From the NCBI GenBank assembly GCA_014859895.1, contig JACZKS010000147.1, positions 68,642 through 132,641 on the forward strand: DNA of 64,000 nt, in the 5' to 3' direction. Below are positions 1 to 64,000 of the stretch, piece by piece. The number at the start of each line of letters is the position of its first letter. Positions within the stretch are counted from its first letter, which is position 1. The translations under genes were made by a program, and so were the position numbers. The stretch is from Rhodospirillales bacterium. Its GTDB lineage: Bacteria; Pseudomonadota; Alphaproteobacteria; Rhodospirillales; Shumkoniaceae. Below the pieces are notes generated by a model. The model saw only the letters and a program-made list of their open reading frames with translations, did no database searches and had not been told where the DNA came from.

Positions 1-175
1 CCGTGGTCTCGGCGTGATAGAGAGGCACACCGGACGTATTGGCGGCGTTGCGGCCGACCGCGACCACGGCCCCGTCGCGGACGATGGCGGCACCGAAGGC
101 CCAATCGCCGGCCGCGGCCGCTGATCGGGCTTCGTCGAGGGCCACGCCCATGAAGTGGTGGTGCTGGTCGTTCAT
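1..175 (-). CDS. Nucleoside/nucleobase deaminase (cytidine deaminase/TadA/guanine deaminase fold), N-terminal part; runs off the window
   Basis: Not in the ORF track. Manual translation from ATG at 175: MNDQHHHFMGVALDEARSAAAAGDWAFGAAIVRDGAVVAVGRNAANTSGVPLYHAETT, containing the PFGA-like segment and the HAE zinc motif. Confidence 0.85.
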   Translation of the reverse strand, partial: MNDQHHHFMGVALDEARSAAAAGDWAFGAAIVRDGAVVAVGRNAANTSGVPLYHAETT

Positions 176-214
176 CGGTCTCGCTTCCCGCCGCCCGTCG
201 GCCGGTGTTCCGCT

Positions 215-1132
215 TCAGCCCCGCGGGAAATGTTCCCGCCAGTGGCGCGCGATGTCGACGCGCCGGGCCACCCATACCTTGTCGTGCGAAAGGACGTAAT
301 CGACGAACCGCTTGAGCGCCTGGAAGCGGGCCGGCTTGCCGATCAGCCGGCAATGCAGGCCAACCGACATCATGCGCGGCTTTTCGGCGCCCTCCTCGTA
401 GAGGATATCGAAGGCGTCCTTCATGTAGGTGAAATACTGCTCGCCGCTGTTGAACCCTTGGATCGCGGCGAACTTCATGTCGTTGGTGTCCAGCGTATAG
501 GGCACCACCAGGTGCGGCTTTTCCACCACCCGGCTCCAGAACGGCAGGTCATCGGAATAGTCGTCGGCGTCATAGAGGAAGCCGCCTTCCTCGGCGACCA
601 GCACGCGGGTGTTCTCGCTGGTGCGCCCGGTGTACCAGCCGAGCGGCCGTTCGCCGGTGATGCGTTTCTGGATCTCGATGGCAAGCCGCATGTGCTCGCG
701 CTCCTGCTCGATCGGCATCCCGTGATAGTTGATCCAGCGATAGCCGTGCGAGCAGATCTCGTGGCCGTCCTTGAGCACGACCTCGGCGACCAGCGGGTTG
801 CGCTCCAGCGCCATGGCGATGCCGAAGACCGTGATCGGCAGCCGCCGCTCGCGGAACAGCTTCAGCACCCGCCAGACGCCGGCCCGGCTGCCGTATTCGT
901 AGAGCGATTCCATGCTCATGTGGCGGGCGCCGACAAACGGCACCGCGCCGACCATTTCCGACAGGAAGGTTTCCGAGGCAGCGTCACCATGCAGCACGCA
1001 GTTCTCGCCGCCCTCTTCGTAGTTGAGCACGAACTGCACCGCGATGCGGGCGTCGCCAGGCCATTTCGCATGCGGCACGTCCGGGCCGTAGCCGGTCATG
1101 TCGCGTGGGTAATCGGTCGTCATGGTGGTCAT
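215..1132 (-). CDS. puuE: Allantoinase PuuE (polysaccharide deacetylase fold)
   Basis: YPRDMTGYG, WPGDARIAVQFVLNYEEGGENCVLHGD, ESLYEYGSRAG and MMSVGLHCRLIGKPAR signatures; purine catabolism context. Confidence 0.92.
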   Translation of the reverse strand: MTTMTTDYPRDMTGYGPDVPHAKWPGDARIAVQFVLNYEEGGENCVLHGDAASETFLSEMVGAVPFVGARHMSMESLYEYGSRAGVWRVLKLFRERRLPITVFGIAMALERNPLVAEVVLKDGHEICSHGYRWINYHGMPIEQEREHMRLAIEIQKRITGERPLGWYTGRTSENTRVLVAEEGGFLYDADDYSDDLPFWSRVVEKPHLVVPYTLDTNDMKFAAIQGFNSGEQYFTYMKDAFDILYEEGAEKPRMMSVGLHCRLIGKPARFQALKRFVDYVLSHDKVWVARRVDIARHWREHFPRG

Positions 1133-1281
1133 TCCGATGCCTTTCTTCTTGCTTATTGCGCGGGCGCTCCACGCCCGCCCGCCTGATCAGAACATTCCTC
1201 GGAATATTCCGGCCCCAGGCCCGGCCGGCCCCGAAAAGGACCCGGCGCGCGGGAATTCGCCCGCGCGCCGGTCCGTCGTCG

Positions 1282-2736
1282 TCAGTCGTCGGCGCGAACC
1301 GCCAACGGGCTGGTGCTCATCAGACCGTAGTAGAACACGGCGCCCAGGAAGGCTCCGATCACCCAGCCGTAGCCGGAGAGGAAGCTCAGGGCCGGCACCC
1401 ATTCCGTCGAGATGGAGAAGACAGCGGCCGCCCCGAAAGCGATCAGCGCCCGCTGGTTCCAGCCGTTGAGATAGTAGTACTTGCTGCCCGGCTCCGAGGA
1501 GAACAGTTGCTGAATGTCCAGCTTCTGCTTCTTCACCAGGTAGTAGTCGCAGATCATGATCCCGTAGACCGGGGCGAGGATGGCACCCAGCGTGTTGACG
1601 AAGCCGGCGATGCCGATGTTGCTGATCACCGAGACCCACAGCGCACCGACGAAGAAGGCGGCAATCGAGGTGATCAACCCGCCCATCCGGAAATTGATCT
1701 TGCTGGGCATCAGGTTGGCCAGGTCGTAGGCCGGCGGCACGAAGTTGGCCACCACGTTGATGCCCACCGTCGCCGCGAAGAAGGTGACGGCGGCGATGAC
1801 GGTCAGCGCCAGGTTGTCGACCCGCTCGACGATGTCGGCGGGATTGGTCAGGCGCTCGCCGAACAGCACGACGGTACCGGCGGTGACGAAGAGCGCGATG
1901 AACGAGAAGAAGGCGACGTTGAGCGGCAGGCCGAGCAGGTTGCCGATCTTCATCTCCCTCTCGCTGCGCACGAAGCGCGAGAAGTCGCCGAAGTTGATGA
2001 CCACGGCCGCGAAGTAGGCGATCATCGTGCCGGTAATGCCGAGGAAAGCGGCCACAGGACCGCCGGCGTAGGTGCCGGAACCGCTGAAGATGTTGCCGAC
2101 TTCAGACAGCAGGCTGCCGCCCGCCATGTACCAGATGATCCCCATGAGAATGAGCATCACCACGTAGACGAAGGGGCCGGCCCAGTTGAGGAAATGGCGG
2201 ATCGTCTCGATACCCCGCCAGAAGAGGAAGAGCTGGAACAGCCACACGACGATGAAGGAGAACCAGCCGACCGCGGTCATGCCCAGGAATTGCGCGCCGC
2301 CGCCGGTGCCGAACAGCGCGTTGATCAAAATGGCCAACGCGGTGGAGGCAAAGTAGGTCTGCACACCGTACCAGAAGATGGCGACGATGGCCCGGACCAT
2401 GGCCGGGAAGTTGGCGCCGCGCACGCCCATGCTGACGCGGGCCATCACCGGGTAGGGAATGCCGTAGCGCACGCTGGGCTGGCCCGACAGATTGACCAGC
2501 ACCATGATGATGAAGCCGGCCAGGATGATCGCCGCCATCACCGCCCAGCCGTTCAGGCCGTAGGTGATGAACAGCGAGGCTGCCAGGGTGTAACCGAACA
2601 GGCTCTGGATGTCGTTCGACCACACGTTGAAAATTTCAAACCATCCCCACGACCGCTTTGTGTGCGGAATGGGAGCCAGATCCGCGTTGTACAACGTCGG
2701 ATCGATTTTCTTGATCTCAAGATCGCGAGTATCCAT
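1282..2736 (-). CDS. NCS1 family nucleobase:cation symporter (allantoin/uracil-type)
   Basis: LYNADLAP, PSVRYGIPYPV, WYGVQTY and GINVVANFV motifs; about 12 hydrophobic segments. Confidence 0.9.
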   Translation of the reverse strand: MDTRDLEIKKIDPTLYNADLAPIPHTKRSWGWFEIFNVWSNDIQSLFGYTLAASLFITYGLNGWAVMAAIILAGFIIMVLVNLSGQPSVRYGIPYPVMARVSMGVRGANFPAMVRAIVAIFWYGVQTYFASTALAILINALFGTGGGAQFLGMTAVGWFSFIVVWLFQLFLFWRGIETIRHFLNWAGPFVYVVMLILMGIIWYMAGGSLLSEVGNIFSGSGTYAGGPVAAFLGITGTMIAYFAAVVINFGDFSRFVRSEREMKIGNLLGLPLNVAFFSFIALFVTAGTVVLFGERLTNPADIVERVDNLALTVIAAVTFFAATVGINVVANFVPPAYDLANLMPSKINFRMGGLITSIAAFFVGALWVSVISNIGIAGFVNTLGAILAPVYGIMICDYYLVKKQKLDIQQLFSSEPGSKYYYLNGWNQRALIAFGAAAVFSISTEWVPALSFLSGYGWVIGAFLGAVFYYGLMSTSPLAVRADD

Positions 2737-2800
2737 GATTCCCCCTATTCTTCTCCTGTTGTCTTGTCTTGCACGTTTTTGACTGCACTCTTGCCTCTGC

Positions 2801-4357
2801 TTACCGGCCGTTCAGCCGATAAAACGGTTCCGTCACATCCAGATGCGCCAGCATCTCGTTGTGCCAGCGCTGGTGAAAAGGAATCAGTCGGCGGATTGGT
2901 TCCTGACGGGCCCGTTGAGCGTTCGATAGGCCTCGGGCGCAGAGGGCTTTCACCTCGGCGAACAGGGCCTCGACGTCATAGCCGACGAATCGGCCGTCCT
3001 CGACCACGACCTGACCACCGACCACGACAGTCCGGACATGTGATCCCTTTGCCCTCAGGACCACGGTTTCCAGCAGGTCGGCATCGGGGCTGGTCCACGG
3101 AGCATCAAGGATCGGCGCGGCATCGACGAGAACAAGGTCGGCAAGGTGCCCCGCCGCCAGGGTTCCGAGACGGTTTCCAAAACCAATTACATGGGCCGCG
3201 TTGACCGTCGCCATGCGCAGCACCTGGGCGCCGGTGATGGCCGGCGTCCCTTCGAGATCGAAACCCGGGATGCGGTGCAGCTGATGGATCAGCCGCATCT
3301 CCATGAAGGGGTCCTCGTCATCGTTGATGCTCTTGTCGTCGATGCCCATCGCCACGTTGACGCCGGCCCGCAGCAACTCATAGACCGGAGCGATGCCGTT
3401 GCGGACGTGCAGGTTGCAGCTGGCATGGTGGGTGATCGAGGCGCCGCGTCGGGCGAGAAGCGCGATGTCATCTGCCGAAATCCAGACCATGTGGCCGAAT
3501 ACGGTGTTGGGCGCGACCAGCCCCTTGTCGTCGAGGACAGCCAGCAATGAACGGCCGTATTTCTTGAAGCCGTAGGCGCGCTGATGGGGCGTCTGCAGGG
3601 TATGGATGTGGATGGGTACGCCGCCCAACGCCGCCGCGCGGTCGCGAATGCGGTCCATCAGGCGGTCGGTGCCGCCGTGCGCCCAGCTCGGTCCCAGCAG
3701 GATACGCACATCAGGCCCGTTGTATTTGGCGTGGAGATGCTCGAAGACCTCAAAGAAACGCGCTTCGTCCTCGTCCGCATCGTACTCGGTGAATGGCCGG
3801 GCCAGCGCCCGCAAGTCGGGCGGCAGGGTTTCGAGGAAATCTTTCTCGTCGCAGGCGAAGCGGTTGACGTTACGGATGGCTGGCGAGTAGGCCAGTCGAA
3901 TACCGGTTTTTCTGTAGGCCCCGATTGCTTTCTCGGCGTTGCCGATGGCGTCGGGGCCAAGATCGTCCCAGCCGGTGTGATGGAGCGTTGTACAGCCATT
4001 GGCGAGATGGCGAACCGCTGTCAGCGCGGCGCCGAGATCGGGAGGCAGCGATACGCGCCACGGCTCGTCGAGCAGCATGTTCTCCAGGAAGTCGTAGCCA
4101 ACCCCCGCCTGGACGCGGGTGATGCCGTAGCCATGGGTGTGGGCGTCGATCAGCCCCGGCATCACGATCTGGCTCCCATCGCCGATGATCGTCGCGTCGG
4201 GAAAGCGCCGGCGCAGCGTCTCGAAGGGACCGCTTTCGCGCACCGTAGCGCCGGCGACGGCAATGGCGCCGTCGTCGATCCACCGGCCGATCCCGTCTTC
4301 CGCATCGATCAGGACGTGGCGGCCGCGGAACAGCGTGACGGTGGTGTTTTCCGGCAT
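2801..4357 (-). CDS. Metal-dependent amidohydrolase (AtzA/TrzA/guanine deaminase-like)
   Basis: MPGLIDAHTH, HIHTLQT and GIDD motifs. Start moved to ATG 4357, which follows a GAGGAG RBS. Confidence 0.85.
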   Translation of the reverse strand: MPENTTVTLFRGRHVLIDAEDGIGRWIDDGAIAVAGATVRESGPFETLRRRFPDATIIGDGSQIVMPGLIDAHTHGYGITRVQAGVGYDFLENMLLDEPWRVSLPPDLGAALTAVRHLANGCTTLHHTGWDDLGPDAIGNAEKAIGAYRKTGIRLAYSPAIRNVNRFACDEKDFLETLPPDLRALARPFTEYDADEDEARFFEVFEHLHAKYNGPDVRILLGPSWAHGGTDRLMDRIRDRAAALGGVPIHIHTLQTPHQRAYGFKKYGRSLLAVLDDKGLVAPNTVFGHMVWISADDIALLARRGASITHHASCNLHVRNGIAPVYELLRAGVNVAMGIDDKSINDDEDPFMEMRLIHQLHRIPGFDLEGTPAITGAQVLRMATVNAAHVIGFGNRLGTLAAGHLADLVLVDAAPILDAPWTSPDADLLETVVLRAKGSHVRTVVVGGQVVVEDGRFVGYDVEALFAEVKALCARGLSNAQRARQEPIRRLIPFHQRWHNEMLAHLDVTEPFYRLNGR

Positions 4358-4390
4358 GTCGCTCCTCACCTTCTCACAGGCGCCACTGCG

Positions 4391-5101
4391 TCATGGTGCC
4401 TTCTCCTTGGCGCGTGGTGTGGCGTAGGCGCCGACCTTGCTGGTTTTGAGCCCGGCGCCGAGGAGCGCCTCGACCATCTTGACGGCGATGGCGACGCCGT
4501 CGATCACGGGGATCTTCGTCTCGGCGCTCAGCCAAGCGGTCAGGTCGGTCATGCCGGCGCAGCCGAGGATGACGGCCTCGCAGCGGTCCTCGCGCACGGC
4601 CCTGAGGATCTCGTCGCGGATGACCTCGCGGGCCCGCCCGCCCTTCTCTTCCAAGGCCAGCACCGGCAGGTCGGAGGCCCGCACTTTCCGGCAACGCCGC
4701 TCCATCCCGTACTTGACCGCCAAGTCCTCGATGATGGGAACCGAGCGCGACAGAGTGGTGACCACCGAGAAACTGGAGGACACCATCGAGGCCGCGTGCA
4801 TGGCCGCCTCGCAGATGCCGAGCACCGGGCCGTTGGCCACCTCCCGGCAGGCATCGAGCCCAGTGTCGTCAAAGCAGGCGACGACATAGCCGTCGCACCC
4901 GTCGGCTTCGCCTTTGCGGATCTCGGCCAGGAGGCCGGGCACCGCCAGAGCGCCGTCGGTGTGGCCCTCGATGCTGGCCGGGCTATCCTTGGGATTGGTG
5001 GCGACGATTTCGGTCCCCGGCGCCGCCAGCGCCTCGGCGCAGCGCCGGATCTTGTCGGTCATCGAGGCGGTCGAGTTGGGGTTGACGATCTTGATCTTCA
5101 T
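4391..5101 (-). CDS. Asp/Glu/hydantoin racemase (probable allantoin racemase)
   Basis: IVNPNSTASMT, ACFDDTG and ILGCAGM catalytic Cys motifs. Confidence 0.88.
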   Translation of the reverse strand: MKIKIVNPNSTASMTDKIRRCAEALAAPGTEIVATNPKDSPASIEGHTDGALAVPGLLAEIRKGEADGCDGYVVACFDDTGLDACREVANGPVLGICEAAMHAASMVSSSFSVVTTLSRSVPIIEDLAVKYGMERRCRKVRASDLPVLALEEKGGRAREVIRDEILRAVREDRCEAVILGCAGMTDLTAWLSAETKIPVIDGVAIAVKMVEALLGAGLKTSKVGAYATPRAKEKAP

Positions 5102-5122
5102 GGCCGCGGGTCTCCCGCCTTC

Positions 5123-5839
5123 CTAGAGTTCGCCGCCCAGGTAGAGCTTCTGGATACGGGGATCGGTGCGCAGCTCGGCCGAGATGCCCTCGATGGCGAT
5201 CTCGCCGGTGGAGAAGGCATAGGCCCGGTGCGAGATGGCCAACGCCATGCGCGAGTTCTGTTCGACCAGAATCACCGAGACGCCGTGGTCGCGGTTGATG
5301 GCGACGATCGAGCGGGCGATGTCCTGGACCAGCTTGGGCGCGATGCCGAGCGACGGCTCGTCGAGCAGCAGCAACCGCGGCGCCGCCATCAGCGCCCGCC
5401 CGATGACCAGCATCTGCTGCTCGCCGCCGCTGAGCGTGCCGGCAGCCTGGGAATAGCGCTCCTTGAGCCGCGGGAAGCGGGCGAGCACGCCTTCGAGGTC
5501 GGCGGCGATGGCCCTCTTGTCGCTGCGCGTGAAGGCCCCCATCAGCAGGTTGTCCTTGACCGACATGAAGGGGAAGACGCGCCGACCCTCGGGGACCATG
5601 GCCACGCCCTTGCGCACGATCTGGTCGGGCGGAAGGTGATCGAGGCGGGTGCCGTCGAACCAGATCTCGCCCTCGGTGAGCTTCTTGAGGCCGGTGATGG
5701 CGCGCAGCGTCGACGACTTGCCGGCCCCGTTGGCGCCGATCAGGGCGATGGTCTCGCCTTCCTCCATGGAGATGGAGACGTTGCGGACGGCGCGGACGCG
5801 ATCGTAATTGAGGTTGATGTTCTTGACTTCGAAGTACAT
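5123..5839 (-). CDS. Branched-chain amino acid-type ABC transporter ATP-binding subunit (LivF-like)
   Basis: GANGAGKS Walker A, LSGGEQQ signature, LLLDEPSLG. Confidence 0.92.
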   Translation of the reverse strand: MYFEVKNINLNYDRVRAVRNVSISMEEGETIALIGANGAGKSSTLRAITGLKKLTEGEIWFDGTRLDHLPPDQIVRKGVAMVPEGRRVFPFMSVKDNLLMGAFTRSDKRAIAADLEGVLARFPRLKERYSQAAGTLSGGEQQMLVIGRALMAAPRLLLLDEPSLGIAPKLVQDIARSIVAINRDHGVSVILVEQNSRMALAISHRAYAFSTGEIAIEGISAELRTDPRIQKLYLGGEL

Positions 5840-5842
5840 GGC

Positions 5843-6622
5843 TCAGATCCCGATCTCTTGGTCTTCGCGCCCGAGATAGGCCTCAATCACACGCTCGTTG
5901 CTTTGTATTTCCGCCGGCGTTCCCTCGGCGATCATCTGGCCGAAGTTGAGCACGACGATGCGGTCGCTGATCTTCATGACCGCCTTCATGTCGTGCTCGA
6001 CCAGAAGGATGGTGATGCCGCGGTCGCGCACACCACGCACCATCTCGACCGCCTTCATGGTCTCGTCGTGGTTCATGCCGGCGAAGGGTTCGTCGAGCAG
6101 CAGCACCTGCGGCTTGGCGGCCAGACCGATGGCAATGCCGAGCGCCCGCAGATAACCGTGTGGCAGGTTGCGCGCCACTTCGTTCTGGACGTGGCCGAGC
6201 CCGAGATACTCGAGGATCTCGGCCGCCGACTCGTGGAAGTCGATCTCGTCGCGGCGGGCCGTCAGTGTACCGGCGTAGTGGCCGAGCAGGCTGGCCTTGC
6301 TTTGCAGGTGGTGGGCGACGACGACGTTCTGACGGGCCGTCATGTCCTTGAAGATGGTGGTTTCCTGGAATGTCCGCACAACGCCCTTGCGGGCGACGAT
6401 GTGCGGCGCCAGGCCGGAGATACGCTCGCCGTTGAACCGGACCTCGCCGTGGGTCGGCCGCAGGAACGACGAGATGAGCTTGAACAAGGTGGATTTACCG
6501 GCCCCGTTCGGCCCGATAACGGACAGGATCTCCTTGTCGTTCACCTTGAAAGAGGCATCGCCGACCGCGGTCAGGCCGCCGAATTTCTTGGTCAGGCCGT
6601 TGATTTCCAGGAGCGCAGTCAT
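5843..6622 (-). CDS. ABC transporter ATP-binding subunit (LivG-like)
   Basis: GPNGAGKS, LPHG signature variant, LLLDEPFAG, EAYLG C-terminal motif. Confidence 0.92.
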   Translation of the reverse strand: MTALLEINGLTKKFGGLTAVGDASFKVNDKEILSVIGPNGAGKSTLFKLISSFLRPTHGEVRFNGERISGLAPHIVARKGVVRTFQETTIFKDMTARQNVVVAHHLQSKASLLGHYAGTLTARRDEIDFHESAAEILEYLGLGHVQNEVARNLPHGYLRALGIAIGLAAKPQVLLLDEPFAGMNHDETMKAVEMVRGVRDRGITILLVEHDMKAVMKISDRIVVLNFGQMIAEGTPAEIQSNERVIEAYLGREDQEIGI

Positions 6623-7599
6623 TTATCGGCCTCCCGCTTGTTGAACAGGGGAAGGCTCAGGATGCCGTTGGGCAGGGTGACGATGAGCATGATCAGGATC
6701 GCCGAGTAGATCAGCAATTGGAACCTGCCGGTCGTGAACAGCAGATCCCACCCGAAGTAGATCATCAACGTACCGAGCATCGGCCCGAAGACGTAACCAA
6801 GGCCGCCCAGGAAGCAGTTGAGCATGAAGTCCACGGAGTCCTTCACCGGGAAGCTTGCCGGATAGATGGACCGTGAAATCGCGACGAAAATCGCGCCCGA
6901 GATCCCACCGAGAAACGACGAGATGGCAAAGGCGATGACCCGCAGATAGGCAATGTTGACGCCGATCGACGAAGCCAGTTCTTCGTTCTGCTGCAGCGAA
7001 CGGCAGAGATGGCCGACCCGTGAATTCACCAGGCGATAGAGCCCGGCAAAGCTGACGACCATCAAGACGGTGGCCAGATAGTAAAAGGCCAGCTTCACGT
7101 TCCCTATGGTCGAAAAGTCGGGGATGATCGTCAGCCCGAAGATGGAGAGCTCGCCGGGCAGCGGGATCGACGAGATACCGCGGGCGCCGTTGGTAATCGG
7201 CAGTGCCAGGGCGGCCAGCCGGGCGACCTCGGTCAGGACCAGCGTGATCATCGCGAAGTAGACGCCCCGCAGGCGCAGGATGGGCAGGCCGATCAGCACC
7301 GCCAGGAGGGCACAAAACAACCCGGAAAGCGGGATGGTCACCCAGAACGAAAAACCATACTTGGTGACCAGGATGGCGGACACGTAGCCGCCGGCCAAAG
7401 CGAAGGCACCCTGGCCGATGTTGATGCGGCCGATATAGAAGGTCAGCCAGACGCCGCCGCTGGCGATCGACAGCAGCGCCACCGAAGTGAGGGTATAATA
7501 GAAGTCCCAGCGGCCGGACACATGGATCAGCCAGGGGACGACCGCGAACACGGTCAGCAGGAACGCTCCCACCGCCACAAGTTGGCTTCTTGTTATCAT
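6619..7599 (-). CDS. ABC transporter permease (LivM-like)
   Basis: LRLRGVYFAMITL motif; multiple TM helices; operon position. Confidence 0.9.
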   Translation of the reverse strand: MITRSQLVAVGAFLLTVFAVVPWLIHVSGRWDFYYTLTSVALLSIASGGVWLTFYIGRINIGQGAFALAGGYVSAILVTKYGFSFWVTIPLSGLFCALLAVLIGLPILRLRGVYFAMITLVLTEVARLAALALPITNGARGISSIPLPGELSIFGLTIIPDFSTIGNVKLAFYYLATVLMVVSFAGLYRLVNSRVGHLCRSLQQNEELASSIGVNIAYLRVIAFAISSFLGGISGAIFVAISRSIYPASFPVKDSVDFMLNCFLGGLGYVFGPMLGTLMIYFGWDLLFTTGRFQLLIYSAILIMLIVTLPNGILSLPLFNKREADK

Positions 7600-7606
7600 C
7601 TTCCGG

Positions 7607-8479
7607 TCAACCCCAGGGTTTGCCCATCAGCCCTTGCGGGCGGATGGCCAGGAACACCATCAAGGATGCGAAAATCACGAGGTAGGTGATGTCGCCGTAG
7701 GCGGCCAGCACCGTAAGGCCGACGGATTCCAGCATGCCAAGGATGAAACCGCCGGCGATGGCGCCGGAAATCACGCCGGCGCCGCCGATCATCACCATCA
7801 TGAAGGCCTTGATCGAGGTGGGTCCGCCCATGCCGAGGTTGATGCCGGTGACGGTGACCAGCAAGCCGCCGACCACGCCCGCCAGCATCGCGCCCAGGGC
7901 AAATCCGATAATCGAGTAGCGGTCGACGTCGACGCCCATGAGCTGGGCGGCAACCTTGTCCTGCGCCAGTGCGCGCATGGCCCGGCCGGTCTTCGAATAC
8001 TGCATGTAGAGGATGAACGCCGCGATCGCCAGGATCGCCAGGACCCCGACCAGGATCTTATCGTAGGGCATCACGATGGTGTAATCGTTGTAGTTGAAGA
8101 TACCGTTGACGATCTTCGGCACACCGCGCTGCTTCTCGCCGAACAGCAGGAGCACAACGGCATCGAGCAAGAAGGCAAGACCCGCGGCGAGAAGCATGGT
8201 GCTTTCTTCGCGCACGGACTTGCGGATCACCGGCCCGAACAGGAACTTCTGAACCAGAGCGCCGATGATCGCGAGCGTCACCCCGGAGGCCGCCACCCCG
8301 ACAACGAAAGGTAGGCCCAGTTGCGCATAGACGGTGTAGGTGACGAACCCGCCAATCACGTACATCTGCCCGTGCGCGAAGTTCAGCACGTTCATCAGGG
8401 CGAAAATCAGGGTCAGCCCCAGGGCGATCAGCGCGTATTGCGCGCCCAGGTACAAACCGTTGGCAATGATCTGTTCCAT
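7607..8479 (-). CDS. ABC transporter permease (LivH-like)
   Basis: ALIALGLTLIF...LNFAHG and TGRAMRALAQD motifs. Confidence 0.92.
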   Translation of the reverse strand: MEQIIANGLYLGAQYALIALGLTLIFALMNVLNFAHGQMYVIGGFVTYTVYAQLGLPFVVGVAASGVTLAIIGALVQKFLFGPVIRKSVREESTMLLAAGLAFLLDAVVLLLFGEKQRGVPKIVNGIFNYNDYTIVMPYDKILVGVLAILAIAAFILYMQYSKTGRAMRALAQDKVAAQLMGVDVDRYSIIGFALGAMLAGVVGGLLVTVTGINLGMGGPTSIKAFMMVMIGGAGVISGAIAGGFILGMLESVGLTVLAAYGDITYLVIFASLMVFLAIRPQGLMGKPWG

Positions 8480-8555
8480 TAAGCAAGTCCAGGCTTGAAG
8501 GGCTCAGGACTTAAAATGGTCCCGAGCCCCTCATGAGACATGGGCCGTCCGTCGA

Positions 8556-9755
8556 TCAGTCGACTTCGGCGATGAACAGCGTTTCGAACTTGCCGTTCCT
8601 GTACTCGTTCACGACCATCGGAACCGAAACCTGACGCTTCTGGCCGAACGAGGTCATGCCGACGTACTTCAGTTTGGCGCCGCCTTTCATGAAGATGTTC
8701 TCGGCCGCCAGCGTCTCCATGGTCTTTTTGAACTCCTCGACATTGTCGATCGCCTTCGGATTGGCCTTCAGGGTTTCGAAAATGTATTCGAGCGCGTAGA
8801 CCTTGGTGTTCGACTCGTCATTGTATTCGCCGAACATCTTGGTGTAGCGGGCGACGAATTCGCGCATGGCGTCGGTCGCGATCTCCGGCGTCGAGGCGCC
8901 GCCCACCGAGATGAAGCCGTTGGCGAGGTCGCCGGCGCCTTCCTTGATGACCGCGGCATCCTGCGCCGTTTCGGCCGAGATTAGGCCCTTGTAGCCGAGT
9001 TCACGAGCCGCGCGGATGAGCTGCGGGGTGTTGGCCGGCGCTGCGCCGGACAGGACCAGCAGGTCGGGTTGCGTACGCACGACCGGCGTCAGGACCGGCG
9101 TGAAGTCGGTGGTGTCGACCTGGTAGGTGATGTTGTCGGAAACCACTGTCAGGCCGAGGGCCTTGGCGGCCGCAACGCCGCTTTCGCGCTGGCTGAGCGG
9201 ATCGGACTCGTTGGCGCAGACGAAAGCGACCTTTTTGACGCCCTTCTTGTCCTGCAGGTACTTGTAGATCGCCGGGCCGGACTGGTAGTTGGCGACCATG
9301 CCGAGGACGGCGTTCGAGGCCGGCTTCACATAGAGCGACTTCGGGAAGGCGTAAGGGAAATAGATGATGTTGTTCTGCTCGGCGACCGGGCGGACGGCGG
9401 CGGCGCCGTCATCGACATTCGGGCCGACGACGTAGTGGATGCGTTCCTGCGCCATCTTCTCCATGCCGGCGATGGCCCGCTTGGGGTCCTTCTGGTCGTC
9501 AAAGGTGACAATCTCGACGTCGTAGGTTTTGTCGCCGATTTTGACGCCGCCGGTCTCATTGATCCAGGCGGCGCGGGTCTGCATCGAACGCACGTTCGAA
9601 ATGCCCCAGGCCGCGGCCGGGCCGCTGGTCACGCCAACAAAGCCGATCCGCAGCTTCTCGTTGGCCGCCCACGCACCCTGTGGCGCCGCCAAGCTGGCGG
9701 CCGCGGCAATGCCGGCCACCACGGCCGTCTGCACGAATATTCTCCGATTCAACAT
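8556..9755 (-). CDS. ABC transporter substrate-binding protein (LivJ/LivK-like)
   Basis: Start re-called at ATG 9755 (MLNRRIFV..., RR-containing signal peptide); IGFVGVTSGPAAAWG and DDQKDP motifs. Confidence 0.88.
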   Translation of the reverse strand: MLNRRIFVQTAVVAGIAAAASLAAPQGAWAANEKLRIGFVGVTSGPAAAWGISNVRSMQTRAAWINETGGVKIGDKTYDVEIVTFDDQKDPKRAIAGMEKMAQERIHYVVGPNVDDGAAAVRPVAEQNNIIYFPYAFPKSLYVKPASNAVLGMVANYQSGPAIYKYLQDKKGVKKVAFVCANESDPLSQRESGVAAAKALGLTVVSDNITYQVDTTDFTPVLTPVVRTQPDLLVLSGAAPANTPQLIRAARELGYKGLISAETAQDAAVIKEGAGDLANGFISVGGASTPEIATDAMREFVARYTKMFGEYNDESNTKVYALEYIFETLKANPKAIDNVEEFKKTMETLAAENIFMKGGAKLKYVGMTSFGQKRQVSVPMVVNEYRNGKFETLFIAEVD

Positions 9756-9838
9756 GGTGTTCTCCCTATTGTCATGATTGAACGTTCTTTTCCGGGTTCT
9801 TCCCGTCTTACGTCGTCTCCCGAAACGAGGGGGCGCCC

Positions 9839-10819
9839 TCACGCCTCCTTGTCGGCGACGATATGAGTTCCGGCCTCGCGCCGCAGGGCGGGCAGGGCCT
9901 CGTCGAGATGGCCGATGATGGCCCGCTTGCCGCCGCCGTCGATGAAGCGGATGGCCGCCTCGATCTTCGGACCCATGCTGCCCTCGGGGAAATGGCCCTC
10001 GGCCAGGTACTTGCGCATCTCGGAAACCGGCACCTCGTCCAACTCGCGCTGGTTGGGCTTGCCGAAGTTGATGGCCACCCGCGACACCGCCGTCAGGATC
10101 ATCATGGTGTCGATCTTGAGCACGTTGGCCATGTGGGCAGAGGTCAGGTCCTTGTCGATCACCGCCTCGACTCCTCGGCGCACGCCGCGGGCATCGCGCA
10201 CCACCGGAATGCCGCCGCCACCGCCGGCAATCACCACCGTGCCGCGGCTGGCCAGCGCCTCGACGAGGGAAATGTCGCAGATGTGCTTGGGCTTGGGCGA
10301 GGCCACCACCAGGCGCCAGCCGCGCCCGGCATCCTCGCGCATGACCCAGCCCATCTGGGCGGTCAGGTCCTTCGCTTCGGCCTCGCTGTAGAAGTAGCCG
10401 ATCGGCTTGGTGGGGTTCTTGAAGCCGGGATCGTCGGCGTCGACCTCGACCTGCGTGACCAGGCCGACCACGTGGCGCGGGTTGCCAACCTCGCGCAGCG
10501 CGTTCTCGAAGGCCTGCATCAGGATATAGGCGGTGGCGCCCTGGGTGTCGGCGACGAGGATGTCGAGGGTCATAGGCACCACCCGCTCGCGGGCCAGGAC
10601 ATTGCGCATCAGCACCTTGCCGACGGCGGGCCCGTTGCCGTGGGTGATGATCAGCTGGTTGTCGAGTTCAAGCAGAGGCAGCAGGGCACGCGCCGTGCTG
10701 GCGGCGATCGTCATCTGCTCCTCGGAGGTTCCTTTGTTGCCGGCCGGCTGAATGGCATTGCCGCCGACGGCGACCAGCAGGCGCTTGGGAAGGGTCTGAT
10801 TGGCTTTCACGTCTGTCAC
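9839..10819 (-). CDS. arcC: Carbamate kinase
   Basis: VAVGGNA, THGNGPAVG, NPTKPIG, GGGGIPV, AVIDKDL and GSMGPKIEAA motifs. Confidence 0.93.
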   Translation of the reverse strand: MTDVKANQTLPKRLLVAVGGNAIQPAGNKGTSEEQMTIAASTARALLPLLELDNQLIITHGNGPAVGKVLMRNVLARERVVPMTLDILVADTQGATAYILMQAFENALREVGNPRHVVGLVTQVEVDADDPGFKNPTKPIGYFYSEAEAKDLTAQMGWVMREDAGRGWRLVVASPKPKHICDISLVEALASRGTVVIAGGGGGIPVVRDARGVRRGVEAVIDKDLTSAHMANVLKIDTMMILTAVSRVAINFGKPNQRELDEVPVSEMRKYLAEGHFPEGSMGPKIEAAIRFIDGGGKRAIIGHLDEALPALRREAGTHIVADKEA

Positions 10820-10864
10820 TCCTCGATCAACCCGAACCCGAAATACGCACCCCGTCGACCGCCC

Positions 10865-11902
10865 TTACAGGCGGCTTCCATAGCTTTCGCCGGAACAAGC
10901 CGGAAGGCGGCCGAAGAGAGTGGAGATCTCGGCCGCATTCCGGCCCTCGGCAAGCGCCAGGGAAAGAAGAAGCGCGGACTTTTGGGGGTTGAGAAAACCC
11001 GATGCGGCGACGACGTCGGCATCCTCCCGGAGGTCCATGACCTCGGGGAAAACAGCCACTTCGCCGACCCGCGATGAAACCACGATGGCAACGCCGTCCT
11101 TCGCCATCCGGCGGGCGAGGGCAGCCATGGGGGCCGGCATGGTGCCGCCGCCGAAGCCCGCGATGACGACGCCGGGATAGCCGGCGTCGCGGCAGGCGGC
11201 CAGCGGCGCCTCGCCGCAGCCGCCGTGAACGAGCGCGATGCCGACGGCAGGCAACTCGCGCTGGCCGTCCAGGCATAAAAAGAACCGGCCGGCCAGGGGT
11301 GAGCGGCGGGGCGGTTCGAAATAGGTCAGCCGCTCGCCGGTAACCCGGCCGAGTGGCCCGCCCGGGTAGGCGCGGAACGCCTGCACCGGCAACGAGGCCG
11401 TCTTGATGGCCATCCAGCCGGGCAGTACGGTGTCGTTCATGGCCACCAGAATGCCGCGTTCGGCGGATTCGGGCGCGGCGGCCACCCGCACCGCCTGGAA
11501 CAGGTTGGCGGGGCCGTCGGCCCCCAGGGCGGTGGCCGGCCGCATGGCGGCGGTGAAGACCACCGGCTTGTCGGACTGGAGGAGAAGGTCGAGGAAGAAG
11601 GCCGCCTCCTCCAGCGTGTCGGTGCCATGCGTCACGACGACGCCGTCGACCTCGGAAGTCTCGAACGCCACCTGAACCCGCCGGGCCAGGGCCCGCCACT
11701 CGCGTGGCCCCAGGTCGCCGGACGGCTTGGCATAGAGGGTCTCGGCCTTGACTTCGGCGATGCGGTCGAGCTGGGCGATGCCGGCGATCAGCCGGGAGGC
11801 GTCGATCTGCCCCGCCTTGTAGGTGGCGGTGGTTGCCGACTCGCCGGCGCCGGCGATGGTGCCGCCGGTGCCGAGAACCAGGATCTTCGCCTTCCCCGCC
11901 AT
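10865..11902 (-). CDS. Asparaginase/glutaminase family protein (type II-like)
   Basis: GTGGTIAG and HGTDTLEE catalytic Thr motifs; LNPQKSALLL C-terminal motif. Confidence 0.88.
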   Translation of the reverse strand: MAGKAKILVLGTGGTIAGAGESATTATYKAGQIDASRLIAGIAQLDRIAEVKAETLYAKPSGDLGPREWRALARRVQVAFETSEVDGVVVTHGTDTLEEAAFFLDLLLQSDKPVVFTAAMRPATALGADGPANLFQAVRVAAAPESAERGILVAMNDTVLPGWMAIKTASLPVQAFRAYPGGPLGRVTGERLTYFEPPRRSPLAGRFFLCLDGQRELPAVGIALVHGGCGEAPLAACRDAGYPGVVIAGFGGGTMPAPMAALARRMAKDGVAIVVSSRVGEVAVFPEVMDLREDADVVAASGFLNPQKSALLLSLALAEGRNAAEISTLFGRLPACSGESYGSRL

Positions 11903-11932
11903 ATCCGCCTGCCCCTTCGGCCCGCCGCTCCG

Positions 11933-12958
11933 TCAGACCCCGACGATGTTGGCGAGCAGCGACATGCGCAGCGCAACCGAGAAGCCGATCGCCTTGAAAT
12001 AGAGCTGATGGGCGCTCTCGTCGATGGCAAAGTCGAACTCGCCCTCGTTGCGCGGCAGCGAGTGGCTGATGCCCACCGTCCTGCCGGTCTTCTTCTCGAT
12101 CTTCTGCAGGCCTTCGAGGGTGAAGTAATACTCTTGCATCTTCTTCAGGAATTCCTCGCGGCCCGGGTCGCCCTTCTTGACCGAACAGCCGGGCAGGTAG
12201 ACGAAGTCGATGCCTTTGTCGGCGATCAGTTCTTCCTGCTGGCCAATCGTCAGGTCGAAGTGCTCCTCGTAGTTCGCCTTCATGCCGTCCAGCTTGTCCT
12301 TGATCACCTTCGGCGTGCCGAGGCCGGTGGTCCCGGAGTAGATGATCTTGGCGCCCATCCGGGCGAGGCCGAGGCCGAACGACTGTCCGGACCGGGCCCG
12401 CGACAGGTCGGGAGTGGCAATCATTACGGTCATGTCGGTGAAGGGACGACCGATCGCCCGGTAGGCCGTGTACATGTCGAGCAGGCCCTGGGTCGGATGC
12501 GTTACGTTACCGTAGCCGCCGCTGATGATCGGCACGCACTTGTCGCCGAGCGCATCGATGACCTTGATCACCTCGTCGTCGGGATGGCGCAGCACGATGA
12601 CGTCGGCGTACTGCGCGGTGACGCGCAGGGCGTCATAGAGCGACTCGCCCTTGGCCGCCGACGAGCTGACCAGCGGGTTGGACTCGGTGATCACGTTGCC
12701 GCCCAGGCGATACATGGCGGTCTCGTGGCTGAACCGGGTCCGCGTGCTGGGCTGGAAGAACTGGGTGCAGAGAACCTTGCCCTCGAGCAGCGGAATACGG
12801 CCGCGATAGAAGGGCTCGAGCATCTCGGCGGTCAGGAACAGATTGGTCAGTTCCTCGCGCGACAGGTCGTCGATGAAGGTCAGGTGGCGCCCCTTGATGC
12901 CGGTGCGCTCGACCTGCTTGTAGATGTCGCGCGGTCCGAAATCCGTGGTCAGTGTCAT
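11933..12958 (-). CDS. Aspartate/ornithine carbamoyltransferase family protein with non-canonical substrate site (probable ureidoglycine-type transcarbamylase)
   Basis: FFQPSTRTR, SSAAKGES, HPTQGLLD and HSLPR carbamoyl-phosphate motifs are present. The ATCase RxQxER and OTCase SMG motifs are absent (replaced by YLPGCSVKKGD). Confidence 0.8.
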   Translation of the reverse strand: MTLTTDFGPRDIYKQVERTGIKGRHLTFIDDLSREELTNLFLTAEMLEPFYRGRIPLLEGKVLCTQFFQPSTRTRFSHETAMYRLGGNVITESNPLVSSSAAKGESLYDALRVTAQYADVIVLRHPDDEVIKVIDALGDKCVPIISGGYGNVTHPTQGLLDMYTAYRAIGRPFTDMTVMIATPDLSRARSGQSFGLGLARMGAKIIYSGTTGLGTPKVIKDKLDGMKANYEEHFDLTIGQQEELIADKGIDFVYLPGCSVKKGDPGREEFLKKMQEYYFTLEGLQKIEKKTGRTVGISHSLPRNEGEFDFAIDESAHQLYFKAIGFSVALRMSLLANIVGV

Positions 12959-13002
12959 GGCTCGTTTCTTTCCTCTAGATCAGATCAGGCGCAGGCGGCC
13001 GC

Positions 13003-13773
13003 TCAGATCGGCGCGTCGCGGTTCATGTCCTTGCTGTAGATGTACCAGTACGGCTCGCGACCGGTGGCATAGGTGGCCTGCTGGCAGAACGGGCCGAACC
13101 AGATGAAGTCTTCCTTCTTGACCTGGAGCCAGTCCTCGCCCAGCAGGTACATGCCCTGCCCGCCCAGCACATAGGCGCCGTGCTCCTGCACGTGGGTTTC
13201 GCAGAAGGGATGGCAGCCGGCAGCCAGGAACTTGAGCGTGTGCATGTTCATGTCGAAGGCCGGCTCGTAGGGCAGCAGGTCGCGGAGCAGCACGTTCTCC
13301 ATGCCGTCGTAGATCACTTCCTTGACCGAGTTGATGTCGCCGAACACGCGCCAGGGCTTGAGTTCACCCAACGGCACGAAGCGCTGCTTATAAAGTAGGA
13401 TGCGCACCGGCTTGCCCGAGGCGTTCTCGAACTCGATGCCCTCGGCGGGCGGCGCGAAGGCATAGCCGCCGGCTTTCAGCGTTTCGGTCTGACCGCCCAC
13501 CGTAACCCTGAGCGCGCCCTCGCCATCGATGACGTAGAGGAAAGTCTCGACCCCGGGGTCGGCGACGAACAGCGTCGTCGTTTTGCCGCCCGCCTCGACG
13601 GCGCCGATGTACTGCACGAAGCTGGCGCCGATCTTGGGCGAGCAGATGATGGTCAGGCGGCATCCCACGAAACCGGGGACGGAATTGATGACGCGACCTT
13701 CAGGCGGGATGACCGCGTAGCTGCCCGGTTTGATGACAGCACGCGATTCGAGAAATCCCACGGGGTACGGCAT
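13003..13773 (-). CDS. allE: (S)-ureidoglycine aminohydrolase (bicupin)
   Basis: FDMNMHTLKF, ETHVQEHGAYVLGGQGMY, WFGPFCQQ and YIYSKDMNRD motifs. Confidence 0.9.
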   Translation of the reverse strand: MPYPVGFLESRAVIKPGSYAVIPPEGRVINSVPGFVGCRLTIICSPKIGASFVQYIGAVEAGGKTTTLFVADPGVETFLYVIDGEGALRVTVGGQTETLKAGGYAFAPPAEGIEFENASGKPVRILLYKQRFVPLGELKPWRVFGDINSVKEVIYDGMENVLLRDLLPYEPAFDMNMHTLKFLAAGCHPFCETHVQEHGAYVLGGQGMYLLGEDWLQVKKEDFIWFGPFCQQATYATGREPYWYIYSKDMNRDAPI

Positions 13774-13815
13774 TCTTGTCTCCTTTCGAACGAAAAACGC
13801 TAGGGCAATCCCCGC

Positions 13816-14316
13816 CTAGCGCGGCGCGGCCAGAACCAGCGGCTCGCCGACAGTGGGCAGGGGAAAAAGATCGCAATTGGGTTCGGCGGTTCCCCGGTCG
13901 ATGACCAGGAAGCGCATGGGCGTCACCACGATGGCCGGATGGTGCCAGACACCGCGGCGGAAGTTCACGCCTTGGGCGCCGTTGGTGAAGAAAATGCGGA
14001 TATCGGCCGGATCGACCGTGTCGCCGGGCGGCGCAACGATGACGAAAAAGCGCTGGCGATCGAGCGGCACGAAGGCCTGGCTGGACAGCGGGTGACGTTC
14101 CAGTTCGCGAATTGCCAGCGGGAAGCCGAAAGGCCGGCTTTCGAAAATGCTGACCACGGGGCGGCCACCGCCTTCGGTCACGTCGATCGCCGCCAGGTCG
14201 CTGTGGCGAACCGTGGTGCCGTCGTTGATGGGTATAGGCGTGCCGCCGCCCACCTCGATGACGTCACCGAACGGCGCGAACCTGTCGCGATGCAGGGGTT
14301 CCCAAGTCAAGGACAT
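13816..14316 (-). CDS. allA: Ureidoglycolate lyase
   Basis: FAPFGDVI, LERHPLSSQAFVPL and QGVNFRRGVWHHP motifs. Confidence 0.92.
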   Translation of the reverse strand: MSLTWEPLHRDRFAPFGDVIEVGGGTPIPINDGTTVRHSDLAAIDVTEGGGRPVVSIFESRPFGFPLAIRELERHPLSSQAFVPLDRQRFFVIVAPPGDTVDPADIRIFFTNGAQGVNFRRGVWHHPAIVVTPMRFLVIDRGTAEPNCDLFPLPTVGEPLVLAAPR

Positions 14317-14400
14317 CCGACCACTCCACCCCGGAGCTCCCCGCCTTTCCCGCAGGAGGCTCTGCTTATCTTGATGGCGATAGGTCCGCCATCGATATTT

Positions 14401-14469
14401 ATCCGCTTGTCGGAAAGAATATCACCCCCCATTTTCACGGAGCAAGCGTTTTAATTCCGGTAATCGGAA
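14401..14469. promoter_or_regulatory. Two palindromic WTCCG-N5-CGGAA sites (14401-14415, 14455-14469), putative ROK regulator operators
   Basis: ATCCGCTTGTCGGAA and TTCCGGTAATCGGAA lie in the divergent allA/ROK intergenic region. Confidence 0.5.
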
Positions 14470-14475
14470 AAAATT

Positions 14476-15804
14476 GTGGATCATCGCTCAAGCCTTCGGC
14501 ACAAGACCGTTGACATCGCGCCGGAGGCCGTAAACAACAGCACGACAGGCGCCAACCGGGGGAACGCCAGGGGGATGGGCATGGACGCGCGCTTCACGGC
14601 TGACGAAATCTTCGCCGGCACCCGGGTTCGCCGGACCGATCTGGCCAAGGCGCGGATTTTCCTCTCCGTCTTCGAACGCGGCCAGGACGACCCCCATACC
14701 CGGCGCAGCCTCACCCAGGATCTCTCGCTCCGGCCGGCCACGGTTTCGGCCATGGTCGGCGAACTGATCGCGGACGGCCTGATCGCCGAAACCGACCGCA
14801 CCGCCAGCACCGGCAAGGGCCGCCCCGAGGCCTGCCTGCAGCTTCAGGCCAACCGCATGGTGACGGCGGCCATCGAGGTAACGTCCCGGACCATCCGCGG
14901 CGTCCTGGTCAACCTCAGGGGCCAGATCGTGTGCGAAGCCAGCTTGGCCATCGAAGAGGATCAGGCCGAACAGGCGAACGTGATGGCTGCCTTCAAGGCG
15001 GTCGCCAGCGACGTCCTGGCCCAATGCCCGGCCGGCGCCGGCATCGCCGGCATCGGCATCTCGCTGCCAGGAATCGTCGATGAACGGGGACTCACCTGGA
15101 TCTCGGCGGCCCGCTGGCCGCGCATGACCAACCTGGATTTCCACGGCTTGGCCAAAGAGACCGGGCATGCCGTGCGAATCGAGCGCAAGCGCCAATCCGA
15201 ATTGCGCGCCCACTTCCAGACCCACCCCGAGGAACGCAGCGGCGGCACGCTGTTCGTCAGCTGGGGTTACGGCATCAGTTCGGCCTATGCCCAGAACGGC
15301 GCGGTGCTGACCTCGACCATGGGCGGATTCGGCGACCTCGGCCATTGGCTGGTGGAACCGGAAAGCGGCCGCAAGTGCCTGTGCGGCCAGACCGGCTGTC
15401 TGGAGGCGCACGCCGCGCTGTGGGCCCTGATGCCGGAAATCCGCAAGGCCTTCCCCGACATCGGTACCCATCCGCCAACCATCCGCGCGCTGCTGCAAAG
15501 CCGAGACATTTCCCATCTGCCGCGCATCGAGCACGCCACGCGCCTGTTTGCGCTTTCGCTGCACAACCTGTTCAAGACGTTCTTTCCGGACCGCATCGTG
15601 CTGTCGGGCTATTTCCCGGAAAACCCCTGGATTTCAGAGCGGGTGCGACGGCTTTTCTTCGCCAATATGCCGCACTACGCGCAAGGTCGGGTGATCCTTG
15701 AAGTCAAGGACCCCAACGCCGACGACGCCGTCATCGGGGTCTCGACGCCGTTCTTCCAGGAAAGCCTGCGTCCCTTCCTGGTTGCCCGCGACGTCCGCAT
15801 CTAG
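14476..15804 (+). CDS. ROK family transcriptional regulator (true start may be 14581)
   Basis: N-terminal HTH (LSLRPATVSAMVGELIADGLI, GKGRP), GDLGHW and CLCGQTGCLE zinc motif. Confidence 0.9.
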   Translation: MDHRSSLRHKTVDIAPEAVNNSTTGANRGNARGMGMDARFTADEIFAGTRVRRTDLAKARIFLSVFERGQDDPHTRRSLTQDLSLRPATVSAMVGELIADGLIAETDRTASTGKGRPEACLQLQANRMVTAAIEVTSRTIRGVLVNLRGQIVCEASLAIEEDQAEQANVMAAFKAVASDVLAQCPAGAGIAGIGISLPGIVDERGLTWISAARWPRMTNLDFHGLAKETGHAVRIERKRQSELRAHFQTHPEERSGGTLFVSWGYGISSAYAQNGAVLTSTMGGFGDLGHWLVEPESGRKCLCGQTGCLEAHAALWALMPEIRKAFPDIGTHPPTIRALLQSRDISHLPRIEHATRLFALSLHNLFKTFFPDRIVLSGYFPENPWISERVRRLFFANMPHYAQGRVILEVKDPNADDAVIGVSTPFFQESLRPFLVARDVRI

Positions 15805-15861
15805 TTTTGGGGACACCATATTTAATTCCATGCGAATTAAATATGGTGTCCCCAAAACTAG
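15801..15861. repeat. Perfect 28-bp inverted repeat with 5-nt loop (REP/MITE-like palindrome)
   Basis: CTAGTTTTGGGGACACCATATTTAATTC-CATGC-GAATTAAATATGGTGTCCCCAAAACTAG, with CTAG at both ends. Confidence 0.9.
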
Positions 15862-15944
15862 GCATTCCGGCTTGCCGGCGGCACGGCTTGGTGAAATGGT
15901 GTCGCCGTTCCGGCATTCCGCCGGCCGCCGCGAGAGAACAAGCA

Positions 15945-16577
15945 ATGGACCCAATCGCCTGGCTGCAAGTCGCGTTGGTGTGCGCCATGGGTGCGGCGTC
16001 GCCCGGTCCCAGCTTGGCCGTGGTGTTGCGCAATACCCTGGCGGGCGGCAAGCGGCAAGGCGTGCTGACGGGGCTCGGCCACGGACTTGGCATCCTGCTC
16101 TATGCCGGGTTGGTGGTCACCGGACTGGCCGTGGCGCTCGCCGCCTTTCCGGCCGTCGAGGCGGCTGTCGGCTACGCCGGCATCCTGCTGCTGGTGTGGC
16201 TGGGGCTTTCCTTCATCGGCGTGCGCCTGCCGTCAGCCGGCAACGGACGCAAAGCAGCCACGTCATCGGCGGAGTCCGGCCAACACCGCAGCGGCTTCGT
16301 GGCCGGCTTTCTCATCGCCCTCCTCAATCCCAAGATCGCCGCCTTTTTCATGGCGGTGTTCGCACCCTTCATCCGCCTCGACGCCAACGGCACCGAAAAG
16401 GCCATCCTGGCCTTGACCGCTGGTATCATCGATGCCGGCTGGTACGTGCTGGTCGCCCTGGCGCTGTCGGGGACCGGGCTGATCCACGTGCTGCACCGCC
16501 ACGCTTCAGGGGTGGACCGCGCCATCGGCGCGTTGCTGCTCGTCCTCGCCGCCGGGCTCTTGTACCGCATGCTCTAA
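15945..16577 (+). CDS. LysE/RhtB family translocator
   Basis: AASPGPS and GFLIALLNPKIAAFF motifs. Start re-called at ATG 15945. Confidence 0.88.
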   Translation: MDPIAWLQVALVCAMGAASPGPSLAVVLRNTLAGGKRQGVLTGLGHGLGILLYAGLVVTGLAVALAAFPAVEAAVGYAGILLLVWLGLSFIGVRLPSAGNGRKAATSSAESGQHRSGFVAGFLIALLNPKIAAFFMAVFAPFIRLDANGTEKAILALTAGIIDAGWYVLVALALSGTGLIHVLHRHASGVDRAIGALLLVLAAGLLYRML

Positions 16578-16618
16578 GGACTATCCTTGAGGCGACGCCT
16601 CCTGTCCGGGAGAAAGCC

Positions 16619-17119
16619 ATGGGATGGCTGCTTCGCAAGGTCGACATGCTGGGCGGCGCCGTGATCGCCGGGAGCGCCGGTGCCGGCGCGTCGCAGCTCC
16701 AGGCCTTCATGGTGCAATACCTTCAGCGCCTGGGCGGCCATGTCGACGAGGCCCAGCGGGCTTTCGACGCCCTCGGCCACGGCCAGCGCTACCGCCAGAT
16801 GGACGGGCCGACGCGCGAGATGATTGCCGAGGACGCCATGGCCCGCGTCAACGAGTTGCGCACCGCCCACGATGCCATCTTGCAGGGCGACTTGATCTCG
16901 CGCCCCTTCGCCTTCTTTCGCCACCTCGACATCGACATCGCCGGGCGCACCTGGGACGGCTTTTCTCCGGCGCTTCCCTTCGACACCGCCGGGCTGGCCT
17001 ACGCCGCTGCCGGGCTCATTCTCGGCCTCGTCCTCTATGAGCTGATCAAGGCGGCTTTCGCGCTTCCATTCCAGCGGCGGCCAGCCGCCACGACCGCGGA
17101 GCCTCCCCGCCCCCGGTAG
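16619..17119 (+). CDS. DUF2937-like membrane protein
   Basis: SQLQAFMVQYLQRLGGHVDEA motif and C-terminal TM. Start re-called at ATG 16619. Confidence 0.75.
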   Translation: MGWLLRKVDMLGGAVIAGSAGAGASQLQAFMVQYLQRLGGHVDEAQRAFDALGHGQRYRQMDGPTREMIAEDAMARVNELRTAHDAILQGDLISRPFAFFRHLDIDIAGRTWDGFSPALPFDTAGLAYAAAGLILGLVLYELIKAAFALPFQRRPAATTAEPPRPR

Positions 17120-17258
17120 CGGGATCCGCAGGGATTCGCAACCCAGCCCTGCAACAATTGCAATTCCTTATATAGGGCCCCGGCGTTAGGGTGCCGCCCG
17201 ATCCTAACCCGAGCCGGGCAAACCCGGCCGGCCAACAGAACGTTCAAGAGGACTTGCC

Positions 17259-17414
17259 ATGTATGCTTCCCTGAAGACCCGCTTCTCCGCTTGGCTGACC
17301 TATCGCCGGACCGTCCGCGAACTTTTTGCGCTGGACCGCCGCGAACTCGATGACATCGGCATCGCCCCCTGGCAGATCCGCGAGATCGCCCGGCGTTCCG
17401 TCTACGGCCGCTAA
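17259..17414 (+). CDS. DUF1127 family small Arg-rich protein (51 aa)
   Basis: Manual translation MYASLKTRFSAWLTYRRTVRELFALDRRELDDIGIAPWQIREIARRSVYGR matches the W..YR.T..EL..L..REL.DIGI pattern; below the ORF-track size cutoff. Confidence 0.88.
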   Translation: MYASLKTRFSAWLTYRRTVRELFALDRRELDDIGIAPWQIREIARRSVYGR

Positions 17415-18538
17415 GCCTTCACCGTGACCCATTCACGGCGTCGTGCCGCGCGCACGATGCCGTGAATCACCCGCTCGATGGCCAGTGCCGCCTCGAAATC
17501 GGGGAAGAGCATCTGCTCGCCGGCCAATCCGCGCAGCAGGTGGTCCACTTCGATGACCTTGAGGTCGTTGAAGCCCAAGCCATGGCCGGCCGATGGGCAG
17601 AACCGCCCATAGGGCGGATGGTCCGGGCCGCTGAGCACGGTGGCAAAGCCGCGCCGCTCGGCCGGTCCGTCGGCAACGAAGAGCTGCAACTCGTTCATCC
17701 GCTCCTGGTCGAAGACGAGGCTACCCCGGCTGCCGGTTATCTCCCAGGCCAGCCGGCACTTGCGCCCCCAACTGATGCGGCTGGAAGCCAGCGCGCCGCC
17801 GACGCCGTTCTCGAATCGCAAGAGGGCGTGGGCGATGTCTTCGTTCTCGACGGTGCCGGTTTCGCCCGGCCGGGCTGGATCGGGCCGCTCCTTGATGACC
17901 GTTTCGATGTCGGCCGCCACCGCCGCCACCGGCCCGATCAGGAAATGGGCGACCGATACCAGATGGCAGGCGAGATCGCCGAGCGTGCCGAGCCCGGCCT
18001 CGGCGATGCGGCAACGCCACGAATAGGGCCGGTCCCGATCGGCCATGTAGTCCTCGTCATAGACCCCGCGGAAATAGGCGACATCACCGATCACGCCGTC
18101 GGCAATCAGACGGCGGGCGTGGGCAATAGCCGGGTTGCGGACATAGTTGTAGCCGACCAGGGTGGCGACACCGGCGGCGGTGGCCGCCCCGGTCATGGCG
18201 GCGGCGTCTTCCAACGTGAGCGCCATCGGCTTTTCGCAATAGATCGCCTTGCCGGCCGCCGCCGCAGCCATGGCCATCTCGCGATGCAGCGCGTTGGGCG
18301 CGGTGATGGCGATCAGCCCAACGGCGGGATCGGCCATCAGATCGCGCCAGTCGGTGGTCCAGCGGGCAAAACCGAATTCGTCGGCGGCGCGCCGGGCGGC
18401 GGCGGGCTCGATATCGCAGAGCACGGCGAGGCGGGGCGTGATCGGCGGCGCGAACACCGCCTTCACCGCACCGAACGCCATCGCATGGCACTTGCCCATG
18501 AAGCCGGTGCCGATCAACCCGACGCCGATTTCGTCCAT
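17411..18538 (-). CDS. Gfo/Idh/MocA oxidoreductase (probable inositol dehydrogenase)
   Basis: GLIGTGFMG, CEKPMA and GTLGDLACH motifs; next to a sugar ABC operon. Confidence 0.85.
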   Translation of the reverse strand: MDEIGVGLIGTGFMGKCHAMAFGAVKAVFAPPITPRLAVLCDIEPAAARRAADEFGFARWTTDWRDLMADPAVGLIAITAPNALHREMAMAAAAAGKAIYCEKPMALTLEDAAAMTGAATAAGVATLVGYNYVRNPAIAHARRLIADGVIGDVAYFRGVYDEDYMADRDRPYSWRCRIAEAGLGTLGDLACHLVSVAHFLIGPVAAVAADIETVIKERPDPARPGETGTVENEDIAHALLRFENGVGGALASSRISWGRKCRLAWEITGSRGSLVFDQERMNELQLFVADGPAERRGFATVLSGPDHPPYGRFCPSAGHGLGFNDLKVIEVDHLLRGLAGEQMLFPDFEAALAIERVIHGIVRAARRREWVTVKA

Positions 18539-18547
18539 GGTCGCCTC

Positions 18548-19342
18548 CTAAATCCTTTCGGTCATGCCGGCGATTTCGGCGCTCAGGTCCTGGAGTTCCT
18601 TGCCGCCGGCCATCATGTCGATGACCTCGTCCTTGCTGACATCCTCCTTGCGGAAGGTGCCGAGCGTGCGGCCACGATTGAGCATGGTGAAGCGGTCGGC
18701 GACCGGATAGGCGTGATGGACGTTGTGGGTAATGAAGATGACGCCGAGGTTCCGGGCGCGGGCCTGCATGATGTACTTGAGCACCATCGAGGCCTGGCTG
18801 ACCCCAAGCGCCGAGGTCGGTTCGTCGAGGATCAGCACCTTGGCGCCGAAATAGACGGCCCTGGCGATGGCCAGGCACTGGCGTTCGCCCCCTGAAAGCG
18901 TGCCGACCGCCTGCTGGGGGTCGCGCACGTCGATGCCGATGCGCCGCATCTCCTGCCTGGCAATGGTGTCGGCGGCGGCGAAGTCGAAGTGGCGGAACGG
19001 CACCATCCCCTTCACCGGCTCGCGGCCCAGAAAGAAATTGCGGGTCACCGACATCAGGGGAACCATCGCGAGGTCCTGATAGACGGTGGCGATGCCCATA
19101 TCGAGGGCCTGGCGCGGCGAGCTGAAATCGACGGCGCGGCCTTCCACCCGGTATTCACCCTCCGACGGCCTGTGCACGCCGGACAGCACCTTGATCAGGG
19201 TGGACTTGCCGGCTCCGTTGTCGCCCAGAAGGCACATCACCTCGCCCGCACGAACAGACATCGAGACGTCCATGAGCGCGATCACCGAGCCGAAGAACTT
19301 CGACAGGCGGCTGACCTCGATCAGCGGGACGTCGGCATCCAT
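18548..19342 (-). CDS. Sugar ABC transporter ATP-binding protein
   Basis: [15 protein letters not shown] and [10 protein letters not shown]. Start re-called at 19342 ([10 protein letters not shown]). Confidence 0.9.
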
Positions 19343-20481
19343 CAGCGGCCCCCCGTCACCTTCTTGCGGACATAGTTGTTGAAGATCACGGCGATCAGCA
19401 GCATGACCCCCAGGAAGACGCGGAACCAGTCGGTGTTCACGCCGGTATAGAAGATGCCCATCTGCACGACGCCGAAGATCAGCGCCCCGAAGCAGGCGCC
19501 GACCACCGAACCGTAGCCGCCGGTCAACAGCGCGCCGCCGATGACCGCGGCGATGATCGCCTCGAACTCCTTGAGCATGCCGCGCTGGCTGTCGGCCGAA
19601 CCGAAATCGACCACCTGGCATGCCGCGAACACCGTGGCGCAAAGGGCGGTGAACATGAAAAGCGAGACCTTGACCCGGGTGACCGGCACGCCGACGTTGC
19701 GCGCCGCCACCGCGTCGCCGCCCGAGGCGAAGATCCAGTTGCCGTAGCGGGTGCGCTTCAGGAGCCAATTGGCAAGGACGGCCAGCACCAGCCACCAGAC
19801 GATGACCATGGAAACGCCCTGCACAACCGGCTGGCCGTTGGGCAAAGTGTCGAGCCAGCCGTGCTGGGCCATCCAGACGAAAATGGGGCCGCCGACCTTG
19901 CCGCCGAAGAGGGCGGCGAACCAGTCGCCCTCGGCATGTTCCCTGACGCCGCCAACCAGGGTGCGGTTGGTGAGCAGCCGGGACAACCCGATGGTGAGCC
20001 CGCGCAGAATAAACAGGAAGGCCAGCGTCACGATGAAAGACGGCAGGCCGGTACGAATGACGATGATGCCATTCAGATAGCCGACCGCCATGGCAAAGCT
20101 GAAGGCCAGCAGGATGGCCGCCCACAGCGGCAGGCCGTACTGGGTCACCGGGATGGCGATGACCATGCCGGCGAAGCCGATCATCGAGCCCAGCGACAGG
20201 TCGAACTCGCCGGCAATCATCAGAAGACAGGCGCCGATGGCGATGATGCCCAACTGGGCCGATACCTCCAGCCAATTGAGAACACCCTTGGCCGAGAACA
20301 TGCCGGTATCGCCGGCGACGATGCCGAAGAACAGGAAGACCAGGATCGTGCCGGCGAGAGCGCCCAGTTCGGGCCGCCCGAAGGCGCGCCTCAGCCGCCC
20401 TTCGCGGCGCAAACGCTCGTCGGATAGGGGCGGCGCCGGATCGGCGAGGGCCGGCGCCGCGTCAGTTGGTCGGTTGGTCAT
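19342..20481 (-). CDS. Sugar ABC transporter permease (inositol-type)
   Basis: [21 protein letters not shown] and [12 protein letters not shown] motifs. Start re-called at 20481. Confidence 0.9.
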
Positions 20482-20503
20482 GCCACTCCCCTGGCGGCAC
20501 CGC

Positions 20504-21436
20504 TCAACGTACGGTTCCGGCCAGTTTTTCGACCATGCCGATGCTGTCCTTGGTGACGTAGCCCGGACCCGAGAGGATATCGCCGCCCGGCAGCAGCCCG
20601 TGGCGCGCGTGGAGCGCCAGGGCGACGACCGGAAGATACCCCTGCAGGTACTGTTGCTGGTCGATGGCAAACGCTATGGAGCCCGCCTTGATCCCCTCGA
20701 TGATCTTCGGGCCGAGGTCGAAGGTGGCGAAATGCACCTTGCCGGCCGTGCCCATCTCCTGCAACGCGGCCAGGGCGGGATCGGCGCCGGTCGGGCCCAG
20801 GGTCAGGACCCCGTCGTACTTGTGCTGGGTCATCGTGGCGCTGATACGGTTGCGGATCTCGGTGGGATCGGAACCGACGTCGAGCATCGTGAGCTTGATG
20901 CCGAGCCCGTCGGCATAGCCCTGGCAGCGCTGCTCCAGCGCCGCGTTGGCGATCTCGTGGTTGACGCAGAGGCCGTCCTTGACGCCGGCCGCCTTGGCCT
21001 GCTTGCCGGCGCCGAGACCGGCGGCGTATTCGGGCTGCCCGACATGGAAAAGCACGCCCAGCTTCTCCCTGACCTCGCTGCCGGAATTGATCGAAACGGT
21101 GGGAATGCCCGCCGCCACGGCACCTTTGATCGCGTTGCCCAGCGCATCGGGGTCGGGAATCGAAACGATCAGTCCGGCCGGCTTGGAAGCGACGGCGGCG
21201 TCGATCAGGCGTGCCATTTCGGTCAGGTCGCCGGTCGACGGATTGCGATACTCGGCGGTGACGCTCATCGCCTTGGCGGCATCGGCGACGCCGTTCTTGA
21301 CGACGTTCCAGAAGGAATCGGTGTTCGAGCCGTGCGTGACGACGACGATGCGCACGGGGTCGGCCGCCTGGGCGCCGCCCAGGCCCAGCGACAGGGCCGT
21401 CGCCGTGGCTGCCAGAAGCGATGCGAAGCCTTTCAT
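20504..21436 (-). CDS. Sugar ABC transporter substrate-binding protein (inositol-type)
   Basis: Signal peptide; VVTHGSNTDSFWNVVKNG and FAIDQQQYLQGY motifs. Confidence 0.9.
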   Translation of the reverse strand: MKGFASLLAATATALSLGLGGAQAADPVRIVVVTHGSNTDSFWNVVKNGVADAAKAMSVTAEYRNPSTGDLTEMARLIDAAVASKPAGLIVSIPDPDALGNAIKGAVAAGIPTVSINSGSEVREKLGVLFHVGQPEYAAGLGAGKQAKAAGVKDGLCVNHEIANAALEQRCQGYADGLGIKLTMLDVGSDPTEIRNRISATMTQHKYDGVLTLGPTGADPALAALQEMGTAGKVHFATFDLGPKIIEGIKAGSIAFAIDQQQYLQGYLPVVALALHARHGLLPGGDILSGPGYVTKDSIGMVEKLAGTVR

Positions 21437-21714
21437 CCCAGTCTCTCCTTTCTCGTTGAATGGCCTTCCCGCTCAATCCTTGCCGGCTCTACGGCCATGG
21501 CCGTTCCCCCCGGCTGGAAGGATGCGTTTGAACGATTTTTTTATTTTCGCGTTTTTTAGAATACATGTTCCACCAGACGGATAAAACACTTTTTTCGTGT
21601 TCATCAAATAACCGCCGAATCGGAAAGTTGCGCCATGCGGCCGGTCAAGAAAGGCCTCGCGCGACGACGACGACGCCGCCATAATCCGCCCGCCACAACC
21701 AGCGGAGGACCCCC

Positions 21715-21996
21715 GTGTTCAAGGTCAACGACTATTTCGACGGCAAGGTAAAGTCGATCGCCTTTCAGACGGCGACGCTGCCGGCCACCGTCGGCGTCAT
21801 GGCGCCCGGCGAGTACGAATTCGGCACCAGCCAGAAGGAAACCATGACGGTGGTCAGCGGGGCACTGACCGTCAAGCTGCCGGACGGCGGCGATTGGCAG
21901 ACCTTCGAGAAGGGCCAGTCCTTCATGGTGGCCGCCGACCGCAAATTCCAACTCAAGGTCGCCGTCGATACCGCCTATCTCTGTACCTACGGCTGA
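21715..21996 (+). CDS. ppnP: Pyrimidine/purine nucleoside phosphorylase PpnP (DUF1255)
   Basis: [29 protein letters not shown] and AYLCTYG are typical of the family. Confidence 0.92.
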
Positions 21997-22015
21997 TCCG
22001 CATTAGGCGATAAGG

Positions 22016-22050
22016 AAAGGGCCCGTCCCCGGCCGGGGGCGGGCCCTTTT
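22016..22050 (+). terminator. Rho-independent terminator, probably bidirectional
   Basis: AAAGGGCCCGTCCCC-GGCC-GGGGGCGGGCCCTTTT hairpin between convergent genes. Confidence 0.8.
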
Positions 22051-22070
22051 GCAATGGGCGGTCGGGCGGC

Positions 22071-25000
22071 CTAGAGGATGCCGGCCTTGCCCGCTTTCCA
22101 GCGATCGCGCTCGGTCCGCAAGAGATCGGCGTGCTCGCGTTCCTCGGCGGCCAGTTCCTTGTAGAGCTGGCGTTCCATCGAGCCTTCCGGCGCGGCGTCG
22201 CCGCGTTCGGTGAAGTATTCGACGGCCCGCTTCTCGAACTTAATCGCGATCTCGAACAGGTTGTTCGGGTCCTCGGCGTGATGCTCGAGGCCGGCATAAA
22301 GAGCCGCCTGATCGGGCTTGAACCCGACGGTCGCCTTCGGCACGCCGACATGGTAGCGCTTGGCCAGCGTCGCCACGTGGTCCTGCTCCATATCGACCAG
22401 CCGGCGGAACAGGTCCTTGATCGCCGGTTCCTTGGCCTGCTCGGCGGCTTGGCGGTAAAAGGCCTGGCCGCTCAGCTCGATCTCGAATGCCAGCGTGATG
22501 GCAGCCAGCGCCTCGGCGTCGGCGATCTCGCGCTTGCCCATCACCTCCAGCGTGCCGCCGCAGTGGGGGCAGGCCCCGTACGGGAAGGCGAAGCCCTCGC
22601 TGACCTTGCCGCAATCCTGGCAGCGCCACTGCAGCTCGGTCTCCGCGCAGCAGATGTAGATTTCCTCACCCTCGATCGGGCGGTGACACTTCGGACACAG
22701 CATGACGCCCTTCCCCTCCTTCTCGGCAATGATTTCGGAAGCCACGGCCTCATCAAACTCCGTGATCTGCGGCGCTGGCGAGAAGGCGTCGGCCTCCTCG
22801 ACCGGAATAGGCCACGTCTTCTTGCCGCCCTTGAGCCAAGCACCCATGGCCCGCGCGGCACGGCGGCCGGCCCCCATGGCCAGGATCACCGTGGCGCCGC
22901 CGGTGACGATGTCGCCGCCGGCGAAGATGCCGGGCAGCGTCGTCGACTGGGTGGCGTCGTCGGCAACGATGTAGCCCCACTTGTTGAGGCCGAGGCCAGG
23001 GGTCGATTCGGTGACAATCGGGTTGGCGTTGGTGCCAAGCGCATAGATGACGGTGTCGCACTCCAGCTCGACAAACTCGTCGAGCGGCATGGGCCGGCGG
23101 CGGCCCTGATCATCGGGCTCGCCCAATACCATCTTCTGGACCCGCATGCCCTTGACGTTGCCTTCCTCGTCGGTGTGGATGGCAACCGGCCCGTGCAGGA
23201 AAAAGAACTCGATGCCCTCTTCCTTGGCGTGGCGCAGTTCCTCGAGCCGGGCCGGGGCCTCGGCTTCCGAGCGACGATAGACGCAGCGCACCGTCGGCAC
23301 TCCCAGGCGCTTGGATACGCGCAGGCAGTCCATGGCGGTGTTGCCGGCGCCGATGACGACAACGCTGTTGCCCAGACTGACCGGGGTGTCGAGATAGGGA
23401 AACTTGTCGCCGCCCATCAGGTTGACGCGGGTCAGGAACTCGTTGGCCGAGTAGACTTGGCCGGCAAACTCGCCGGGGATGCCGAGGAAGGAGGGGGCGC
23501 CGGCACCGGCCGCGATGAAGGCCGCATCGAAGCCCATCTCGTTCATCAACTGCTTGACCGTAAAGGTCTTGCCGATGACCTTGTTGGTCTCGAACTTGAC
23601 TCCCATGTCGCGCAGCCGCTGCACCTCGCGCGATATTATGGAACGCGGCAGGCGGAAGGACGGGATGCCGTAGCGCAGCACGCCGCCCACGACGTGCAGT
23701 GCCTCGAAGACGGTGACCTGGCAGCCGTAACGCACGAGGTCGGCCGCAGCGGCAAGACCACCCGGGCCGGAGCCGACGATGGCGATCTTGCCCAAGGTCT
23801 TGGCGAACTTCGGCGGCACCGCCTTGGGCGCCTGGGCGAAATCGCCGACGAAGCGTTCCAACCGGCCGATGGCCACCGGCTCCATCTTCTTGGCCAGAAT
23901 GCACTGCGCCTCGCACTGCATTTCCTGCGGGCAGACGCGCCCGCAGATGGACGGGAACAGGTTGGCCTCGTAAAGCGACGCGAGGGCGCCGTCGAGGTCA
24001 CGCACCAGCAGATGGCGGATGAAGCCCGGGATGTCGATGGAGACAGGGCAACCGGCCACGCACATCGGCTTCTTGCACTGGATGCAGCGCTCGGCTTCCT
24101 GGAGCGCATCCTGCATGGTGTAGCCGAGGTTGACTTCCTCGAAATTGCGGGCCCGCTCGTGCGGATCGCGCTCCGGCATCTTGGTCTGATGGGGCGCCAG
24201 GTCCTTGAGCTTCTTGTAGTTGCGCTGCTCCTGCTCGATCAGTTGCTTCTCGAGGTTGCAGACATGGGCGAAATCGTCGGACGCCTGCGATTCCTGCTTC
24301 TTGAAGCGCTTCTGGCGGGTGATCAGCTCCTTGAAGTCGACCTTATGAGCGTCGAAGTCGGGGCCGTCGACGCAGGCGAACTTCACCTTGCCGTCGACCG
24401 TGACGCGGCACGACCCGCACATGCCGGTGCCGTCGACCATGATGGCGTTCAAGGACACCATGGTCTTGACCCCGAAGGGACGCGTCGTCTCGGTGCAGGC
24501 GTTCATCATCGGCAGCGGGCCGATAGCCACCACCAGGTCCGGCTTGTCGTTGGCCAGCACGTCCTTCAGCGCCTCGGTGACGAAGCCGGGGCGGCCATAC
24601 GACCCGTCGTCGGTGCAGACGATCAGCTTGTCCGAATAGCGCCCGAAGCGGTCTTCCCAGAAGCGCAGGTCCTTGTTGCGAAAGCCGATGATGCTGGTCG
24701 TGCGGTTGCCCATCTCCTTGAAGGCGCGCAACTGCGGATAGACCGGCGCGACGCCGAGGCCGCCGCCGACCACCACCACGTGGCCAACCTTCTCGACATG
24801 CTGGGGCAGGCCCAACGGACCGACGAAATCGAGGAAGCTGTCGCCTTCCTTGTAGTAGTCGCGCATCTCCCGCGTGGTCTTGCCCAAGGCCTGGATCACC
24901 ATGGTGATGGTGCCCTTCTCGCGGTCGAAGTCGGCGACCGTCAGCGGGATGCGTTCACCTTCTTCGTGCAGACGCAGCATGACGAAATGCCCGGGTTGCG

Positions 25001-25082
25001 CCGAGTGGGCCACGTCGGGGCTGTCGACCTCCCACAGGAAGGTGGTGTCGGAAAAGTCTTCACGGCGGAGAATCTTGTACAT
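22071..25082 (-). CDS. Fused NfnA/SudB-like + NfnB/SudA (GltD-like) flavoprotein with C-terminal zinc ribbon and rubrerythrin-like diiron domain
   Basis: ERIPLT, DGTGMCGSC...CVDGP [2Fe-2S]; CIQC...C...CP and CGRVCP Fe-S clusters; GSGPGG and GAGNTAMD; CPKC/CQDC/CPHC; E..EQDH..E..EREH. Start MYKILRRE at 25082. Confidence 0.88.
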   Translation of the reverse strand: MYKILRREDFSDTTFLWEVDSPDVAHSAQPGHFVMLRLHEEGERIPLTVADFDREKGTITMVIQALGKTTREMRDYYKEGDSFLDFVGPLGLPQHVEKVGHVVVVGGGLGVAPVYPQLRAFKEMGNRTTSIIGFRNKDLRFWEDRFGRYSDKLIVCTDDGSYGRPGFVTEALKDVLANDKPDLVVAIGPLPMMNACTETTRPFGVKTMVSLNAIMVDGTGMCGSCRVTVDGKVKFACVDGPDFDAHKVDFKELITRQKRFKKQESQASDDFAHVCNLEKQLIEQEQRNYKKLKDLAPHQTKMPERDPHERARNFEEVNLGYTMQDALQEAERCIQCKKPMCVAGCPVSIDIPGFIRHLLVRDLDGALASLYEANLFPSICGRVCPQEMQCEAQCILAKKMEPVAIGRLERFVGDFAQAPKAVPPKFAKTLGKIAIVGSGPGGLAAAADLVRYGCQVTVFEALHVVGGVLRYGIPSFRLPRSIISREVQRLRDMGVKFETNKVIGKTFTVKQLMNEMGFDAAFIAAGAGAPSFLGIPGEFAGQVYSANEFLTRVNLMGGDKFPYLDTPVSLGNSVVVIGAGNTAMDCLRVSKRLGVPTVRCVYRRSEAEAPARLEELRHAKEEGIEFFFLHGPVAIHTDEEGNVKGMRVQKMVLGEPDDQGRRRPMPLDEFVELECDTVIYALGTNANPIVTESTPGLGLNKWGYIVADDATQSTTLPGIFAGGDIVTGGATVILAMGAGRRAARAMGAWLKGGKKTWPIPVEEADAFSPAPQITEFDEAVASEIIAEKEGKGVMLCPKCHRPIEGEEIYICCAETELQWRCQDCGKVSEGFAFPYGACPHCGGTLEVMGKREIADAEALAAITLAFEIELSGQAFYRQAAEQAKEPAIKDLFRRLVDMEQDHVATLAKRYHVGVPKATVGFKPDQAALYAGLEHHAEDPNNLFEIAIKFEKRAVEYFTERGDAAPEGSMERQLYKELAAEEREHADLLRTERDRWKAGKAGIL

Positions 25083-25445
25083 GATGGGATGGACTTCCTC
25101 GCTAGCCGGCCTCGCCGGTCGTGGACCGAACCGCATTCCTTAGTTGATTAGGCTCGCTTCCCTCTGGCGGTCCGGAAACGGCCTTTATTCTTTTACGGAA
25201 GAATAGGCGGGGTCCCCTGTCGGACCCCGGGCGCCCTTGGCGCCGGCCCATTTCCACCGCGGTCATCCGCAGAACGGATGGGGGTTGATACCCCAGACCC
25301 CCGGGCGAGGGCAAGCGCCACCGCCGCCCAATCGGACCCGGTGCAATCGGGAAGAATGCGGCGAAATCTGCGGGCTTCGGCGATTTCCACGGCTTGCAGC
25401 CCGTTTCCGTCATGCGAAAAAAGGGGTTGAAGAAGGCCCCCGCAG

Positions 25446-26240
25446 TTACTTCCGCGCGTGCAGGAATCGCATGAAAATGGCGAGGCTGGCCGCCACCGTC
25501 GCATTGAGGGATTCGACGGCACCGGTGGTCGGCACCGCCAGGCGGCGCAGGGCAAGGCCGGCTGGCAGGCCCAGCCCCTCCTCGCCGAGAACCAGGCGCA
25601 GGTTGTCGGGCCAGGCGAAACCGGCCAGGTCCTCGCCGTCGCCGGCCAGCGCGAAAATCGGGCCGGCCGCCCGATCGAGATCGCCCCACGAGGGACCACG
25701 CGCCAGCGTCAGTTCGAACTGCGCGTTGGCCGCCGCCCTTAAGGCCTGCGGGTGGAACGGGTGGGCCGCCTCGGTGAGCAAGATGAGGCGGGTGACCCCG
25801 AAGGCGGCGGCGCTGCGCATCAGGGCGCCCAGGTTGTGGGGATCGCCCAACGCGCAGATCACCTCGAGGCCGATCGGCGGCTCCGTGAGGTCGGCCATGG
25901 GCATTGCCGGCACGTCGCCGACCAGTAACGGGAAACCGGTGCCCGAGACGTCGAGGCGTTCGAACAACGGGCGGCCCAGCCGGTAACAGGCGATGGCGGC
26001 GGGAATGGCCCAGCCATCGATCAGCCCATCCTCGGGGGTCAACAGGGTGTGAAAGCGCTCGGGATGACGGACGAGTGCCTCGGGCACCGTCTTGCGGCCA
26101 GCCAGCAGGAACTGCCGATGCTTGCGCAGGCCGCGGCTTTCCAACAGGGCTGCCCAGCGCTTGGCCTTGGGATTCTGAAAACTGTCGATGACGGCGAGCG
26201 GCTCTTGCATCTGCGGCCCCGGCGGCGGGAAGGCCGCCAC
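25446..26240 (-). CDS. TrmH/SpoU family RNA methyltransferase (start may be 26210)
   Basis: LGDPHNLGALMRSAAAFG, VLGEEGLG and ESLNATVAAS motifs. Confidence 0.88.
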   Translation of the reverse strand: MAAFPPPGPQMQEPLAVIDSFQNPKAKRWAALLESRGLRKHRQFLLAGRKTVPEALVRHPERFHTLLTPEDGLIDGWAIPAAIACYRLGRPLFERLDVSGTGFPLLVGDVPAMPMADLTEPPIGLEVICALGDPHNLGALMRSAAAFGVTRLILLTEAAHPFHPQALRAAANAQFELTLARGPSWGDLDRAAGPIFALAGDGEDLAGFAWPDNLRLVLGEEGLGLPAGLALRRLAVPTTGAVESLNATVAASLAIFMRFLHARK

Positions 26241-26343
26241 GTTAGACGGATTCCCCTATTGTATCGAGACAAGATTCGGATTGAACCTCGCGGGCGGTCG
26301 ACGCACCTTAAGCGGCGTAACGGTTGGATGGAGTTCGCCCGTC

Positions 26344-26982
26344 ATGATCGCTTCCGGTACGTTGGCCGCCTTCGCCCTGGTCGCCCTCGGCATGGTCCTC
26401 ACGCCCGGCCCCAACATGGTCTACCTAATCAGCCGATCCATCGCGCAAGGCAGAATGGCCGGGGCGATTTCGCTGATGGGCGTGGCGATGGGCTTCGTCT
26501 TCTACATGTTCGCCGCCGCCTTCGGCCTGACCGCGCTGCTACTGGCCGTGCCGTTCGCCTACGACACCATCCGCTGGGTGGGGGCGGCCTATCTTCTCTA
26601 CCTCGCCTGGAACGCCGTGAAGCCCGGGGCCCGTTCGCTGCTGCAGGCGCGCACCGATCTTCCCATCGACGGCCCCGGCCGGCTATTCGCCATGGGCTTC
26701 CTCACCAACCTGCTCAATCCCAAGATCGCCGTCCTTTATCTATCCCTGCTGCCGCAGTTCATCGACCCCACCCAAGGCTATGTACTGGCCCAGAGCATCA
26801 CACTGGGCCTCACCCAGATCGCCGTCAGCATCACGGTCAACTTCCTGATCGTGCTGGCGGCCGGGTCCGTCGCCGCGTGGTTCGCCCGGCGGCCGACCTG
26901 GCTCAAGGTCCAGCGCTGGCTGATGGCCAGTGTGCTGGCAGGCTTCGCGGTGAGGCTGGCCATGGAACGCCGCCCCGCCTGA
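26344..26982 (+). CDS. LysE/RhtB family translocator
   Basis: LTPGPNM and GFLTNLLNPKIAVLY motifs. Confidence 0.9.
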   Translation: MIASGTLAAFALVALGMVLTPGPNMVYLISRSIAQGRMAGAISLMGVAMGFVFYMFAAAFGLTALLLAVPFAYDTIRWVGAAYLLYLAWNAVKPGARSLLQARTDLPIDGPGRLFAMGFLTNLLNPKIAVLYLSLLPQFIDPTQGYVLAQSITLGLTQIAVSITVNFLIVLAAGSVAAWFARRPTWLKVQRWLMASVLAGFAVRLAMERRPA

Positions 26983-27058
26983 AGGGACCCTGCCCCTTGC
27001 CTAGCGGGGGCCACCCCTCGCACAATGGCCGCCCTTCCGCTGTTTCGGCGACCTCATC

Positions 27059-27898
27059 ATGTTGTCTTACCGCCATGGGTTCCACGCAGGCAACGCCGCC
27101 GACGTGCTCAAGCACGCGGTGTTTGCCTTCGTGCTCGGCCACCTGCAACGCAAGGCGGGGCCGCTCCTCGTGATCGACACCCACGCCGGGGCCGGCGTCT
27201 ACGATCTCGCTTCCGCCGAGGCGGCGAAGACCGGCGAGTTCAGGGACGGCATCGGCCGCCTCGCGGCTGGCGCCGGGGATGTGCCCGAGCTGCTGGCTGG
27301 CTATCTGGCCCTGGTAAGGGCACGCAACCCGCAAGGGCCGCTTGCCGTTTATCCGGGATCGGCGGCCCTGGCGCTTTCGATGAAGCGCCCACAGGACCGG
27401 CTGGCCTTCTACGAGCTTCACCCGACCGATCATCAAGAACTGGCCGGCCTTGCCGCCCACTGGAGGGGCGTCAGCGTCGAGCGGAGCGACGGCTTCAAGG
27501 GCCTGATCGCCCAGGTACCGCCGGCCGGACGGCGCGGCCTCGCGCTGATCGACCCCAGCTACGAGATCAAGACCGATTACGACAAGGTCGCGGCGGCGCT
27601 CGCCAAGGCGTGGCGCCGGTTCGCGACCGGCGTCTATATCCTGTGGTATCCGGTGATCGAGCGCTCCCGCATCGACGCGCTCCTCGCCGCCGTGACGGCG
27701 GCCGGGATTCGCAAGGTCTATCGCATCGAACTGGGGATGGCGCCAGACGCGCCGGGCTATGGCATGACCGCCTCGGGCGTGCTTGTCGTGAATGCGCCCT
27801 TCACCCTGCCGGCCGCCGCCGAGACCGCTCTGCCTTGGTTGGCCGAAAGGCTGTCCACCCGCGGGCCGATGGTGGCGGAATGGCTGGTCCCTGAATAG
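27059..27898 (+). CDS. rlmJ: 23S rRNA (adenine2030-N6)-methyltransferase
   Basis: MLSYRHGFHAGNAADVLKH, YPGS, ELHP and IDPSYE motifs. Confidence 0.95.
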   Translation: MLSYRHGFHAGNAADVLKHAVFAFVLGHLQRKAGPLLVIDTHAGAGVYDLASAEAAKTGEFRDGIGRLAAGAGDVPELLAGYLALVRARNPQGPLAVYPGSAALALSMKRPQDRLAFYELHPTDHQELAGLAAHWRGVSVERSDGFKGLIAQVPPAGRRGLALIDPSYEIKTDYDKVAAALAKAWRRFATGVYILWYPVIERSRIDALLAAVTAAGIRKVYRIELGMAPDAPGYGMTASGVLVVNAPFTLPAAAETALPWLAERLSTRGPMVAEWLVPE

Positions 27899-27899
27899 G

Positions 27900-29843
27900 T
27901 CATTCGCCGTCGTGGGCGGGGGAAGACCGGCCCCGCCCAGGGGTGCGACGGAACCGCAAGCTTTGCATTACCCGGCGCATGTCAAGGATGGACGAAAGCC
28001 TGGCGCGGAAGGAACGCGGCGGGCATTCCTGTTTCCGACGGCGGCGGGTCCGTAGCCATGTCTTGATCTGGCGGGCGTTCAGGAAAAGAGGAACCCTGGC
28101 CGGTACAGACGGCTGGGGCTGGATCGTCACGCCGACCGCCTTGATGTTTCCTGTCTCGTCGAGTTCGCGAACCACCAACTCGATGCCGCCACAGGCAACG
28201 CGGTCGCCAACCTCGGTGCGCCCGCCCAGGCGCTTCTCGATGAAGTCGGCGATCGGCATGGCGGGATCGAGATCGTCGTCCGCCACATCGTAGGCGTGGG
28301 CGAGGTCTCCCAGCGTCCTCGCCGGGTCCACGGTGAATTCCCCGAAGAAGTCCTTGTCGTCGACATCGACCGAAGCCGGGCTGGCGAACAGGCGGTCGAG
28401 AAGCCGGGTATAGCGCGGCGGAACGAACAGGTAGACGCGATCTCCCTCCTGCGGCCGGCCGGCGTAGTGATAGCCCATGGATTGCCCGTCGCGCACGACG
28501 AGCGAGGGACGCGCCCACCGCGGCACCCGCTCACCTCGCGCCACCGGGCTGTCGGGAACCACCCGGTAGACCACCAACTCGTGATGGGCGTCGCCGGGAA
28601 GCTCGAGTTCCACCTTCTCCAACGGCCCGATGCTGGGCGGTACGACGAGACCAAGCCAGCGCGCCGTGGTCGGGATGGTCCACCCCTGTACGAGCAGCGA
28701 AGTGAGCACGATGATGAAGGTGATGTTGAAGAATAGCTGCCCGTCGGGCAGGCCGAAGACCAGCGGCAGGATGGCTAGCAGGATGGAGACGGCGCCGCGC
28801 AGGCCGACCCACGAGATGAAGGCGGTCTCGTTCGGCTGCGAACGGAACGGCAGAAGGCACAGCCACACCGCCAGCGGCCGACCGACGAAGGTCAGGAACA
28901 GGGCGAGGCTGATGGCCGGCAGCGCCACCGCCGGAAACCGGCTTGGCGTGGCCAGCAGGCCCAATACGAGAAACATGATGATCTGAGCCAGCCAGGAGAG
29001 GCCGTCCTGGAATCGGCGCAAGCTCGCCTGCGAGCGCATGCGGCGATTGCCGGCATAGAGCCCGGCGACGAAAACCGCCAGGAACCCGCTGCCGCCAGCC
29101 AGGCCGACGGCGCCGAACAGCACCAGCGCCAGCGAGATCACGAGGATCGGATAGAGGCCCGCTGCGAGTTCCAGCTTGTTCACCAGGCGGACGATCAGGA
29201 AGCCGCCGAGAAGACCAAGGATCAGCCCGAGGCCCATCTGCCGGGCAAAGCCGATCAGGAACTCTTTCAGGGCCGTCTCTGCGCCGGCGTCGCCGGCCAC
29301 GATCAACTCGACCAGCGTGATGGTCAGGAAGATGGCCATGGGATCGTTCGAGGCGGATTCGACTTCGAGGGTCGAACGAACCCGGTCGCGGATGGTGATG
29401 CCGCCGACCCGAAGCAGGAAGAAAACCGCCGCGGCATCCGTCGAACTGACGATGGCGCCCATCAGGAGAGCCTGCAGCCACGGCAAGCCCAACGCAAACC
29501 GCGCGGCAACCCCGACGAGGGCAGCCGTCAGCAGGACGCCTAACGTCGCCAACGTGAGGGCGGGACCGGCAGCGGACCGGAAAGACGAGAGGCGGGTCCC
29601 AAAGCCGCTGTCGAAGAGAATGACGGCGAGCGCCAGGCTGCCGACGAAGTAAGCCAGCCTGGCATCATCGAACCGCAACCCGAGCCCATCCTCGCCGGCC
29701 AGCAGGCCGACCCCCAGGAACACCAGCAGCAAGGGCGCGCCGACCCGGGACGAGATCAGGCTAGTCAACACCGCCACGCCGACGAGCCCGGCGCCCAGCA
29801 GAATGACCATGAACATCACGTCGAGCATGCCGGCTGCATCCAT
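27900..29843 (-). CDS. cvrA: Potassium/proton antiporter (CvrA/NhaP2, CPA1 family) with C-terminal regulatory domains
   Basis: GLLAGEDG, SSTDAAAVF, LEVESASNDPMAIFL and WVGLRGAVSI motifs. Confidence 0.88.
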   Translation of the reverse strand: MDAAGMLDVMFMVILLGAGLVGVAVLTSLISSRVGAPLLLVFLGVGLLAGEDGLGLRFDDARLAYFVGSLALAVILFDSGFGTRLSSFRSAAGPALTLATLGVLLTAALVGVAARFALGLPWLQALLMGAIVSSTDAAAVFFLLRVGGITIRDRVRSTLEVESASNDPMAIFLTITLVELIVAGDAGAETALKEFLIGFARQMGLGLILGLLGGFLIVRLVNKLELAAGLYPILVISLALVLFGAVGLAGGSGFLAVFVAGLYAGNRRMRSQASLRRFQDGLSWLAQIIMFLVLGLLATPSRFPAVALPAISLALFLTFVGRPLAVWLCLLPFRSQPNETAFISWVGLRGAVSILLAILPLVFGLPDGQLFFNITFIIVLTSLLVQGWTIPTTARWLGLVVPPSIGPLEKVELELPGDAHHELVVYRVVPDSPVARGERVPRWARPSLVVRDGQSMGYHYAGRPQEGDRVYLFVPPRYTRLLDRLFASPASVDVDDKDFFGEFTVDPARTLGDLAHAYDVADDDLDPAMPIADFIEKRLGGRTEVGDRVACGGIELVVRELDETGNIKAVGVTIQPQPSVPARVPLFLNARQIKTWLRTRRRRKQECPPRSFRARLSSILDMRRVMQSLRFRRTPGRGRSSPAHDGE

Positions 29844-30032
29844 CTTCCCAGATCCAAAACTTGCACGAACGCCGACAGCGCGCCGGCGCCTGGCTCCGGC
29901 AGGTGCTCATATCCGCTGGGAAGCGAACGCTGAGGGACAGCCCGTCACTTCATTATGTATTGTTGAGAAACGATTCCACAATCCGCCCGACGGACGGAAA
30001 GGAAAAGTGACGGACGGGTCGGGATCGGCGGC

Positions 30033-30644
30033 TCAGGCGGGGGCGGTGGGAACGGTCTGCCGGGTCCAGACTCGGAGCGCGGTTTCCGCCACCTGACGCA
30101 GGCTCTCGCGGCTGGCGCCGCCGGCCGCCTGGACCGCCATGCCTTGGGCGATGGTGGCGATGAAGCGGGCCACCTCGGCCGGGTCGGCGCCGGGCGGCAA
30201 ATCGCCCTCGCGCTGCGCCTGTTCCATGCGCTGGCGTATTCTCGTCTCGTATTGGGCGCGGATGCCGGCGAGTTCCTGCCGAATGGATTCCGCCTCTTGG
30301 CCGCAGGTCAGCGCGCCCTGCACCGTCAGGCATCCCACCGGGTGGTCCGGGTTGGTCAACATGTCGGCCGCGCCAAAAAGCAGCCGCTCCACCACGCCGC
30401 GCGCCGTCGGCGCCTCCAGCGCCTCACGCACGTAGGCGCCCTTTTCCTCGATGTAGCGATCCAGGGCCTTGCGGAACAGCGCCTCCTTGTTGCCGAAGGC
30501 GGCATAGAGGCTGGGACGGTTGATGCCCATCGCCTTGGTCAGGTCGCTCAGCGACGTCCCCTCGTAGCCCTTGCGCCAGAACACTTCGAGCGCGCGGTTG
30601 AGGGCTGTATCCAGGCAAAAGGCACGAGGCCGACCTATCGGCAC
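30033..30644 (-). CDS. TetR/AcrR family transcriptional regulator
   Basis: GRPRAF...FWRKGYEGTSLSDLTKAMGINRPSLYAAFGNKEALF. Confidence 0.93.
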   Translation of the reverse strand: MPIGRPRAFCLDTALNRALEVFWRKGYEGTSLSDLTKAMGINRPSLYAAFGNKEALFRKALDRYIEEKGAYVREALEAPTARGVVERLLFGAADMLTNPDHPVGCLTVQGALTCGQEAESIRQELAGIRAQYETRIRQRMEQAQREGDLPPGADPAEVARFIATIAQGMAVQAAGGASRESLRQVAETALRVWTRQTVPTAPA

Positions 30645-30661
30645 ATCCGGTCTCCTTTTTT

Positions 30662-30729
30662 TGTATCGATTGGTAATTTATTCGGTTGAAAGCGTTGCGT
30701 CCAGTTCCATATTCTTACCAATCGGTACA
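30662..30729. promoter_or_regulatory. Pair of putative TetR operators (30662-30676, 30715-30729)
   Basis: TGTATCGATTGGTAA and TTACCAATCGGTACA are mutual reverse complements (14/15), each a TAYC-N4-GGTA quasi-palindrome, in the divergent tetR/SDR gap. Confidence 0.65.
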
Positions 30730-30746
30730 GAACTTGGAGCTTTCCA

Positions 30747-31496
30747 ATGACCCAATCGCTTAAAGGCAAGGCCGCCCTGGTTACCGGCGGCTCTCGCGGC
30801 ATTGGCGCCGCGATTGCCGAAGCCCTTGCCGCCGAGGGTGCCGACGTGGCCATCAGCTATGCATCCTCGGACGCGAAAGCCGCCGACGTCGTTCGTCGAA
30901 TCAAGAAGTTGGGGGTTGAGGCCGTCACCGTCAAGGCCGACCAAGCCGACGCCGCCCAAGCGGAAAAGCTGGTGAAAGAGGTCACGGCCCGTTTCGGCCG
31001 GCTGGACATTCTGGTCAACAACGCCGGAGTCGCGGTGGCGGCCAAAGTGGACGATCCGGCCGCCGACGTGGAGGCGATTGACCGCCTCTACGCCGTCAAC
31101 CTGCATGGCGTTGTCGCCGCCATCCGCGCCGCCTCGCAAGTGATGACCGAGGGCGGGCGCATCGTCACCATCGGCTCCGCCCTGGCGGCGCGCGCGGGTT
31201 TCTCCGGCCTTGCCGACTACGTCGCCACCAAGGCCGCCGTTGTCGGCTATTCCAAGGGCGCCGCCCGCGATCTGGCGCCGCGCAAGATCACCGTCAACGT
31301 GATCCAGTCCGGCTCCGTCGCCACGGATATGAACCCCGCGGACGGCGCCTCGGCCGATGCCCAGCGGGCGGAAACGGCGCTGGCCCGTTTCGCCAGCCCC
31401 GAGGAGATCGCCGCGGCCGTGGTGTTCCTCGCCAGCCCGGGGGCTTCGTACGTCACCGGGACGGTTCTCGACGTTGACGGCGGTTATACCGCCTGA
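30747..31496 (+). CDS. Short-chain dehydrogenase/reductase
   Basis: TGGSRGIG, NNAG and YVATK motifs. Confidence 0.93.
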   Translation: MTQSLKGKAALVTGGSRGIGAAIAEALAAEGADVAISYASSDAKAADVVRRIKKLGVEAVTVKADQADAAQAEKLVKEVTARFGRLDILVNNAGVAVAAKVDDPAADVEAIDRLYAVNLHGVVAAIRAASQVMTEGGRIVTIGSALAARAGFSGLADYVATKAAVVGYSKGAARDLAPRKITVNVIQSGSVATDMNPADGASADAQRAETALARFASPEEIAAAVVFLASPGASYVTGTVLDVDGGYTA

Positions 31497-31513
31497 ACCG
31501 CAAGGAGTTTCCC

Positions 31514-32713
31514 ATGAAGAAGTCCTATCTCCATCCCCTGCTATGGATCGGGGCCATCGGATTGGCGGTCGCCGTGGGTGGCCTGATCGCATTGCCTTAT
31601 CTGCCCGGCCACGACGCCAAGGCCACCGAGGCCGCTCCGCCACCGGCGGTTCCAGTGTCGGTGGCCGTGGTGGAAAGCCGCGACATCGTCCCCTGGGAGG
31701 AATTCTCGGGCCGGCTGGAAGCGGTCGAAAGGGTCGAAGTGCGCTCGCGCGTCGCCGGCCAGATCCAGGCCTTGCATTTCCGCGAGGGCGGCCTGGTCAG
31801 GCAGGGTGATCTTCTGGTGACCATCGATCCGGCGCCCTTCGCCGCCGAGGTGGCCCGCGCCGAGGCCCAGAAGGCATCGGCCGAGGCCCGCATGGCCTTC
31901 ACCAAGCGGGAATATGAGCGGGCCCGCGAACTGTCGGGATCCGGCACCATTCCGGTGCGCGAACTGGACAGCCGTACCAATGCCTATTCCGAGGCCCAGG
32001 CCTCGCTGCGGGCAACCCAGGCGGCGCTGGAAACCGCGCGTCTCAACCTCGGCTACACGCAGATCCGCGCCGCCGTCTCGGGCCGCGTCGGCAGGGCCGA
32101 GGTGACGGTCGGCAACCTGGTGGCGGCCGGGGCCGGCGCGCCGGTTCTGACCACACTGGTTTCGGTGGACCCCATCTACGCCAGTTTCGATGCCGACGAG
32201 CAGGTGGTGATGCGTGCCCTGAGCGTGCTGCGCGACGGATCGGGCCGCCTGGCGGTAGAGCGAGTCCCCGTGCAGATGGACGCTCCCGCCCCGGGCGGCG
32301 CCCCCGTGCAGGGACGCGTGCAGATGATCGACAACGTGGTCGACGCCGGCAGCGGCACGGTGCGCGTGCGCGCCGTCTTCGAGAACGATGACGGAAGCCT
32401 GATGCCGGGCCAGTTCGTGCGCCTGCGCATGGGTCGGGCCAAGGCCGAACCGGTCCTTCTGATCAGCGAGCGGGCGGTCGGCACCGACCAGGACAAGAAG
32501 TACGTCATGGTCGTGGGCGACGACAACAGGGCCGCCTACCGCGAGGTCAGCCTGGGCGCCACGGCCACCGGCCTGCGCGTCGTCGCCGACGGATTGAAGG
32601 CCGGCGAGCGCATCGTGGTGAACGGCCTGCAACGCCTGCGGCCGGGCGCCCTGGTGGCGCCGCAGGATGTCTCGATGGCGGCGGGCCGCCCCAGCGCCGT
32701 GGCGCAACGCTGA
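31514..32713 (+). CDS. RND efflux periplasmic adaptor subunit
   Basis: EVRSRVAG, IRAAVSGRVG, GTDQDKKYV and GERIVVNGLQ motifs. Confidence 0.93.
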   Translation: MKKSYLHPLLWIGAIGLAVAVGGLIALPYLPGHDAKATEAAPPPAVPVSVAVVESRDIVPWEEFSGRLEAVERVEVRSRVAGQIQALHFREGGLVRQGDLLVTIDPAPFAAEVARAEAQKASAEARMAFTKREYERARELSGSGTIPVRELDSRTNAYSEAQASLRATQAALETARLNLGYTQIRAAVSGRVGRAEVTVGNLVAAGAGAPVLTTLVSVDPIYASFDADEQVVMRALSVLRDGSGRLAVERVPVQMDAPAPGGAPVQGRVQMIDNVVDAGSGTVRVRAVFENDDGSLMPGQFVRLRMGRAKAEPVLLISERAVGTDQDKKYVMVVGDDNRAAYREVSLGATATGLRVVADGLKAGERIVVNGLQRLRPGALVAPQDVSMAAGRPSAVAQR

Positions 32714-32747
32714 GTCTCCAGACAGCTTGAGAGGACGGGAGCGATCC

Positions 32748-35700
32748 ATGAACCTTTCGAAATTCTTCATCGACCGCCCCGTCTTCGCCGCCGTCCTTTC
32801 GGCGCTGATCTTCGTGGCCGGTCTGCTGGCGTTGGGCAATTTGCCCATTTCTGAATACCCCGAGGTGGTGCCGCCGACGGTGGTCGTGCGCGCCCAGTAT
32901 CCCGGCGCCAATCCCAAGGTCATCGCCGAAACGGTGGCCACCCCCATCGAGGAGGCGATCAACGGCGTCGAGAACATGCTCTACATGGGCAGCCAGGCCA
33001 CCACCGATGGCCTAATGACGCTGACCGTCACCTTCAAGCTCGGCACCGACCCCGACAAAGCCCAGCAACTGGTGCAGAACCGGGTCGCCCAGGCCGAACC
33101 GCGGCTGCCCGAAGAGGTCCAGCGCCTCGGCATCACCACCGTCAAGAGCTCGCCCGACCTGACCATGGTCGTGCACCTGCTTTCGCCCAACGACCGCTAC
33201 GACATGACGTACCTGCGCAACTACGCGCTCTTGAACGTCAAGGACCGGCTGGCCCGCATCGAGGGGGTGGGGCAGGTGCAGCTGTTCGGCTCCGGCGACT
33301 ATTCCATGCGGGTCTGGCTGGACCCGCCCAAGGTAGCCGAGCGCGGGCTTTCGGCCGGCGACGTGGTGAGGGCAATTCGCGAACAGAACGTCCAGGCCGC
33401 AGCCGGCGTGGTCGGCGCCTCGCCCGGCCTGCCCGACGTCGACCTCCAATTGTCGGTAAACGCCCAGGGCAGACTGCAAAGCGAGGAGGAATTCGGCGAC
33501 ATCATCGTCAAGACCGACGAGAGCGGCGCGGTAACCCGGCTCAGGGACCTCGGCCGTATCGAGCTGGGGGCGGCCGAATACGCCCTGCGCTCGCTCCTGG
33601 ACAACAAGGCGGCAGTGGCGATTCCCATCTTCCAGGCGCCCGGGTCGAACGCCATCCAGATCTCCGACGACGTGCGCGCCACCATGGCCGAGATGAAGGA
33701 CTACCTGCCCGAGGGCATCGACTACGAGATCGTCTACGATCCCACCCAGTTCGTGCGCGCCTCCATCGAGTCGGTGGTTCACACCCTCCTGGAAGCGGTG
33801 GCCCTGGTGGTGCTGGTGGTCATCCTGTTCCTGCAAACCTGGCGGGCCTCGATCATCCCGCTGCTGGCGGTGCCGGTGTCCATCGTCGGCACCTTCGCCG
33901 TCATGCATCTGTTGGGGGTTTCGATCAATGCGCTGTCGCTGTTCGGCCTGGTGCTGGCCATCGGCATCGTCGTCGACGACGCCATCGTGGTGGTGGAAAA
34001 CGTCGAGCGCAACATCGAGGCCGGGCTCGCCCCCAAGGCGGCCACCTACCGCGCCATGCGCGAGGTTTCGGGACCGATCGTCGCCATCGCCCTGGTGCTG
34101 GTGGCGGTGTTCGTGCCGCTGGCCTTCATCAGCGGGCTGACCGGACAGTTCTACAAGCAGTTCGCGCTGACCATCGCCATTTCCACCGTGATCTCGGCGA
34201 TCAATTCGCTGACCCTGTCTCCGGCCCTGGCCGCCCTGCTGCTGAAGGACCACGACGCACCCAAGGATTGGCTGATGCGCGTCATGGATTGGTCGCTGGG
34301 GTGGCTGTTCCGGGGCTTCAACCGCGCCTTCGGGGCCGGCACCCGGTTCTATGGCCGGGGCGTCGGCCAGGTGGCCTCGCGCAAGGCGCTGGCGATGGGC
34401 ATCTATCTGGCGCTGGTCGGCGTGACCTATGGCCTGTTCCAGGCGGTGCCGGGCGGCTTCGTGCCGATGCAGGACAAGCAATACCTGATCGGCTTCGCCC
34501 AATTGCCCGACGCCGCCACGCTGGATCGCACCGAAGAGGTCATCCGCGCCATGGGCGACATCGCGCTGGCCGACCCCGACGTCGAGCATGCGGTGTCGTT
34601 TCCCGGCCTTTCCATCAACGGCTTCACCAACAGCACCAACTCGGGAATCGTCTTCGTGACGCTGAAGCCCTTCGACGAGCGCACCCGCCCCGACCAGAGC
34701 GCAGGCGCCATCGCCGGGCGGCTGAATGGCCGCTATGCGGGACTTCAGGACGCCTTCGTCGTCATGTTCCCGCCGCCTCCCGTGCAGGGGCTTGGGACCA
34801 CCGGCGGCTTCAAGCTGCAGGTGGAAGACCGCGCGTCCTATGGCTACGGGGCGCTGGACGGCGCGCTCAAGGCCTTCCTGGGCCGGGCCTCCCAGGCCCC
34901 CGAACTGGCCAACCTGTTTTCCTCCTACCAGGTCAACGTGCCGCAGCTTTACGCCGACGTCGATCGCACCAAGGCTCGCCAGCTGGGCGTCGCCGTGACC
35001 GACGTCTTCGACACCTTGCAGATCTACCTGGGCAGCCTCTACGTCAACGACTTCAACAAGTTCGGCCGCACCTATTCGGTGCGCGTGCAGGCCGATGCGC
35101 CCTTCCGGGCACGGTCCGACGACATCGGCAAGCTCAAGGTGCGTTCGGGCGCGGGCGAGATGGTGCCGCTGGCCGCCCTGCTCACGGTGAATCCCGCCGC
35201 CGGGCCGGAACGGGCCATGCGCTACAACGGCTTCCTCGCCGCCGACGTCAGCGGCGCCCCCGCCCCCGGCTATTCGTCGGGCGAGGCGCAGGCGGCGGTG
35301 GAGCGGATTGCCGCCGAGACCCTGCCCACGGGCTTTACCTTCGAATGGACCGACCTCACCTACCAGCAGATCCTGGCCGGCAATTCGGCGGTCATCGTCT
35401 TTCCACTGGCCATCCTCCTGGTCTTCATGGTGCTGGCCGCGCAGTACGAAAGCCTGACGCTGCCCATCGCCATCATCCTGATCGTGCCGATGAGCCTGAT
35501 GGCCGCCATGGCCGGCATCTGGTTCACCGGCGGGGACAACAACGTCTTCACCCAAATCGGTCTGGTCGTGCTGGTGGGCCTGTCGGCCAAGAACGCCATC
35601 CTGATCGTCGAGTTCGCCCGCGAGCTCGAGTTCACCGGGCTCACGCCCCGCGCCGCCGCGTTGCAGGCGGCGCGCCTCCGGCTGCGGCCGATCCTGATGA

Positions 35701-35981
35701 CATCGATGGCCTTCATCATGGGCGTGGTGCCCCTCGTCCTTTCCAGCGGTGCCGGCGCCGAGATGCGCCATGCCATGGGCGTCGCGGTGTTCGCCGGCAT
35801 GCTGGGGGTGACCGCCTTCGGCATCTTCCTGACGCCGATGTTCTATGTGCTGGTCCGCGCGCTGGCCGGCAACCGGCCGCTGCGTCACCACGGGGGCAGC
35901 AGCGACCTGGAGGCTCCGGTACTGGCGCCCGAAGGAGATTCGCAACTGACCCTGGCGCTGACCCGCAGTCCAGAGAGGTGA
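32748..35981 (+). CDS. RND efflux permease (MexF/OqxB/BpeF-like)
   Basis: FFIDRPVFA, EYPEVVPP, GIVVDDAIVVVENVER, AKNAILIVEFA and RLRPILMTS motifs. Confidence 0.95.
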   Translation: MNLSKFFIDRPVFAAVLSALIFVAGLLALGNLPISEYPEVVPPTVVVRAQYPGANPKVIAETVATPIEEAINGVENMLYMGSQATTDGLMTLTVTFKLGTDPDKAQQLVQNRVAQAEPRLPEEVQRLGITTVKSSPDLTMVVHLLSPNDRYDMTYLRNYALLNVKDRLARIEGVGQVQLFGSGDYSMRVWLDPPKVAERGLSAGDVVRAIREQNVQAAAGVVGASPGLPDVDLQLSVNAQGRLQSEEEFGDIIVKTDESGAVTRLRDLGRIELGAAEYALRSLLDNKAAVAIPIFQAPGSNAIQISDDVRATMAEMKDYLPEGIDYEIVYDPTQFVRASIESVVHTLLEAVALVVLVVILFLQTWRASIIPLLAVPVSIVGTFAVMHLLGVSINALSLFGLVLAIGIVVDDAIVVVENVERNIEAGLAPKAATYRAMREVSGPIVAIALVLVAVFVPLAFISGLTGQFYKQFALTIAISTVISAINSLTLSPALAALLLKDHDAPKDWLMRVMDWSLGWLFRGFNRAFGAGTRFYGRGVGQVASRKALAMGIYLALVGVTYGLFQAVPGGFVPMQDKQYLIGFAQLPDAATLDRTEEVIRAMGDIALADPDVEHAVSFPGLSINGFTNSTNSGIVFVTLKPFDERTRPDQSAGAIAGRLNGRYAGLQDAFVVMFPPPPVQGLGTTGGFKLQVEDRASYGYGALDGALKAFLGRASQAPELANLFSSYQVNVPQLYADVDRTKARQLGVAVTDVFDTLQIYLGSLYVNDFNKFGRTYSVRVQADAPFRARSDDIGKLKVRSGAGEMVPLAALLTVNPAAGPERAMRYNGFLAADVSGAPAPGYSSGEAQAAVERIAAETLPTGFTFEWTDLTYQQILAGNSAVIVFPLAILLVFMVLAAQYESLTLPIAIILIVPMSLMAAMAGIWFTGGDNNVFTQIGLVVLVGLSAKNAILIVEFARELEFTGLTPRAAALQAARLRLRPILMTSMAFIMGVVPLVLSSGAGAEMRHAMGVAVFAGMLGVTAFGIFLTPMFYVLVRALAGNRPLRHHGGSSDLEAPVLAPEGDSQLTLALTRSPER

Positions 35982-36134
35982 GTGTCGGTCCCTCCGGCCC
36001 CGCATGGCGCCGGTCGCCCCCCACATTTTCTGGCTGCTCGGGCTGGTGATGTAACGAGGCTAATCTTGGCCCGCCAATCAATTCCGACTATCCTGCGCGT
36101 CACCTGAATTGAAGGGTGACCGCAGGATTTTGCC

Positions 36135-37538
36135 ATGCGTATTCCCGGCGCCGATCAAGCCATCGGCAATCTCATCAAATGGTCCGCGAAGGATGAGTGG
36201 ACCCCATATTTAGATCAAGTGTTCGCCGATCATTTCGATTTCATCAAAGAGCAATTCGAGATAACCGGCGAGGATCTTGTCGATCTTCTCGGCGATGCCT
36301 TCAGCATGGTTTACGGCGTCGTGCTCGAAGACTTCTTTGCCGCCCGCTTCGGCGAGGAGGGAGAACTGAACGTCGTCGACGACTACCTCAAGCGGCGCGG
36401 CTGGCGCGAGAAGGTTCCGGCCAGACGCTATCTCGAAGCACTCAGGGGCTCCGTCCTGTCGCTCTACGAGGTTGTCGATCTGGCCCCCGGACACAGCATG
36501 ACGGTCCGGAATCTGATCCTGGGCGGCGATCCGGTGACCGTGGAGGAGAAGCTCGGCTCGGAATCGGCGGCCCGCTGGGATCGCATTGCCGGACGCCTCG
36601 TCACCGTCAACAACAAGCCCTATTTCACCGGCGGCCTGCTGCTGTTTCCCCAGAGGGTGGCGAGCGAGGTTCTGTCGGCCTTCGATGATATGACGAAACG
36701 CCTCAGGACGAAACTCCGCAGGGAAGCGAAGAAGCAGGGTGAACCGGCGGAGATCGACGACCACGACGTGCGAGTGATGATTCTCGATACCATGGCTCCC
36801 TGTCTGTTCACCCAGGCTTGGCTGATCGACACCTTGGACCGGGCTTTCGCCCCCATACCCGAAATCCGCAATACCGATGGCGACGAGATCGTGTTCTCGG
36901 AGGTCCGCTTCCCGATCAAGGGGGACGAGGCGAAGGTTGCCGCCGTCCTTGACGGGATCGTCGGGTTTGAGAGGGACGAGCCCGACGCCTCGCGCTGGAC
37001 ATGGCACGACCGCGGCTCGCCATCGCAAAGGATGTCGCAAAACCGGCAGGAGGGATTGACCTACCGATCGGAAAACGAGGCCGGCCGCATCAGTCTCGGC
37101 AACGCCGAGATTGCGGGCAATGCGCTTATCCTCACCACCAACTCCAGGGAACGTGCCGAGAGGGCGCGCGACCTGCTGGCCTGCCACCTGGGTGCATTGG
37201 CGGGAAGCCCCCTGACGTCGCACCAGGATCTGGAGAAGATGCTCGAAAAGCGCCCCGGGTCGACCCCCACGGAGCTCGACCTGCCACCCGAGGCGGCCGA
37301 ACAGGTTCTCCATACCTACCTGGATGACCACTACCGGCGCACTCTCGATGACCCGATCCCTCTCCTCGACGGCAAGGCGCCGCGTCAGGCCGTGAAGACC
37401 AAGAAGGGACGCGCACAGGTCGTCGACTGGCTCAAGCAGCTGGAGAACTCGGAATTCCGCCGCGCTGCCGGACAGGGCCACAAGCCCTATGACACGGCCT
37501 GGATGTGGCGGGAACTGAAGATCAGGGAGCCCCGTTAG
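36135..37538 (+). CDS. Hypothetical protein with C-terminal Xre/MbcA/ParS-like (DUF2384-type) segment
   Basis: 467-aa ORF; C-terminal LDDPIPLLDGKAPRQA resembles the MbcA/ParS-type motif. Family recalled from MGE-associated SEC-C-type proteins. Confidence 0.6.
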   Translation: MRIPGADQAIGNLIKWSAKDEWTPYLDQVFADHFDFIKEQFEITGEDLVDLLGDAFSMVYGVVLEDFFAARFGEEGELNVVDDYLKRRGWREKVPARRYLEALRGSVLSLYEVVDLAPGHSMTVRNLILGGDPVTVEEKLGSESAARWDRIAGRLVTVNNKPYFTGGLLLFPQRVASEVLSAFDDMTKRLRTKLRREAKKQGEPAEIDDHDVRVMILDTMAPCLFTQAWLIDTLDRAFAPIPEIRNTDGDEIVFSEVRFPIKGDEAKVAAVLDGIVGFERDEPDASRWTWHDRGSPSQRMSQNRQEGLTYRSENEAGRISLGNAEIAGNALILTTNSRERAERARDLLACHLGALAGSPLTSHQDLEKMLEKRPGSTPTELDLPPEAAEQVLHTYLDDHYRRTLDDPIPLLDGKAPRQAVKTKKGRAQVVDWLKQLENSEFRRAAGQGHKPYDTAWMWRELKIREPR

Positions 37539-37647
37539 GCTGCCGGTCGATCTTCGGGAGCAGATCAAGATCGCCGCCAACAAGCGGGACGTTCCCTATC
37601 AATCCCTGATCGAGGTCTGGCTGGCCGAGAAGATCGACGCCGCGTGA
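37537..37647 (+). pseudogene. C-terminal remnant of a BrnA/CopG-type antitoxin
   Basis: RLPVDLREQIKIAANKRDVPYQSLIEVWLAEKIDAA*, with no start codon or N-terminus; abuts the upstream stop. Confidence 0.75.
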
Positions 37648-37677
37648 CGTCGGGGATGGCAAAGGGCCGCGACGAAC

Positions 37678-37929
37678 CTACGATCTTACCACAGCCGCTT
37701 TTTTTGCGAAGGCGTGACCGGAACCGGACTTAAGATAGAATTCAAACGCTTCGGCTTTCGCCCGATCGGAAAAGGCGATGTGAGTCACGAGACGCCATGG
37801 TCTGAACTTCGGGGTATGAAGGGACTTGCCGATATTGTGATCCTGAAGCCGACGTTTGAGATCCGCGGTCACGCCAACATACCGTTCGCCCGTCGTGGCA
37901 CAGCTTTCGATAAGATAGACAAAATGCAC
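37678..37929 (-). CDS. GIY-YIG nuclease family protein (C-terminus probably altered by +1 slip in A7 run)
   Basis: FVYLI...RYVGVTADLKRRLQDHN.G...HT.KFRPW...FE.YLKSGSGHAF. Confidence 0.88.
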   Translation of the reverse strand: MHFVYLIESCATTGERYVGVTADLKRRLQDHNIGKSLHTPKFRPWRLVTHIAFSDRAKAEAFEFYLKSGSGHAFAKKAAVVRS

Positions 37930-38097
37930 GGGAGAGCCCTTCTACGCTAAAGCTTCGAAGGGCATCCTGCTTCGTTTCAGGGGTCGTTGCGGCGCTGACC
38001 CGGCAATGCCAAGTTGCACCTCTCTGTCTCCGGCCTCCCCCGAGAAACGACCTTGCCATTTTTCCCGAATCGGGGGGGCCAGGCGTTCAACTCGCGC

Positions 38098-39613
38098 TCA
38101 TCCCGCCTTTCGCAAGGATTCCAGAAACGCGCGCAGCTTGTGCTTGCGACGATGGGTTTCGATGAGCGCGTCGAGGCGGGTGCGCCATTCGTCCCTTTTT
38201 CCCGTCGCCGCGTGGGCGCGCGCGGCCTTCTCCAACCACCGCGCCGCAAGATCATAACGGCTGGATTGCCCCTCCTCCATGATGGGGTTCGCCATGCGGA
38301 AGGCGAAGCCGATCGTCCAATCGGGATGGCGGGCGCAGGCGACATCCGCCAGTCGCATCAGCGTTCCATCATACGGGCTGAAAAAGTCGCCACGTTTGCG
38401 CTCGACGGCGGCCACGGCTTCGTCGATCAGATTCTCATCGAGAAGGATATCGAGACGGTCATGCGCATAATCGGCGTCCATAAGGCGCCTCATAAGCGCC
38501 GCGCGCATGTCCGGCCATTCCGCAGCCGTGCTCAGATCTTTCGCCGCGCAGAAATCCTCCCGGGAAAAGCTTTCCTCGAACGCCGCCCGCGCCGCCGTGA
38601 TGGCAAGGTCCGGCCGGCCTGCTGCCTGCGCCTGGACGCGCAGCCAGCGCGCGAGAGCGTGCCCGCCATGCATGCGCGCGTCCCCATTTCCCGTCTTCTC
38701 CGGCGGCAATGACAATCCCCAGACTCCAAGCTCAAAGGCCACATCGCGCCGGTTCTTCTCCAAAAGTGTTTCCGCGAGGCGCAAAACATCGTCCGGATCG
38801 CGCAACCTTGCGCGTGCTATCTCGATCGCTTCGTCAAAACGTTCGCACTTCGCCAGCATCACGGCGTGATCGCAATGCCGCCCGGCGGCCTTGGACAGGT
38901 TGAGGAAATGATCCGTGCGCCCCATGGCCTCGAGCGCGGCAAGCCGCGCCGCCGTCAGCTTGCCGTCAAGCCAATCGCATTTTCCGGCCGGCGGCCATAC
39001 GCGCGCCCGCCCAGCGAGGGCATCCCCGAGGCCCGGCTCGTCCCAGCCCTGCGCGGAAGCCGCGATGGCGACGGCAAAGGCACCGTCGGCGCCATATTCG
39101 GTGACCTCGTCCTGCCAGCCGCTCAGTTCGTCGGCGAGATCGTCGCGCGCTTCACGGGAGATCCCCTCCATCAGGACGGCCTGGGCGATCATCCGGTCGA
39201 GCACGGGGAAGAATTCATGCAGGGTTTCGTCCCAATCGGCGCATTCGGGCCAATATTCCGCCAAGGCTCCGGCGACGGGCTTCAGGATCGCCAGCGTTGG
39301 CGCCGTCGCCGGTGGAAAGAAACGGCCCGGCCTGGCCGATCAGCTCTTCGAGCGCCGCTTCATCGACACTCGAGCTCCCGTCATCCCAATGCCGCCCCCG
39401 CCGCCCGCTATGGACCGCTTCCAGCAGCGCCTCGGCGCGCCGGCGAAACGGTTCCGGATCGAGCGGTGTTCGTTTTTCCCGCGCTGCAAGCGTCACCAGT
39501 TCCGCCGTGAGCCAGAGCCGGAAATCCTCGTCAAATCCGGTGCGCTTCAGAAGAAGAGCCGCCAATGCGTCCTTGTCGAGCGCCTTGAGTTGGTCTTCGA
39601 TCCCGCCGCTCAT
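38098..39613 (-). pseudogene. Frameshifted helical-repeat protein (resembles C-terminal part of SWIM zinc-finger family proteins)
   Basis: ORF 39215-39613 (...GDGANA) continues in another frame as LAILKPVAGALAEYW into ORF 38098-39264; shift near 39294. Confidence 0.65.
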
Positions 39614-39993
39614 GAGGAAACGGCCCTGCGCCCGCGCTTGGGAGCGGGTTCGCCGGAAAGAAGCCTGCCCAGGCGCGCGGCGATCGCCGATTTCAGCGGA
39701 TCGCGCTTGACGGAGAGTTTCGGCGCAATGCGGTCGATGGCCCGTCGCGCACCGGCACGCATACCAGGCGGCCCTTTGCGAGAATATAGCGCCGTATCGG
39801 CCAGCATCTCGTGGATACCGGGCTCTGCGTCATCAAGCGCGGCCTGGCCGAGAATTTTACGGGCCAGCGTCAAATCCGCTTTCGAGAGTTTATCGACGCA
39901 AAGCTGCAAGGTTTCGTTGAATGCCTCGCGAACCGCGGGGTAGCCAATCGCCGCGATATCGACGCCGCCCGCTTTGACAAGGATCGAATCCAT
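39610..39993 (-). pseudogene. Probable truncated hypothetical protein
   Basis: MDSILVK...MLADTALYS...RRAIDR; plausible coding bias, ends in a low-complexity tail overlapping the next start. Confidence 0.4.
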
Positions 39994-40066
39994 TGAAATC
40001 CCTTCTTCACGATCGGTAAAAACCCAAGCCCGCATGAGGCTACGGGAAAAACAGGCCGCGAGCACA

Positions 40067-41185
40067 TCACAACCCTTGCAGCCGCGTGATGAATTGTCCT
40101 TTGCGCGCATGGCGCTCCCGGATAGTGCGAAGCCGGTTCGAAAAATCGGCCATGGCTCCCTGCTCCGACGCAATGGCCTTGAGGTCGGCCAATAGCGTGA
40201 CGGCACGGTCATAGCCGGAAGCGTTGCGGCGCCCGATTTCGGCTTCGATGTCCTGCCAGATGCTCGATCCCCGCCGCTTCAGCGCATCGAGGCGGGCGCG
40301 GCGGGCTTTTTCCGCCTCTTCGGCCTGGCGGCGCACTTCCGCTTCGCGCCGTTCGGCCTCGAGACGGTCGCGCGCCATGCGTATCTCCCGCGCCATCTCG
40401 CGCAACTCGCCGACGGTGCGGCGGGCGCCGCCCGGTCTGCCCGACCGCTCGCGGGCCCGCCGACGAAGTTCGGAGCCGACATGGGCATCGCCCTCCATCA
40501 GGCGCGCCAGAAGATCGGTCTTTTCCTGTTCGGAAAGCGTGGCCAGAAAGTCGCGCATCGCCTCGGGCGACAGTTCGCCGTCATCCGGGGAGACAGCAGC
40601 CGCGGCCTGAACCAGATCGGGATCGATGTCGAAGAATTCCGCCGCGGCATCGAGCGCCCCCGTCATTGGGCCGATGCCGGGCAGAGGCTCCGGCGTCTCG
40701 TCGCGCAGAAAACCATCCTCCAGCGCCGAGAGCCACAACAGATAGAACAACCGTAGGTCACCCGACAAGAGATCGCCGCGCAAGGGGGCAAGGGCGGCGA
40801 GCCACCCGGCGCCGTCGTCCCATTGATCGTCGTCCGGCTCGACTTCGTCCCGGCAGATGTCGATGATCAGATGAGGGGCCGAGATCCATGTCTTTACCCA
40901 GTCGACCTCGTTCAGGAAGTCCGCAAGCCCTCCGCGATCGACAAGGCGCTCGGGGACACGGATCATGAGCCGTCGAGTTCCCCAATTGGCGAAATAGAGG
41001 TGGAGGTCGAAACAGCTCTCCATCAGCCGCCTGGGATCACCCTTGAAGTCGCCCCATTCGTAATGGTTTGAAAAACTCGTTGCCGTGATGCGCCCACGCG
41101 AGGAAATGGAACGCAACATTTCCTGTTCGCCGCGCGCCAGAGGGCGATCGATCGCCTGGAATTCGTAATATTGATACTCGCTCAT
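40067..41185 (-). CDS. Conserved hypothetical protein (MSEYQYYEF family)
   Basis: MSEYQYYEFQAIDRPL...ISSRGRIT...YEWGDFKGDP...FDLHLYFANWGTRRLMIR, then a charged coiled-coil C-terminus. Confidence 0.75.
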   Translation of the reverse strand: MSEYQYYEFQAIDRPLARGEQEMLRSISSRGRITATSFSNHYEWGDFKGDPRRLMESCFDLHLYFANWGTRRLMIRVPERLVDRGGLADFLNEVDWVKTWISAPHLIIDICRDEVEPDDDQWDDGAGWLAALAPLRGDLLSGDLRLFYLLWLSALEDGFLRDETPEPLPGIGPMTGALDAAAEFFDIDPDLVQAAAAVSPDDGELSPEAMRDFLATLSEQEKTDLLARLMEGDAHVGSELRRRARERSGRPGGARRTVGELREMAREIRMARDRLEAERREAEVRRQAEEAEKARRARLDALKRRGSSIWQDIEAEIGRRNASGYDRAVTLLADLKAIASEQGAMADFSNRLRTIRERHARKGQFITRLQGL

Positions 41186-41353
41186 CGGAACAGATTCTCC
41201 CGCGGATCAGGAAAGTGGAACCGACGCGTGGTGCTCGTGCCAACCCGACATCATCGCGCCGCTGCACCGGGTCAGTCGGGGGGTTATGGCGTAGACGCGC
41301 AGGCTGACCGGCCTGTCATGTTTGTCTATCAAATGCATCTCGGCCATGAGGGC

Positions 41354-41638
41354 TCAAACGAGGCTGACCGACAGATGCTTGCCGACAGCCGAGGCAGCCC
41401 GGACCAGCGTGTCGAGCTGGATGCGGTCGTTGTTCGGATCAAGCAACCGGCCAAGCTGCGTGGCGCTGGTTTTCATGCGGCGGGCCATCTCCGATTTGGA
41501 GATGTTCTGCGCCGCCATCTCCTGCTCGATCTGAAGCGCCAACGTGCGCTTGATGGCGGTCGCGGTGACCTCCTCGTAAATGCCCTCGTCGCGCAGGAAG
41601 CTCTCGAAGCTTTCTCCGATCTGTGGGTTCTTAGCCAT
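41354..41638 (-). CDS. XRE-family HTH antitoxin (HigA-like)
   Basis: IGESFESFLRDEG, SKSEMARRMKTSATQLGRLLDP and TLVRAASAVGK; overlaps the toxin stop. Confidence 0.85.
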   Translation of the reverse strand: MAKNPQIGESFESFLRDEGIYEEVTATAIKRTLALQIEQEMAAQNISKSEMARRMKTSATQLGRLLDPNNDRIQLDTLVRAASAVGKHLSVSLV

Positions 41639-41891
41639 GGCGCTGCACCTCCTTCATGCGTGCGATCCGGCCCGACGATATATTGGAGCGGACTTCGTAG
41701 AGCCCCTTGACGCCACGGATGGGCGAGCATTTGGGCTTGCCGATGGGCCAGCTAAATTCCAGCGTGGCGATATCCTCGCCGATGGATTTGCGGTCCTGCG
41801 GCGTCAGTTCCATGAGCCAGTCCCTTACCGGCCGCTTGCCTGTGTCGGTCACAAAGAAGGCGGCCTGCAAAACCTTTCTGGGTTGGCTCAT
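41631..41891 (-). pseudogene. RelE/ParE (Gp49-like) toxin with in-frame internal deletion
   Basis: PVRDWLMEL...EFSWPIG.P...GLYEVRS...GRIAR joins directly to MKEVQRHG; the usual VLF...LHGFIKKTQKTP segment is missing. Confidence 0.75.
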
Positions 41892-41929
41892 TCCTCACTC
41901 TTACCTTGCAAGGTATACCTTTTACGGTT

Positions 41930-42297
41930 AAGCGTCAGCCTCATCGTGCCGCGGGAGTCCGATGGCGGCTCTCCCCGCCTTTGCCGGAGGGCAAGAACGC
42001 TGCCGGCACACAGATCCGATAGACCGGCCGCTGACCAAAGCAGTAGCCCGCGCTCACAGATGGTTCAACGACGTGCTTGCTGGGCGTGCCAAATCCTTTG
42101 CCGCCATCGCTCAAGCGGAAGGCATGAGCGACCGGTATGTCGGGCGCCTCTTGCCGCTGGCCTTCCTCGCCCCCGACATCGTCGAGTCCATTCTCGCTGG
42201 AAACCAGCCTGTCGACCTCACCGCGGAAGTCCTGCTCAGGCGCACCGACCTGCCGCTTGCCTGGACCGACCAGAAGGCCCTGCTGGGGTTCGCCTGA
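41930..42297 (+). pseudogene. C-terminal fragment of a large serine recombinase-associated protein of tRNA-targeting islands
   Basis: AVARAHRW...GMSDRYVGRLLPLAFLAPDIVESILAG.QP...LPLAW..Q..LLGF; N-terminus absent. Confidence 0.7.
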
Positions 42298-42495
42298 GTC
42301 CCCTCAAACCCCCACCAACCCGAACCATCCGGCCAGCCCGCGGAGAAAATGGAGCCCCGGCACCCACCGTCAGGTCCACACGATCCTTCTCCGGTTCGGG
42401 AAGAGACGAAAGCCCCTGCAAAGCCCCGCGGAAAGCCGGGGAAATTTCCGTCGCCCCGGATTCTTATGGGAAATTATCCGAAATCGGAAAGTTAG

Positions 42496-42509
42496 TGGCG
42501 GAGGGGGTG
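42496..42509 (+). repeat. Distal att site: 14-bp copy of the tRNA-Ser 3' end (TGGCGGAGGGGGTG)
   Basis: Exact match to 60789-60802. Confidence 0.9.
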
Positions 42510-42598
42510 TCCGCCGTACATATGATTTCCTATGTCCATGCCTATCCACTAACGTTTAGCTAACGATTGGAATTTCAAGCACAATTTCCCGTTAGCGT

Positions 42599-42628
42599 TT
42601 GCCCCCATCCGTAGCCGTGTGCTACAAT
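42599..42628 (+). promoter_or_regulatory. Putative sigma70 promoter of integrase 1
   Basis: TTGCCC-18 nt-TACAAT with an extended -10 TG. Confidence 0.4.
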
Positions 42629-42664
42629 CCACGCTCCATTTGTGGGTTTCTTAGTGGGTAGAAA

Positions 42665-43900
42665 ATGGGTCGGCAAATTTCAAAATTGTCTGCTTTAGCG
42701 GTATTGAGGGAGAAAAAGCCGGGCCTATACTCGGACGGTGGAGGGCTCTACCTGCAGGTGTCGGACGCCGGCGCGAAATCGTGGATCTTCCGATTTATGC
42801 TCGACGGCCGGGCTCGGCAGATGGGCCTCGGCTCGCTACGTGCCGTTTCCCTTTCCCAGGCCAGGGACAAGGCTAGGGACGCTCTGAACCTGTGTAGCGA
42901 TGGCGTCGATCCAATCGACCATCGCAAAGCCACCCGCGCCAGTGCCCGATTCGAGGCAGCAAAGGCGATCACCTTCAAGAAGGCGGCAACCGATTACATC
43001 GCTGCCCACAAGACGGGATGGAGCAACGAGAAGCATGCGGCACAGTGGACCGCCACGCTTGAGAGCTACGTCTACCCGATCTTTGGCGACACTTCCGTTC
43101 ACGAGGTAGACGTCGCTCTGGTCATGAAGGTGTTGGAACCAATCTGGGCCAAGAAGCCAGAAACAGCCACGCGGGTGCGGGGCAGGATCGAATCCGTCCT
43201 CGATTGGGCAACCGCACGCGGCTACCGCAGGGGCGAAAACCCCGCCCGTTGGCGTGGCCATCTCTCAAACCTTCTGCCCAAGCGGTCGCGAGTCCAGACG
43301 GTAAAGCACCATCCGGCGCTGCCTTATGCCGACATCGGCGGGTTCATGGCGGATCTTCGCGCCCAAGGGGGCATAGCGGCCAGTGCGCTGCAGTTTCTGA
43401 TCCTAACGGCTGCCAGGACGGGTGAAGTGATTGGAGCTCGCTGCGCGGAAATTGGCGATACCGTCTGGACCGTCCCAGCTGATCGCACCAAGACGAAGAC
43501 GGAGCATCGGGTGCCACTTTCCGCGCGCGCATTGGAAATCCTCGCCGAGATGAAGATGCTGGGCGCAGGCCGGTACAATTTCGCGTTCCCCGGGGCCAGG
43601 AAGGGAAAGCACCTATCCAACATGGCGATGCTGAAGCTCTTGCGGCGCATGGGGCGTGATGATCTGACCGTACACGGCTTCCGATCGACCTTCAGGGATT
43701 GGGCAGCCGAGATGACGGGTTACCCGCGCGAAGTTGCGGAGATGGCGCTGGGCCACGCCGTCGGAGACAAGGTCGAGGCCGCTTATCGCCGCGGCGACCT
43801 GTTCAAGAAGCGGCGCCGGCTCATGGATGATTGGGCTCGGTACTGCGGCGCCGTGAAGGCGTCCGGTAAGGTCGTGCCGATGCGGGCCAAGGCCGGTTGA
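42665..43900 (+). CDS. P4/CP4-type tyrosine integrase (integrase 1)
   Basis: Arm-binding N-domain (DGGGLYLQVS...KSW, MGLGS); catalytic R (ARTGE), HGFR, LGH and Y (AAYRRG) intact. Confidence 0.95.
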   Translation: MGRQISKLSALAVLREKKPGLYSDGGGLYLQVSDAGAKSWIFRFMLDGRARQMGLGSLRAVSLSQARDKARDALNLCSDGVDPIDHRKATRASARFEAAKAITFKKAATDYIAAHKTGWSNEKHAAQWTATLESYVYPIFGDTSVHEVDVALVMKVLEPIWAKKPETATRVRGRIESVLDWATARGYRRGENPARWRGHLSNLLPKRSRVQTVKHHPALPYADIGGFMADLRAQGGIAASALQFLILTAARTGEVIGARCAEIGDTVWTVPADRTKTKTEHRVPLSARALEILAEMKMLGAGRYNFAFPGARKGKHLSNMAMLKLLRRMGRDDLTVHGFRSTFRDWAAEMTGYPREVAEMALGHAVGDKVEAAYRRGDLFKKRRRLMDDWARYCGAVKASGKVVPMRAKAG

Positions 43901-43988
43901 TGGTTCGACGGGGATAGGGTCGCTCCCGACAAGGCCGGTACCGCACCGGCTTTCCCCGTCGATTTTATGCGGCGTGTCAAGCGGAGGC

Positions 43989-44315
43989 ATGATGTTCATT
44001 CTGGATGGTTACTGTAGTTTCAAGGATGCCATCGACAGGCTTGGGCGGGCCAAATTTCCGAACGAGTGGACGGGAGAGGAGTTCGATGCCGAACTGTTGC
44101 CCATCCCCTCCGAACGGGCAGGGCGGCTCGAGAGGGAGTTGGACGAGCTCTGCGGGCCATCGGAGAGGAGCCCCCATAGGTCCGGATCTAGATTGCTCTG
44201 CCCTAAAACACGGGCCGAGCTTTGGGCCGAACACAGCGTTCCGAAATACAAGGCTCAGCCTGTGGAGGGTCCCAACATCATCGAGCATTTCCCGAAGCCG
44301 GCCATGGGCGCCTAG
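43989..44315 (+). CDS. Hypothetical protein
   Basis: GGAGG RBS before ATG 43989; sits between the integrase and the next gene. Confidence 0.55.
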   Translation: MMFILDGYCSFKDAIDRLGRAKFPNEWTGEEFDAELLPIPSERAGRLERELDELCGPSERSPHRSGSRLLCPKTRAELWAEHSVPKYKAQPVEGPNIIEHFPKPAMGA

Positions 44316-44317
44316 CC

Positions 44318-44899
44318 ATGGTCAAGGGCGGAGAAAAGGCCAGTGAGCTGCATGCGAAGCTTCTGGACGAGATGGGGGTCGACGCCGGCCCTGAGACCCT
44401 TCAACGTGACTTGGACGCGGCCCGGGAGTTCTACTTGAAGGAAGGTGCCCGGTGGCACGCCTTCACGGCGTTGAAGCTTGTGGCCAATCAGATCCTTCAG
44501 CAATCGCCGGATCCAGCAGGCGATTTTGACGGCGTGCCACCGGAGACGCCGGTTTCTGTTCCTTGGTGGGCGGTTCGTGCGGCCTACCTAGCTTGGATGA
44601 CATGGGAGAATGGGGAGTGTGGTCGAGCAGACAAGATTTCGCTCGGTCAAGCGTTTGGGGTCGAACGCATGGGCCAAGGTCAACGTTCAAGCTGGGAAGA
44701 ATCGGAAAAGAACGAGCGGCAAATGCGGATCGCGACTTTGGTTGCCGAGAAAATTGGCTGCGGTTCGCGCCCAATGCCCATTGATTATGCGCTGGATTTC
44801 GTTGCGATAGACCTTGATGTTGAGAAATCGATGGTGCGGGAGGCGTGGCGGGAGTTTGGCGGACGGGCCTTGGAGGCCCTAAGACGGGCTGGAAGATAA
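44318..44899 (+). CDS. Hypothetical protein, possible C-terminal HTH
   Basis: ATG 2 nt after the previous stop; IDYALDFVAIDLDVEKSMVREAW resembles an HTH. Confidence 0.6.
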   Translation: MVKGGEKASELHAKLLDEMGVDAGPETLQRDLDAAREFYLKEGARWHAFTALKLVANQILQQSPDPAGDFDGVPPETPVSVPWWAVRAAYLAWMTWENGECGRADKISLGQAFGVERMGQGQRSSWEESEKNERQMRIATLVAEKIGCGSRPMPIDYALDFVAIDLDVEKSMVREAWREFGGRALEALRRAGR

Positions 44900-45014
44900 A
44901 CCCGTTTAAAACCCAGAGCCTCTTGCGTGCAATTCCCAAACGCACGTGAATAATAACGGTCGCCTTATTCGAGGCGGCCAATTGGGGTCGCCTCAGAGTG
45001 CAGGAGACCCCAGA

Positions 45015-45242
45015 ATGTTCAAAACAAACTTAGCGCGTCAGGACGAGCCTGTAATCGATGGGCTTGCTGATCGCATCCTCGCGCCCATCCCAACCGCAGC
45101 CAGAGCACTCGGTATCGGCCGGACGCGCATGTACCAGATCATCGATGCCGGCAACGTCGAAAGCGTCAAGCTCGGCAAGCGCCACCTGGTCGTCGTGGAA
45201 TCGCTCCACGCATATGCGGATCGCCTGCGCGCCAAGGCCTAA
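45015..45242 (+). CDS. Excisionase/AlpA-like HTH DNA-binding protein
   Basis: IPTAARALGIGRTRMYQIIDAGNVESVKLGKRHLV. Confidence 0.88.
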   Translation: MFKTNLARQDEPVIDGLADRILAPIPTAARALGIGRTRMYQIIDAGNVESVKLGKRHLVVVESLHAYADRLRAKA

Positions 45243-45346
45243 GGCTGACCATCACCGTCGCCGTCGCCCAGGGCGTCGGTAACAGCATCACCTTCATTAT
45301 CACCTGCTTCGCGCTGCCCCACCCCTTACCTGACGGAGATTGCACC

Positions 45347-46411
45347 ATGGCCACCAACACCCTCGACCCCCGCAAGAGTTTCACCTCGACTCGGTTCAAG
45401 ACCTCGCGCTTCCCCGGGTTCGTGTCCCAGACCCTGGACACCACCGGCAACGTCGAGGAGGAGCCGGCCGCGGTCGCGTCCCCGCTACGTGGCGTCGGGC
45501 TTGGCCTTTCCACCGAGAGCGACGGGCCCGGTACCGATCCGGTTGGGAAGCAGTACACCGACATGAACCGTGACGAGATCGACAGGGAATATGAGAACCG
45601 CGCCCTCAATCAGGCCATGTTCGGGATCGGCATGCCGACGAACGCGGAGGAGCTGGGAAAGAAGGCTGTCGGGGTCTTGGCGAGTGCAACTCCTGTCGGC
45701 GCGATCGGTCCTTTGTCCAGGGGCCTTGATTATTTCACGAAGGAAGAACTGGACCGTGCCGAGCAGGCACTGTCGAAGCAAGAACTGAAGCGCGCCGCAG
45801 GAATTGCGGGAACACCGAATGCGGACAGGGACTTTGACCCCAGCGACATGACCGGTCTCGGCGTGACGGATTACGACAGGGCCGCCATCGAAGGTGATCC
45901 CACCGCGCGAGGCTACAACACGCCGCAACCCGACTACAGCGGTTCCGACGAAGCCGGCCCCAGTGTCGGGGACCCCAACGCGGGCACAACCACCGACACC
46001 GACGACAGCGGCCGTGGTGCCCAGGGTCCCAGCGAGGCCGATAGCGGTGGCACCTCGGCGAACTCCGACAACAGCCATGGCGGCAGCTCGGAGGGCCATG
46101 GCGGAGACCCGTCGACCTACCGCATGGGAGGCCCGATCCCCAACAGGGGTTCGCCAGAGATCGAACCGGTCCGCATCACCGCTCACGAAACCGAGCACGT
46201 CATGAACCCGGAGACGGTGCAGTTCTGGGGCCAGGACGTACTGGACGCCATGGGGGCCGTTGCCGAAGGCGTCGCCACGCCCGAGCAGGTCCAGCTCCTG
46301 CGCCAGATGATCAATCGGGGCCCCGCGGAATCGATATTGGAGGATCGGCCCAACCCGATGCAGGCCATGGGCTCGCCCCTGCGCGCCGCCGGGCGCGGCT
46401 ATCTCCAATAA
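45347..46411 (+). CDS. Acidic low-complexity protein with a tape-measure C-terminal-like motif
   Basis: GGAG RBS; D/S/G/T-rich linker followed by YRMGG...ITAHETEHVMNPETVQFWGQDVLDAM. Confidence 0.65.
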   Translation: MATNTLDPRKSFTSTRFKTSRFPGFVSQTLDTTGNVEEEPAAVASPLRGVGLGLSTESDGPGTDPVGKQYTDMNRDEIDREYENRALNQAMFGIGMPTNAEELGKKAVGVLASATPVGAIGPLSRGLDYFTKEELDRAEQALSKQELKRAAGIAGTPNADRDFDPSDMTGLGVTDYDRAAIEGDPTARGYNTPQPDYSGSDEAGPSVGDPNAGTTTDTDDSGRGAQGPSEADSGGTSANSDNSHGGSSEGHGGDPSTYRMGGPIPNRGSPEIEPVRITAHETEHVMNPETVQFWGQDVLDAMGAVAEGVATPEQVQLLRQMINRGPAESILEDRPNPMQAMGSPLRAAGRGYLQ

Positions 46412-46434
46412 CCACCGGCCGGAGGGTGTGCCCG

Positions 46435-46917
46435 ATGGCGACGACAAATCCGATATCGGAGAACGCTTACCTGCGCCTCTGCGACGGCTGGGCGCTCGGG
46501 TACGACAAAAACCAGTGGATCGTCCTGCGAGCCAAAAAGCGCGGAGATGAGACGTATTGGAACGCTGTGGGCTACATCGCCTCTACCAAGACGTTTCTCT
46601 GCCGTTATCTCCGCGAAAAAGGGGTCCAGATTTCAGACGGGGCTCAACAGGTCATCGACAACATGCCCGAGCGGTTCCTCGATTGGATCGCTGAGGTTCC
46701 GAACGGAGAAACTGTTGTCGATAGCCCCCGGCACCTCGCGGGTGACGCAGACGACGACAGCGACAACTCGCCTTATCCCCGCTCCGCAAAGGAAAGCGCC
46801 GACCGGGTGCAAACCGATCGGCGCCGAAATCTTTTAGCTATTCGCAACTCCCGGCCAGGAGAATCACGATGCGAACTTCTTACACCAAATCGACAACTTC
46901 CGCAACGTCGCCCCTGA
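46435..46917 (+). CDS. Hypothetical protein
   Basis: GGAGG RBS; globular N-terminal part (WALGYDKNQWIV...YWNAVGYIAS). Confidence 0.6.
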   Translation: MATTNPISENAYLRLCDGWALGYDKNQWIVLRAKKRGDETYWNAVGYIASTKTFLCRYLREKGVQISDGAQQVIDNMPERFLDWIAEVPNGETVVDSPRHLAGDADDDSDNSPYPRSAKESADRVQTDRRRNLLAIRNSRPGESRCELLTPNRQLPQRRP

Positions 46918-47144
46918 AGCTCGGCCGCCTGCCAAGCGATTCAAGCGATCCTTTCCACCTTCACGACAAAGCCAAGTTCGCCAAGCGCGCGCTCGAGGCC
47001 CTGAGCAAGTCCGCGTTCGAGGCCGGGGACCCGCAGACGATGCGTGCGGCAGGACAGGGCATTGTGCAGATCAACGAGCTGGCGTTGATGCACGGCTGGT
47101 GGGGCGCGCCCCTTCCTCGCAAGCGGGTACCGCAGGCATCGTGA
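46869..47144 (+). CDS. Hypothetical protein
   Basis: GGAG RBS; stop coupled (TGATG) to the next gene. Confidence 0.55.
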   Translation: MRTSYTKSTTSATSPLKLGRLPSDSSDPFHLHDKAKFAKRALEALSKSAFEAGDPQTMRAAGQGIVQINELALMHGWWGAPLPRKRVPQAS

Positions 47145-47368
47145 TGATCCGCCCCGAAGCCTTGAACGTTCTTCGCCTGCCGGTGACGCCAAAGGGTCGC
47201 CGGTGGCTGCGCGAGGCCGTGGTGCTTCTCCGAGGTTGGACCTTTCCGAACGGCGAACGGATCGAATTCTTCGATTGGGACCGGTTAGCTGAGTGCGGCG
47301 ATCTGGAACAATCCCGATGCCCCCAGGTGGCCGATGAGGCGCCGGCGCTCCAAAGGAGGCGGGGATGA
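47144..47368 (+). CDS. Hypothetical protein
   Basis: TGATG coupling upstream and ATGA coupling downstream. Confidence 0.5.
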   Translation: MIRPEALNVLRLPVTPKGRRWLREAVVLLRGWTFPNGERIEFFDWDRLAECGDLEQSRCPQVADEAPALQRRRG

Positions 47369-48147
47369 CTGGGCTGGCTTGGTTCCCGATGTATCCCCGG
47401 AACTGGCTGGTCGACACCCGCGTCCTTTCCGACCGGGCGCGCGGATTTTATGCGGACATCCTTTGCGCCATCTATGCCCGCGGCGGCCCCCTCCCGTTCA
47501 ACGGGCAAGAGGATGAGGACGAGTTGAGGAAACTCGGCGGCTATAAGCAGGTGCGGACCATGCGCGCTGTTCTGGATGAACTGCTTTCCAAGGAAAAACT
47601 CCATCTGATCAACGGCCATCTCGTGAACAATCGGGCGATGGAAGAACTGGCGATCGCCGCTAGGCACAGGGCCAATGGCGCGAAGGGCGGAAGGCCCCCG
47701 AAAGCGAATGGCGGATTTATTCCGAATAAATTGGATGTCTCGGGGGTTGGAATTGTGGAAAAACAATGGCCTAACCAAAACCCTACACAATCACATACAG
47801 TCTCTAAAGAGACTGCGCCCGGCGCCTATTCCGATGAGGAAAAGATCGAGGCCGACAGTCTCCGCGTCGTCATCTTTTCGACGTGCCGGAAGATCCTGAC
47901 TGAGCGGTACGCGATGGACGACGGAAAAGCCCGCCGCATTCTCGGCGGCCTCCGCAAAGATCATGCGGACGGTGAAATCGTCGACGCCTTCACCCGCTTG
48001 CAGGCCAAGCCCGACATTCAGGATCCAATTCCCTGGCTGAAGGCAGTCTTGAAGGCCGCGAAGCCCAACGGAACCGCCCGCCCGACGGCGCCGGCCATCG
48101 GTACGCCGGAAGCGGAACAGCGGGCTCGGGAGTGGGGGTACCGATGA
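47365..48147 (+). CDS. YdaU/DUF1376 family phage replication initiator
   Basis: WFPMYPRNWLVDTRVLS..ARGFY.DIL..., then NGAKGGRP. Confidence 0.85.
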   Translation: MTGLAWFPMYPRNWLVDTRVLSDRARGFYADILCAIYARGGPLPFNGQEDEDELRKLGGYKQVRTMRAVLDELLSKEKLHLINGHLVNNRAMEELAIAARHRANGAKGGRPPKANGGFIPNKLDVSGVGIVEKQWPNQNPTQSHTVSKETAPGAYSDEEKIEADSLRVVIFSTCRKILTERYAMDDGKARRILGGLRKDHADGEIVDAFTRLQAKPDIQDPIPWLKAVLKAAKPNGTARPTAPAIGTPEAEQRAREWGYR

Positions 48148-49436
48148 ACGACGATACCCACATCCTTGAGCCAATAGCGAAGCTGGTCAACGTCCAGGCC
48201 GAACAGATCGTCATCGGCGGGGTGATGCTGTACCCCCGCGTCTCGAAGCGGTTCACCTATCTCCGTTCCGACGATTTCGCGTTCGCGGGGCATGATCGCA
48301 TCTGGCGGGAAATCGACGCTCTGCGCCGGCAGGGGCAGGAGGCGTCACCAATCAGCCTGGCCCAACGACTGGTGGACGCCGGGGAGCTCGAGGATGTCGG
48401 CGGCGAAAAGTACATTCGCGAGTTGGCCAGCCAGGTTATCCCGAGCAGCTCGGCAGAGGCGGCGGCCGAACTCGTGCGCGATCTTTCCAACCGGCGCCGG
48501 CTGGTGGCCATCGCCGAAGCCGCGGCGCGTGACGCTGGCAATTTCGACCGCAGCGGGGATGAGCTCGTGGCCGCCTTGGTTCGCGATCTCCAGCGGCTCG
48601 CCGGCGACGGCGTGCGGCAGGGGCAATCGAAACGCGAAGTCGCCGAAGCCATCGTCGCCGGCCTCGGGAAAGCGCTGCCGTGTTACTCGACGGGAATTCC
48701 CAGCCTCGATGAAGCGATGGGAGGCGGCCTGTTCGCCGGGAAGCTCTACGGCGTCGCTGCCCGGAAGAAGGTTGGCAAGACGATCCTTCTGGGGAGCATT
48801 TCGCACAACCTCAACGCTGCCGGCGTGCGGCATGCCTTCATCGCCCTGGAAATGTCACCTGCCGAAATCGAGCAACGCAATGCGGCGCGGGCCGGCGGCT
48901 TCAACTCGATCCGCTTTCTCACGCGCGACGATCCGCACCTTGCCGAGCGCGTTGCCCAGTACGCCGTGACCACACCCGACGCGACGATCTACGAAGGCGC
49001 GCCCGGCGCCAGCTTCGAACAGATCCGCGCCATGGTTGCGCGCCACATCGCGGCCCGAGGCATCAAGGGCGTGGTGCTCGACTATTGGCAGCTGGTCGGC
49101 GGGAAGTCGCCGCGGGATTCCGAAGAATGGCACCTCCGTGAAGTTGCCCAATGGATGGCCGATACCGCGCGCCGCGAGGGCGTGTTCTTCTTGACGGCCG
49201 CGCAGGTTAACCAGACGGGGAACACCCGCGGCGGCGAAGGCCTGAAGCTCGCGTGTGACCAGTATTTCACGCTGCACCGCGAGAAGGAGGACAAGGGTGC
49301 ATGGCTCGAAATGGAGGAGAGCCGGCATACCATGTATCAGAACGTGGGGAACGCCGCGGCACCCGGCCTCTGGCTTGACCCTCACGGCCCGCACTTCCGG
49401 GATCCGGATCGAGCAAAAGCCGGAAGAGCGGCATAG
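48144..49436 (+). CDS. DnaB-like replicative helicase
   Basis: AEQIVIGGVM N-domain, ARKKVGKT Walker A, LEMS, VVLDYWQL Walker B and AAQVN; ATGA-coupled to DUF1376. Confidence 0.9.
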   Translation: MNDDTHILEPIAKLVNVQAEQIVIGGVMLYPRVSKRFTYLRSDDFAFAGHDRIWREIDALRRQGQEASPISLAQRLVDAGELEDVGGEKYIRELASQVIPSSSAEAAAELVRDLSNRRRLVAIAEAAARDAGNFDRSGDELVAALVRDLQRLAGDGVRQGQSKREVAEAIVAGLGKALPCYSTGIPSLDEAMGGGLFAGKLYGVAARKKVGKTILLGSISHNLNAAGVRHAFIALEMSPAEIEQRNAARAGGFNSIRFLTRDDPHLAERVAQYAVTTPDATIYEGAPGASFEQIRAMVARHIAARGIKGVVLDYWQLVGGKSPRDSEEWHLREVAQWMADTARREGVFFLTAAQVNQTGNTRGGEGLKLACDQYFTLHREKEDKGAWLEMEESRHTMYQNVGNAAAPGLWLDPHGPHFRDPDRAKAGRAA

Positions 49437-49437
49437 C

Positions 49438-49974
49438 ATGAAAGCCCTGGCCCTCGATATCAGCAGCAAGACGGGTTGGGCGTCTAGCGAGGGTCGGTCC
49501 GGCGTTCTGGACCTGTCCGGCCATCTTGATGACTTTGGTAAGCTGGGCTTCAATTTCCGCATGGACCTGGTCGACCTCTTCCGAGATACGACGCCCGACG
49601 TCGTTGTGATCGAAAGGCCCTTTGCGGCCGGAAAATCCGACCTCGCCAGACTGCCGGCCCATCTTGTATTCGTCGCGCATGAAACCGCCTTCGGCTGGAG
49701 AATTGCCCGCGCGGAAGTAACACCGGGGCAATGGAGAAAGGCAATTCTCGGCAATGGCGGGATGAAGCGCACCGAAGCGAAGAAGGCCGCCCTGGCATGG
49801 TGCCGCAGTCGGGGCTTATCCCCGCGTGACGACAACGAGGCCGACGCCCTGGCAATCCTGGCGTGGTGGGAACGGTTCGGCTGCGGACCGATCACGGGCC
49901 CAAGACGTGCGGAACGGGACGCCCTGGATACCGGAACAGCGGCCCGGCGCGGCGTAGATCTCGGCGCCGCATAG
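49438..49974 (+). CDS. RuvC-like Holliday junction resolvase (phage type)
   Basis: LALDISSKTGWA, VVIERPF and DDNEADALAIL acidic catalytic motifs. Confidence 0.85.
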   Translation: MKALALDISSKTGWASSEGRSGVLDLSGHLDDFGKLGFNFRMDLVDLFRDTTPDVVVIERPFAAGKSDLARLPAHLVFVAHETAFGWRIARAEVTPGQWRKAILGNGGMKRTEAKKAALAWCRSRGLSPRDDNEADALAILAWWERFGCGPITGPRRAERDALDTGTAARRGVDLGAA

Positions 49975-50159
49975 GGGTGTTCGGCGGGGGCACCGTCGCC
50001 GGGCGCAATCAGGTTCATCCTGGTTTAGTACGGTGGTGGGTCGCGCGCACCAAGATTGGCGGATTTCTGAGGAATATGATCTCCGGCGCGGACCAATCAG
50101 GTTCATAAGGGTTTAGTCTCGCGCATAGGGTTTTCCTTCATATTGCTTTAGTTTCGCGG

Positions 50160-50429
50160 ATGCGCTTCCACTTCAAAAAACTTCAATCCCGAACGGATTT
50201 GAAAGAACCCGCCACGGGCCGATACGAGGCTATCGAAATTGGTTGCCGTTGCGAAGAAATCCTGGAGAATTTGGACGAGGTAAGTGTTCGGATGTGGATC
50301 GCCTACCACGACGTCGACGGCGCGGAAATAAGGGGCGATGACCGTAAGGCCGTGGCACGCCTGCAACGAGGGAGTGAGAAACTCGAGAAGCTTGCCGGAG
50401 GATTTCCCGGCGCAGTTCGCGATATCTGA
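50160..50429 (+). CDS. Hypothetical protein
   Basis: 89-aa charged ORF with no recognised motif. Confidence 0.4.
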   Translation: MRFHFKKLQSRTDLKEPATGRYEAIEIGCRCEEILENLDEVSVRMWIAYHDVDGAEIRGDDRKAVARLQRGSEKLEKLAGGFPGAVRDI

Positions 50430-50444
50430 CCGAGGGGTTACAAT

Positions 50445-50777
50445 ATGCGGACGGTTCGTGAAGGTCATTCAAACGGCGGCACCTACATTCGCGCTTGGCA
50501 TGCCCTCGTCGCCCTGTTCATCCTGGCGCTAGTTGCTTCAGGTTATGTCCAGTTTGCCACTCGCGGCCTCATCTTGGGACCTCGTTCGTGGCCTGTCAGT
50601 TTAAGTTTGATCGCTGGTGGAGCCTTAGCCCTTATCGCGCTGCCGGCACTCGTAGTCATCCCTTGGCGATTGATCCAAAGGCGCTTGGGGACGATAACGG
50701 ATACGCCTGTTGTGGTTGGCGTCATCGTTTTCATCCTGTGCGCGATTTTCCTGCTCAAGGGGGCAACGATGGGCTGA
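50445..50777 (+). CDS. Small membrane protein (3 predicted TM segments)
   Basis: Three hydrophobic stretches. Confidence 0.55.
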   Translation: MRTVREGHSNGGTYIRAWHALVALFILALVASGYVQFATRGLILGPRSWPVSLSLIAGGALALIALPALVVIPWRLIQRRLGTITDTPVVVGVIVFILCAIFLLKGATMG

Positions 50778-51216
50778 CCAGGGCGACCGCAGCCGAAACC
50801 GAAGGTGAACCGGTAGGCGTTGTCGTCGGCCATGCTTTCTGCTTGCTGATCCGAAGAAGCAGGACCCAGCCACTTTTCGACTACACGAAATCCACGCCGC
50901 GGCGACAATGCCGTTCTGACGGCAAACGCGACGGGCACACGAGAGGAAGGCAGATCGGGCCTCGGTGTGAAGGGTTTACTACCTTCGTACGTTCATCTCC
51001 CCGAAAATTAGCCTCTGCTGGCCCTGCCCGCCGTTCCCTTCCCCAACTCTCCCAGGCACCAGCTTCCGGCTCGATCGCCAATGGCGTGGTCGTGTTGACG
51101 AGGCGCGGACCGACCCCGTGGATGTTTCGGCCTTGTGGGCCGAAGATCCCGGAGATGCGTTCTCGGAAATTTGTGCCGTCAGCCCCGCTATCGATCATTC
51201 AGGGTTCGGTGTCCGA

Positions 51217-51852
51217 TCATTGTTGGCGCCAGGCCGCCGAAATCGCCTTTGCTTCTTGCAGTTGCGCCGGGTTCAAGGCAGGTCCAATTTCGGCTCTCAG
51301 CCGTGTCGCGGAATCCAGTCCGGCATAGCTTGCGGAATCAGCCCATCCATAAGCACGGGTCTTGTCGCGGCTTAGCCCGATGCCCTTCCAATAGAGGTAC
51401 GAAAGAAGGGCCTGGGCTGGTGGGCAGCCCTGCAGCGCGGATCGACGAACATACTCGGCGCCCAACGCGCTTTCGTGCGTCCGCAACAAGATCTCGCCGC
51501 CCCATGCAAACTGCGCCAGCGGAACGCCTTTCGCAGCATATTCCGAGAGCACCGCGCTCCGCTCGCCGGCGGGCAATGTTGAGCCGGGGTTGTACACCTT
51601 GTCGATGGCGTTCTGAGCCATCCCCACCTCGACGAGCTCAGGCGTAGGCAAGTCTTTGAACGGCCGGTCCGAGTAGCGCCTGTAGATCACACTGCTGAAA
51701 TGGCCTTCTTTCTCTGCCGCTGCCGCCTCCATCGATCTGTTGAGATCATCTACGAAAAGGCGAAGGTCGGTATGGCGGATTGCGCTTTGGGACGCCGTTT
51801 CACATCCGCCAACTGCCAGGAGACTGAGGAATAGAATGAGGTAACGTTTCAT
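51217..51852 (-). CDS. Sel1-repeat lipoprotein
   Basis: MKRYLILFLSLLAVGGC lipobox; SALQG.PPAQALLSYLYWKGIGLSRDKTRAYGW Sel1 repeat. Confidence 0.8.
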   Translation of the reverse strand: MKRYLILFLSLLAVGGCETASQSAIRHTDLRLFVDDLNRSMEAAAAEKEGHFSSVIYRRYSDRPFKDLPTPELVEVGMAQNAIDKVYNPGSTLPAGERSAVLSEYAAKGVPLAQFAWGGEILLRTHESALGAEYVRRSALQGCPPAQALLSYLYWKGIGLSRDKTRAYGWADSASYAGLDSATRLRAEIGPALNPAQLQEAKAISAAWRQQ

Positions 51853-52236
51853 AGCGCCGACCTTCCAATCTGCGTCCACGAACCGGCTTCCACTGCCTCG
51901 CGTGCGCGTGCACGCGCGAGGGCTACGTACAAAGAACACGGGTCCCGGCACCTGGTCGACCCGCCTACGTCAGGCCGTTGTTAGGGAGAACGCTAAGCTC
52001 TGAAGTGTCGATCCGCTCGCCTAATCCCTCGGGAGGTGCCGTCACGGACGCATATGCCTCGTTGAGGGTCATGACGCGCATAGGGCGTCTTCCACCGGGA
52101 AATTCTACGGCGGCACGTGCCCAAAAAAAAGCCCTAGCCGAAAACGATATTGGAAGGGGGCATAACCCCCTCACTGGTTCGAGGAGACAACGAACCGTGA
52201 TAGCCTCTCAGGGTATCAGTAGCGGGAGACACGATC

Positions 52237-52728
52237 ATGGAGGCAAAGCCCTACAAGGTGATGAGCTACCGATTTTCGGTTGAGTTGAAGATCCCGGCGC
52301 ATGTCCAATTTCCCACAGACAAGATGATCGGAAACCTGCTCGCGGCCATCGATGCATATGACGATCGGAATCGCTTTTTCGGGGGGCGACGATTGGAGGA
52401 CGGCCAATCCTGTATCATCGAAAAAGGCGTTGGGCTGGATGGGATAGGGGTTACGGACGAGCAGTGGCCGCGTCTCGACGAGGAACCCGAAGAACGCCCC
52501 TTTGAGATGGAATCGGAAAAAGACCTGGACGAGGCCATCGACGTTAGCTGTCGGAGCGACGATTTTCAGGAACTGCTCGAGGAAACGCGGGCGAATATGT
52601 GGGATGCCTATTACGACGTGCGCCGGGCCGAAACCAGGAACCAGCTTCGCGGGGCCTTAACGCGTCTACGGCGCAGGCGGAGCGAATTGACAAAACTGAT
52701 CGGCGGCATCCCGGGTAGGCCCGGTTGA
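52237..52728 (+). CDS. Hypothetical acidic protein
   Basis: 163-aa ORF preceded by a GGGAG RBS. Confidence 0.55.
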   Translation: MEAKPYKVMSYRFSVELKIPAHVQFPTDKMIGNLLAAIDAYDDRNRFFGGRRLEDGQSCIIEKGVGLDGIGVTDEQWPRLDEEPEERPFEMESEKDLDEAIDVSCRSDDFQELLEETRANMWDAYYDVRRAETRNQLRGALTRLRRRRSELTKLIGGIPGRPG

Positions 52729-52729
52729 T

Positions 52730-52753
52730 AAAAGGCCCCGCGCGAGGCGGGGC
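52730..52753 (-). terminator. Rho-independent terminator for the Tat-signal gene
   Basis: GCCCCGC-GCGAG-GCGGGGC hairpin with an A-run on its left (U-tract on the minus strand). Confidence 0.65.
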
Positions 52754-52786
52754 AGGAAGAAAAGATTTTGTCGTTAACCTTTGCGG

Positions 52787-53500
52787 TCAGGCGGCCGCGG
52801 CGTCTGACGGATACGGCGTGCGGGCCATCCTTTCGCAGTCTATCAGTGCGGACATTAGCGCCGCATCGTCCATGCTCTTGCACTCGCCCTTCAGGTAGCT
52901 GGCGCGCTGTTCAGGCTCAAAGAGGGTGTTCGTCCCGAGCCGCAGTTTGACCGCGAATCCGGCGGGACCGGCAGCCGGCGTAGCGATGATCTTTCGCAAG
53001 ATCTCCTCAGCCCGGTTTCCGAGGGCGTCGATCCTGCGGGCGAGCTCCACGGCGCGGGGATGCTTTTTGGCGGCGACGCATTCGGCTTCGTATTTGTCGA
53101 ACGCAACCAAGGTCTCTTGGTGTCTGGCCGCGATTTCCTCGGGCGCCCCGGCCCGCCATAGCGTCGGGGCCGTGCCGGTGAAGAACCGGTCGATATCGTG
53201 GCGCGTCGTGAAAGGAGCCCTGGGATCGTCGGGCAAAACCTCCCATCCGGGCTCATAAAAATAGCCCGGCCAGTAAAGGATGTCGGGCCGCTTTGGCATC
53301 GTGATGGCGTCATACTCGTTTTGCACGGTGCACGTTTCTCCCGTCGTGTCCCAATACTCTCGTTCCAGGGCGATCAGCGTGGCGTCCGAGTTCGGCGCGG
53401 CCGCCGCCGGGAATAACGCGCCAGCCGTGACGGCTGCGGCAGCGCTGGCCGCCAGCATGCCGGAGTATTTGAGCGCATCACGACGTGAAATCTTAGACAT
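52787..53500 (-). CDS. Hypothetical protein with twin-arginine-like N-terminus
   Basis: MSKISRRDALK...AAAA; helical body (DATLIALEREY, ATPAAGPAGFAVKLR); AGGAG RBS. Confidence 0.75.
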   Translation of the reverse strand: MSKISRRDALKYSGMLAASAAAAVTAGALFPAAAAPNSDATLIALEREYWDTTGETCTVQNEYDAITMPKRPDILYWPGYFYEPGWEVLPDDPRAPFTTRHDIDRFFTGTAPTLWRAGAPEEIAARHQETLVAFDKYEAECVAAKKHPRAVELARRIDALGNRAEEILRKIIATPAAGPAGFAVKLRLGTNTLFEPEQRASYLKGECKSMDDAALMSALIDCERMARTPYPSDAAAA

Positions 53501-53522
53501 GGAGCTTCTCCTTGCTAGGCTG

Positions 53523-53575
53523 TGATACCTGAAGTATCATATATTCTCAGATCAATTGCAATACCTGAGGTATCA
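53523..53575. promoter_or_regulatory. Two 17-bp palindromic operators (53523-53539, 53559-53575)
   Basis: TGATACCTGAAGTATCA and CAATACCTGAGGTATCA between the divergent Tat-signal and XRE genes. Confidence 0.75.
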
Positions 53576-53577
53576 TT

Positions 53578-53814
53578 TTGATCACAAGCGAACAGGTCAG
53601 GGCCGCCCGGATGCTCCTGCGGTGGGAGCAGAAGGACTTGGCCGGCAAGGCAGGAGTGTCCCTGCCGACGATCAAGAGGCTGGAAACGCAGCCCGGCGAA
53701 TTGCGGGCGCATAGTTCGACGCTCAGCGCCATCACCAGGGCGATCGAAGCCGCCGGCGTCATATTCATCCCCGAAAATGGCGGCGGCCCGGGAGTCAGGT
53801 TGAAAAAGGCCTAA
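53578..53814 (+). CDS. XRE-family HTH transcriptional regulator
   Basis: QVRAARMLLRWEQKDLAGKAGVSLPTIKRLE...EAAGVIFI...GGGPGVRL. Confidence 0.92.
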   Translation: MITSEQVRAARMLLRWEQKDLAGKAGVSLPTIKRLETQPGELRAHSSTLSAITRAIEAAGVIFIPENGGGPGVRLKKA

Positions 53815-53884
53815 ATCCAGGTAGAACCCGGACCCGTTGCGCGGTACTCTTTCTGCGTGCGCTGCCGCGTGGAAAGGGGGATCC

Positions 53885-54811
53885 GTGGTGGACGCCTGGG
53901 GTCTTCGATTCTTCCTGCTCGATGAAAACGACGGGCTTTGGCGCGTGTCGCAGCGCGTCGCTCAAGAGCTGATCACTGGCCGAACTCGCCTCCCCCAATT
54001 TGCGAGCAAACGCGTCCGCGCGGTTGACGCGTATGTCACTCTCGACGCGCGCAAGCCAGTGAGGTTGGAATCGGCTCGCGGGTCATACTGGAATTTCGAC
54101 AAGTCCGGGAGGTGGTTTTTGCCCAGGAGCGCCCGTGGGTTGATCATGGATACGATCGACTTCGCGCCGCCAAAGGAAGGCAACGTCGTCCCGTTGAGCG
54201 AATTCAGCAAGCGGCTGCTCAAATCACGGGAGCGCTGGAAGCTTTCCCCCCACGAAATCACACTGATCGTTCACGCCATCTGGCCAGAGCAGGCTGGGCG
54301 GCCGACCAAGCTACCCCCGTTCATTCAAGGTAACCGAGAGAGGAAGCCGCCGATGACCTACGAAGCCAAGAACGCGCGGAGCGAGTTGTCGGATCACGTC
54401 TTCAAGGCGAGCCTGATTATCGACCGCCTATCTCCGCCATCTCTCAAGGCCTTGGTCGCGGATCTCGACGACCAAGAGCCTGACGACATGCTCGAGCTAT
54501 GGCGGGGCATCGCGGATGCCTGCCGCCGGAAATTGGCGATCGAGCAGGCACGGCGGCGGGACAAAGGGGAATGGCGCGCCGAGGTCGAGGTTATCAGGTG
54601 GGAGGACGGCCGTCACGGGAGGGTAGGCCAGTCGGTCTTCAGCGAGAGCGTCCAGACGACTAGCCGAAAGGCAGCCGTCAAGGCGGGCCGCGAGCTGTTG
54701 AAGAAGCACGCCGACCATTTCGACACAGACTGCACGGTCGAGGTCAACCTCCTCACCGGAATTGAATGGGAGAGGCGCGGCGCGCCGGATAGTACCAGTG
54801 AGACGGAATAG
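53885..54811 (+). CDS. Hypothetical multi-domain protein
   Basis: Long ORF; GTG start re-called after GGGGG; no recognised motif. Confidence 0.6.
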   Translation: MVDAWGLRFFLLDENDGLWRVSQRVAQELITGRTRLPQFASKRVRAVDAYVTLDARKPVRLESARGSYWNFDKSGRWFLPRSARGLIMDTIDFAPPKEGNVVPLSEFSKRLLKSRERWKLSPHEITLIVHAIWPEQAGRPTKLPPFIQGNRERKPPMTYEAKNARSELSDHVFKASLIIDRLSPPSLKALVADLDDQEPDDMLELWRGIADACRRKLAIEQARRRDKGEWRAEVEVIRWEDGRHGRVGQSVFSESVQTTSRKAAVKAGRELLKKHADHFDTDCTVEVNLLTGIEWERRGAPDSTSETE

Positions 54812-54942
54812 TGGCGTAGTGGGGCCGCGCACAGGGCTGTTACCCCCGTCAACGTTCAATCATGGTTATATAATCCGCCTCGACTTTCGCCCTCGAACAG
54901 CGCAATAATTTCCTAAACTAAAAATCGTAATGGGGGGATGTC

Positions 54943-55182
54943 ATGAGACGGATGCGGGTAGTGCTGGCCGTTTTCGTGCTGCTGGGCGCCTTTGTTCCAT
55001 CTGCATCGTCCATCCAAACGCCGCTGCCGCAATCGATTTGCGAACAGATCATTCGGAGCGGTGCGCCGGTAGACGAGATTGCGAAAAGCGGTTGTTGCTC
55101 GTGGCACGGCGGCGTCTGCGGATGCAGGGGCGGGCGGGCAGTCTGTTGCGACGGTGCACTCAGCCCATCGTGCGGCTGCTGA
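54943..55182 (+). CDS. Small secreted Cys-rich protein (GCCSWHGGVCGC type)
   Basis: Signal peptide; KSGCCSWHGGVCGCRGGRAVCCDGALSPSCGC. Confidence 0.8.
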   Translation: MRRMRVVLAVFVLLGAFVPSASSIQTPLPQSICEQIIRSGAPVDEIAKSGCCSWHGGVCGCRGGRAVCCDGALSPSCGC

Positions 55183-55230
55183 GTACAGACCCTAGTTTCC
55201 GATTGTGGGTCACTTTTTGGGGGGGAGAAA

Positions 55231-55548
55231 ATGCGGCTGTTCCTTGCCGCCTTGTGCGGATTGATGCTGGCATCACTCATCAGCGTCAGCCCGGCAACGG
55301 CTCAATCTCGCAATTTGCTCGAAACCACCGAACAGGCACGGCAGCGCCATTCAGCCGAGCGATGGAACCAGTATGAACAGCGCGGCTACCGGGCGCCGCT
55401 TGGGGGTTACCAAGAGCGGCTCGGCGATCCGGCCCCCCGTGGGACCGAACGGCCTGGCTACACGTCACCTCAGCCCTATGGATCTGGAAACAGCAGTCCG
55501 GGGTGGGGTAGCAGCCAGTCACAGGATCGACACTGGGGCACCAGATAG
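55231..55548 (+). CDS. Small secreted protein, Q/G/S/R-rich
   Basis: Signal peptide ending in ATA-Q; GGAGA RBS. Confidence 0.65.
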   Translation: MRLFLAALCGLMLASLISVSPATAQSRNLLETTEQARQRHSAERWNQYEQRGYRAPLGGYQERLGDPAPRGTERPGYTSPQPYGSGNSSPGWGSSQSQDRHWGTR

Positions 55549-55612
55549 CCGCCTTCGGGTCGCGCGCGACGCCTGTACGCGCGGAAGCCTGTTCCAGGGT
55601 GTCGGAGTAGCC

Positions 55613-56302
55613 ATGAGCACCACAACTGCCCAGCGCCTTCTTTTCTGGTCCTTCGTTGCGGCGTGCCTTTGGCCATCATTGTTGCTGGCGCACGGCGGCG
55701 GCCTCGACGCGATGGGCTGCCATCACAACAGGAAGGCTGGCGGCTACCACTGCCACCGCGGCCCGCTGGCCGGTCAGTCGTTCGCGTCCAAGGAAGACGC
55801 CGCCCGTGCCCTGCAGCGAGCCAGCCAGCCGCAACCGTCGGCGCGCTCATCCACACCCCCGCCCCCGGCCGCCACGCCGGCGCCTGCCGTGCTTTCCGGC
55901 GTCGCCTCAGTGATAGACGGCGACACGCTGGAAATCCACGGCCAGCGGATCCGGCTTCACGGCATCGACGCGCCCGAGTCCGCCCAGTTGTGCAAAGACA
56001 CGCGCGGGAAGGATTACCGCTGCGGCCAGCAGGCCGCTCTTGCGCTCGCCGATCGCATCGGCCGCCGGCCGATCGAGTGCGAAAAGCGCGACGTCGACCA
56101 TTACAAGCGGATTGTCGCCGTCTGTCGGCTGGGTTCCGAGGTCCTGAACGCCTGGCTCGTTTCCGAGGGGTGGGCAATGGCCTATCGGCATTACAGTCGT
56201 GAATATGTGCCGCAAGAGACCCAAGCGCGGAAGGTAGGTCGCGGCATTTGGCGAGGGGAGTTTGCACCGCCGTGGGATTGGCGCAATAGAGCCGGCCGTT
56301 GA
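55613..56302 (+). CDS. Secreted thermonuclease (SNase-like) with N-terminal YHYH-like His/Cys domain
   Basis: AHGGGLD..GCHHNRK.GGYHCH, Pro-rich linker, VIDGDTL...RIRLHGIDAPE, DHYKRIVA and GIWRGEF..PWDWR. Confidence 0.9.
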   Translation: MSTTTAQRLLFWSFVAACLWPSLLLAHGGGLDAMGCHHNRKAGGYHCHRGPLAGQSFASKEDAARALQRASQPQPSARSSTPPPPAATPAPAVLSGVASVIDGDTLEIHGQRIRLHGIDAPESAQLCKDTRGKDYRCGQQAALALADRIGRRPIECEKRDVDHYKRIVAVCRLGSEVLNAWLVSEGWAMAYRHYSREYVPQETQARKVGRGIWRGEFAPPWDWRNRAGR

Positions 56303-56389
56303 TTTCCCGAACCCGTTTGGCGCGCCTCTACACAATGAAGGTCGCGCTCCGGGGGGGTGCGATATAGTGAAAATACGCAGTTGACTTAA

Positions 56390-56866
56390 ATGGCAACAGC
56401 CTTACATATTGCGAACCTAGGTGGCCTGATCCGATGGGAACTCGATCCCGTCGACAGGCGACAGGTGGAACGATTGCTGTTTCTTACGCCCGAAATGGAA
56501 CGTTGGATGCGCGACGTCCTACCACTCGAACCTGCTGACCGCGGTCGCGACATATCTCCTATCGAACAGGTCGTGTCTGTATTCGACCAGATAGCCGGCG
56601 ATCCGGCTTTTCGCGGAGTTGGCGATTTCGTCCGGCTGCATCCACAGTATCAGGGCGTCTACGAAGTGAAGGTGACAGACGTCAGGGTCTTCGGGTGGTT
56701 CCCGGCATGCAGGAACTTCATTGCCTGTTCCGGCGAAATGAAGAGGCGAACAAAAGGGAACTTTCGGCTCGTGAGGGAACACGTACGAGCAGCTATCCGT
56801 TGCCGTGAACGTCTGCACTTGGACGAACCGAAATTTGTGATGGGGGCACTACATGAGATCCTATAG
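56390..56866 (+). CDS. Putative RelE/HigB-fold toxin
   Basis: VRLHPQYQGVYEVKVTDVRVFGWF resembles the RelE beta core; overlaps the HTH gene. Confidence 0.6.
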   Translation: MATALHIANLGGLIRWELDPVDRRQVERLLFLTPEMERWMRDVLPLEPADRGRDISPIEQVVSVFDQIAGDPAFRGVGDFVRLHPQYQGVYEVKVTDVRVFGWFPACRNFIACSGEMKRRTKGNFRLVREHVRAAIRCRERLHLDEPKFVMGALHEIL

Positions 56867-57230
56867 GCCGCATATCGACGCTCGCCGCAAGAAGTTCGTC
56901 GATTTGATCGGACGTGTGCATCTCGAAATTGGGAATGCTGTCCACGATTGGACGACGGCGGAGAACGTATCCAAGACGGACCTTGCGCGAATTCTTGGCT
57001 GCAACAAGTCGGTCCTGAGCCGTCGCCTGAACGGCACAGCGAACCTGACACTGAAAACGATCGCCGACTTGGCATGGGCAACTGGACGCGATATCGACTT
57101 CGCTCTTCCCAAGGCGGCCCATCGGAACGTTCCCGTTCAAGCACCTCGCCCAGTTGTAACCCGGGTGAGCGCAACAACAACGACAACCGAGGCGCCGACA
57201 ACGCGGGTGGTTACCCTGGTGCACCGGTGA
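56853..57230 (+). CDS. XRE/HigA-like HTH antitoxin with about 40-aa Thr/Val/Pro-rich C-terminal tail
   Basis: SKTDLARILGCNKSVLSRRLNGTANLTLKTIADLAWA, then PVQAPRPVVTRVSATTTTTEAPTTRVVTLVHR. Confidence 0.85.
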   Translation: MRSYRPHIDARRKKFVDLIGRVHLEIGNAVHDWTTAENVSKTDLARILGCNKSVLSRRLNGTANLTLKTIADLAWATGRDIDFALPKAAHRNVPVQAPRPVVTRVSATTTTTEAPTTRVVTLVHR

Positions 57231-57667
57231 TGTCTGAGCGCTACGCATGGTGCCTTTTTTGCGATGATATCCGAGCAGAGCTCGGAGGAAAGTACTCGCT
57301 GATGGGACTATGGGGCCCCCGGTTCGCCTGCCCGGCCTATCCCTTCACTCTGCCGTCTCTTGGCTTGGCGGTGTATTTTCGCACCGCTCCAGACGAAGAT
57401 ATACGAAGCTTGAAGATATGGCTCGAATCTCCGAGCGATCAAAAAGCTGAATTCCAGGTAAATATGGAGGATGTTCCAGGCGATCTCCCGGAGGAGTTTC
57501 CATCCCGCGTCACCATCCTCCATCTTCGTATGTTCAACTTCGTGATCCAGGCTCCTGGATGGATGAAGGCTTTCGTTGAAGCGGACGGCGAACGCTATTA
57601 TGCCGGTGCCGTTTACTGGATGCGGCAAGAGGCGCCCGGAGAACAGGGAGAGCGGAAGGCATTGTAA
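57230..57667 (+). CDS. DUF6941-like beta-sandwich protein
   Basis: AWCLFCDDIRAELGGKYSLMG N-terminal signature; TGATG-coupled to the HTH gene. Confidence 0.75.
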   Translation: MSERYAWCLFCDDIRAELGGKYSLMGLWGPRFACPAYPFTLPSLGLAVYFRTAPDEDIRSLKIWLESPSDQKAEFQVNMEDVPGDLPEEFPSRVTILHLRMFNFVIQAPGWMKAFVEADGERYYAGAVYWMRQEAPGEQGERKAL

Positions 57668-57696
57668 TCGGCATTCTCTCCCACAGAGTAAAATCT

Positions 57697-58191
57697 ATGT
57701 GTGGTCGACTCAGCCAGAAGCATGCCCAAATGGCCGCCGACAGCCAAGCATGCGAAAATGCCGACAGGCAGCCCAGCGTCTATATCGCCTGCACGCGTGC
57801 CAAGGGCTACCGCCAGGCCAACCATGAAGACGTGGGGCCGGCAGGGGCGTTGGTTTATCGGTGGGTCGATCTTCGTCGCAACAACGCGAAGGCCTATGAC
57901 GATCTCACCGCCTGCCAATCCAGCGCGCCCCAGGAAACCATCGCGCGCACCCTGGCGGTTGAAACCTGCATGACGCAGCGGGGATACCTCCTCTGGACGG
58001 GTGGCGAGGTCGACGATTACGAGCGGCTGGCCGGCGGCGCCCGGGATGTTTACGGCGCCTGCATGATCGACGTCGATAGGAAGCTTCCTCTAAGCCAAGT
58101 CAGGCCGAGCGAACTAGACGGGCGCCGCCAGCTGCGCGACGCTTGCATGTCGGGCCTGGGTTATGCCGGCGGACAGCGGCCGCACCTTTGA
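57697..58191 (+). CDS. Protein with three tandem two-Cys repeats ending in C..xxGY
   Basis: QAC...ACTRAKGY, TAC...TCMTQRGY and GAC...ACMSGLGY. Confidence 0.6.
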   Translation: MCGRLSQKHAQMAADSQACENADRQPSVYIACTRAKGYRQANHEDVGPAGALVYRWVDLRRNNAKAYDDLTACQSSAPQETIARTLAVETCMTQRGYLLWTGGEVDDYERLAGGARDVYGACMIDVDRKLPLSQVRPSELDGRRQLRDACMSGLGYAGGQRPHL

Positions 58192-58209
58192 TACCTATCG
58201 TCGGGGAGG

Positions 58210-58614
58210 ATGCGCATGAGATGGGCAGGCTTGATTGTGCTGGCCGCCGTAATTGCGTGGCCCGCATTGGCCGAAGAGACCGCCGGGCGGAAGGATTACA
58301 CTTCGGTTCGGGGCATGACCGAGTTTGAGGCACTCCCAGGTGGCCACGACCTTATGGCCATCTACTTCCATGCCGTGGACGATGCGCTCGGCTACGGGAA
58401 TTTCTATCTGACGGCACGGGGAGGCGCCCCGTTTTTCTGCCCCCCTGCGAAGTTGGCCCTGAACGCAGGAAATTACAGGAAGATCCTGCTCGACGAGGTG
58501 GCCCGCCTACGAAGGCTCAAACCGGCCAACAAGGAATGGCAGGACAAAATCGACCGCTCGAACATAGGGATGATCTTGGTGGATGCCCTGTATCGGACCT
58601 TTCCATGCAAATAG
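58210..58614 (+). CDS. Secreted Rap1a/Tai4-like immunity protein
   Basis: Signal peptide (ALA-E); FCPP and terminal ALYRTFPCK two-Cys pattern. Confidence 0.6.
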   Translation: MRMRWAGLIVLAAVIAWPALAEETAGRKDYTSVRGMTEFEALPGGHDLMAIYFHAVDDALGYGNFYLTARGGAPFFCPPAKLALNAGNYRKILLDEVARLRRLKPANKEWQDKIDRSNIGMILVDALYRTFPCK

Positions 58615-58690
58615 GGGCCAGGACACCGGATGCTGATCCGCTGACGGCGCCCTCTGTTGCAGCAGGATGGGGCGCCCTATCTTTTCCAGC

Positions 58691-59377
58691 ATGTGCGGGC
58701 GTTTTTCCCAGGTACTGACGTGGCGCGAGTTGCATGCGCTCTACAGCCTGACCGGGCCGGAGCGCAACGTCGTGCCGCGCTACAACATCCGGCCAACGAA
58801 CCAAGTGTGGATCGTGCGCGCCGGGGAAGACGACGGCCGCGAGCTGGCGTCGGCCGTGTGGTGGCTGGTGCCGCCGTGGGCCGACAAGCCGGATCAGCGC
58901 TTCGCCATGTTCAACGCCCGGGCTGAAACCCTGTCGGAGAAAAAGGCATTCGCCGGCCCGTTTCGGTCGCGGCGCTGCCTCATCCCGTTTACCGGCTGGT
59001 ACGAGTGGCGAGCCGAGGGCAAGGCCAAGCAGCCCTATTACCTGGCGCTGCGCTCCGGGCCCTTCGCGGTGGCCGGGCTGTGGGAGATCAGCCTGCGCGC
59101 GGCGGCGCCCATCGTCTCGTGTACCGTCGTCACGGTGCCGGCGAACGACCTAGTGGCGAAGTACCATCCGAAACAGCGCATGCCGGCCATCCTCAAGCCC
59201 GAGGATTGGGGCCCATGGCTCGATACCAAGACGGTCACGCCGGAGTTCGCGGCCAACCTGCTGGCGTCATGGCCGAGCGAGGAGATGACCGTGCACGCCG
59301 TGGATCCGCGCCACGTCAACGCGCCCATCGATACCCCGCTGGCCATCGAGAAGTGGAAGACGCTGCCGGCGCGGTAG
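58691..59377 (+). CDS. SOS response-associated peptidase (SRAP/YedK/HMCES family)
   Basis: MCGRF N-terminus, RYNIRPT, FNARAET, RRCLIPFTGWYEW and HPKQRMPAIL. Confidence 0.93.
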   Translation: MCGRFSQVLTWRELHALYSLTGPERNVVPRYNIRPTNQVWIVRAGEDDGRELASAVWWLVPPWADKPDQRFAMFNARAETLSEKKAFAGPFRSRRCLIPFTGWYEWRAEGKAKQPYYLALRSGPFAVAGLWEISLRAAAPIVSCTVVTVPANDLVAKYHPKQRMPAILKPEDWGPWLDTKTVTPEFAANLLASWPSEEMTVHAVDPRHVNAPIDTPLAIEKWKTLPAR

Positions 59378-59385
59378 ACTGAACT

Positions 59386-60639
59386 TCACATGATCCGCGG
59401 CGGGCCATCGCCCGGGTTGCTCTCTGCCGTTGCGCAATAGCTTGCCCAGTCATTCATCAAGCAACTGCGCTTCTCGTACAACTTGCCGCGCTGGTATGCC
59501 CTCTTGACCTTGTCGGGAATAGTGTGGCCCAGGGCCATTTCTGACACTTCCTCAGGGTATTTCGTACATTCCGTGGCCCAAGTCTTTAGGGTGGCTCGAA
59601 AGCCATGATCCGTGATATCGGCGTACCCAAGGGTGTCGAGCAATTTCAGGAGATTCGACGACGATATCCGCTCGTTTCGACTCCCTTGCGAAAAGACAAG
59701 CCGATCCCCGGAATCGGCCATTCCGATTTCATCCCTTACATCAACGACGTCAAGAATATCGATCGCGCCGTCGGAGAGCGGCACCAGGTGTTCAACCTTC
59801 GACTTCGTGCGTTCCGCGGGGATCGTCCACATTTTCTTGTCGAGATCTATTTCCTTCCAGGTAGCCAGCGTCACTTCGCTGGCACGCACACCGGTCAAAA
59901 GCTGGAATTCAAGCGCCAGCCCAACGACGCTTGGCTCCAATCGCAGCGCAACCAACAACGGTCCGACGCTGTCATAGTGAAGGGCCGGGTGATGCTTGGT
60001 CTTTTTGATCTTCGTGGGAGCCCGCAGGACGGAGGCAAGATGCTTTTCCCACGCGGCCGGGTTGCTTCTGTCTTTGAGATCGTTGGTCGCATATGCGTAG
60101 GCCAATATGGATTCGATCCGACCCCGCAGGCGATGGGCCGTCACCGGAATGGTGGACCAGATCGGACGGAGGCATTTCAGGACGTGCCCGGTCCTAATTT
60201 CGTCGACGCTCATATCCCCGAGCACAGGATAGGCGTACGTTTCCAGTGTGCTCTCCCACTGTGCGGCATGCTTGTCGTTTGCCCAGTCGGCCTTGTGATC
60301 CACGATATAGGCCGCCGCCCATTGCCGAAACGGCTTATTCTTTTCCTCCTCCTCCGCAGTTTCCCGATCGGTGCTTTCGCGCGCCTCGATCGGGTCGATT
60401 CCCCTGCGGACAAGCCTTTCGCAATCTTTCGCTTTCTCGCGGGCGTCATCCAGAGAATATCCCTTTAGCGATCCGAGCCCCATTTCCCGCGCCTTGCGGT
60501 GCAGCATGAAACGGTAAATCCACGATTTCGTGCCAAAGGCGCTGACTTGGAGCCACAAGCCTCCACCATCTCCATATTTGCCCCGACGATCGACGGTGGC
60601 GACGAATCGGTCCGACAACTTATGAATGCAGCGTGCCAT
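59386..60639 (-). CDS. P4/CP4-type tyrosine integrase (integrase 2)
   Basis: DGGGLWLQVS...KSW and MGLGS; catalytic R (VRASE), HGFR, LGH and Y (RAYQRG) intact. Start re-called at MARCIHKL. Confidence 0.95.
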   Translation of the reverse strand: MARCIHKLSDRFVATVDRRGKYGDGGGLWLQVSAFGTKSWIYRFMLHRKAREMGLGSLKGYSLDDAREKAKDCERLVRRGIDPIEARESTDRETAEEEEKNKPFRQWAAAYIVDHKADWANDKHAAQWESTLETYAYPVLGDMSVDEIRTGHVLKCLRPIWSTIPVTAHRLRGRIESILAYAYATNDLKDRSNPAAWEKHLASVLRAPTKIKKTKHHPALHYDSVGPLLVALRLEPSVVGLALEFQLLTGVRASEVTLATWKEIDLDKKMWTIPAERTKSKVEHLVPLSDGAIDILDVVDVRDEIGMADSGDRLVFSQGSRNERISSSNLLKLLDTLGYADITDHGFRATLKTWATECTKYPEEVSEMALGHTIPDKVKRAYQRGKLYEKRSCLMNDWASYCATAESNPGDGPPRIM

Positions 60640-60788
60640 AGAAAAAGCCCTCCTGTTGGGAAAATTGCCCACGCACAGGTCGGAATTTCCAACGCAGGAT
60701 TACCGCGCTTCGGTTTGTAGGCTGGTTTGTGGGCTAAAGAATATTGTATTTTATAATGCGTTGAAAATAAACGCTTTTATAAAATAGT

Positions 60789-60878
60789 TGGCGGAGGGGG
60801 TGGGATTCGAACCCACGGTACCCGCAAGGGTACAACGGTTTTCGAGACCGTCCCAATCGACCACTCTGGCACCCCTCC
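60789..60878 (-). tRNA. tRNA-Ser(CGA), 90 nt, encoded CCA
   Basis: GGAGGGGTGCCAGAGTGGTCGATTGGGACGGTCTCGAAAACCGTTGTACCCTTGCGGGTACCGTGGGTTCGAATCCCACCCCCTCCGCCA: long variable arm, GTTCGAAT T-loop. Confidence 0.97.
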
Positions 60879-61036
60879 GCAAATCGGGTTCCAATTCTCC
60901 CTCGATGGAGGGGTGGTCGGCACGGGGCGCGGAGATTAGCCGAGGGCGTGCCGCCTCGCAAGCACCTAACGAGGCGATCGGCGCGGCGGAATCGGTCGGG
61001 AGTCGAAAAAGGCCGGGCAGTCCCCGCCAATCATCG

Positions 61037-61064
61037 TTGACATCGGGGGTTTTGCGGCTATATT
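61037..61064 (+). promoter_or_regulatory. Putative sigma70 promoter of rplU-rpmA
   Basis: TTGACA-16 nt-TATATT. Confidence 0.55.
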
Positions 61065-61133
61065 GCCGCCTCTTTTCGCGGGCCTCGCGGCAGCGCGGGC
61101 GCTCGTGTTCGTGATGAACGCAGTGGGGCGAAG

Positions 61134-61691
61134 ATGTTCGCAGTCATCAAGACCGGCGGTAAGCAATATAAAGTGTCCAAGGACGACGTGCTGACCGTCG
61201 AAACGCTGGCCGGTGCGCCGGGCGACCTGATCCAGGTCGGCGACGTGCTGATGCTTGGCGAGGACGGCCAGGAACCGACGGTCGGCGCGCCGATGGTCGA
61301 CAAGGCGGCGGTATTCGCCGAGGTCCTGGATCAAACTCGTGGCAAGAAGATCCTCGTCTTCAAGAAGGAGCGCCGGCAGAACCACCGCCGCAAGATCGGC
61401 CATCGCCAGAACCTGACGGTGCTGCGCATCGAGGCGATCAGCCCGACCGGCGAAAAGCCGGCCTTCGAGGCGAAAGCCAAGGTCAAGGTGGCAAAGCCGA
61501 AGGTCGAAGCGGACGTCGAGGACGACGGTGACGCCCCGGTGAAGGCCAAGGCCAAAACCAAGGCGAAGGCGAAGGCCGCGGCCAAGCCGAAAGCGGCGGC
61601 GAAGGCCAAGAGCGAATCCAAACCCAAGGCAGCGAAGTCGGGCGGTACGGCCAAGGCCGGCGCCAAGAAACCCGCCAAGTCGAAGGAGTAA
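61134..61691 (+). CDS. rplU: 50S ribosomal protein L21 with Lys/Ala-rich C-terminal extension
   Basis: [14 protein letters not shown]...[13 protein letters not shown], then a KAKAKA-rich tail. Confidence 0.96.
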
Positions 61692-61697
61692 CCCGTC

Positions 61698-61958
61698 ATG
61701 GCGCATAAGAAAGCAGGCGGCAGTTCCCGCAACGGACGCGACAGCGCCGGCCGGCGCCTGGGCGTCAAGCACTTCGGCGACGAGCTGGTGGTTCCCGGCA
61801 ACATCATCGTGCGCCAGCGCGGCACCCAATTCCATCCGGGCGAGAACGTCGGCATGGGCCGCGACCACACGCTGTTCGCCAAGGTCGAGGGCAAAGTGAA
61901 GTTCCGCCACAAGGCGCAAGGCCGCACCTACATCGTGGTGGAGCCGTCGAAAGCCTGA
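61698..61958 (+). CDS. rpmA: 50S ribosomal protein L27
   Basis: [24 protein letters not shown]. Confidence 0.98.
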
Positions 61959-61986
61959 GGGGTCCTGGCCATTCGCTGAAAAAAGC

Positions 61987-62015
61987 GGGGGAATGGCCAG
62001 CCATTCCCCCTTTTT
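61987..62015 (+). terminator. Rho-independent terminator after rpmA
   Basis: GGGGGAATGG-CCAG-CCATTCCCCC hairpin followed by TTTTT. Confidence 0.8.
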
Positions 62016-62053
62016 GATTCAGGGATCGTCAATCGGGTTTTCGGGGACCGGGG

Positions 62054-63091
62054 ATGAAGTTTCTCGACGAGGCCAAGATCTTCGTCAAAAGCGGAGACGG
62101 CGGTGACGGCTGCGTGGCGTTCCGCCGCGAGAAGTTCATCGAGTTCGGCGGCCCCAACGGCGGCGACGGCGGGCGCGGCGGCAACGTTGTCGTGGAATGC
62201 GCCGACGGGCTGAACACGCTGATCGATTTCCGCTACCGCCAGCACTTCAAGGCCGACCGCGGCCAGAACGGCATGGGCCAGAATCGCAGCGGAGCCGGCG
62301 GCAAGGATGTCGTCATCCGCGTGCCGGTCGGAACGCAAATCCTCGACGAGGACAAGGAAACCGTGCTGATCGACATGACCGAGGTCGGCCAGCGCGCGTA
62401 CTTGGCGCGGGGCGGCGACGGCGGTTTCGGCAACACCCACTTCAAGTCCTCGACCAACCAGGCACCGCGCCGCACCACCCCCGGCTGGCCCGGCCAGGAG
62501 CGTTGGGTTTGGCTGCGCCTGAAGCTGATCGCCGACGCTGGGCTGGTCGGCCTGCCCAATGCCGGCAAGTCGACCTTCCTGGCCGCCGTATCCCGCGCCC
62601 GGCCCAAGATCGCGGATTATCCCTTCACCACGCTGCACCCGCAGCTTGGCGTCGTTCACGTGGATAACGGCGAGTTCGTCATGGCCGACATCCCCGGCCT
62701 CATCGAGGGGGCGCACGAGGGGGCCGGCCTGGGCGACCGCTTCCTCGGCCACATCGAGCGCTGCGGCGTGCTTTTGCACCTGGTAGACGGCACAGCCGAG
62801 GACATCGCCGGCGCCTACATCGCGATTCGCGACGAGCTCATTGCCTATGGCGGCGGGCTCGCCGAAAAGCCCGAGGTGCTGGCGCTCAACAAGTGCGACG
62901 CCCTGACGGCGGAAGCCATCGCCGAGAAGTCCGCCAAGCTCGCCGCCGCCGCTGGTCACCCGGCGGCGGTGCTTTCAGGAGCCACCGGGCTCGGCGTCGA
63001 AGCGGTGCTGCGCGAGCTTCGGGCATTCATCACCAAGGGCCGGGACAAGGCCCAGGACAGCGAAGAAGGCGGAGGACCGTTCGTGCCATGA
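62054..63091 (+). CDS. obgE: GTPase ObgE/CgtA
   Basis: [30 protein letters not shown] and NKCD motifs. Confidence 0.97.
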
Positions 63092-64000
63092 GCACCTCGA
63101 AGAACGATTACCTGGCGACCGGCAAGCGCATCGTCGTCAAGATCGGCTCGGCCCTGCTGGTCGCCAAAAGCGGCGCCATCCACAAGAAGTGGCTGCAGGC
63201 GCTGGCCGACGACGTCGCGCGCTGCCGGGCGCGCGGCCAGGAGGTCATCCTGGTTTCCTCGGGCGCCATCGCCGCCGGCCGGCGCCAGCTGGGCTTCGCC
63301 GACGGCGAGCTCCGGCTGGAGGAAAAGCAGGCGGCCGCCGCCACCGGCATGATTCGCCTCACCGGCGCCTATCAGGAATGCCTAGGGGTGCACGGCATCA
63401 CCGTCGCCCAGATCCTGCTAACGCTGGACGACAGCGAAAACCGCCGACGCTACATCAATGCGCGGAACACGCTGAACACGCTCTTGAAGCTGGGCGCCGT
63501 GCCGATCATCAACGAGAACGACACGGTGGCCACCGACGAGATCCGCTTCGGCGACAACGACCGCCTGGGTGCCCGGGTCGCCGCCATGACCACCGCCGAC
63601 GTCCTGGTCCTGCTTTCCGACATCGACGGCCTTTACACGGCCGATCCGCACACCGACCCCAATGCCCGCCATCTGCCTGAGATCCACGAGATCACGCCGG
63701 AGATCGAGGCGATGGCCGGCGCCTCGCTGCCCGGATTCGGGGTCGGCGGCATGGTCACCAAGCTGGCCGCCGCGCGGGTCTGCCTCAACGTCGGCTGCCG
63801 CATGGTGCTGACCGCCGGCAACCACCTGAACCCCTTGAAGCGCATCGAGGAGGGGGCGCGCTGCACCTGGTTCCTGCCCGGCGCGACACCGCACACCGCG
63901 CGGAAGCGCTGGATCGCCGGCACGCTCAAGGCGGTCGGCGACATCGTGCTCGACGACGGCGCGCTCAACGCGCTGCGGGCCGGCAAGAGCATCCTCCCGG
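63088..64000 (+). CDS. proB: Glutamate 5-kinase (partial; runs off the window)
   Basis: Not in the ORF track. [37 protein letters not shown] and GGMVTKL; ATGA-coupled to obgE. Confidence 0.95.

Follow-up and report, generated by a model that had tools for sequence, protein, structure and literature searches.

A candidate allantoate-phosphorolysing transcarbamylase encoded with AllE, AllA and carbamate kinase in a Rhodospirillales purine cluster

In a 64,000-nucleotide stretch of Rhodospirillales bacterium DNA (GCA_014859895.1, contig JACZKS010000147.1; hereafter the window), a transcarbamylase gene with the database label aspartate carbamoyltransferase lies among genes for ureide breakdown and carbamate kinase. 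Which reaction does its product catalyse, and where does it act relative to AllE and AllA? The preliminary description placed allA, allE, the transcarbamylase gene, an asparaginase homologue gene and arcC side by side in one direction, and this arrangement was confirmed, all on the minus strand (Table 1). These five genes head a 13-gene same-strand string that continues through an ABC transporter, a racemase, an amidohydrolase and an NCS1 permease, as described earlier and recovered here by domain and profile matches. Intergenic spacing across the five-gene core is 30–45 nt, whereas arcC and the gene after it share 4 nt. The hairpin 3' of the NCS1 gene is likely the end of the transcription unit; puuE, also among the genes described earlier, lies beyond it on the same strand, 10.8 kb from the transcarbamylase gene. 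AllE passes its equivalog cut-off, and ArcC does so marginally.

Table 1. Features of the ureide cluster (window coordinates; scores in bits, with cut-offs where given).
Feature	Coordinates	Strand	Basis or remark
puuE, allantoinase (polysaccharide-deacetylase type)	215..1132	-	TIGR03212 523.8 vs 424.6
Terminator-like hairpin, 3' of NCS1 gene	1242..1271	-	12 G-C pairs
NCS1 permease, allantoin-permease-like	1282..2736	-	NF008476 278, TIGR00800 271, both below cut-off
TRZ/ATZ / 8-oxoguanine-deaminase-like amidohydrolase, 522 aa	2801..4369	-	every NCBIfam match below cut-off
Asp/Glu/hydantoin-family racemase, probably allantoin racemase	4391..5101	-	PF01177 216.6
HAAT (Liv/Urt-type) ABC transporter	5123..9842	-	amino-acid/amide-type binding protein
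ABC ATPases	5123-5839 and 5843-6622	-	
ABC permeases	6619-7599 and 7607-8479	-	
ABC binding protein	8556-9842	-	
arcC, carbamate kinase, 326 aa	9839..10819	-	TIGR00746 equivalog 359.9 vs 358.25; NF009007 347.7 vs 266
Cytoplasmic type-II-like asparaginase homologue, 345 aa	10865..11902	-	PF00710 195
Atypical ATCase-fold transcarbamylase, 341 aa	11933..12958	-	PF02729 (OTCace_N) 129.8; C-terminal domain 20.9, below cut-off 29.4
allE, (S)-ureidoglycine aminohydrolase, bicupin, 256 aa	13003..13773	-	TIGR03214 equivalog 323.5 vs 200
allA, ureidoglycolate lyase, 166 aa, first gene of the string	13816..14316	-	PF04115 161; NF009932 179 vs 160
Inverted repeat, allA/ROK intergenic region	14371..14395	.	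candidate operator
ROK-family regulator, divergent	14476..15804	+	PF00480 73.8

Four more genomes of this bacterial family carry the five-gene core, and pieces of it occur on metagenome contigs with transcarbamylases 44–77% identical to this one, so the arrangement is not due to chance. Within this bacterial family, the transcarbamylase, AllE and AllA occur together in five genomes and are absent in two. At six of eight informative loci (L016, L017, L018, L020, L021 and L024) the gene immediately upstream of the transcarbamylase encodes an AllE homologue, and this holds down to 44% transcarbamylase identity. Linkage to arcC is kept at seven loci (L016–L019 and L022–L024), and the asparaginase homologue adjoins the transcarbamylase in L016–L019. 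The TARA contig L019 has the order xdh, puuE, OHCU decarboxylase, transcarbamylase, asparaginase, arcC, class-V aminotransferase, AllG, AllF, AllH; it thus carries an oxamate carbamoyltransferase besides the transcarbamylase.

Membership of the aspartate/ornithine transcarbamylase superfamily is clear from the PF02729 match, the two-domain fold and the motifs STRT (at 71), HPTQ (at 154) and HSLP (at 299) found by regular expression. The same search found no RxQxER, SMG or HCLP, in agreement with the motif claims of the preliminary description, which had listed HxLP. The structural model (pLDDT 92.7) superposes on Pyrococcus abyssi ATCase (1ml4) with TM scores of 0.81/0.90. Equivalents of the carbamoyl-phosphate ligands S52–T55, S80, K84, R105, H134 and Q137 are invariant in all 64 family sequences, as is the equivalent of R167, the arginine ligand of the alpha-carboxylate. 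The ligands of the beta-carboxylate of aspartate are replaced, R229 by glycine (G257; glycine in 64/64) and Q231 by serine (S259; serine in 62/64). Loss of R229 and Q231 with R167 kept suits an acceptor with an alpha-carboxylate and a neutral side chain, as in ureidoglycine. Other replacements are V230 by C, E50 by Q and P266 by S, and the S300 position holds serine in 61 family members and threonine in two.

The transcarbamylase reaches none of the equivalog cut-offs for ATCase or OTCase (TIGR00670, PyrB, 166.7 vs 236.95; TIGR00658, OTCase, 81 vs 280.85). Genuine pyrB (beside pyrC), argF (beside argD) and ygeW genes are present elsewhere in the same genome, the last paired with a carbamate kinase gene 11 kb upstream. 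The transcarbamylase is therefore a distinct paralogue. That it might be an ordinary anabolic ATCase or OTCase lying here by chance has its database name in its favour, together with the nearest PDB sequences and folds, all ATCases; given the replaced R229 and Q231, the missing SMG and HCLP, the subthreshold scores, the separate clade and the genuine pyrB and argF, we give this reading next to no weight. In a phylogeny the family makes up a clade of its own, separate from the ATCase representatives (98% SH-aLRT). This clade did not take in the HPLA type, for which P0251 was the stand-in: P0251 falls outside the clade and matches the transcarbamylase at 118 bits, compared with about 150 bits for true ATCases.

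Pseudo-ATCases were sorted into subgroups by Barba et al. (2013, PMC4016543). HSLP plus GCS matches the subgroup 2 signature, H[ST]LP plus GX[SC] (Table 1 of that paper), and the family clade varies within it (HSLP/HTLP, GCS/GSS). The subgroup 1 signature, HPLA plus AIA/AIS/SIA, is absent. Subgroup 3 proteins carry HSLP plus VXP in a context of Na+ symporter, asparaginase and HyuC (PMC4016543); here HSLP is present and VXP is absent, and the context is in part similar, with an adjoining asparaginase gene and a nearby NCS1 symporter and HyuC-like M20 hydrolase. By the published motif table, then, the transcarbamylase appears to fit subgroup 2 and not the assayed subgroup 1. Its only assayed relative is Rxyl_2847, the subgroup 1 UGTCase of Rubrobacter xylanophilus, which phosphorolyses or arsenolyses allantoate to ureidoglycine and carbamoyl phosphate (Barba et al. 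2013, PMC4016543; review PMC6022934). An activity for the present enzyme is thus suggested by analogy, not inherited from an orthologue.

The preliminary description took ureidoglycine as the UGTCase substrate. [quoted passage not shown] Since the Rubrobacter enzyme releases ureidoglycine, the transcarbamylase most likely acts before AllE and AllA on one linear route, at the AllC step, and not on the parallel branch that had been proposed. This placement is supported by the position of allE next to the transcarbamylase gene, by the joint presence or absence of transcarbamylase, AllE and AllA in the bacterial family, and by the lack of matches to allantoicase or to AllC at equivalog level. The broader suggestion, that a catabolic transcarbamylase that is neither ATCase nor OTCase and accompanies carbamate kinase in a purine/allantoin cluster forms an ATP-yielding step, is sensible, with genuine pyrB and argF elsewhere. 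Nothing in the sequence supports the oxygen dependence that was also raised.

We consider it probable, by this analogy, that the operon encodes a ureide pathway of hybrid type, combining phosphorolytic with hydrolytic steps. Allantoin would enter, probably via the NCS1 permease, be converted by the racemase to (S)-allantoin and be opened by PuuE to allantoate. [quoted passage not shown] AllE would clear the labile ureidoglycine as ureidoglycolate and NH3, and AllA would yield glyoxylate and urea, the latter usable by the urease encoded in the genome. The two enzymes that flank this step could pull forward a phosphorolysis that is otherwise unfavourable, with a predicted yield of one ATP per allantoate. 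The genome also encodes an oxidative route to allantoin (xdh, PuuD-type urate oxidase and an OHCU decarboxylase/HIU hydrolase fusion), so that the ATP-yielding step would operate in an organism that also holds oxidative urate degradation.

Like Rxyl_2847, the transcarbamylase is an ATCase-fold paralogue without the RxQ aspartate ligands and has the same proposed reaction; its gene shares a purine cluster with genes for allantoinase, carbamate kinase and an asparaginase homologue, and the Rubrobacter gene is grouped with the same three (PMC4016543). The two differ in published motifs (HPLA plus AIA/AIS/SIA there, HSLP plus GCS here) and in that AllE and AllA accompany the transcarbamylase here, whereas Rubrobacter has neither (PMC4016543). 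The subgroup 2 pseudo-ATCase of Nocardioides sp. JS614, uncharacterised and never assayed (PMC4016543), shares the motifs H[ST]LP and GX[SC] as matched by the published table, and has a ygeW homologue nearby, adjoining in JS614 and 11 kb off here; its context, however, is ygeW, xdhABC and hyuA (PMC4016543) and not allE, allA and arcC. YgeW itself cleaves 2,3-diureidopropionate in the reductive urate pathway (bioRxiv 10.1101/2025.05.19.654654). It too is a catabolic transcarbamylase with a carbamate kinase partner, and it cleaves off, phosphorolytically, one ureido group of a diureido acid that carries two; it belongs, however, to the knotted AOTCase-like lineage and has a different substrate. 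AllC of E. coli (TIGR03176) shares the allantoate substrate and the ureidoglycine product that feeds AllE, but is a hydrolytic M20 enzyme that conserves no energy. E. coli AllFGH with AllK/ArcC (PMC11326118) likewise draws on a ureide derived from allantoin to form the carbamoyl phosphate used for ATP; the proteins are unrelated, however, and AllFGH acts later, on oxalurate.

A search for allantoicase, run without a positive control, gave no match either in the window's genome or in the four relatives covered, all of which bear the transcarbamylase. None of the M20 proteins of these genomes reached the AllC equivalog TIGR03176 (best 291 vs 597.75), a narrow model that only E. coli passes among 14 control genomes. 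An M20 hydantoinase/carbamoylase-family hydrolase does lie on the same strand 3.7 kb past puuE, and four of five transcarbamylase-bearing genomes show this linkage to the cluster. It scores above the cut-offs of two NCBIfam subfamily models with the name 'allantoate amidohydrolase' (NF006769, 477 vs 452) and falls short of TIGR03176 (253 vs 597.75); its closest PDB sequences are N-carbamoyl-beta-alanine and L-amino-acid hydrolases (340–373 bits), with AllC at 198 bits. This enzyme is a possible hydrolytic route to ureidoglycine and, as such, a rival to the transcarbamylase.

If the M20 hydrolase, or an enzyme like it, supplied ureidoglycine, the transcarbamylase could phosphorolyse ureidoglycine or ureidoglycolate in parallel with AllE and AllA. 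The position of this 'allantoate amidohydrolase'-scoring protein in the same-strand supercluster is consistent with that arrangement, as is the adjacency of the transcarbamylase to AllE, since both could compete for one substrate. We nevertheless regard it as improbable: the assayed homologue makes ureidoglycine and does not consume it, the acceptor amine would be a gem-diamine, unstable in water, and the M20 hydrolase is closer to carbamoylases than to AllC. Furthermore, on L019 the transcarbamylase occurs with an aminotransferase of the ureidoglycine-consuming type, and none of the ORFs examined there is AllC-like. Still less probable is an oxamate transcarbamylase, forming oxamate and carbamoyl phosphate from oxalurate and Pi, with the asparaginase homologue then hydrolysing oxamate. 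Such a reaction is a classical way of gaining ATP when allantoin is used anaerobically, an amidase would be a fitting partner, and three Ldh_2 (AllD-family) genes lie elsewhere in the genome. The operon, however, has no oxalurate-forming enzyme, a separate AllF, AllG, AllH and carbamate kinase cluster is on another contig, the transcarbamylase beside AllFGH in L019 would be redundant, and the E. coli oxamate transcarbamylase is AllFGH, which does not have the transcarbamylase fold (PMC11326118).

The conserved transcarbamylase-asparaginase adjacency, which also occurs in subgroups 1 and 3, would be explained if the substrate were a different N-carbamoyl amino acid, one whose side chain is a neutral amide, such as N-carbamoyl-L-asparagine or a hydantoin derivative imported by the ABC transporter; the asparagine released would then be cut by the asparaginase. 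Loss of the beta-carboxylate ligands, the amino-acid/amide-type binding protein and the hydantoin-family racemase fit this reading as well. It is unlikely all the same, although the least so of these alternatives: no known pathway supplies such a compound, the tight linkage to allE, allA and puuE and the xdh and OHCU decarboxylase genes of L019 are left unexplained, and the ABC transporter seems dispensable in G401, where its absence is suggested by the puuE-to-transcarbamylase spacing only.

Phosphorolysis of allantoate by the transcarbamylase, the reading that we prefer, leaves the conserved asparaginase homologue without a function that the pathway needs. This protein scores just below the TIGR00520 cut-off (303.5 vs 314.3), has no signal peptide and keeps the equivalents of catalytic T12, Y25, S58, T89, D90 and K162; the residue at the Q59 position varies, and that at N248 is small. 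Isosteric with L-asparagine, (S)-ureidoglycine also shares its configuration. Our best guess, itself rather doubtful, is that the homologue is an amidase on (S)-ureidoglycine, an 'aza-asparaginase' hydrolysing the ureido amide to a product that would break down into glyoxylate, CO2 and ammonia. If so, it would provide a urea-free exit from the pathway beside AllE and AllA, and would explain the asparaginase genes next to pseudo-ATCases in several subgroups, whose role has been open since 2013.

The enzyme type has been known since 2013; for the HSLP/GCS branch, and for its pairing with AllE and AllA, the activity is a prediction. Allantoate phosphorolysis so far rests on one 2013 assay of an enzyme from one thermophile. 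The operon adds what Rubrobacter lacked, a dedicated AllE and AllA for labile ureidoglycine, and with both supplied the whole pathway can be tested. Should the transcarbamylase clade share the activity, substrate-level phosphorylation from purine nitrogen would be more widespread than thought. Many genome and metagenome records, marine ones included, name members of the family 'aspartate carbamoyltransferase', which flags a systematic annotation error.

Loci L017, L018 and L024 retain the ABC transporter alongside the cluster, and racemase homologues occur in L017, L018, L020, L024 and L025. The TRZ/ATZ-like amidohydrolase, whose top PDB matches are uncharacterised amidohydrolases, is not in the G405 cluster. 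The ROK regulator is kept beside allA in L016–L018, the copies being 54–92% identical. The same operon is present in Shumkonia mesophila, a cultured relative of the same genus.

The preliminary description had placed allA, allE, the transcarbamylase (TCase), an asparaginase homologue and arcC side by side and had reported atypical motifs in the TCase. Gene calls, profile scores and a motif check confirmed both points, and the arrangement is conserved. Within this five-gene core the genes are separated by 30-45 nt, and there is a 4-nt overlap between arcC and the gene that follows it. Further along the string come five genes for a HAAT-type ABC transporter, then those for an Asp/Glu/hydantoin racemase, a TRZ/ATZ-like amidohydrolase and an NCS1 permease. 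No clue to a ligand came from searching the PDB with the transporter's binding protein or with the amidohydrolase. The amidohydrolase, also 8-oxoguanine-deaminase-like, has a paralogue on contig C130 (57% identical), and its gene is absent from the version of the cluster in genome G405. A ROK-family regulator gene is divergent from allA, a position conserved in relatives. The 159-nt allA/ROK intergenic region contains an inverted repeat, a candidate operator for this regulator; a sigma-70 promoter scan gave no match.

Features of the cluster and of related loci (window positions unless a contig or locus is named)
Feature	Position	Strand	Remarks
Five-gene core	14316 to 9839	minus	
allA		minus	PF04115; NF009932 179 vs cut-off 160
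allE		minus	TIGR03214 323.5 vs cut-off 200
TCase	11933-12958	minus	341 aa
Asparaginase homologue		minus	345 aa
arcC		minus	TIGR00746 359.9 vs cut-off 358.25
Inverted repeat	14371-14395		9-bp stem
TRZ/ATZ-like amidohydrolase	2801-4369		
Hairpin	1271-1242		12 G-C pairs; 3' of NCS1 permease gene
puuE	149 nt past NCS1 permease		TIGR03212, 524 bits
M20 hydrolase and TRAP transporter	G000:C10:63879-68134 (L009 15238-19492), outside window	minus	continuing string past puuE
YgeW gene set	G000:C10:49760-58135 (L009 1119-9494)		~11 kb upstream of window
Third carbamate kinase module	G000:C137:14000-26405 (L099)		
Diverged second set	G000:C75:10477-13525		
TARA contig cluster	L019 3829-18295		
Tandem TCase cluster	L024 9169-16398		

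The window TCase gives a strong match in its carbamoyl-phosphate (N-terminal) domain, at 129.8 bits; its C-terminal domain scores under the Pfam cut-off, and the protein falls far under cut-off in every ATCase and OTCase equivalog model. Among solved proteins, archaeal-type and E. coli ATCases come closest in both sequence and fold, and the predicted model (pLDDT 92.7) gave TM values of 0.81/0.90 against PALA-bound P. abyssi ATCase. E. coli ATCase residues S52-T55, S80, K84, R105, H134, Q137 and R167 map to S71-T74, S99, K103, R124, H154, Q157 and R189 of the window TCase, and E50, R229, V230, Q231 and P266 map to Q69, G257, C258, S259 and S300. These states are almost invariant among the 64 family members, which suggests that binding of carbamoyl phosphate and the alpha-carboxylate is retained and that the beta-carboxylate pocket has been rebuilt. 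The genome, from a Shumkonia species of the Rhodospirillales, encodes three other TCases: argF adjoining argD, pyrB adjoining pyrC, and ygeW. In Shumkonia mesophila the window TCase has an orthologue, WP_316979094.1.

Three subgroups of 'pseudo-ATCases' were described by Barba et al. 2013 (PMC4016543), with the signature motifs HPLA and AIA/AIS/SIA (subgroup 1), H[ST]LP and GX[SC] (subgroup 2) and HSLP and VXP (subgroup 3). Rxyl_2847 of Rubrobacter xylanophilus (UniProt Q1AS69), from subgroup 1, was shown to convert allantoate and phosphate or arsenate to ureidoglycine and carbamoyl phosphate (PMC4016543), and a 2018 review counts this UGTCase reaction as an established catabolic transcarbamylase (PMC6022934). 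The searchable literature yielded no subsequent study of allantoate phosphorolysis or of the asparaginase's role. The window TCase carries HSLP and GCS, and its clade HSLP/HTLP and GCS/GSS; on these motifs it matches subgroup 2. Unlike Rxyl_2847, it lacks the motifs of the assayed subgroup 1, and subgroup 2 has never been assayed. A tree separated the clade from ATCase representatives (98% SH-aLRT) and placed P0251, an HPLA-type stand-in for subgroup 1, outside it on a long branch; Rxyl_2847 itself is absent from this tree. Two primer sequences from PMC4016543 were searched in genome contigs for Rxyl_2847, and neither matched. With P0251 as query, an actinobacterial and myxobacterial HPLAR family was recovered, and Rubrobacter sequences were not among the matches.

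Xanthine dehydrogenase, a PuuD-type urate oxidase, an OHCU decarboxylase/HIU hydrolase fusion, PuuE and urease are all encoded in the genome, which indicates that allantoate would be made and urea would be usable. No match to allantoicase was found in this genome or four relatives, in a search run without a positive control, and no M20 protein in these genomes reached the AllC equivalog cut-off (TIGR03176, a narrow model). AllE requires ureidoglycine, and the TCase is encoded beside AllE. With the TCase read as the most likely allantoate to ureidoglycine step, the pathway is closed. Both products of this thermodynamically uphill phosphorolysis would be drawn off, by AllE and by ArcC, which would explain the gene order. 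The operon would represent a variation on the pathway described in 2013, with another pseudo-ATCase subgroup combined with AllE and AllA. An ATP-yielding module in purine catabolism, as originally proposed, is upheld by the catabolic-type TCase together with arcC in a purine cluster. The direction assumed then was reversed: ureidoglycine is the product of Rxyl_2847 (PMC4016543), not the substrate, and the TCase would supply AllE rather than form a branch parallel to AllE/AllA. No support for an oxygen-dependent pathway was found in the sequence.

A parallel hydrolytic route from allantoate is possible through an M20 hydantoinase/carbamoylase-family hydrolase, encoded at G000:C10:63879-65138 on the same strand, 3.7 kb past puuE and beyond a TRAP transporter whose DctP and DctM were identified with Pfam and whose DctQ was assigned by position only. 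This protein exceeds the cut-offs of two NCBIfam subfamily models called 'allantoate amidohydrolase', and its gene is linked to the cluster in 4/5 TCase-bearing genomes. It is, however, below the AllC equivalog, and among solved structures it most resembles N-carbamoyl-beta-alanine and L-amino-acid hydrolases (340-373 bits), with AllC scoring 198 bits.

Asparaginases accompany pseudo-ATCase subgroups 1 and 3 (PMC4016543). The homologue found here with the TCase, and likewise at loci L016-L018 and on the TARA metagenome contig L019, has equivalents of T12, Y25, S58, T89, D90 and K162 and is without a signal peptide. Its sequence diverges more quickly than those of its neighbours, with identities of 41-54% compared with 71-82% for the TCase. 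By stereochemical reasoning, (S)-ureidoglycine can be seen as asparagine's aza-analogue with the L configuration, and a putative amidase acting on ureidoglycine is therefore the most economical guess. Q59G as a specificity switch was rejected, because TCase-linked homologues variously carry G, E, Q or K there.

The TCase family is rare in sampled genomes of the phylum: a sample of 400 others gave no match at 1e-60, and within the bacterial family of the window's genome 4/6 further genomes have it. Those four retain the whole core, and within this bacterial family AllE and AllA co-occur with the TCase and are missing where it is missing. A metagenome scan with the family alignment was dominated by true ATCases, and family members came only from contigs L019-L025. 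An AllE homologue lies immediately upstream of the TCase in L020 (77% TCase identity), L021 (58%) and L024 (44%). In L022 and L023 arcC comes after the TCase, and in L024 it is part of the same cluster. In L019 (TCase 71% identity) the order is xdh, puuE, OHCU decarboxylase, TCase, asparaginase, arcC, class-V aminotransferase, AllG, AllF, AllH. Oxamate carbamoyltransferase is already encoded in this cluster and no AllC-like gene was among the ORFs examined; the TCase is the sole visible ureidoglycine source there. L019 is an AllE-less variant that could yield 2 ATP per allantoate. The L024 cluster comprises an allE-like cupin, the pseudo-ATCase, a second, OTC/AOTC-like TCase in tandem with it, an amidohydrolase, a racemase, arcC and a CN-hydrolase, with a DAO-type flavoenzyme upstream; two phosphorolytic steps may be encoded.

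Elsewhere in the window's genome, three PLP-dependent (PALP) enzymes, a YheO-type regulator, a YgeY-like M20 peptidase, a second carbamate kinase and YgeW (752 bits) form a set that resembles the lower section of the reductive urate (2,8-dioxopurine) pathway reported recently, co-occurring with the oxidative PuuD route. L099 carries a third carbamate kinase gene, whose product shares 77% identity with the window ArcC; AllH-like and AllF (FdrA)-like genes come after it, and it faces AllG. This brings the separate carbamoyl-phosphate-to-ATP modules of the genome to three. Amidase, GntR regulator and TRAP transporter genes flank the L099 module. A diverged second set on contig C75 contains puuE-like (46%), amidohydrolase-like (27%) and racemase-like (43%) genes.

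Follow-up and report, generated by a model that had tools for sequence, protein, structure and literature searches.

Organization of the tRNA-Ser locus

The window, i.e. the whole stretch of 64,000 nucleotides analyzed here, carries a tRNA-Ser(CGA) gene whose 3' end borders an 18.3-kb unit with one integrase gene just inside each end. In window coordinates, the features of this locus are:

36053 to 42495, no strand assigned: flanking remnant outside the element, with unknown ORFs and no integrase
41354 to 41891, in the remnant: Gp49/HTH toxin-antitoxin-like pair
41962 to 42297, in the remnant: recombinase C-terminal fragment
42496 to 42516, plus strand: attR core, a 21-bp palindrome (TGGCGGA-GGGGGTG-TCCGCCG, 7-7-7)
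42517 to 42664, plus strand: P' arm and int1 promoter region, with a TACAAT box (42623 to 42628) and arm-type repeats
42638 to 42647 (ATTTGTGGGT) and 42650 to 42661 (CTTAGTGGGTAG): P'-arm arm-type repeats, directly before the int1 ATG
42665 to 43900, plus strand: int1, canonical P4-type tyrosine integrase of 411 aa
44946 to 45242, plus strand: AlpA/excisionase-like HTH_17 protein (HTH_17 E value of 2e-4, below the curated cut-off)
47365 to 49974, plus strand: replication/recombination module of three genes
47365 to 48147, plus strand: DUF1376 primosomal-like protein
48132 to 49436, plus strand: DnaB-like helicase
49255 to 49974, plus strand: RuvC-like resolvase
53578 to 59377, plus strand: right-hand cargo, syntenic with the contig of the int2 relative P0005
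59386 to 60639, minus strand: int2, divergent paralogous integrase of 417 aa
60640 to 60788, plus strand: P arm, with arm-type repeats and, between them and the tRNA gene, an AT-rich spacer of 53 nt
60712 to 60723 (GGTTTGTAGGCT) and 60724 to 60735 (GGTTTGTGGGCT): P-arm arm-type repeats, oriented as those before int1
60789 to 60878, minus strand: tRNA-Ser(CGA), whose last 14 nt (60789 to 60802) are the attL core, which the element regenerates

Two intact integrases just inside the ends had been proposed in an earlier note on this DNA, and this holds: both ORFs are full length, both contain the Arm-DNA-bind_3, Phage_int_M and Phage_integrase domains with scores above the curated cut-offs, and both have complete catalytic sets (R251, K in TKTK276-279, H337/R340, H364 and Y374 in int1; R252, K279, H345/R348, H372 and Y382 in int2). 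Their proposed paralogy is likewise supported, by 46% amino acid identity and by a KHAAQW segment common to both. The int1 protein retains 121 of 122 family-conserved columns and is presumed to be the cognate recombinase of the element. The length of int2 is counted from an ATG with the ribosome-binding site GGAGGG; an alternative GTG start at 60672 is likewise open. Transcription of int2 leads away from the P arm and has the orientation of the tRNA gene, directly downstream of which int2 lies in the integrated state; its promoter region includes the P-arm repeats. Between the integrases, the true start of the HTH_17 protein is probably internal to its ORF. The right-hand cargo begins with genes for an XRE HTH protein, a 324-aa protein (53837 to 54811), a 148-aa protein and an SNase-domain protein (55373 to 56302), and ends with a small ORF, an XRE HTH protein, a DUF6941 protein, two unknown ORFs and an SRAP peptidase (58667 to 59377).

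Ends of the element and comparison with a congener

The 14-mer TGGCGGAGGGGGTG, the last 14 nt of the tRNA gene in reverse complement, occurs exactly twice on the same strand, at 42496-42509 and 60789-60802, as the earlier note had reported, and no further copies with up to two mismatches were found in our search. A repeat of 14 nt is short for an att pair, and with two mismatches allowed shuffled sequences yield about 1.2 matches, so that one could suspect a chance match at the distal position and a region that is not a bounded element. Against this, an exact match appeared in none of 100 shuffles, and the distal 14-mer lies at the family-typical spacing from int1 and within a family-typical palindrome. 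In addition, the congener G002 lacks everything from the distal 14-mer to the tRNA gene. The probability of a chance match is therefore negligible, and this reading is effectively refuted. The distal 14-mer is thus a real copy, but its description can be refined: it forms the first 14 nt of the 21-bp attR core, where it represents the displaced tRNA-Ser 3' end, while the remaining TCCGCCG is the C' arm of the element. The core consists of the inverted arms TGGCGGA and TCCGCC around an asymmetric overlap, GGGGGTG.

The comparison with an empty site proposed in the note was possible with the same congener, whose tRNA-Ser(CGA) site is empty; an intact tRNA gene at one end, a displaced 3' copy at the other and a relative with an empty site together characterize a tRNA-integrated element. 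Contrary to what had been implied, strain-specific DNA is not confined to the interval between the 14-mers: G002 also lacks the adjacent 6.4 kb (36053-42495), which extends the missing region to 24.7 kb (36053-60788). This additional segment, due to which the flank of G002 differs, is an older, integrase-less island remnant that replaced about 1.1 kb of ancestral DNA.

Integrase polarity in single-integrase relatives

The tRNA-Ser integrase family comprises more than 7000 relatives at E<=1e-50. A palindrome, TGGCGGAGnGGnnG-TCCGyy, is located 130-215 nt upstream of many int1 homologues, and tandem repeats of the xTGTGGGTAG type directly precede the ATG in most family members inspected. Canonical tRNA-adjacent integrases are preceded by about 125 nt with direct arm repeats before the ATG (14 of 14 examples). 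In single-integrase relatives, for example G040:C22, G026:C3, L100, L109, L067 and L123 (5.7-10.3 kb), the int1-like gene is tRNA-distal and lies behind the same palindrome; at the tRNA-proximal end of single-integrase relatives, arm repeats 50-85 nt from the tRNA gene are followed by an AT-rich spacer. The inward-facing, tRNA-distal integrase, implied by the note to be an oddity, is thus a common polarity in this family, and an inversion explaining the position of int1 was rejected because single-integrase relatives show the same polarity. The family uses the same arms with the 7-bp overlap in either orientation, and therefore the integrase either adjoins the tRNA gene or sits at the far end; these two states are interspersed in the tree. 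This bears on the prediction of island ends and on the choice of integrases for engineering tools.

Architecture of the attP site

When the ends of the 18.3-kb unit are joined, they form one attP, with int2 divergently oriented beside the P arm. The P' arm consists of about 125 nt with the TACAAT box and two arm-type repeats abutting the int1 start, and in the P arm an AT-rich spacer of about 52 nt separates the repeats from the tRNA gene and core. Matching arm-type repeats, TT(T/A)GT(G/A)GG(T/C), are present in the same orientation on both sides of the core (42638-61 and 60712-35); those of the P arm (..GGCT) and of the P' arm (..GGGT) are less alike than in single-integrase relatives. The P-arm layout (60712-60788) matches that of all single-integrase relatives with both ends known (6/6). 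This P arm on the tRNA side could be taken as proof that it belongs to int1 only, a conclusion that has to be tempered as the relatives of int2 have the same layout. Int1- and int2-type genes arranged divergently around one core, with some 320 nt between their start codons and, towards int2, inverted arm repeats at a distance of 52-55 nt from the core, are found in the window, in the element E2 (NPIG01000254.1) and on the int2 side of L156. From ATG to ATG, the reconstructed attP measures 321 nt here and 322 nt in E2.

Dual-integrase relatives

The closest relative of the element is E2, a 20.8-kb unit on a MAG contig with the same layout of two inward-facing integrases. Its left integrase is the int1 orthologue (67% identity) and is followed by an HTH_17 gene at the same position as in the window, a DnaB-like helicase, an SNase-domain protein and the int2 orthologue P0004, which at 54% identity is the closest relative of int2 among 5.8 billion proteins. 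Neither end of E2 lies in a tRNA gene. Instead, its core is split: TGGCGGATGGGGTG is found at the end next to int2 and (GTG)TCCGCC at the end next to int1. E2 therefore moved as one unit, and judged from its sequence it appears to have arisen when a complete attP recombined once with a secondary site. The flanks of E2, when joined, form a single open frame, and the Pfam DUF2336 match ends at the junction; a homologue search for an intact counterpart of the interrupted DUF2336-like gene, as proof that the flanks represent one gene, found none.

In a quick tree, int1 and the left integrase of E2 are sisters (SH-aLRT 91), and int2 groups with P0004 and P0005 at 100% support. P0005 shows 52% identity to int2, and its contig has the int2-side layout and the same cargo order. 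With its three members, the clade of int2-type integrases is small; it evolves fast and has kept the catalytic residues. No relatives with the int2 layout other than P0004 and P0005 were detected in 300 genomes of the order, genome contigs, the 5.8 billion proteins and metagenome contigs, nor were further inward-facing integrase pairs found in 47 genomes with distal-polarity relatives. With two complete elements and one partial element despite these large searches, the dual-integrase architecture is rare; two of the three members reside in non-tRNA sites, and our literature search retrieved no description of integrases flanking an attP divergently. An old fusion of two elements may be the origin of this architecture.

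The int2-type proteins keep only 98-106 of the 122 family-conserved columns, compared to 118-121 in int1 and the left integrase of E2, and the loss of 16-24 conserved positions could indicate decay instead of function. Between the same two elements, int2 has also diverged faster than its partner (54% versus 67% identity), and in single-integrase relatives the int1 type alone suffices; int2 might accordingly be a non-functional or decaying passenger of one element, without a part in mobility. We consider this very improbable. None of the three int2-type proteins is truncated, and all retain R, K, HxxR, H and Y, the catalytic set being invariant across the clade; intact frames, catalytic residues and the arm-binding motif have persisted in three lineages that are only 52-54% identical to one another, and conservation extends to position, spacing and the ribosome-binding site GGAGGG. 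A dead gene would not stay open across such divergence.

One element or two

The earlier note had left open whether the locus is one composite element or arose from two related elements by loss of their common junction. The former part of this alternative is favoured by our analysis, the latter is not. A single element is suggested because both ends form one attP of the int1-like type, and because E2, with orthologous integrase pairs, entered a non-tRNA site as a single unit. We thus regard it as probable that the segment 42496-60802 constitutes one integrative element, inserted at the 3' end of tRNA-Ser(CGA) and equipped with a conserved dual-integrase attP.

Alternatively, two tandem tRNA-Ser islands, one with the distal integrase int1 and one with the tRNA-adjacent integrase int2, could have been fused accidentally by deletion of the internal att. 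Relatives do have tandem arrays at this type of gene: in G303 and G310, integrase pairs on one strand are spaced 8-18 kb apart, and G001 has several occupied tRNA-Ser genes. Dips in GC content and an intergenic repeat region at about 50000-50150 might mark a former junction, and the right-half cargo accompanies the int2-type gene on the P0005 contig, which is known at one end. Nevertheless, such a fusion is improbable. It would have placed the P arm internally beside the lost att and not beside the tRNA gene, and int2 shows the P-arm layout of a distal integrase, unlike the 14 of 14 tRNA-adjacent integrases. In addition, layout, orthologous pairs and an attP of 321/322 nt recur in E2, which entered its non-tRNA site in one piece. 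The absence of an exact internal att copy stated in the note was confirmed and extends to a fuzzy search, which at up to four mismatches revealed only isolated 7-mers and nothing convincing; no paired arm-type repeats were found within 42517-60639 in an arm-repeat scan, and the att copy expected between the two units of a tandem array is thus absent. A TGGCGGA at 50057, in an intergenic region with two 24-nt direct repeats, was rejected as a relic junction, since it is a 7-nt match only and lacks arm repeats.

As a single element, the locus would function as follows. Int1 and the AlpA-like protein would recombine attL and attR to yield an 18.3-kb circle with the junction ...AAAATAGT-TGGCGGAGGGGGTG-TCCGCCGTAC..., in which the two integrase genes would point away from each other on either side of attP, with 321 nt between their start codons. 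Replication of this circle could proceed through the DUF1376/DnaB-like/RuvC-like module, and reintegration would take place at tRNA-Ser(CGA) or, rarely, at secondary sites. Excision by either integrase, as suggested in the note, is conceivable, with int2 belonging to a divergent clade that lacks 16-24 of the conserved positions. Int2 would represent a conserved, faster-evolving second recombinase of the same attP and no leftover of a neighbouring island; conceivable roles are those of a backup, a partner, a regulator or an alternative-site function. It is also conceivable, but rather unlikely, that both integrases are a designed pair at one palindromic core, acting either as an XerC/XerD-like obligate hetero-complex or by divided labour, which could separate integration from excision or the tRNA site from secondary sites. 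If true, integrative elements with two recombinases would make up a small class that had so far gone unrecognised. Two genes and a 321-nt attP provide a tractable system to study why an element retains a fast-evolving second recombinase.

Comparison with known systems

XerC/XerD at dif and TnpA/TnpB of Tn554 are paired tyrosine recombinases that act on one site. The element resembles these systems in having two paralogous tyrosine recombinases, encoded together, and a single site with inverted half-sites; it differs in that the core arms are identical inverted repeats and that single-integrase relatives use a similar attP.

Islands with P4-type (DUF4102/Arm-DNA-bind_3) integrases at tRNA 3' ends include phage P4 at leuX, CP4-57 at ssrA and KplE1/IntS (Panis et al. 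2010, PMC2951348). The three-domain integrase, the R-K-HxxR-H-Y set and the regenerated tRNA 3' end are shared with these islands, as are a nearby AlpA/Xis-like HTH protein and arm-type repeats that overlap the int promoter and therefore imply autoregulation. However, P4-type islands have one integrase beside attP, whereas the present element has two paralogues arranged divergently around attP, the second of them preceded by the P arm instead of a P' arm. Tandem or composite islands at tRNA genes have been described as well (Islander, PMC4383910; CGI48 of Shewanella, PMC8978831). As in these islands, the outermost att sites at a tRNA hot spot enclose more than one integrase, and an older remnant lies alongside (36053-42495). 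In contrast to tandem arrays, which keep an att between units and an own arm set for each integrase, there is one arm set and no internal att, and the relative with the orthologous integrase pair has moved as a whole. Where several integrases fall within one att pair, island-mapping tools regard them as unresolved tandem arrays; the conserved single-attP case described here suggests that such findings are not always artefacts.

The order of int, alpA-like and primosomal/DnaB-like helicase genes and the small size are reminiscent of P4-like and PICI-like satellites, and as in these no capsid or tail genes were detected in the element. Among the ORFs scanned there were also no relaxase, coupling-protein or T4SS domains, by which an ICE or IME would be recognized. 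The second integrase sets the element apart from satellites. Pfam and PHROGs recognised no helper-exploitation, helper-packaging or capsid-redirecting genes among the scanned ORFs, many of which are without matches. PADLOC returned only a weak SNase-domain match.

Ends of the element and its two integrases

The 14-mer TGGCGGAGGGGGTG occurs in exactly two copies in the window, on the same strand at 42496-42509 and 60789-60802; none of 100 dinucleotide-preserving shuffles contained an exact copy, and no additional copy was found in the window when up to two mismatches were allowed. Between the two ends, searches for an internal att and for paired arm repeats were both empty. The repeat pair and the lack of an internal att copy, both claimed in an earlier note on this DNA, are thus confirmed, and the unit is a real, bounded element with the following features at its ends (the P' arm being on the int1 side and the P arm on the tRNA side).

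42496-42516: palindrome TGGCGGA-GGGGGTG-TCCGCCG (7-7-7), containing the distal 14-mer
42638-42661: P'-arm repeats ATTTGTGGGT and CTTAGTGGGTAG, before int1
42665-43900, plus strand: int1, inward-facing
59386-60639, minus strand: int2, inward-facing, starting at an ATG with a GGAGGG ribosome-binding site
60712-60735: P-arm repeats GGTTTGTAGGCT and GGTTTGTGGGCT, then 53 AT-rich nt to the tRNA
60789-60878, minus strand: tRNA-Ser(CGA), whose 3' end is the right-hand 14-mer copy; rplU, rpmA and obg come after it

Both integrases contain Arm-DNA-bind_3, Phage_int_M and Phage_integrase domains and have kept the R, K, HxxR, H and Y residues. Together with the open reading frames and an identity of 46% between the two proteins, this bears out the view that they are intact, inward-facing paralogs.

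Strain-specific DNA beyond the element

The 14-mer pair does not delimit all of the strain-specific DNA. The congener genome G002 is syntenic with the window as far as 36052 and continues with a bile-acid/sodium-symporter-like gene and a small reverse gene (approximately 1.1 kb), followed by the same tRNA-Ser, so that a further 6.4 kb (36053-42495) are also strain-specific. A 46-nt relic of the symporter-like gene, which is intact in G002, is found at 36007-36052 and marks a deletion or replacement. The additional region is a remnant without an integrase, containing a Gp49/HTH toxin-antitoxin-like pair and a recombinase C-terminal fragment, and its final 410 bp recur in G002 (contig C6) by a tRNA-Ser-derived att fragment and an unrelated integrase. 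The core at 42496 is thus the border between the dual-integrase element and the remnant of an older island, which has lost its own distal end. Within this remnant, the Gp49/HigB-like and HTH_37 open reading frames (41354-41891, minus strand) overlap by 8 nt and are a probable toxin-antitoxin pair.

Polarity classes in the tRNA-Ser integrase family

Many int1 homologs in other genomes have the palindromic structure of 42496-42516, TGGCGGAGnGGnnG-TCCGyy, 130-215 nt upstream, and others instead follow an intact same-strand tRNA-Ser at a distance of about 150 nt. We refer to elements whose integrase adjoins the tRNA as class S, and to those with an inward-facing integrase behind the palindrome at the far end as class I. 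Among elements with both ends visible, the two classes have the same arms, i.e. two arm-type repeats, a spacer of about 50 nt, the core, about 125 nt, and two repeats abutting the integrase ATG. As surveyed at loci L002-L010 and L043-L136, they differ only in how the asymmetric 7-bp overlap is oriented within the inverted arms TGGCGGA and TCCGCCA, and the classes are interspersed in the integrase tree (e.g. the sister pair L123 and L127). Since the family includes class I elements with a single integrase (5.7-10.3 kb; G040:C22, G026:C3, L100, L109, L067, L123) that show the same polarity, the position and orientation of int1 are normal for the family and not an anomaly.

Many family members share a conserved (C)TACAATCC box (42623-42628 in the window), located about 10 nt before the arm repeats that precede the integrase ATG, which probably serves as the -10 element of an int promoter under autoregulation. 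In the congener genome G001, int1-like class S integrases (about 62% identical) were found beside three tRNA-Ser genes (CGA, GGA, GCT) on contigs C132, C120 and C59 (L017, L032, L033), two of which break inside the repeated integrase. The class S relative at the same tRNA-Ser(CGA) indicates that this site is a hot spot.

One element or two

Each of the six class I elements whose ends are known has tRNA-proximal arm repeats 50-85 nt from the tRNA that are oriented as those before the integrase and are followed by AT-rich DNA; the end layout in the window is exactly this pattern. Had a class S and a class I element simply been joined in tandem, the P arm of the latter would be internal to the array, by a middle att, but in the window the P arm abuts the tRNA, and the internal att and paired arm repeats such a tandem calls for are both absent. 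In addition, int2 lacks the approximately 125 nt and direct repeats that directly precede the ATG of all class S integrases (14 of 14).

Among 5.8 billion proteins, the best match of int2 (P0004) shares only 54% identity, and int2 is thus without a close relative. P0004 is encoded on MAG contig NPIG01000254.1 in a 20.8-kb unit, termed E2, which was found by walking along the contig and comprises, in this order, an int1 ortholog (67%), an HTH_17 gene, a DnaB-like helicase, an SNase-domain protein and an inward-facing int2 ortholog. E2 occupies a non-tRNA site. Its ends read ...AT-rich-TGGCGGATGGGGTG/accgatg on the int2 side and gacgagcagGTG/TCCGCCtaac... on the int1 side, and the core is therefore split between them, as would be expected if a circle with the complete attP TGGCGGA-TGGGGTG-TCCGCC had recombined once with a secondary site. 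Joining the flanks minus one overlap yields a single open frame, a DUF2336-like gene, of which a search recovered no intact homolog; the int2-side junction recurs in two other assemblies (L152, L159). Across the reconstructed attP, the start codons are 321 nt apart in the window and 322 nt in E2. A quick maximum-likelihood tree shows int1 and its E2 counterpart as sisters (SH-aLRT 91) and groups int2, P0004 and a third protein, P0005, in a long-branched clade supported at 100%. The 10.2-kb P0005 contig (L156) has the int2-side layout of the window next to a non-tRNA flank, and its cargo is syntenic with the right half of the window element (SRAP 76%, SNase 48%, 324-aa protein 57%). E2 and the P0005 contig indicate that the two-integrase arrangement is an inherited architecture moving as one unit and not a local accident.

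Of the two options in the earlier note, a composite element with two integrases or two related elements whose junction was lost, we thus consider the former the likely one. The conserved relative E2 supports it, while its description had to be corrected with respect to the palindromic core, the normal polarity of int1 and the larger strain-specific region. The int2-type layout was seen in none of the other relatives examined, and no further inward-facing integrase pair was detected in the 47 genomes carrying class I relatives; the dual-integrase members found are three, of which two are complete. Our literature search retrieved composite islands and two-integrase phages, and no paralogous integrases flanking one attP.

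Possible role of the second integrase

All three int2-type proteins are full length and have kept the catalytic residues and the arm-binding motif, and the spacing and ribosome-binding site of their genes are conserved. Of 122 columns at least 90% conserved across 88 canonical relatives, int2-type proteins retain 98-106, and int1 and its E2 counterpart 118-121; the int2 type has also diverged more between the window and E2 (54% identity versus 67% for the int1 pair). We infer from these comparisons that the cognate integrase is int1 and that int2, conserved but specialized or relaxed, is a second recombinase, which may act as a backup, partner, regulator or alternative-site enzyme. The P-arm repeats fall inside the int2 promoter region, and in the integrated state int2 directly follows the tRNA and has the same orientation, thereby fitting the common "tRNA then integrase" shape that Panis et al. 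2010 (PMC2951348) discuss.

Non-tRNA sites are occupied by two of the three int2-type elements (E2, at loci L151, L154 and L155, and L156) despite a core with the tRNA-Ser(TGA) 3' end, which may hint at relaxed target choice.

Cargo

Downstream of int1, the element encodes small open reading frames, an AlpA-like HTH_17 protein, a DUF1376 primosomal-like protein, a DnaB-like helicase and a RuvC-like resolvase; XRE regulators, an SNase-domain protein, a DUF6941 protein and an SRAP peptidase follow in the right half. Neither capsid, tail, relaxase or T4SS genes nor any clear defence genes were recognized in the element; it resembles a replicative integrative element of small size and may be a satellite. 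Between the replication module and the cargo on the right, the intergenic DNA is low in GC and contains a pair of 24-nt direct repeats, CAATCAGGTTCAT..GGTTTAGT (50006-50029 and 50094-50117, 88 nt apart), which could represent an operator or origin. An isolated TGGCGGA at 50057 in this intergenic region was judged not to be an att relic, since it matches over 7 nt only and is not accompanied by arm repeats.

Follow-up and report, generated by a model that had tools for sequence, protein, structure and literature searches.

An island-borne homologue of a podovirus ejection-block protein with a tape-measure-type module in a Rhodospirillales bacterium

Results

Gene content of the island

We analysed a stretch of 64,000 nucleotides from a Rhodospirillales bacterium (hereafter the window). 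It holds a composite island whose left boundary is a 14-nt direct repeat, TGGCGGAGGGGGTG (42496..42509, + strand), identical to the 3′ end of a tRNA-Ser(CGA) gene on the minus strand (60789..60878). The right copy of the repeat occupies 60789-60802 within this gene, and the two exact copies are the only ones in the window. Inside the left boundary lies a gene for a tyrosine integrase (42665..43900, +) with Arm-DNA-bind_3, Phage_int_M and Phage_integrase domains recognised by the Pfam and PHROG searches; its identity to the integrases of two related islands is 58 % (L020) and 49 % (L018). Downstream lies an ORF of uncertain start (44222..44899, +), which had no match in Pfam, PHROG or PADLOC and takes the same position as unrelated genes of 184 and 193 aa in islands L006 and L020. 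The next gene (44946..45242, +) is of the AlpA/excisionase type, with an HTH_17 domain (E-value 2.3e-4), a weak PHROG match to recombination directionality factors and a likely true start at ATG 45015. It is 36 % identical to a 71-aa gene of L020.

The gene under study, which we call X (45347..46411, +), encodes a 354-aa acidic protein. A preliminary description had placed it directly after the excisionase, and the annotation agrees, with the HTH_17 gene (from 44946 or 45015 to 45242) itself lying downstream of the integrase. X is followed by o163 (46426..46917, +), an island backbone gene of the o92 family with a C-terminal extension and relatives in other islands. It is 93 % identical to a gene of L006 over 89 aa, and we found 20 relatives of 92-165 aa in the o163/o92 family. 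The replication genes come next and encode, according to the Pfam and PHROG scans, a DUF1376/primosomal-type protein (47365..48147, +), a DnaB-like replicative helicase (48132..49436, +) and a RuvC-like Holliday junction resolvase of uncertain start (49255..49974, +; phrog_159, E-value 9.4e-19).

Neither Pfam nor PHROG searches recovered capsid, tail or packaging genes in the island, in line with the preliminary view of an element lacking other structural genes. The combination of an integrase, an AlpA-type regulator and an own replication module with no virion genes recurs as the same backbone in islands L018 to L021. The element of the window is a minimal integrase-AlpA-replicase island, putatively of satellite type. 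It is similar to P4-like elements, Gram-negative PICIs and PICMIs, which are small tRNA-integrated elements with an integrase, AlpA and replication genes (PMC10803314). Unlike P4 (sid, psu, delta, epsilon) and PICIs (terS/rpp), however, it has no hallmark genes that we could find: terS, rpp, ppi, sid, psu, delta, epsilon and genes for capsid size all failed to appear in the same searches of the island ORFs, and the element is for this reason a satellite by inference only. The replicase differs as well, as it comprises DUF1376, DnaB and RuvC proteins in the window and a DUF3987 primase in minimal AlpA satellites.

X as inserted cargo

X is located between the AlpA-type excisionase gene and the small backbone gene of the o92 family in the window and in one metagenomic contig. 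X is absent from L018 to L021, where the o92-family gene comes immediately after the HTH_17 gene and ahead of the primase gene; o92 is translationally coupled to the replicase in the related islands. Because the related islands lack X, we regard it as inserted cargo. The insertion is precise; X kept its own ribosome-binding site (GGAG, 9 nt upstream of the ATG), and its place in the backbone is the same in the two islands. Between xis and X we found no terminator scoring above chance.

DNA homology between the window and L006 is confined to a mobile two-gene cassette (45335..46693, +), which consists of X and the first 89 codons of the o92-family gene. Identity within it is 82 % at 45335-45948 and 89 % at 46106-46693. 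The integrases of the two islands are 27 % identical.

Composition and domains of X

The GC content of X at the three codon positions (0.65/0.52/0.80) matches the pattern of real genes in this window of 64 % GC, and the ORF itself is as previously described. The protein has a pI of 4.48 and a net charge of about -24. Full-length X matched no Pfam or PHROG family, PADLOC 2.0.0 gave no match for X or its neighbours, and we detected no signal peptide and no clear transmembrane helix (hydropathy maximum 1.12). The structure of the full-length protein predicted by AF2 is mostly disordered, and its pLDDT of 41.7 makes the model unfit for a fold search.

The protein can be divided into five segments. 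Residues 1-62 (45347..45532, +) form a conserved N-terminal segment with the pattern R-F/Y-x-T/S-x-R-F/Y-P-G-F, which is 90 % identical at the amino acid level to its counterpart in phage L001 and has a dN/dS of 0.18; DNA identity to this phage is 95 % in the first 90 alignment columns (approximately the first 90 nt). This segment is a candidate for docking or targeting. The middle of the protein, residues 63-160 (45533..45826, +), is predicted to be helical (AF2 helices 75-154, low confidence) and is merely 43-47 % identical to the phage copies. It includes a conserved Gly/Ala/Pro-rich, weakly hydrophobic stretch (residues 106-124, nt 45662-45718), with Kyte-Doolittle maxima of 1.1-1.5 at the same place in all six members of the family.

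Residues 161-255 (45827..46111, +) constitute the long D/S/G/T-rich disordered linker that had been noticed before the motif. It contains 16 % D, 19 % G, 13 % S and 9 % T, has a pI of 4.05 and a pLDDT below 50, and is the most variable part of the family alignment. The tape-measure-type module follows at residues 258-305 (46118..46261, +; YRMGGPIPNRGSPEIEPVRITAHETEHVMNPETVQFWGQDVLDAMGAV), supported by a consensus of 71 proteins, by profile matches and by an AF2 model of the module (pLDDT 83.7); the motif residues reported earlier, Y258 to M302, are encoded exactly at 46118-46252. The last segment, residues 306-354 (46262..46408, +), consists of a helix (312-333), taken from the low-confidence full-length AF2 model, and a tail, RPNPMQAMGSPLRxAG, which is invariant in all four aligned family members.

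The sequence HETEH at residues 280-284 raised the possibility of a zincin metallopeptidase. We rejected it because more than 60 relatives read HEGEF/Y at this place. Moreover, AF2 modelled the segment as extended and not helical, unlike HExxH motifs, which lie in a helix.

The tape-measure-type module

The C-terminal block is the best conserved part of the X family in an alignment of four members. A profile built from these four recovered 65 further proteins from a set of 1.8 billion, with E-values down to 6.7e-13, all sharing only the block of about 50 residues. Nearly half of the resulting module set (34 of 71 proteins) matched PHROG 3547, "tail length tape measure protein". A profile of the module named A3 (56 sequences, three of them from the X family) matched the tape-measure protein Douge gp16 in two copies (962-1012 and 1410-1459; E-value 2.7e-14), lambda gpH at residues 732-777 (0.0068) and JBD30 gp46 at 1018-1067 (0.023). 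X by itself matched PHROG 3547 only weakly (E-value 0.046); the link to tape-measure proteins is made through the profile. A profile of X sequences only also found P0017, a protein of 781 aa with three module copies that matches PHROG 3547 at 1.8e-28.

The signature of the module comprises GG near the start, (H/S)-x-G/T-E-(F/Y/H)-V, P-E-A-V, a G and L-x-x-(L/M)-N, and it is present in X, where the module reads GG...AHETEHVMNPETV...G..VLDAM. Residues G261, G262, E281, E283 and E289 of X are invariant or nearly so across the 71 proteins. X has in common with lambda gpH, Douge gp16 and JBD30 gp46 the two near-invariant glycines and the invariant GE-aromatic-V core followed by a helix pair. The module lies outside every Pfam domain, including those of lambda gpH. 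It is also not seen in any of the three solved structures containing these proteins, of which just the last 33-42 residues are resolved (PMC12617516, PMC11445458, PMC13033339).

The preliminary description had recognised a tape-measure C-terminal motif and proposed a profile and fold comparison. The profile part bore it out: the expected match to virion proteins was found in Douge gp16, lambda gpH and JBD30 gp46, and the relatives of the module match tape-measure PHROGs. In the fold comparison, Foldseek with the AF2 model of the module retrieved nothing from the PDB and only weak matches from BFVD (E-value above 0.2), several of them to tape-measure proteins. A PDB sequence search with the four-member profile returned only low-complexity noise. 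Judged by the profiles and the conserved positions, the C-terminal block of X is a genuine tape-measure-type module.

In lambda gpH the module falls within the cleaved gpHC fragment, and the local order is like that of X, with a Gly-rich/hydrophobic stretch, the module and a short C-terminal helix. The layout of X resembles the C-terminal part of a tape-measure protein. We nevertheless rejected X as a tape measure proper: unlike those proteins it has just 354 residues, mostly disordered, no long coiled coil and no tail gene cluster around it, and its phage homologues lie in a podovirus module. As these phage relatives belong to short-tailed phages, X cannot measure a tail. X is not itself a tape measure; it merely has a module in common with them.

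Homologues in podoviruses

X is very rare: a set of 5.8 billion proteins contained just three close relatives. The copies known to us come from two islands and four phage lineages (L001, L003, L012 and L015), and in the phages the gene occupies one fixed place. It follows a P22 gp10-like tail-tube gene and a gene of 171/172 aa and precedes genes of 230-236 aa and 344-388 aa and one for a giant DarB-like protein. The neighbourhood also holds a head closure gene (Hc3/Phage_stabilise) and a pectate-lyase tailspike gene. The phage capsid is 39.6 % identical to that of KPP25; in this phage and in Bcep22, the corresponding position is taken by blocks of virion proteins. By its gene order, the phage block that carries X is the ejection (internal virion) protein block of podoviruses related to Bcep22 and KPP25. 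The assignment of the X family to the virion rests on synteny and on the module held in common with tape-measure proteins. Regarding the contexts of homologues, which the preliminary description had named as decisive, the full-length ones were found mainly in phage virion modules (four lineages, one synteny). Neither of the two refuting conditions of that description was borne out, and its reading of X as a putative ejection or pilot protein, or a decoy, is supported. No ORF with the module was found in the late regions of Bcep22 and KPP25, so the family is confined to a subgroup. More distant short module proteins are encoded directly 3′ of a gene of about 490 aa that comes after an SU10-type adaptor.

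The position of the phage homologues is like that of the podovirus ejection proteins P22 gp7/gp20/gp16, T7 gp14-16 and SU10 gp20-24. Podovirus ejection genes come after the tubeB gene (PMC10386132) or after the nozzle and needle genes (PMC9509320), and the phage homologues of X likewise lie after tail-tube (gp10/tubeB) or nozzle/needle genes and beside injected proteins. This position is occupied by the phage homologues in four lineages and not by the window copy, which lies in an island. X also diverges fast, as ejection proteins do (29 % identity vs 44-64 % for its neighbours). Podovirus ejection proteins are often paired by size and synteny only (PMC8954989). In our searches with Pfam, PHROG and PDB sequences at full length, X showed no sequence or profile similarity to the ejection proteins of P22, T7 and SU10. 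The neighbouring phage proteins of 172, 230 and 344 aa likewise had no match in the PDB. We know of no podovirus ejection protein reported to carry the tape-measure module.

Several further searches left the family at its present size. In 50,697 phage records, tblastn found no match to X, P0005 or P0011, and IMG/VR returned only the L001 contig again. No new members were found in a search of one genome per species, in JGI metagenome contigs, in 401 genomes of the same order or in a region-restricted protein search.

Mosaic structure and selection

The island copies share 82-95 % of their DNA sequence with phage L001 at the 5′ end, 85-96 % at the 3′ end and 41-57 % in the middle. Between L006 and L001 the identity reaches 96 % over 268 nt, the one pointer to a possible helper of the island. 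In the middle of the gene, L001 groups with phage L003 and not with the island copies. On this pattern of identity, the island copies of X are mosaics with phage-like ends and a divergent middle. The overall dN/dS is 0.46 between the two island copies vs 0.40 between phage copies, which indicates that X in islands is constrained much like the phage copies.

Search for a resident helper

The host genome contains no second copy of X and no other ORF with the module. We also found no L001-type capsid gene and no gp10-like gene in it; the Pfam capsid search is a weak negative, as its control gave no signal in any control genome. Without an L001-type prophage in the host genome, there is no helper at hand.

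Discussion

An intact copy of a virion-block gene that ends in a tape-measure-type module suggests that the window element probably tampers with or borrows the DNA-delivery apparatus of a podovirus. In the explanation that we favour, and that we consider about equally likely to be right or wrong, X is a captured virion protein that is expressed on island induction and enters, or competes for, the delivery apparatus of a partner phage. Infection by an L001-type podovirus would induce the island, and X would then be transcribed together with alpA/xis. Its N- and C-terminal segments, which match the phage, could allow it to enter phage particles in place of the phage's own copy, or alternatively to compete with that copy for its docking sites in the particles. 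Either the particles would deliver the island DNA well (piracy), or the phage progeny would have a defective ejection apparatus (interference); we cannot tell which of the two applies. The full-length X keeps every conserved motif, as one would expect of a functional replacement more than of a crippled decoy, though this proves neither. Against the captured virion protein speaks that a helper would already supply its own copy of X, so that a second one would bring no obvious benefit.

We put forward a narrower form of this explanation only tentatively, as one that may well prove wrong. The element would be an AlpA-type satellite whose sole virion-related gene encodes a chimeric "mini tape measure", or first ejection protein, of its helper podovirus, with ends matched to the phage by recombination and a middle of its own. 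This protein would replace the phage copy in particles, biasing DNA delivery towards the satellite or sterilising the phage's progeny.

It is rather unlikely that X is instead a morphogenetic or regulatory factor, for example an unpackaged chaperone or scaffold for ejection proteins or the tail channel, with which the island redirects or stalls assembly. Being mostly disordered and acidic, X is like many assembly chaperones and scaffolds, its late-module position in the phages says just that it is a late gene, and the module is not resolved in any solved structure (PMC12617516, PMC11445458, PMC13033339). However, tape-measure proteins, of which the module is a part, remain in the virion until they are ejected, and the X gene lies inside a block that in KPP25 and Bcep22 contains virion proteins.

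We also consider it improbable that X, made in the island-carrying cell, blocks entry, that is, acts in superinfection exclusion by meeting the incoming ejection apparatus or its envelope target and stopping the delivery of L001-type DNA. Against such a role, X lacks a signal peptide and a clear transmembrane helix, gave no PADLOC match, is a full-length orthologue and not a fragment, and belongs to an AlpA/xis operon that is normally silent until induction. In its favour, the ends of X match one phage type, as a specific blocker would need, and mobile elements often carry defences (PMC11364771).

The rarity of the gene and the lack of a cognate phage in the host genome would suit a passenger without a role, left by island-phage recombination or by a decayed prophage, but we give this little credence. 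Both islands, with integrases of 27 % identity, have an intact reading frame, and the dN/dS values (0.46 overall, 0.18 at the N-terminus) are near those of the phage copies. The insertion is precise, with an own ribosome-binding site and the same backbone position in both islands, and the backbone family consists of small islands, not of decayed prophages. A role in island biology together with the o92 gene, such as replication control or excision, with the phage copies doing likewise in phages, appears very improbable: X and o92 do travel as one cassette and o92 is translationally coupled to the replicase in related islands, but the phage X lies in a late virion module without an o92 partner, related islands work without X, and the C-terminal module belongs to tail proteins.

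Satellites are known to carry copies of helper structural proteins, such as the scaffold-like CpmB of SaPIs, the capsid-like Ccm of SaPIbov5, satellite TerS and the proteins of capsid-forming PICIs (reviewed in PMC6893505). The case of X is similar in that an element without a full virion set carries one homologue of a helper structural protein. It differs in that the SaPI and PICI proteins act on capsid size or packaging, whereas X would act on the ejection/tail-channel step, and in that packaging and capsid-size genes are wholly absent from the window element. The Tai systems of PICIs, P4-like satellites and prophages are cargo that makes infecting phages release non-infectious particles, and one of them prevents the P22 needle gp26 from joining (PMC11364771). 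Like X, which is set in a satellite-type island, they are cargo genes of satellites or prophages. By their description, and unlike X, no Tai protein is a copy of a virion protein, and the systems occupy other hot spots (PMC11364771). On the explanation that we favour, X would be a new form of satellite piracy or interference.

With its phage-identical ends and own middle, the gene links a type of island with a type of phage on sequence evidence alone, and the mosaic pattern predicts which parts of the protein dock. Our analysis also defines a module of about 50 residues in lambda gpH and other tape-measure proteins, outside their Pfam domains, and X carries it within a short protein that should be open to expression and study. 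Capsid size, packaging and tail assembly are the steps on which known satellites and defence cargo act; an island of satellite type with an ejection-block gene as its sole phage-derived structural gene would add DNA delivery to the contested steps. If the proposed function holds true, the element would be the first known case of a satellite that targets ejection, and X would provide a small soluble model for a widespread, still unnamed tape-measure module that has been invisible in every cryo-EM structure so far.

The C-terminal module of X

The preliminary description of X as a short acidic protein with a tape-measure-like C-terminal motif was borne out, as ORF, composition and motif position all agree. 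The ORF (45347-46411, plus strand) encodes 354 residues, has a codon-position GC of 0.65/0.52/0.80, matching real genes of the window, and is preceded by a ribosome-binding site (GGAG, 9 nt before the ATG). The protein is acidic (pI 4.48, net charge about -24), its residues 161-255 comprise 16 % D, 19 % G, 13 % S and 9 % T, and Y258-M302 are encoded at 46118-46252, exactly where they had been placed. The sequence HETEH was considered as a zincin motif and rejected, as the relatives carry HEGEF/Y at the same place.

A search of 5.8 billion protein clusters returned only three relatives (66, 55 and 50 % identity), and in the four-member alignment the N-terminus is conserved, the middle fairly conserved, the linker variable and the C-terminus strongly conserved. 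The profile of these four members, run against 1.84 billion representatives (E <= 0.001), found 69 proteins. Full-length similarity was limited to four of them, of which P0003 and P0004 had formed part of the query alignment and P0005 and P0035 were new; in all the others the likeness is confined to a ~50-residue block (258-305 in X) with the consensus [YWF]R.GG.IP.DGD..LEPV..TAHEGEFV.RPEAV...G...L..LN. PHROG 3547 (tail length tape measure protein) was matched by 34 of the 71 module proteins and five further tape-measure PHROGs by others; none of the 71 matched a relevant Pfam family in the Pfam scan. The C-terminal 105 residues of X alone reached only E 0.046 against PHROG 3547, the aligned profile positions being those matched by the stronger members. 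The tape-measure resemblance is further supported by a 56-sequence profile of the block, which matched three solved tape-measure proteins, namely Douge gp16 (E 2.7e-14, two copies), lambda gpH (residues 732-777, E 0.0068) and JBD30 gp46 (residues 1018-1067, E 0.023). By these profile matches, the C-terminal motif of X is a real tape-measure-type module.

The module is widespread in tape-measure proteins, including these three, and has no Pfam model. In gpH it lies outside any Pfam domain (about 2336-2473 of the lambda record L102), after Tape_meas_lam_C (627-701) and a Gly-rich hydrophobic stretch. This stretch, directly before the module, is presumably the site of cleavage to gpH*. In lambda, Douge and JBD30 the tape measure is resolved only in its last 33-42 residues, so the block has neither a solved structure nor an assigned role; in lambda it falls within the portion of the cleaved gpHC fragment not resolved by cryo-EM (PMC12617516, PMC11445458, PMC13033339). 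AF2 on the 56-sequence alignment predicted an extended first half followed by two short helices (pLDDT 83.7). With this model, Foldseek found no match in the PDB and in BFVD only weak matches, which included tape-measure proteins.

Homologues of X in phages

The full-length homologues P0003 (on a 61.9-kb IMG/VR contig), P0004, P0005 and P0035 were found in phage virion-type synteny and not mainly in non-phage contexts. Their loci have a common gene order: a 472/473-aa gene, a 171/172-aa gene, X, a 230-236-aa gene, a 344-388-aa gene and a giant protein. The 472-aa gene belongs to the head closure Hc3/Phage_stabilise, P22 gp10 family, and a pectate-lyase tailspike lies upstream of it. The giant is DarB-like, with inorganic pyrophosphatase, Eco57I-type methylase and helicase domains, and was called at 2735 aa in phage lineage L001 (13197-21086), 4292 aa in L012 (8179-13908) and 2302 aa in L003 (13172-20077, contig incomplete). 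An additional faint ART-PolyVal match was seen in the L012 giant. An IS605-type OrfB/TnpB gene (Cas12f1-like_TNB) is inserted within the structural module of L001 (2693-3880, minus strand) and is absent from the related L003.

The phage capsid shares 39.6 % identity with its counterparts in Pseudomonas phage KPP25 and relatives, and in KPP25 and Bcep22 the same region, upstream of the DarB-like giant, carries annotated virion or internal virion proteins. Podovirus ejection genes come after the tubeB (gp10) gene (PMC10386132) or after the nozzle and needle genes (PMC9509320). The distant short module proteins P0019 and P0011 are encoded directly downstream of a ~490-aa gene, preceded in the P0019 locus by an SU10-type adaptor. 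X diverges faster than its neighbours (29 % identity between the window and L012 copies, 35-64 % for neighbour genes of L003 and L012), and ejection proteins are reported to diverge fast (PMC8954989). Based on synteny, the KPP25/Bcep22 virion block, the position of podovirus ejection genes and fast divergence, the phage homologue is read as a putative ejection-block component, whose layout resembles the C-terminal end of a tape-measure protein.

X as cargo of an integrative island

A tyrosine integrase (42665-43900, plus strand) lies upstream of X, with an HTH_17 excisionase/AlpA-type gene (xis, ending at 45242) between them; downstream follow a 163-aa gene (o163), a DUF1376 primosomal-type gene, a DnaB-like helicase and a RuvC-like resolvase. 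A second copy of the 14-nt 3′ end of tRNA-Ser (60789-60802) lies at 42496-42509, and the two copies, with none between them, bound an 18.3-kb composite island (42496-60802). A second tyrosine integrase (59386-60672, minus strand) sits just inside the right end, as the first does at the left, and both face inward; they are 58 % and 47 % identical to the same integrase of the related island L020. Pfam/PHROG scans of the island ORFs found no capsid, portal, terminase or tail genes, in agreement with the earlier view that the element lacks other structural genes. We infer that the island is a phage satellite. Just past the RuvC-like gene, at a GC drop to 0.56, there is a 24-nt direct repeat, CAATCAGGTTCATCCTGGTTTAGT (50006-50029 and 50094-50117, second copy 88 % identical), which could mark an origin or the border between two elements in tandem. 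A Gp49-like (HigB-type) and HTH_37 antitoxin-type gene pair (41354-41891, minus strand) lies just outside the left repeat.

The o163 family comprises proteins of 92-165 aa. In the islands L018 to L021, the o92-family gene directly follows HTH_17 and precedes DUF3987 or a 926-aa replicase, with the integrase adjoining. The window integrase at 42665-43900 is 58 % and 49 % identical to integrases of o92-family islands, and xis and o163, too, are homologous to the corresponding genes there. In these islands X is absent, and the o92 gene directly adjoins xis or overlaps it. X is therefore an insertion, carried as cargo by members of a minimal integrase-AlpA-replicase island family. The sole other island copy (66 % identity) is in L006, on a metagenomic contig, with the same gene order as the window: integrase, 184 aa, HTH_17, X, o98 and an HTH_36 gene. 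DNA homology between the two (82-89 % identity) is confined to the stretch from 12 nt before the X start through o163 codon 89. Because only this DNA is common to islands whose integrases are 27 % identical, X moves together with the first part of the o92 gene as one cassette.

In the window, the o92-family gene is extended by a 70-residue Asp-rich C-terminus (46694-46917), most relatives having 92-98 aa in total; the L006 homology stops exactly at the start of this extension, and an ORF at 46869-47144 overlaps the end of o163. On the 1.2-Mb contig of L018, an oppositely oriented set (6393-7444, minus strand) adjoins the o92 island and consists of an o92-like 114-aa gene, an HTH_36 gene, small ORFs and DUF5681. 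Its likeness to the right half of L006 means that two island types with o92-family genes stand there side by side.

Constraint and mosaicism

The dN/dS of the two island copies is 0.46 overall and 0.18 in the N-terminus, and 0.40 between two phage copies; this constraint indicates that the island copies are kept working. Island X is 82-95 % identical to L001 DNA in about the first 230 nt and 41-57 % in the middle, and over the last 270-280 nt it rises again, to 85 % in the window and 96 % in L006, where one 90-column alignment stretch near the 3′ end matches L001 exactly. In the middle region, the copies pair as L001 with phage L003 and the window with L006. Island-phage homology breaks off inside X, 18 nt short of the stop codon, and upstream it extends no further than the ribosome-binding site. 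Judging from these alignments, island X is a recombination mosaic: island and phage copies must have shared a cell at some time, and it is the two ends that were kept alike.

Helper and host

X is single-copy in the genome, in which no second module-bearing ORF and no L001-type capsid or gp10-like gene was found. A short contig, C14 (11.4 kb, region 678-11442), carries tail-fibre-like genes for proteins of 775 aa (related to a Laminin_G_3 phage gene) and 323 aa. A small C14 gene shares 74 % identity over 91 residues with a neighbour of the L001 tail-fibre gene, a likeness hinting that L001-type phages may use a similar host. C14 also encodes three paralogous large proteins (785, 581 and 409+ aa) sharing N-terminal or central regions; the first and third also resemble each other in their C-terminal domain, an arrangement that recalls polymorphic or polyvalent phage proteins. 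One housekeeping protein of the genome has its nearest named relatives in Burkholderiales (e.g. Roseateles, Pelomonas, Ideonella), which weakly suits Bcep22/KPP25-type phages.

Possible role of X

Satellites with copies of helper capsid or scaffold proteins are known (PMC6893505). In the data searched, the X family comprises two island copies and four phage lineages. To our knowledge, there is no precedent for a satellite copy acting at the ejection step. No terminator above chance was found between xis and X, so X would be transcribed together with xis/alpA upon island induction. Tai systems of satellites and prophages cause phages to release non-infectious particles, one of them by preventing P22 needle attachment (PMC11364771). 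The initial reading of X as a phage pilot/ejection-type or decoy protein on an element without structural genes is supported at the level of sequence. Via its phage-matched ends, X could enter the apparatus by which an L001-type phage delivers its DNA, or compete for it, and the outcome would be either aid to the island's own transfer or spoiled phage progeny. As X is intact and full-length, we lean towards a working substitute.

Follow-up and report, generated by a model that had tools for sequence, protein, structure and literature searches.

Three tightly coupled genes at positions 56390–57667 of the window (the whole 64,000-nt stretch of DNA that was analyzed) raise the question of whether a toxin-antitoxin pair can be tied to a third partner that is not a SecB-like chaperone. 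SecB-type toxin-antitoxin-chaperone (TAC) systems, such as HigB1-HigA1-SecB(TA) from M. tuberculosis (Rv1955-1957) and HigBAC and CmdTAC from E. coli, serve as a model for bacterial sensing of phage proteins, and to our knowledge three-part systems of this kind are known only with SecB-like chaperones. The ChAD of TAC antitoxins has been described as a variable disordered region that adds β-strands to the chaperone, with phage proteins acting as competitors (bioRxiv 10.1101/2024.02.24.581848). The earlier note on this DNA had proposed a TAC analog in which the third gene encodes a DUF6941-type β-sandwich protein.

All three genes lie on the forward strand. The candidate toxin gene (gene 1) spans positions 56390–56866, from an ATG at 56390 to a TAG at 56864–56866, and its open reading frame translates into 158 aa, with GVYEVKVTDVRVFGWF corresponding to residues 89–104; the start is supported by the N-terminus MAT..., which is kept in relatives. 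Gene 2, which encodes the candidate antitoxin with an XRE-type helix-turn-helix (HTH), spans positions 56853–57230 (ATG at 56853–56855, TGA at 57228–57230; 125 aa) and ends in PVVTRVSATTTTTEAPTTRVVTLVHR. Its C-terminal tail of 40 aa (residues 86–125, positions 57108–57227, PKAAHRNVPVQAPRPVVTRVSATTTTTEAPTTRVVTLVHR) is of low complexity and presumably disordered. Gene 3, encoding the DUF6941 protein, spans positions 57230–57667 (ATG at 57230–57232, TAA at 57665–57667; 145 aa), and its product starts with MSERYAWCLFCDDIRAELGGKYSLMG. The coordinates and sequence features that the earlier note gave for all three genes agree with these data, and so does the tight coupling: genes 1 and 2 overlap by 14 nt, and the stop of gene 2 and the start of gene 3 share the sequence TGATG at 57228–57232. 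Scans for promoters, operators, and terminators returned nothing over shuffled expectation.

Judged by sequence similarity, gene 1 belongs to a large family that has no name and comprises 624 clusters (50% identity, E value of 0.001 or less). Residues 57–141 are predicted to form a RelE/HigB-like core that is preceded by an N-terminal extension of ~55 residues (residues 1–56). The core contains the near-invariant motif K94-x2-D97-x-R99-x-FGWF plus R139; among gene 1 relatives R99 is invariant and K94, D97, FGWF, and R139 are conserved in at least 90%, and a conserved LxLDEPKF motif is present at the C-terminus. Gene 1 itself has no family match in Pfam (where it reaches no cut-off), NCBIfam, PADLOC, or PHROGs, and no sequence match to the curated ParE_toxin, HigB-like, Gp49, and RelE families. 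When 123 gene 1 relatives were compared with Pfam, none reached an E value of 0.001 (best 0.0049), and Gp49 was touched by only one of them (E value 0.077). Profile searches against the PDB with 10 and with 123 family members retrieved no relative, and hhalign comparison of the gene 1 profile with the group of ParE-like toxins described below yielded nothing. The resemblance to RelE and HigB comes instead from structure prediction. One of five AlphaFold2 (AF2) models is confident (pLDDT 78.6; the other four 40–45), and its order of elements, helix-helix-four strands-helix, is compatible with the RelE-superfamily fold. A Foldseek search of the PDB with this model gave HigB 6af4 as the best match (probability 0.99, E value 0.02, TM-score 0.59 on the target), with RelE 2khe, RelBE2 3g5o, HigB, YafQ, and ParE among the other top matches; the toxin matches have probabilities up to 0.99, modest E values of 0.02–1, and TM-scores of 0.5–0.64 on the target. 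The RelE/HigB-like core and long N-terminal extension that had been claimed for gene 1 are tentatively backed by one confident AlphaFold model and its Foldseek matches. The profile searches of the PDB do not detect the relationship, and we regard the probable link as structural and not as one of sequence.

The absence of a sequence link to any toxin family, and a RelE-like fold that derives from a single model, would suit a reading in which gene 1 is not a toxin and mobile elements carry the trio as a small cassette for regulation or immunity, composed of an HTH regulator and two accessory proteins and causing no growth arrest. We regard this as very unlikely, because the better Foldseek matches of gene 1 in the PDB are mostly RelE-superfamily toxins, the toxin-first layout with an overlapping HTH gene is the HigBA pattern, and ParE, HicA, HipA_2, and DUF4160 toxins fill the same slot in homologous trios.

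The product of gene 2 consists of a conserved N-terminal helix region (residues 1–35) followed by an HTH (residues 38–82) that matches the Pfam models HTH_3 (24.7 bits, cut-off 23) and HTH_26 (23 bits), and it has a weak match to HigA in NCBIfam (TIGR02607, E value 0.044). In PADLOC, the HTH of gene 2 alone matches PDC-M64B/C (E value 1e-8); as genes 1 and 3 and the ParE-class counterparts match nothing in that collection, the candidate system PDC-M64 was rejected. Among 38 distinct gene 2 relatives, the tails have a mean length of 43 aa (range 32–59 aa), 57% of their residues are S, T, P, A, G, N, or Q, and conservation is lower in the tail than anywhere else in the protein, with no conserved motif. 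Aromatic residues are scarce in these tails (4%) and few in the tail encoded here. The description of gene 2 as an XRE HTH with a low-complexity tail of ~40 aa was therefore correct, with the reservation that the β-prone end of the tail is not significantly enriched among relatives: a C-terminal strand occurs in 6 of 38 tails versus 3.7 expected, and 296 of 2,000 shuffles score as high, so this end was dropped as a family feature. By analogy with TAC antitoxins, the tail is a candidate partner-binding (ChAD-like) element.

Gene 3 matches the Pfam model DUF6941 (PF22091) with 36.4 bits (cut-off 27, E value 7.9e-9) over residues 8–122, corresponding to model positions 3–116 of 125, a match that was confirmed by the genome search, and it also matches phrog_31406 in PHROGs. 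AF2 predicts an all-β Ig-like sandwich with pLDDT 89.3 (five models, 86.7–89.3). In Foldseek this model matches UNC119, PDE6delta, and Ig domains with TM-scores of 0.4–0.48 and phage proteins of unknown function with TM-scores of 0.65–0.70, and no SecB match was obtained in Pfam or in the Foldseek search of the PDB. The Ig-like model and the Foldseek results rule out a SecB-like fold and bear out the assignment of gene 3 to DUF6941 rather than SecB. A word-based search with gene 3 returned only itself, and its relatives were instead reached through synteny and motif scans; among these relatives, the hairpin motif FCDDIRxExxGKxxLxG at the N-terminus hardly varies. Our literature search found no paper mentioning DUF6941.

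Relatives of gene 1, with 26–37% identity, were identified at 21 genome loci. An overlapping HTH gene lies directly behind the gene 1 relative at all 21 loci and is followed by a DUF6941-like gene at 20, no flanking gene family is common to more than three loci, and at L004/L012 the trio stands alone between acnA and ccmA. This gene order, combined with differing flanks, indicates an autonomous mobile cassette and shows that the toxin-HTH-DUF6941 synteny, for which the earlier note had suggested a neighborhood survey, is conserved. Chance adjacency of the three genes is ruled out by the recurrence of the HTH and DUF6941 genes together with ATGA coupling at most loci. The 14-nt overlap, the occurrence of the first two genes as a unit at 21 of 21 loci, and the unrelated flanks correspond to the layout of type II toxin-antitoxin systems. 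HigBA/RelE pairs (e.g., S. pneumoniae HigBA, 6AF4, and P. vulgaris HigBA) likewise have the toxin upstream of an XRE HTH antitoxin in overlapping frames, and they share the predicted fold of the gene 1 core. They differ from the locus studied here in that gene 1 begins with a module of ~55 residues that is absent from them, carries a conserved LDEPKF motif at its C-terminus, lacks detectable sequence similarity to the Pfam RelE, HigB, ParE, and Gp49 families, and is accompanied by a third gene that is kept at 20 of 21 loci. We found no two-gene versions of the gene 1 or ParE-like families; every match, including one Rhodoferax plasmid and a Neisseria record, is a full trio. The DUF6941 partner was found at a minimum of 531 metagenome loci (scanned with an alignment of 9 sequences), at ~65 loci on viral contigs, and in cultured temperate Pseudomonas phages. 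The recurrence of the cassette, in hundreds of sequences from bacteria and prophages, suggests that the toxin-antitoxin-chaperone design has a SecB-free version that had not been described.

DUF6941 proteins are not restricted to gene 1 relatives. Those with the FCDDIRxE motif also follow antitoxins of ParE-like toxins, which are the majority, and of HicA/HicB, HipA-like kinase, and DUF4160 toxins. The ParE_toxin model is matched with 30.1 bits at one locus (L031) and with an E value of 0.01 or less by 6 of 31 members of the ParE-like group; elsewhere the genes in front of DUF6941 encode HicA with HicB (L030), and the toxin slot is occupied by HipA_2 (34.6 bits, L101) or DUF4160 (41.3 bits, L097). 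The non-redundant metagenome loci comprise 30 ParE-like, 8 + 4 gene 1 superfamily, and 6 other loci, and the non-redundant viral-contig loci 38, 4 + 12, and 3, respectively. The antitoxin stop and the DUF6941 start overlap as ATGA at 33 of 43 metagenome loci and 42 of 54 viral-contig loci. Two DUF6941 loci (L028 and L029) have no toxin-antitoxin pair nearby. Phylogenetic analysis showed that the gene 3 tree tracks toxin class, with 11 label changes versus 45.5 in shuffles, and the copies linked to HipA and DUF4160 are nested inside other classes, indicating that the toxin upstream of gene 3 has been exchanged. At the loci that we inspected, the antitoxin linked to DUF6941 has an additional disordered segment. 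Its position is C-terminal in the gene 1 class and in HicB; in the ParE class it is N-terminal, unlike the tail described in the earlier note, and rich in S and T. The DUF6941-linked pairs, otherwise unrelated, have no other feature in common. The broader proposal of a TAC analog with a different third protein gains support, as DUF6941 follows unrelated toxin-antitoxin pairs in the way that SecB does in TAC systems.

Many type II antitoxins, e.g., RelB, ParD, and Phd, neutralize their toxins through a disordered region. Genes 1 and 2 might thus be an ordinary two-part pair in which the gene 2 tail neutralizes the toxin and gene 3 acts elsewhere, for instance by binding the toxin, by tuning repression of the operon, or as an unrelated moron. 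This would agree with a tail that, unlike known ChADs, is not rich in aromatic residues. It would also agree with how the corresponding locus of the Pseudomonas phage MD8 has been treated: gp52, gp51, and gp50 are annotated as HigB-like toxin, HigA-like antitoxin, and putative Ig-domain protein, and the locus was published as a two-gene HigBA system in which the third gene is not discussed (PMC8508860). We nevertheless consider the two-part arrangement improbable, because conservation is lowest in the tail of gene 2 but high in the toxin, gene 3 is retained at 20 of 21 loci with ATGA coupling, and a toxin-binding gene 3 product would have to recognize RelE-fold, HicA, HipA-like, and DUF4160 proteins alike. 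The loci of MD8 and of phage phi2 resemble ours in the order of toxin, HTH, and DUF6941 with FCDDIRxE and in their location on a temperate mobile element; they differ in that the toxin belongs to a ParE-like family rather than the gene 1 family, and by analogy with ParE-class relatives the antitoxin extension is expected at the N-terminus.

The reading that we prefer, to which we give roughly an even chance of being correct, is that the trio is a type II toxin-antitoxin cassette for addiction or defense that has three parts, is complete in itself, and moves horizontally, and in which gene 3 encodes an antitoxin-binding third partner. The RelE/HigB fold predicted for its core suggests that gene 1 would act as a toxin, most likely as a translation-dependent mRNA endonuclease. 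Gene 2 would serve as antitoxin and autorepressor, with the conserved N-terminal helix probably holding the toxin, and gene 3 would be the obligatory third partner that most likely binds the disordered extension of the antitoxin, probably through the invariant N-terminal β-hairpin FCDDIRxExxGK. In this way the gene 3 product may control the stability or availability of the antitoxin, the role played by SecB-like chaperones in TAC systems, and a competing ligand, e.g., a phage protein, could release the toxin. The data show how the genes are built and coupled, which families genes 2 and 3 belong to, the predicted folds, the strict synteny, the mobility, and the reuse of DUF6941 in prophages and behind unrelated pairs; toxicity, RNase activity, the neutralizing part of gene 2, the contact between gene 3 and the tail, and any role in phage defense are what we infer.

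The gene 3 product could also be a sensor or adaptor: on binding a protein of the invader, for instance a capsid or tail protein, it would activate or release the toxin, and the antitoxin would be stable alone, with a tail that is not the resting ligand of the gene 3 product. The Ig-like sandwich fold is typical of binding modules; in one relative (L020) DUF6941 is joined to TPR repeats, which commonly serve as modules for protein binding or sensing; and the trio is frequent in prophages beside cI and near TIR genes, all of which would fit such a sensor. Yet it leaves unexplained why each DUF6941-linked antitoxin family examined has gained a disordered extension and why the antitoxin and gene 3 are almost universally coupled in translation, and we judge it unlikely.

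The comparison with SecB-type TAC systems favors a third partner that binds the antitoxin. In both kinds of system a toxin gene is followed by coupled genes for an antitoxin and a third protein, both have a variable antitoxin extension, which in the trio studied here is presumably disordered, both reuse the third protein behind several unrelated toxin-antitoxin families, and both are often carried on prophages and mobile elements. The locus does not belong to the SecB-type systems, as its third protein is an all-β Ig-like sandwich (DUF6941) rather than the α/β SecB fold; in addition, the extension in DUF6941 trios can be N- or C-terminal and is poor in aromatic residues here. More tentatively, we suggest that besides SecB there might be a second, unrelated class of proteins that hold antitoxins, namely DUF6941, and that it has been recruited repeatedly by gene 1, ParE-like, HicAB, HipA-like, and DUF4160 pairs, converting them into switches with three parts. 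The Ig-like protein would hold the disordered extension until displaced by a competing phage protein, which would free the toxin and abort infection, and gene 1 would found a large new family of translation toxins with the RelE fold. If this is true, a structurally unrelated third partner is used in the same modular fashion and the design has evolved at least twice, DUF6941/phrog_31406 acquires a function, and a toxin family that has no name, with more than 600 sequence clusters, is defined. The cassette in E. coli and lysogens of phages MD8 and phi2 offer tractable test systems.

The genomic surroundings of the trio are those of a mobile element. The trio lies in an integrated element of 18.3 kb at positions 42496–60802, at whose ends a 14-bp direct repeat is found (42496–42509 and 60789–60802; two occurrences versus zero expected). 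An integrase gene with integrase domains is encoded on the reverse strand at 59386–60672, and a tRNA-Ser(CGA) gene lies on the same strand at 60789–60878, which places the trio on a tRNA-Ser island. In the Pseudomonas phages MD8, phi2, MR13, and MR15 the trio directly follows cI, and on the Rhodoferax plasmid its neighbors include a gene encoding a TIR domain.

The three genes follow one another closely on the plus strand of the window. Gene 1 runs from the ATG at 56390 to the TAG at 56864–56866 (158 aa), gene 2 runs from the ATG at 56853, which leaves a 14-nt overlap with the end of gene 1, to the TGA at 57228–57230 (125 aa), and gene 3 runs from the ATG at 57230, within the sequence TGATG, to the TAA at 57665–57667 (145 aa). 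On re-reading the sequence, all three frames were exactly where the earlier note had placed them and every peptide motif it quoted was found in the translations. Gene 2 matches the HTH_3 model from Pfam over residues 38–82 (24.7 bits, cut-off 23), gene 3 matches DUF6941 (36.4 bits, cut-off 27), and gene 1 matches no Pfam family at cut-off. A scan of the trio against NCBIfam gave nothing significant, and the sole match in a PADLOC scan was the HTH of gene 2 (PDC-M64B, E 1e-8).

A genome scan identified 21 loci with gene-1 relatives, all in Alphaproteobacteria or unclassified Proteobacteria MAGs. Using HMMs for the HTH and DUF6941-like neighbors, derived from the window together with two trios from metagenomes, we found that an HTH gene overlaps the gene-1 relative in all 21 loci and that a DUF6941-like gene comes directly after it in 20, demonstrating that the order gene 1, HTH, DUF6941 is conserved. 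In the exception, L023 (4320–4994), the HTH frame is extended into IVYLEDIRRH, which is similar to the gene-3 motif and suggests a damaged copy in which the third gene is perhaps frameshifted or decayed. Because the trio is kept while no flanking gene family is common to more than three of the 21 loci, and because it stands alone between acnA and ccmA in L004/L012, its genomic distribution argues that the cassette is an autonomous mobile unit. We are highly confident that the trio is a conserved mobile three-gene cassette of the toxin-antitoxin type. In the window it is carried by an 18.3-kb element that is integrated at tRNA-Ser(CGA) and has a 14-bp direct repeat at its ends (42496 and 60789; the repeat occurs twice where no match is expected), and the trio lies ~3 kb from the end of the element that encodes the integrase, a tyrosine integrase by domain match (59386–60672). 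Further cargo of the island includes a protein that looks secreted and carries a staphylococcal-nuclease domain (55373–56302, 48.2 bits) and an SRAP (SOS-response-associated peptidase) gene (58667–59377, 202.7 bits); the ORFs at 57697–58191 and 58210–58614 are without a Pfam family.

A word-based search brought up no more than 9 relatives of gene 1, whereas a full profile search revealed 624 clusters (50% identity) at an E value of 0.001 or less, and 450 at 1e-10 or less. Nearly all members are 155–170 aa long, none of 123 members compared with Pfam had a meaningful match, and the family is thus large and un-named. In the alignment of 123 members R99 is invariant, and conservation is 90% or higher at K94, D97, F101-G-W-F104, F110, R139, L144, and P147. 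From a 10-sequence alignment AlphaFold2 produced one confident model of gene 1 (pLDDT 78.6, pTM 0.80) and four poor ones (40–45). Residues 57–141 of the confident model form a helix-helix-four strands-helix arrangement that is preceded by a small alpha/beta unit, and its better Foldseek matches in the PDB are almost all RelE-superfamily toxins, including HigB from S. pneumoniae (6af4; prob 0.99, E 0.02, TM 0.59 on target) as well as T. thermophilus RelE, RelBE2, HigB, YafQ, and ParE. Sequence profiles of the family connected it neither to PDB entries nor to ParE-like proteins. The RelE/HigB-like character that the earlier note ascribed to gene 1 is therefore suggested by structural matches of one model in five and not by a sequence-profile link, and we consider a RelE-like fold likely but not secure. 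Gene 1 may not be a toxin; we nevertheless refer to it as a putative toxin because of this predicted fold and because recognized toxins hold the same position in homologous trios. Two database proteins, P0013 (293 aa) and P0147 (281 aa), contain a gene-1 homolog and a tailed HTH antitoxin in one frame, and these are either natural toxin-antitoxin fusions or artefacts of read-through, gene calling, or frameshift.

DUF6941 as defined by Pfam is rare, with matches in 4 of the 401 genomes searched from the class, which is probably a lower bound because the 401-genome search returned no match in the window's own genome, where DUF6941 is detected at E 2.9e-8 when searched alone. DUF6941 follows HicA (30.6 bits) and a HicB with a 46-residue tail (49.5 bits) in L030, and ParE_toxin (30.1 bits) and an HTH in L031. 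Two of the four loci, L028 and L029, have no recognizable toxin-antitoxin pair nearby, so some DUF6941 members are not third genes of such modules; in these two genomes of one genus the domain, with the strongest Pfam scores (~74 bits), adjoins a PfkB-like kinase gene. Scanning for the motif FCDDIRxE yielded at least 531 loci in metagenomes and 65 on viral contigs. Among non-redundant loci with enough upstream sequence (48 metagenome, 57 viral), the first gene is ParE-like in 30 and 38, from a distant gene-1 branch in 8 and 4, from the gene-1 family in 4 and 12, and of another kind in 6 and 3, respectively. Six of 31 members of the ParE-like group match ParE_toxin at E values of 0.01 or less, and the distant branch aligns with the gene-1 family in hhalign (prob 93%, E 3e-7, 151 columns). 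The first genes of the other metagenome loci include a HipA_2 kinase (34.6 bits; L101:1266–3450) and a DUF4160 protein (41.3 bits; L097:43–1461); the second half of the 407-aa HipA-like frame is low-complexity, and the ORF may be over-extended. An ATGA overlap between the stop codon of the antitoxin and the start codon of DUF6941 occurs in 33 of 43 loci and in 42 of 54. In a maximum-likelihood tree, 125 DUF6941 partners cluster by toxin class (11 label changes compared with 45.5 in shuffles), and the HipA- and DUF4160-linked copies are nested in ParE- and gene-1-type clades, a topology implying that toxins were swapped ahead of a single DUF6941 partner lineage.

The predicted structure of gene 3 agrees with the beta-sandwich proposed in the earlier note: with an alignment of 21 syntenic relatives, all five AlphaFold models agree on a ten-strand beta-sandwich (pLDDT 86.7–89.3). 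Top PDB matches are UNC119, PDE6-delta, and immunoglobulin V domains (TM 0.4–0.48), a resemblance of the model that is generically Ig-like, and a SecB fold is certainly ruled out. The nearest BFVD structures are uncharacterized phage proteins (TM up to 0.70), and gene 3 also matches phrog_31406 (function unknown). Conservation is highest in the N-terminal hairpin FCDDIRxExxGKxxLxG, where C11, D13, R15, E17, and G20 each reach 90% or more among relatives and G26 is invariant. In a Rhodobacteraceae MAG (L020:4877–6637), the third-gene slot of a gene-1-type trio is occupied by a 587-aa fusion of DUF6941 with ~400 residues of TPR repeats, a fusion that may point to a function in protein binding or sensing.

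The HTH of the gene-1 class is followed by a tail of 32–59 residues (mean 43), in agreement with the description of gene 2 as a tailed HTH. These tails are 57% S/T/P/A/G/N/Q and 4% aromatic and have no conserved sequence. The low-complexity part of the proposed beta-prone tail thus holds, but the alternating hydrophobic end seen in the window does not characterize the family (6 of 38 compared with 3.7 expected). In ParE-class antitoxins the extra segment is at the N-terminus, ahead of a conserved helix and an HTH that is C-terminal; the segment is rich in S/T and includes a short hydrophobic run. The HicB of L030 carries its extra segment C-terminally. Judged from these sequences, an added, apparently disordered antitoxin segment is the one feature common to otherwise unrelated pairs. 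TAC reviews and primary papers describe only SecB-like third components, and we found no mention of DUF6941, PF22091, or PDC-M64 in the literature searched. For TAC, Mets et al. (bioRxiv 10.1101/2024.02.24.581848) portray the ChAD as a disordered element that varies more than any other region of the antitoxin, contributes beta-strands to the chaperone, and faces competition from a phage protein. Taking this competition as a template, and given the modular co-occurrence, translational coupling, and shared antitoxin extension, we infer that gene 3 would bind the disordered extension and thereby govern how stable the antitoxin is or detect a competitor. We give the full mechanism an even chance. 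Gene 3 may instead be a pure sensor, or the tail of gene 2 may itself be the toxin-neutralizing segment. As far as computation allows, the original reading of the trio as TAC-like with a different third protein is supported, and it would represent a SecB-free TAC-like architecture with an un-named toxin family of predicted RelE fold.

DUF6941 homologs are also present in the cultured temperate Pseudomonas phages MD8, phi2, MR13, and MR15. The MD8 trio (L185; KX198612.1 34130–35419), immediately downstream of cI, consists of a ParE-like toxin, an HTH antitoxin, and DUF6941; the record annotates a HigB-like toxin, a HigA-like antitoxin, and a putative Ig-domain protein, and the MD8 paper discusses a two-gene HigBA system alone (PMC8508860). 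In one plasmid search, each match for the gene-1 and ParE-like families came with all three genes. On a Rhodoferax antarcticus plasmid (L187; NZ_CP019242.1 81255–85083) genes for a TIR-domain protein and an ImmA/IrrE metallopeptidase border the trio; this plasmid is mobilizable and the setting is defence-island-like.
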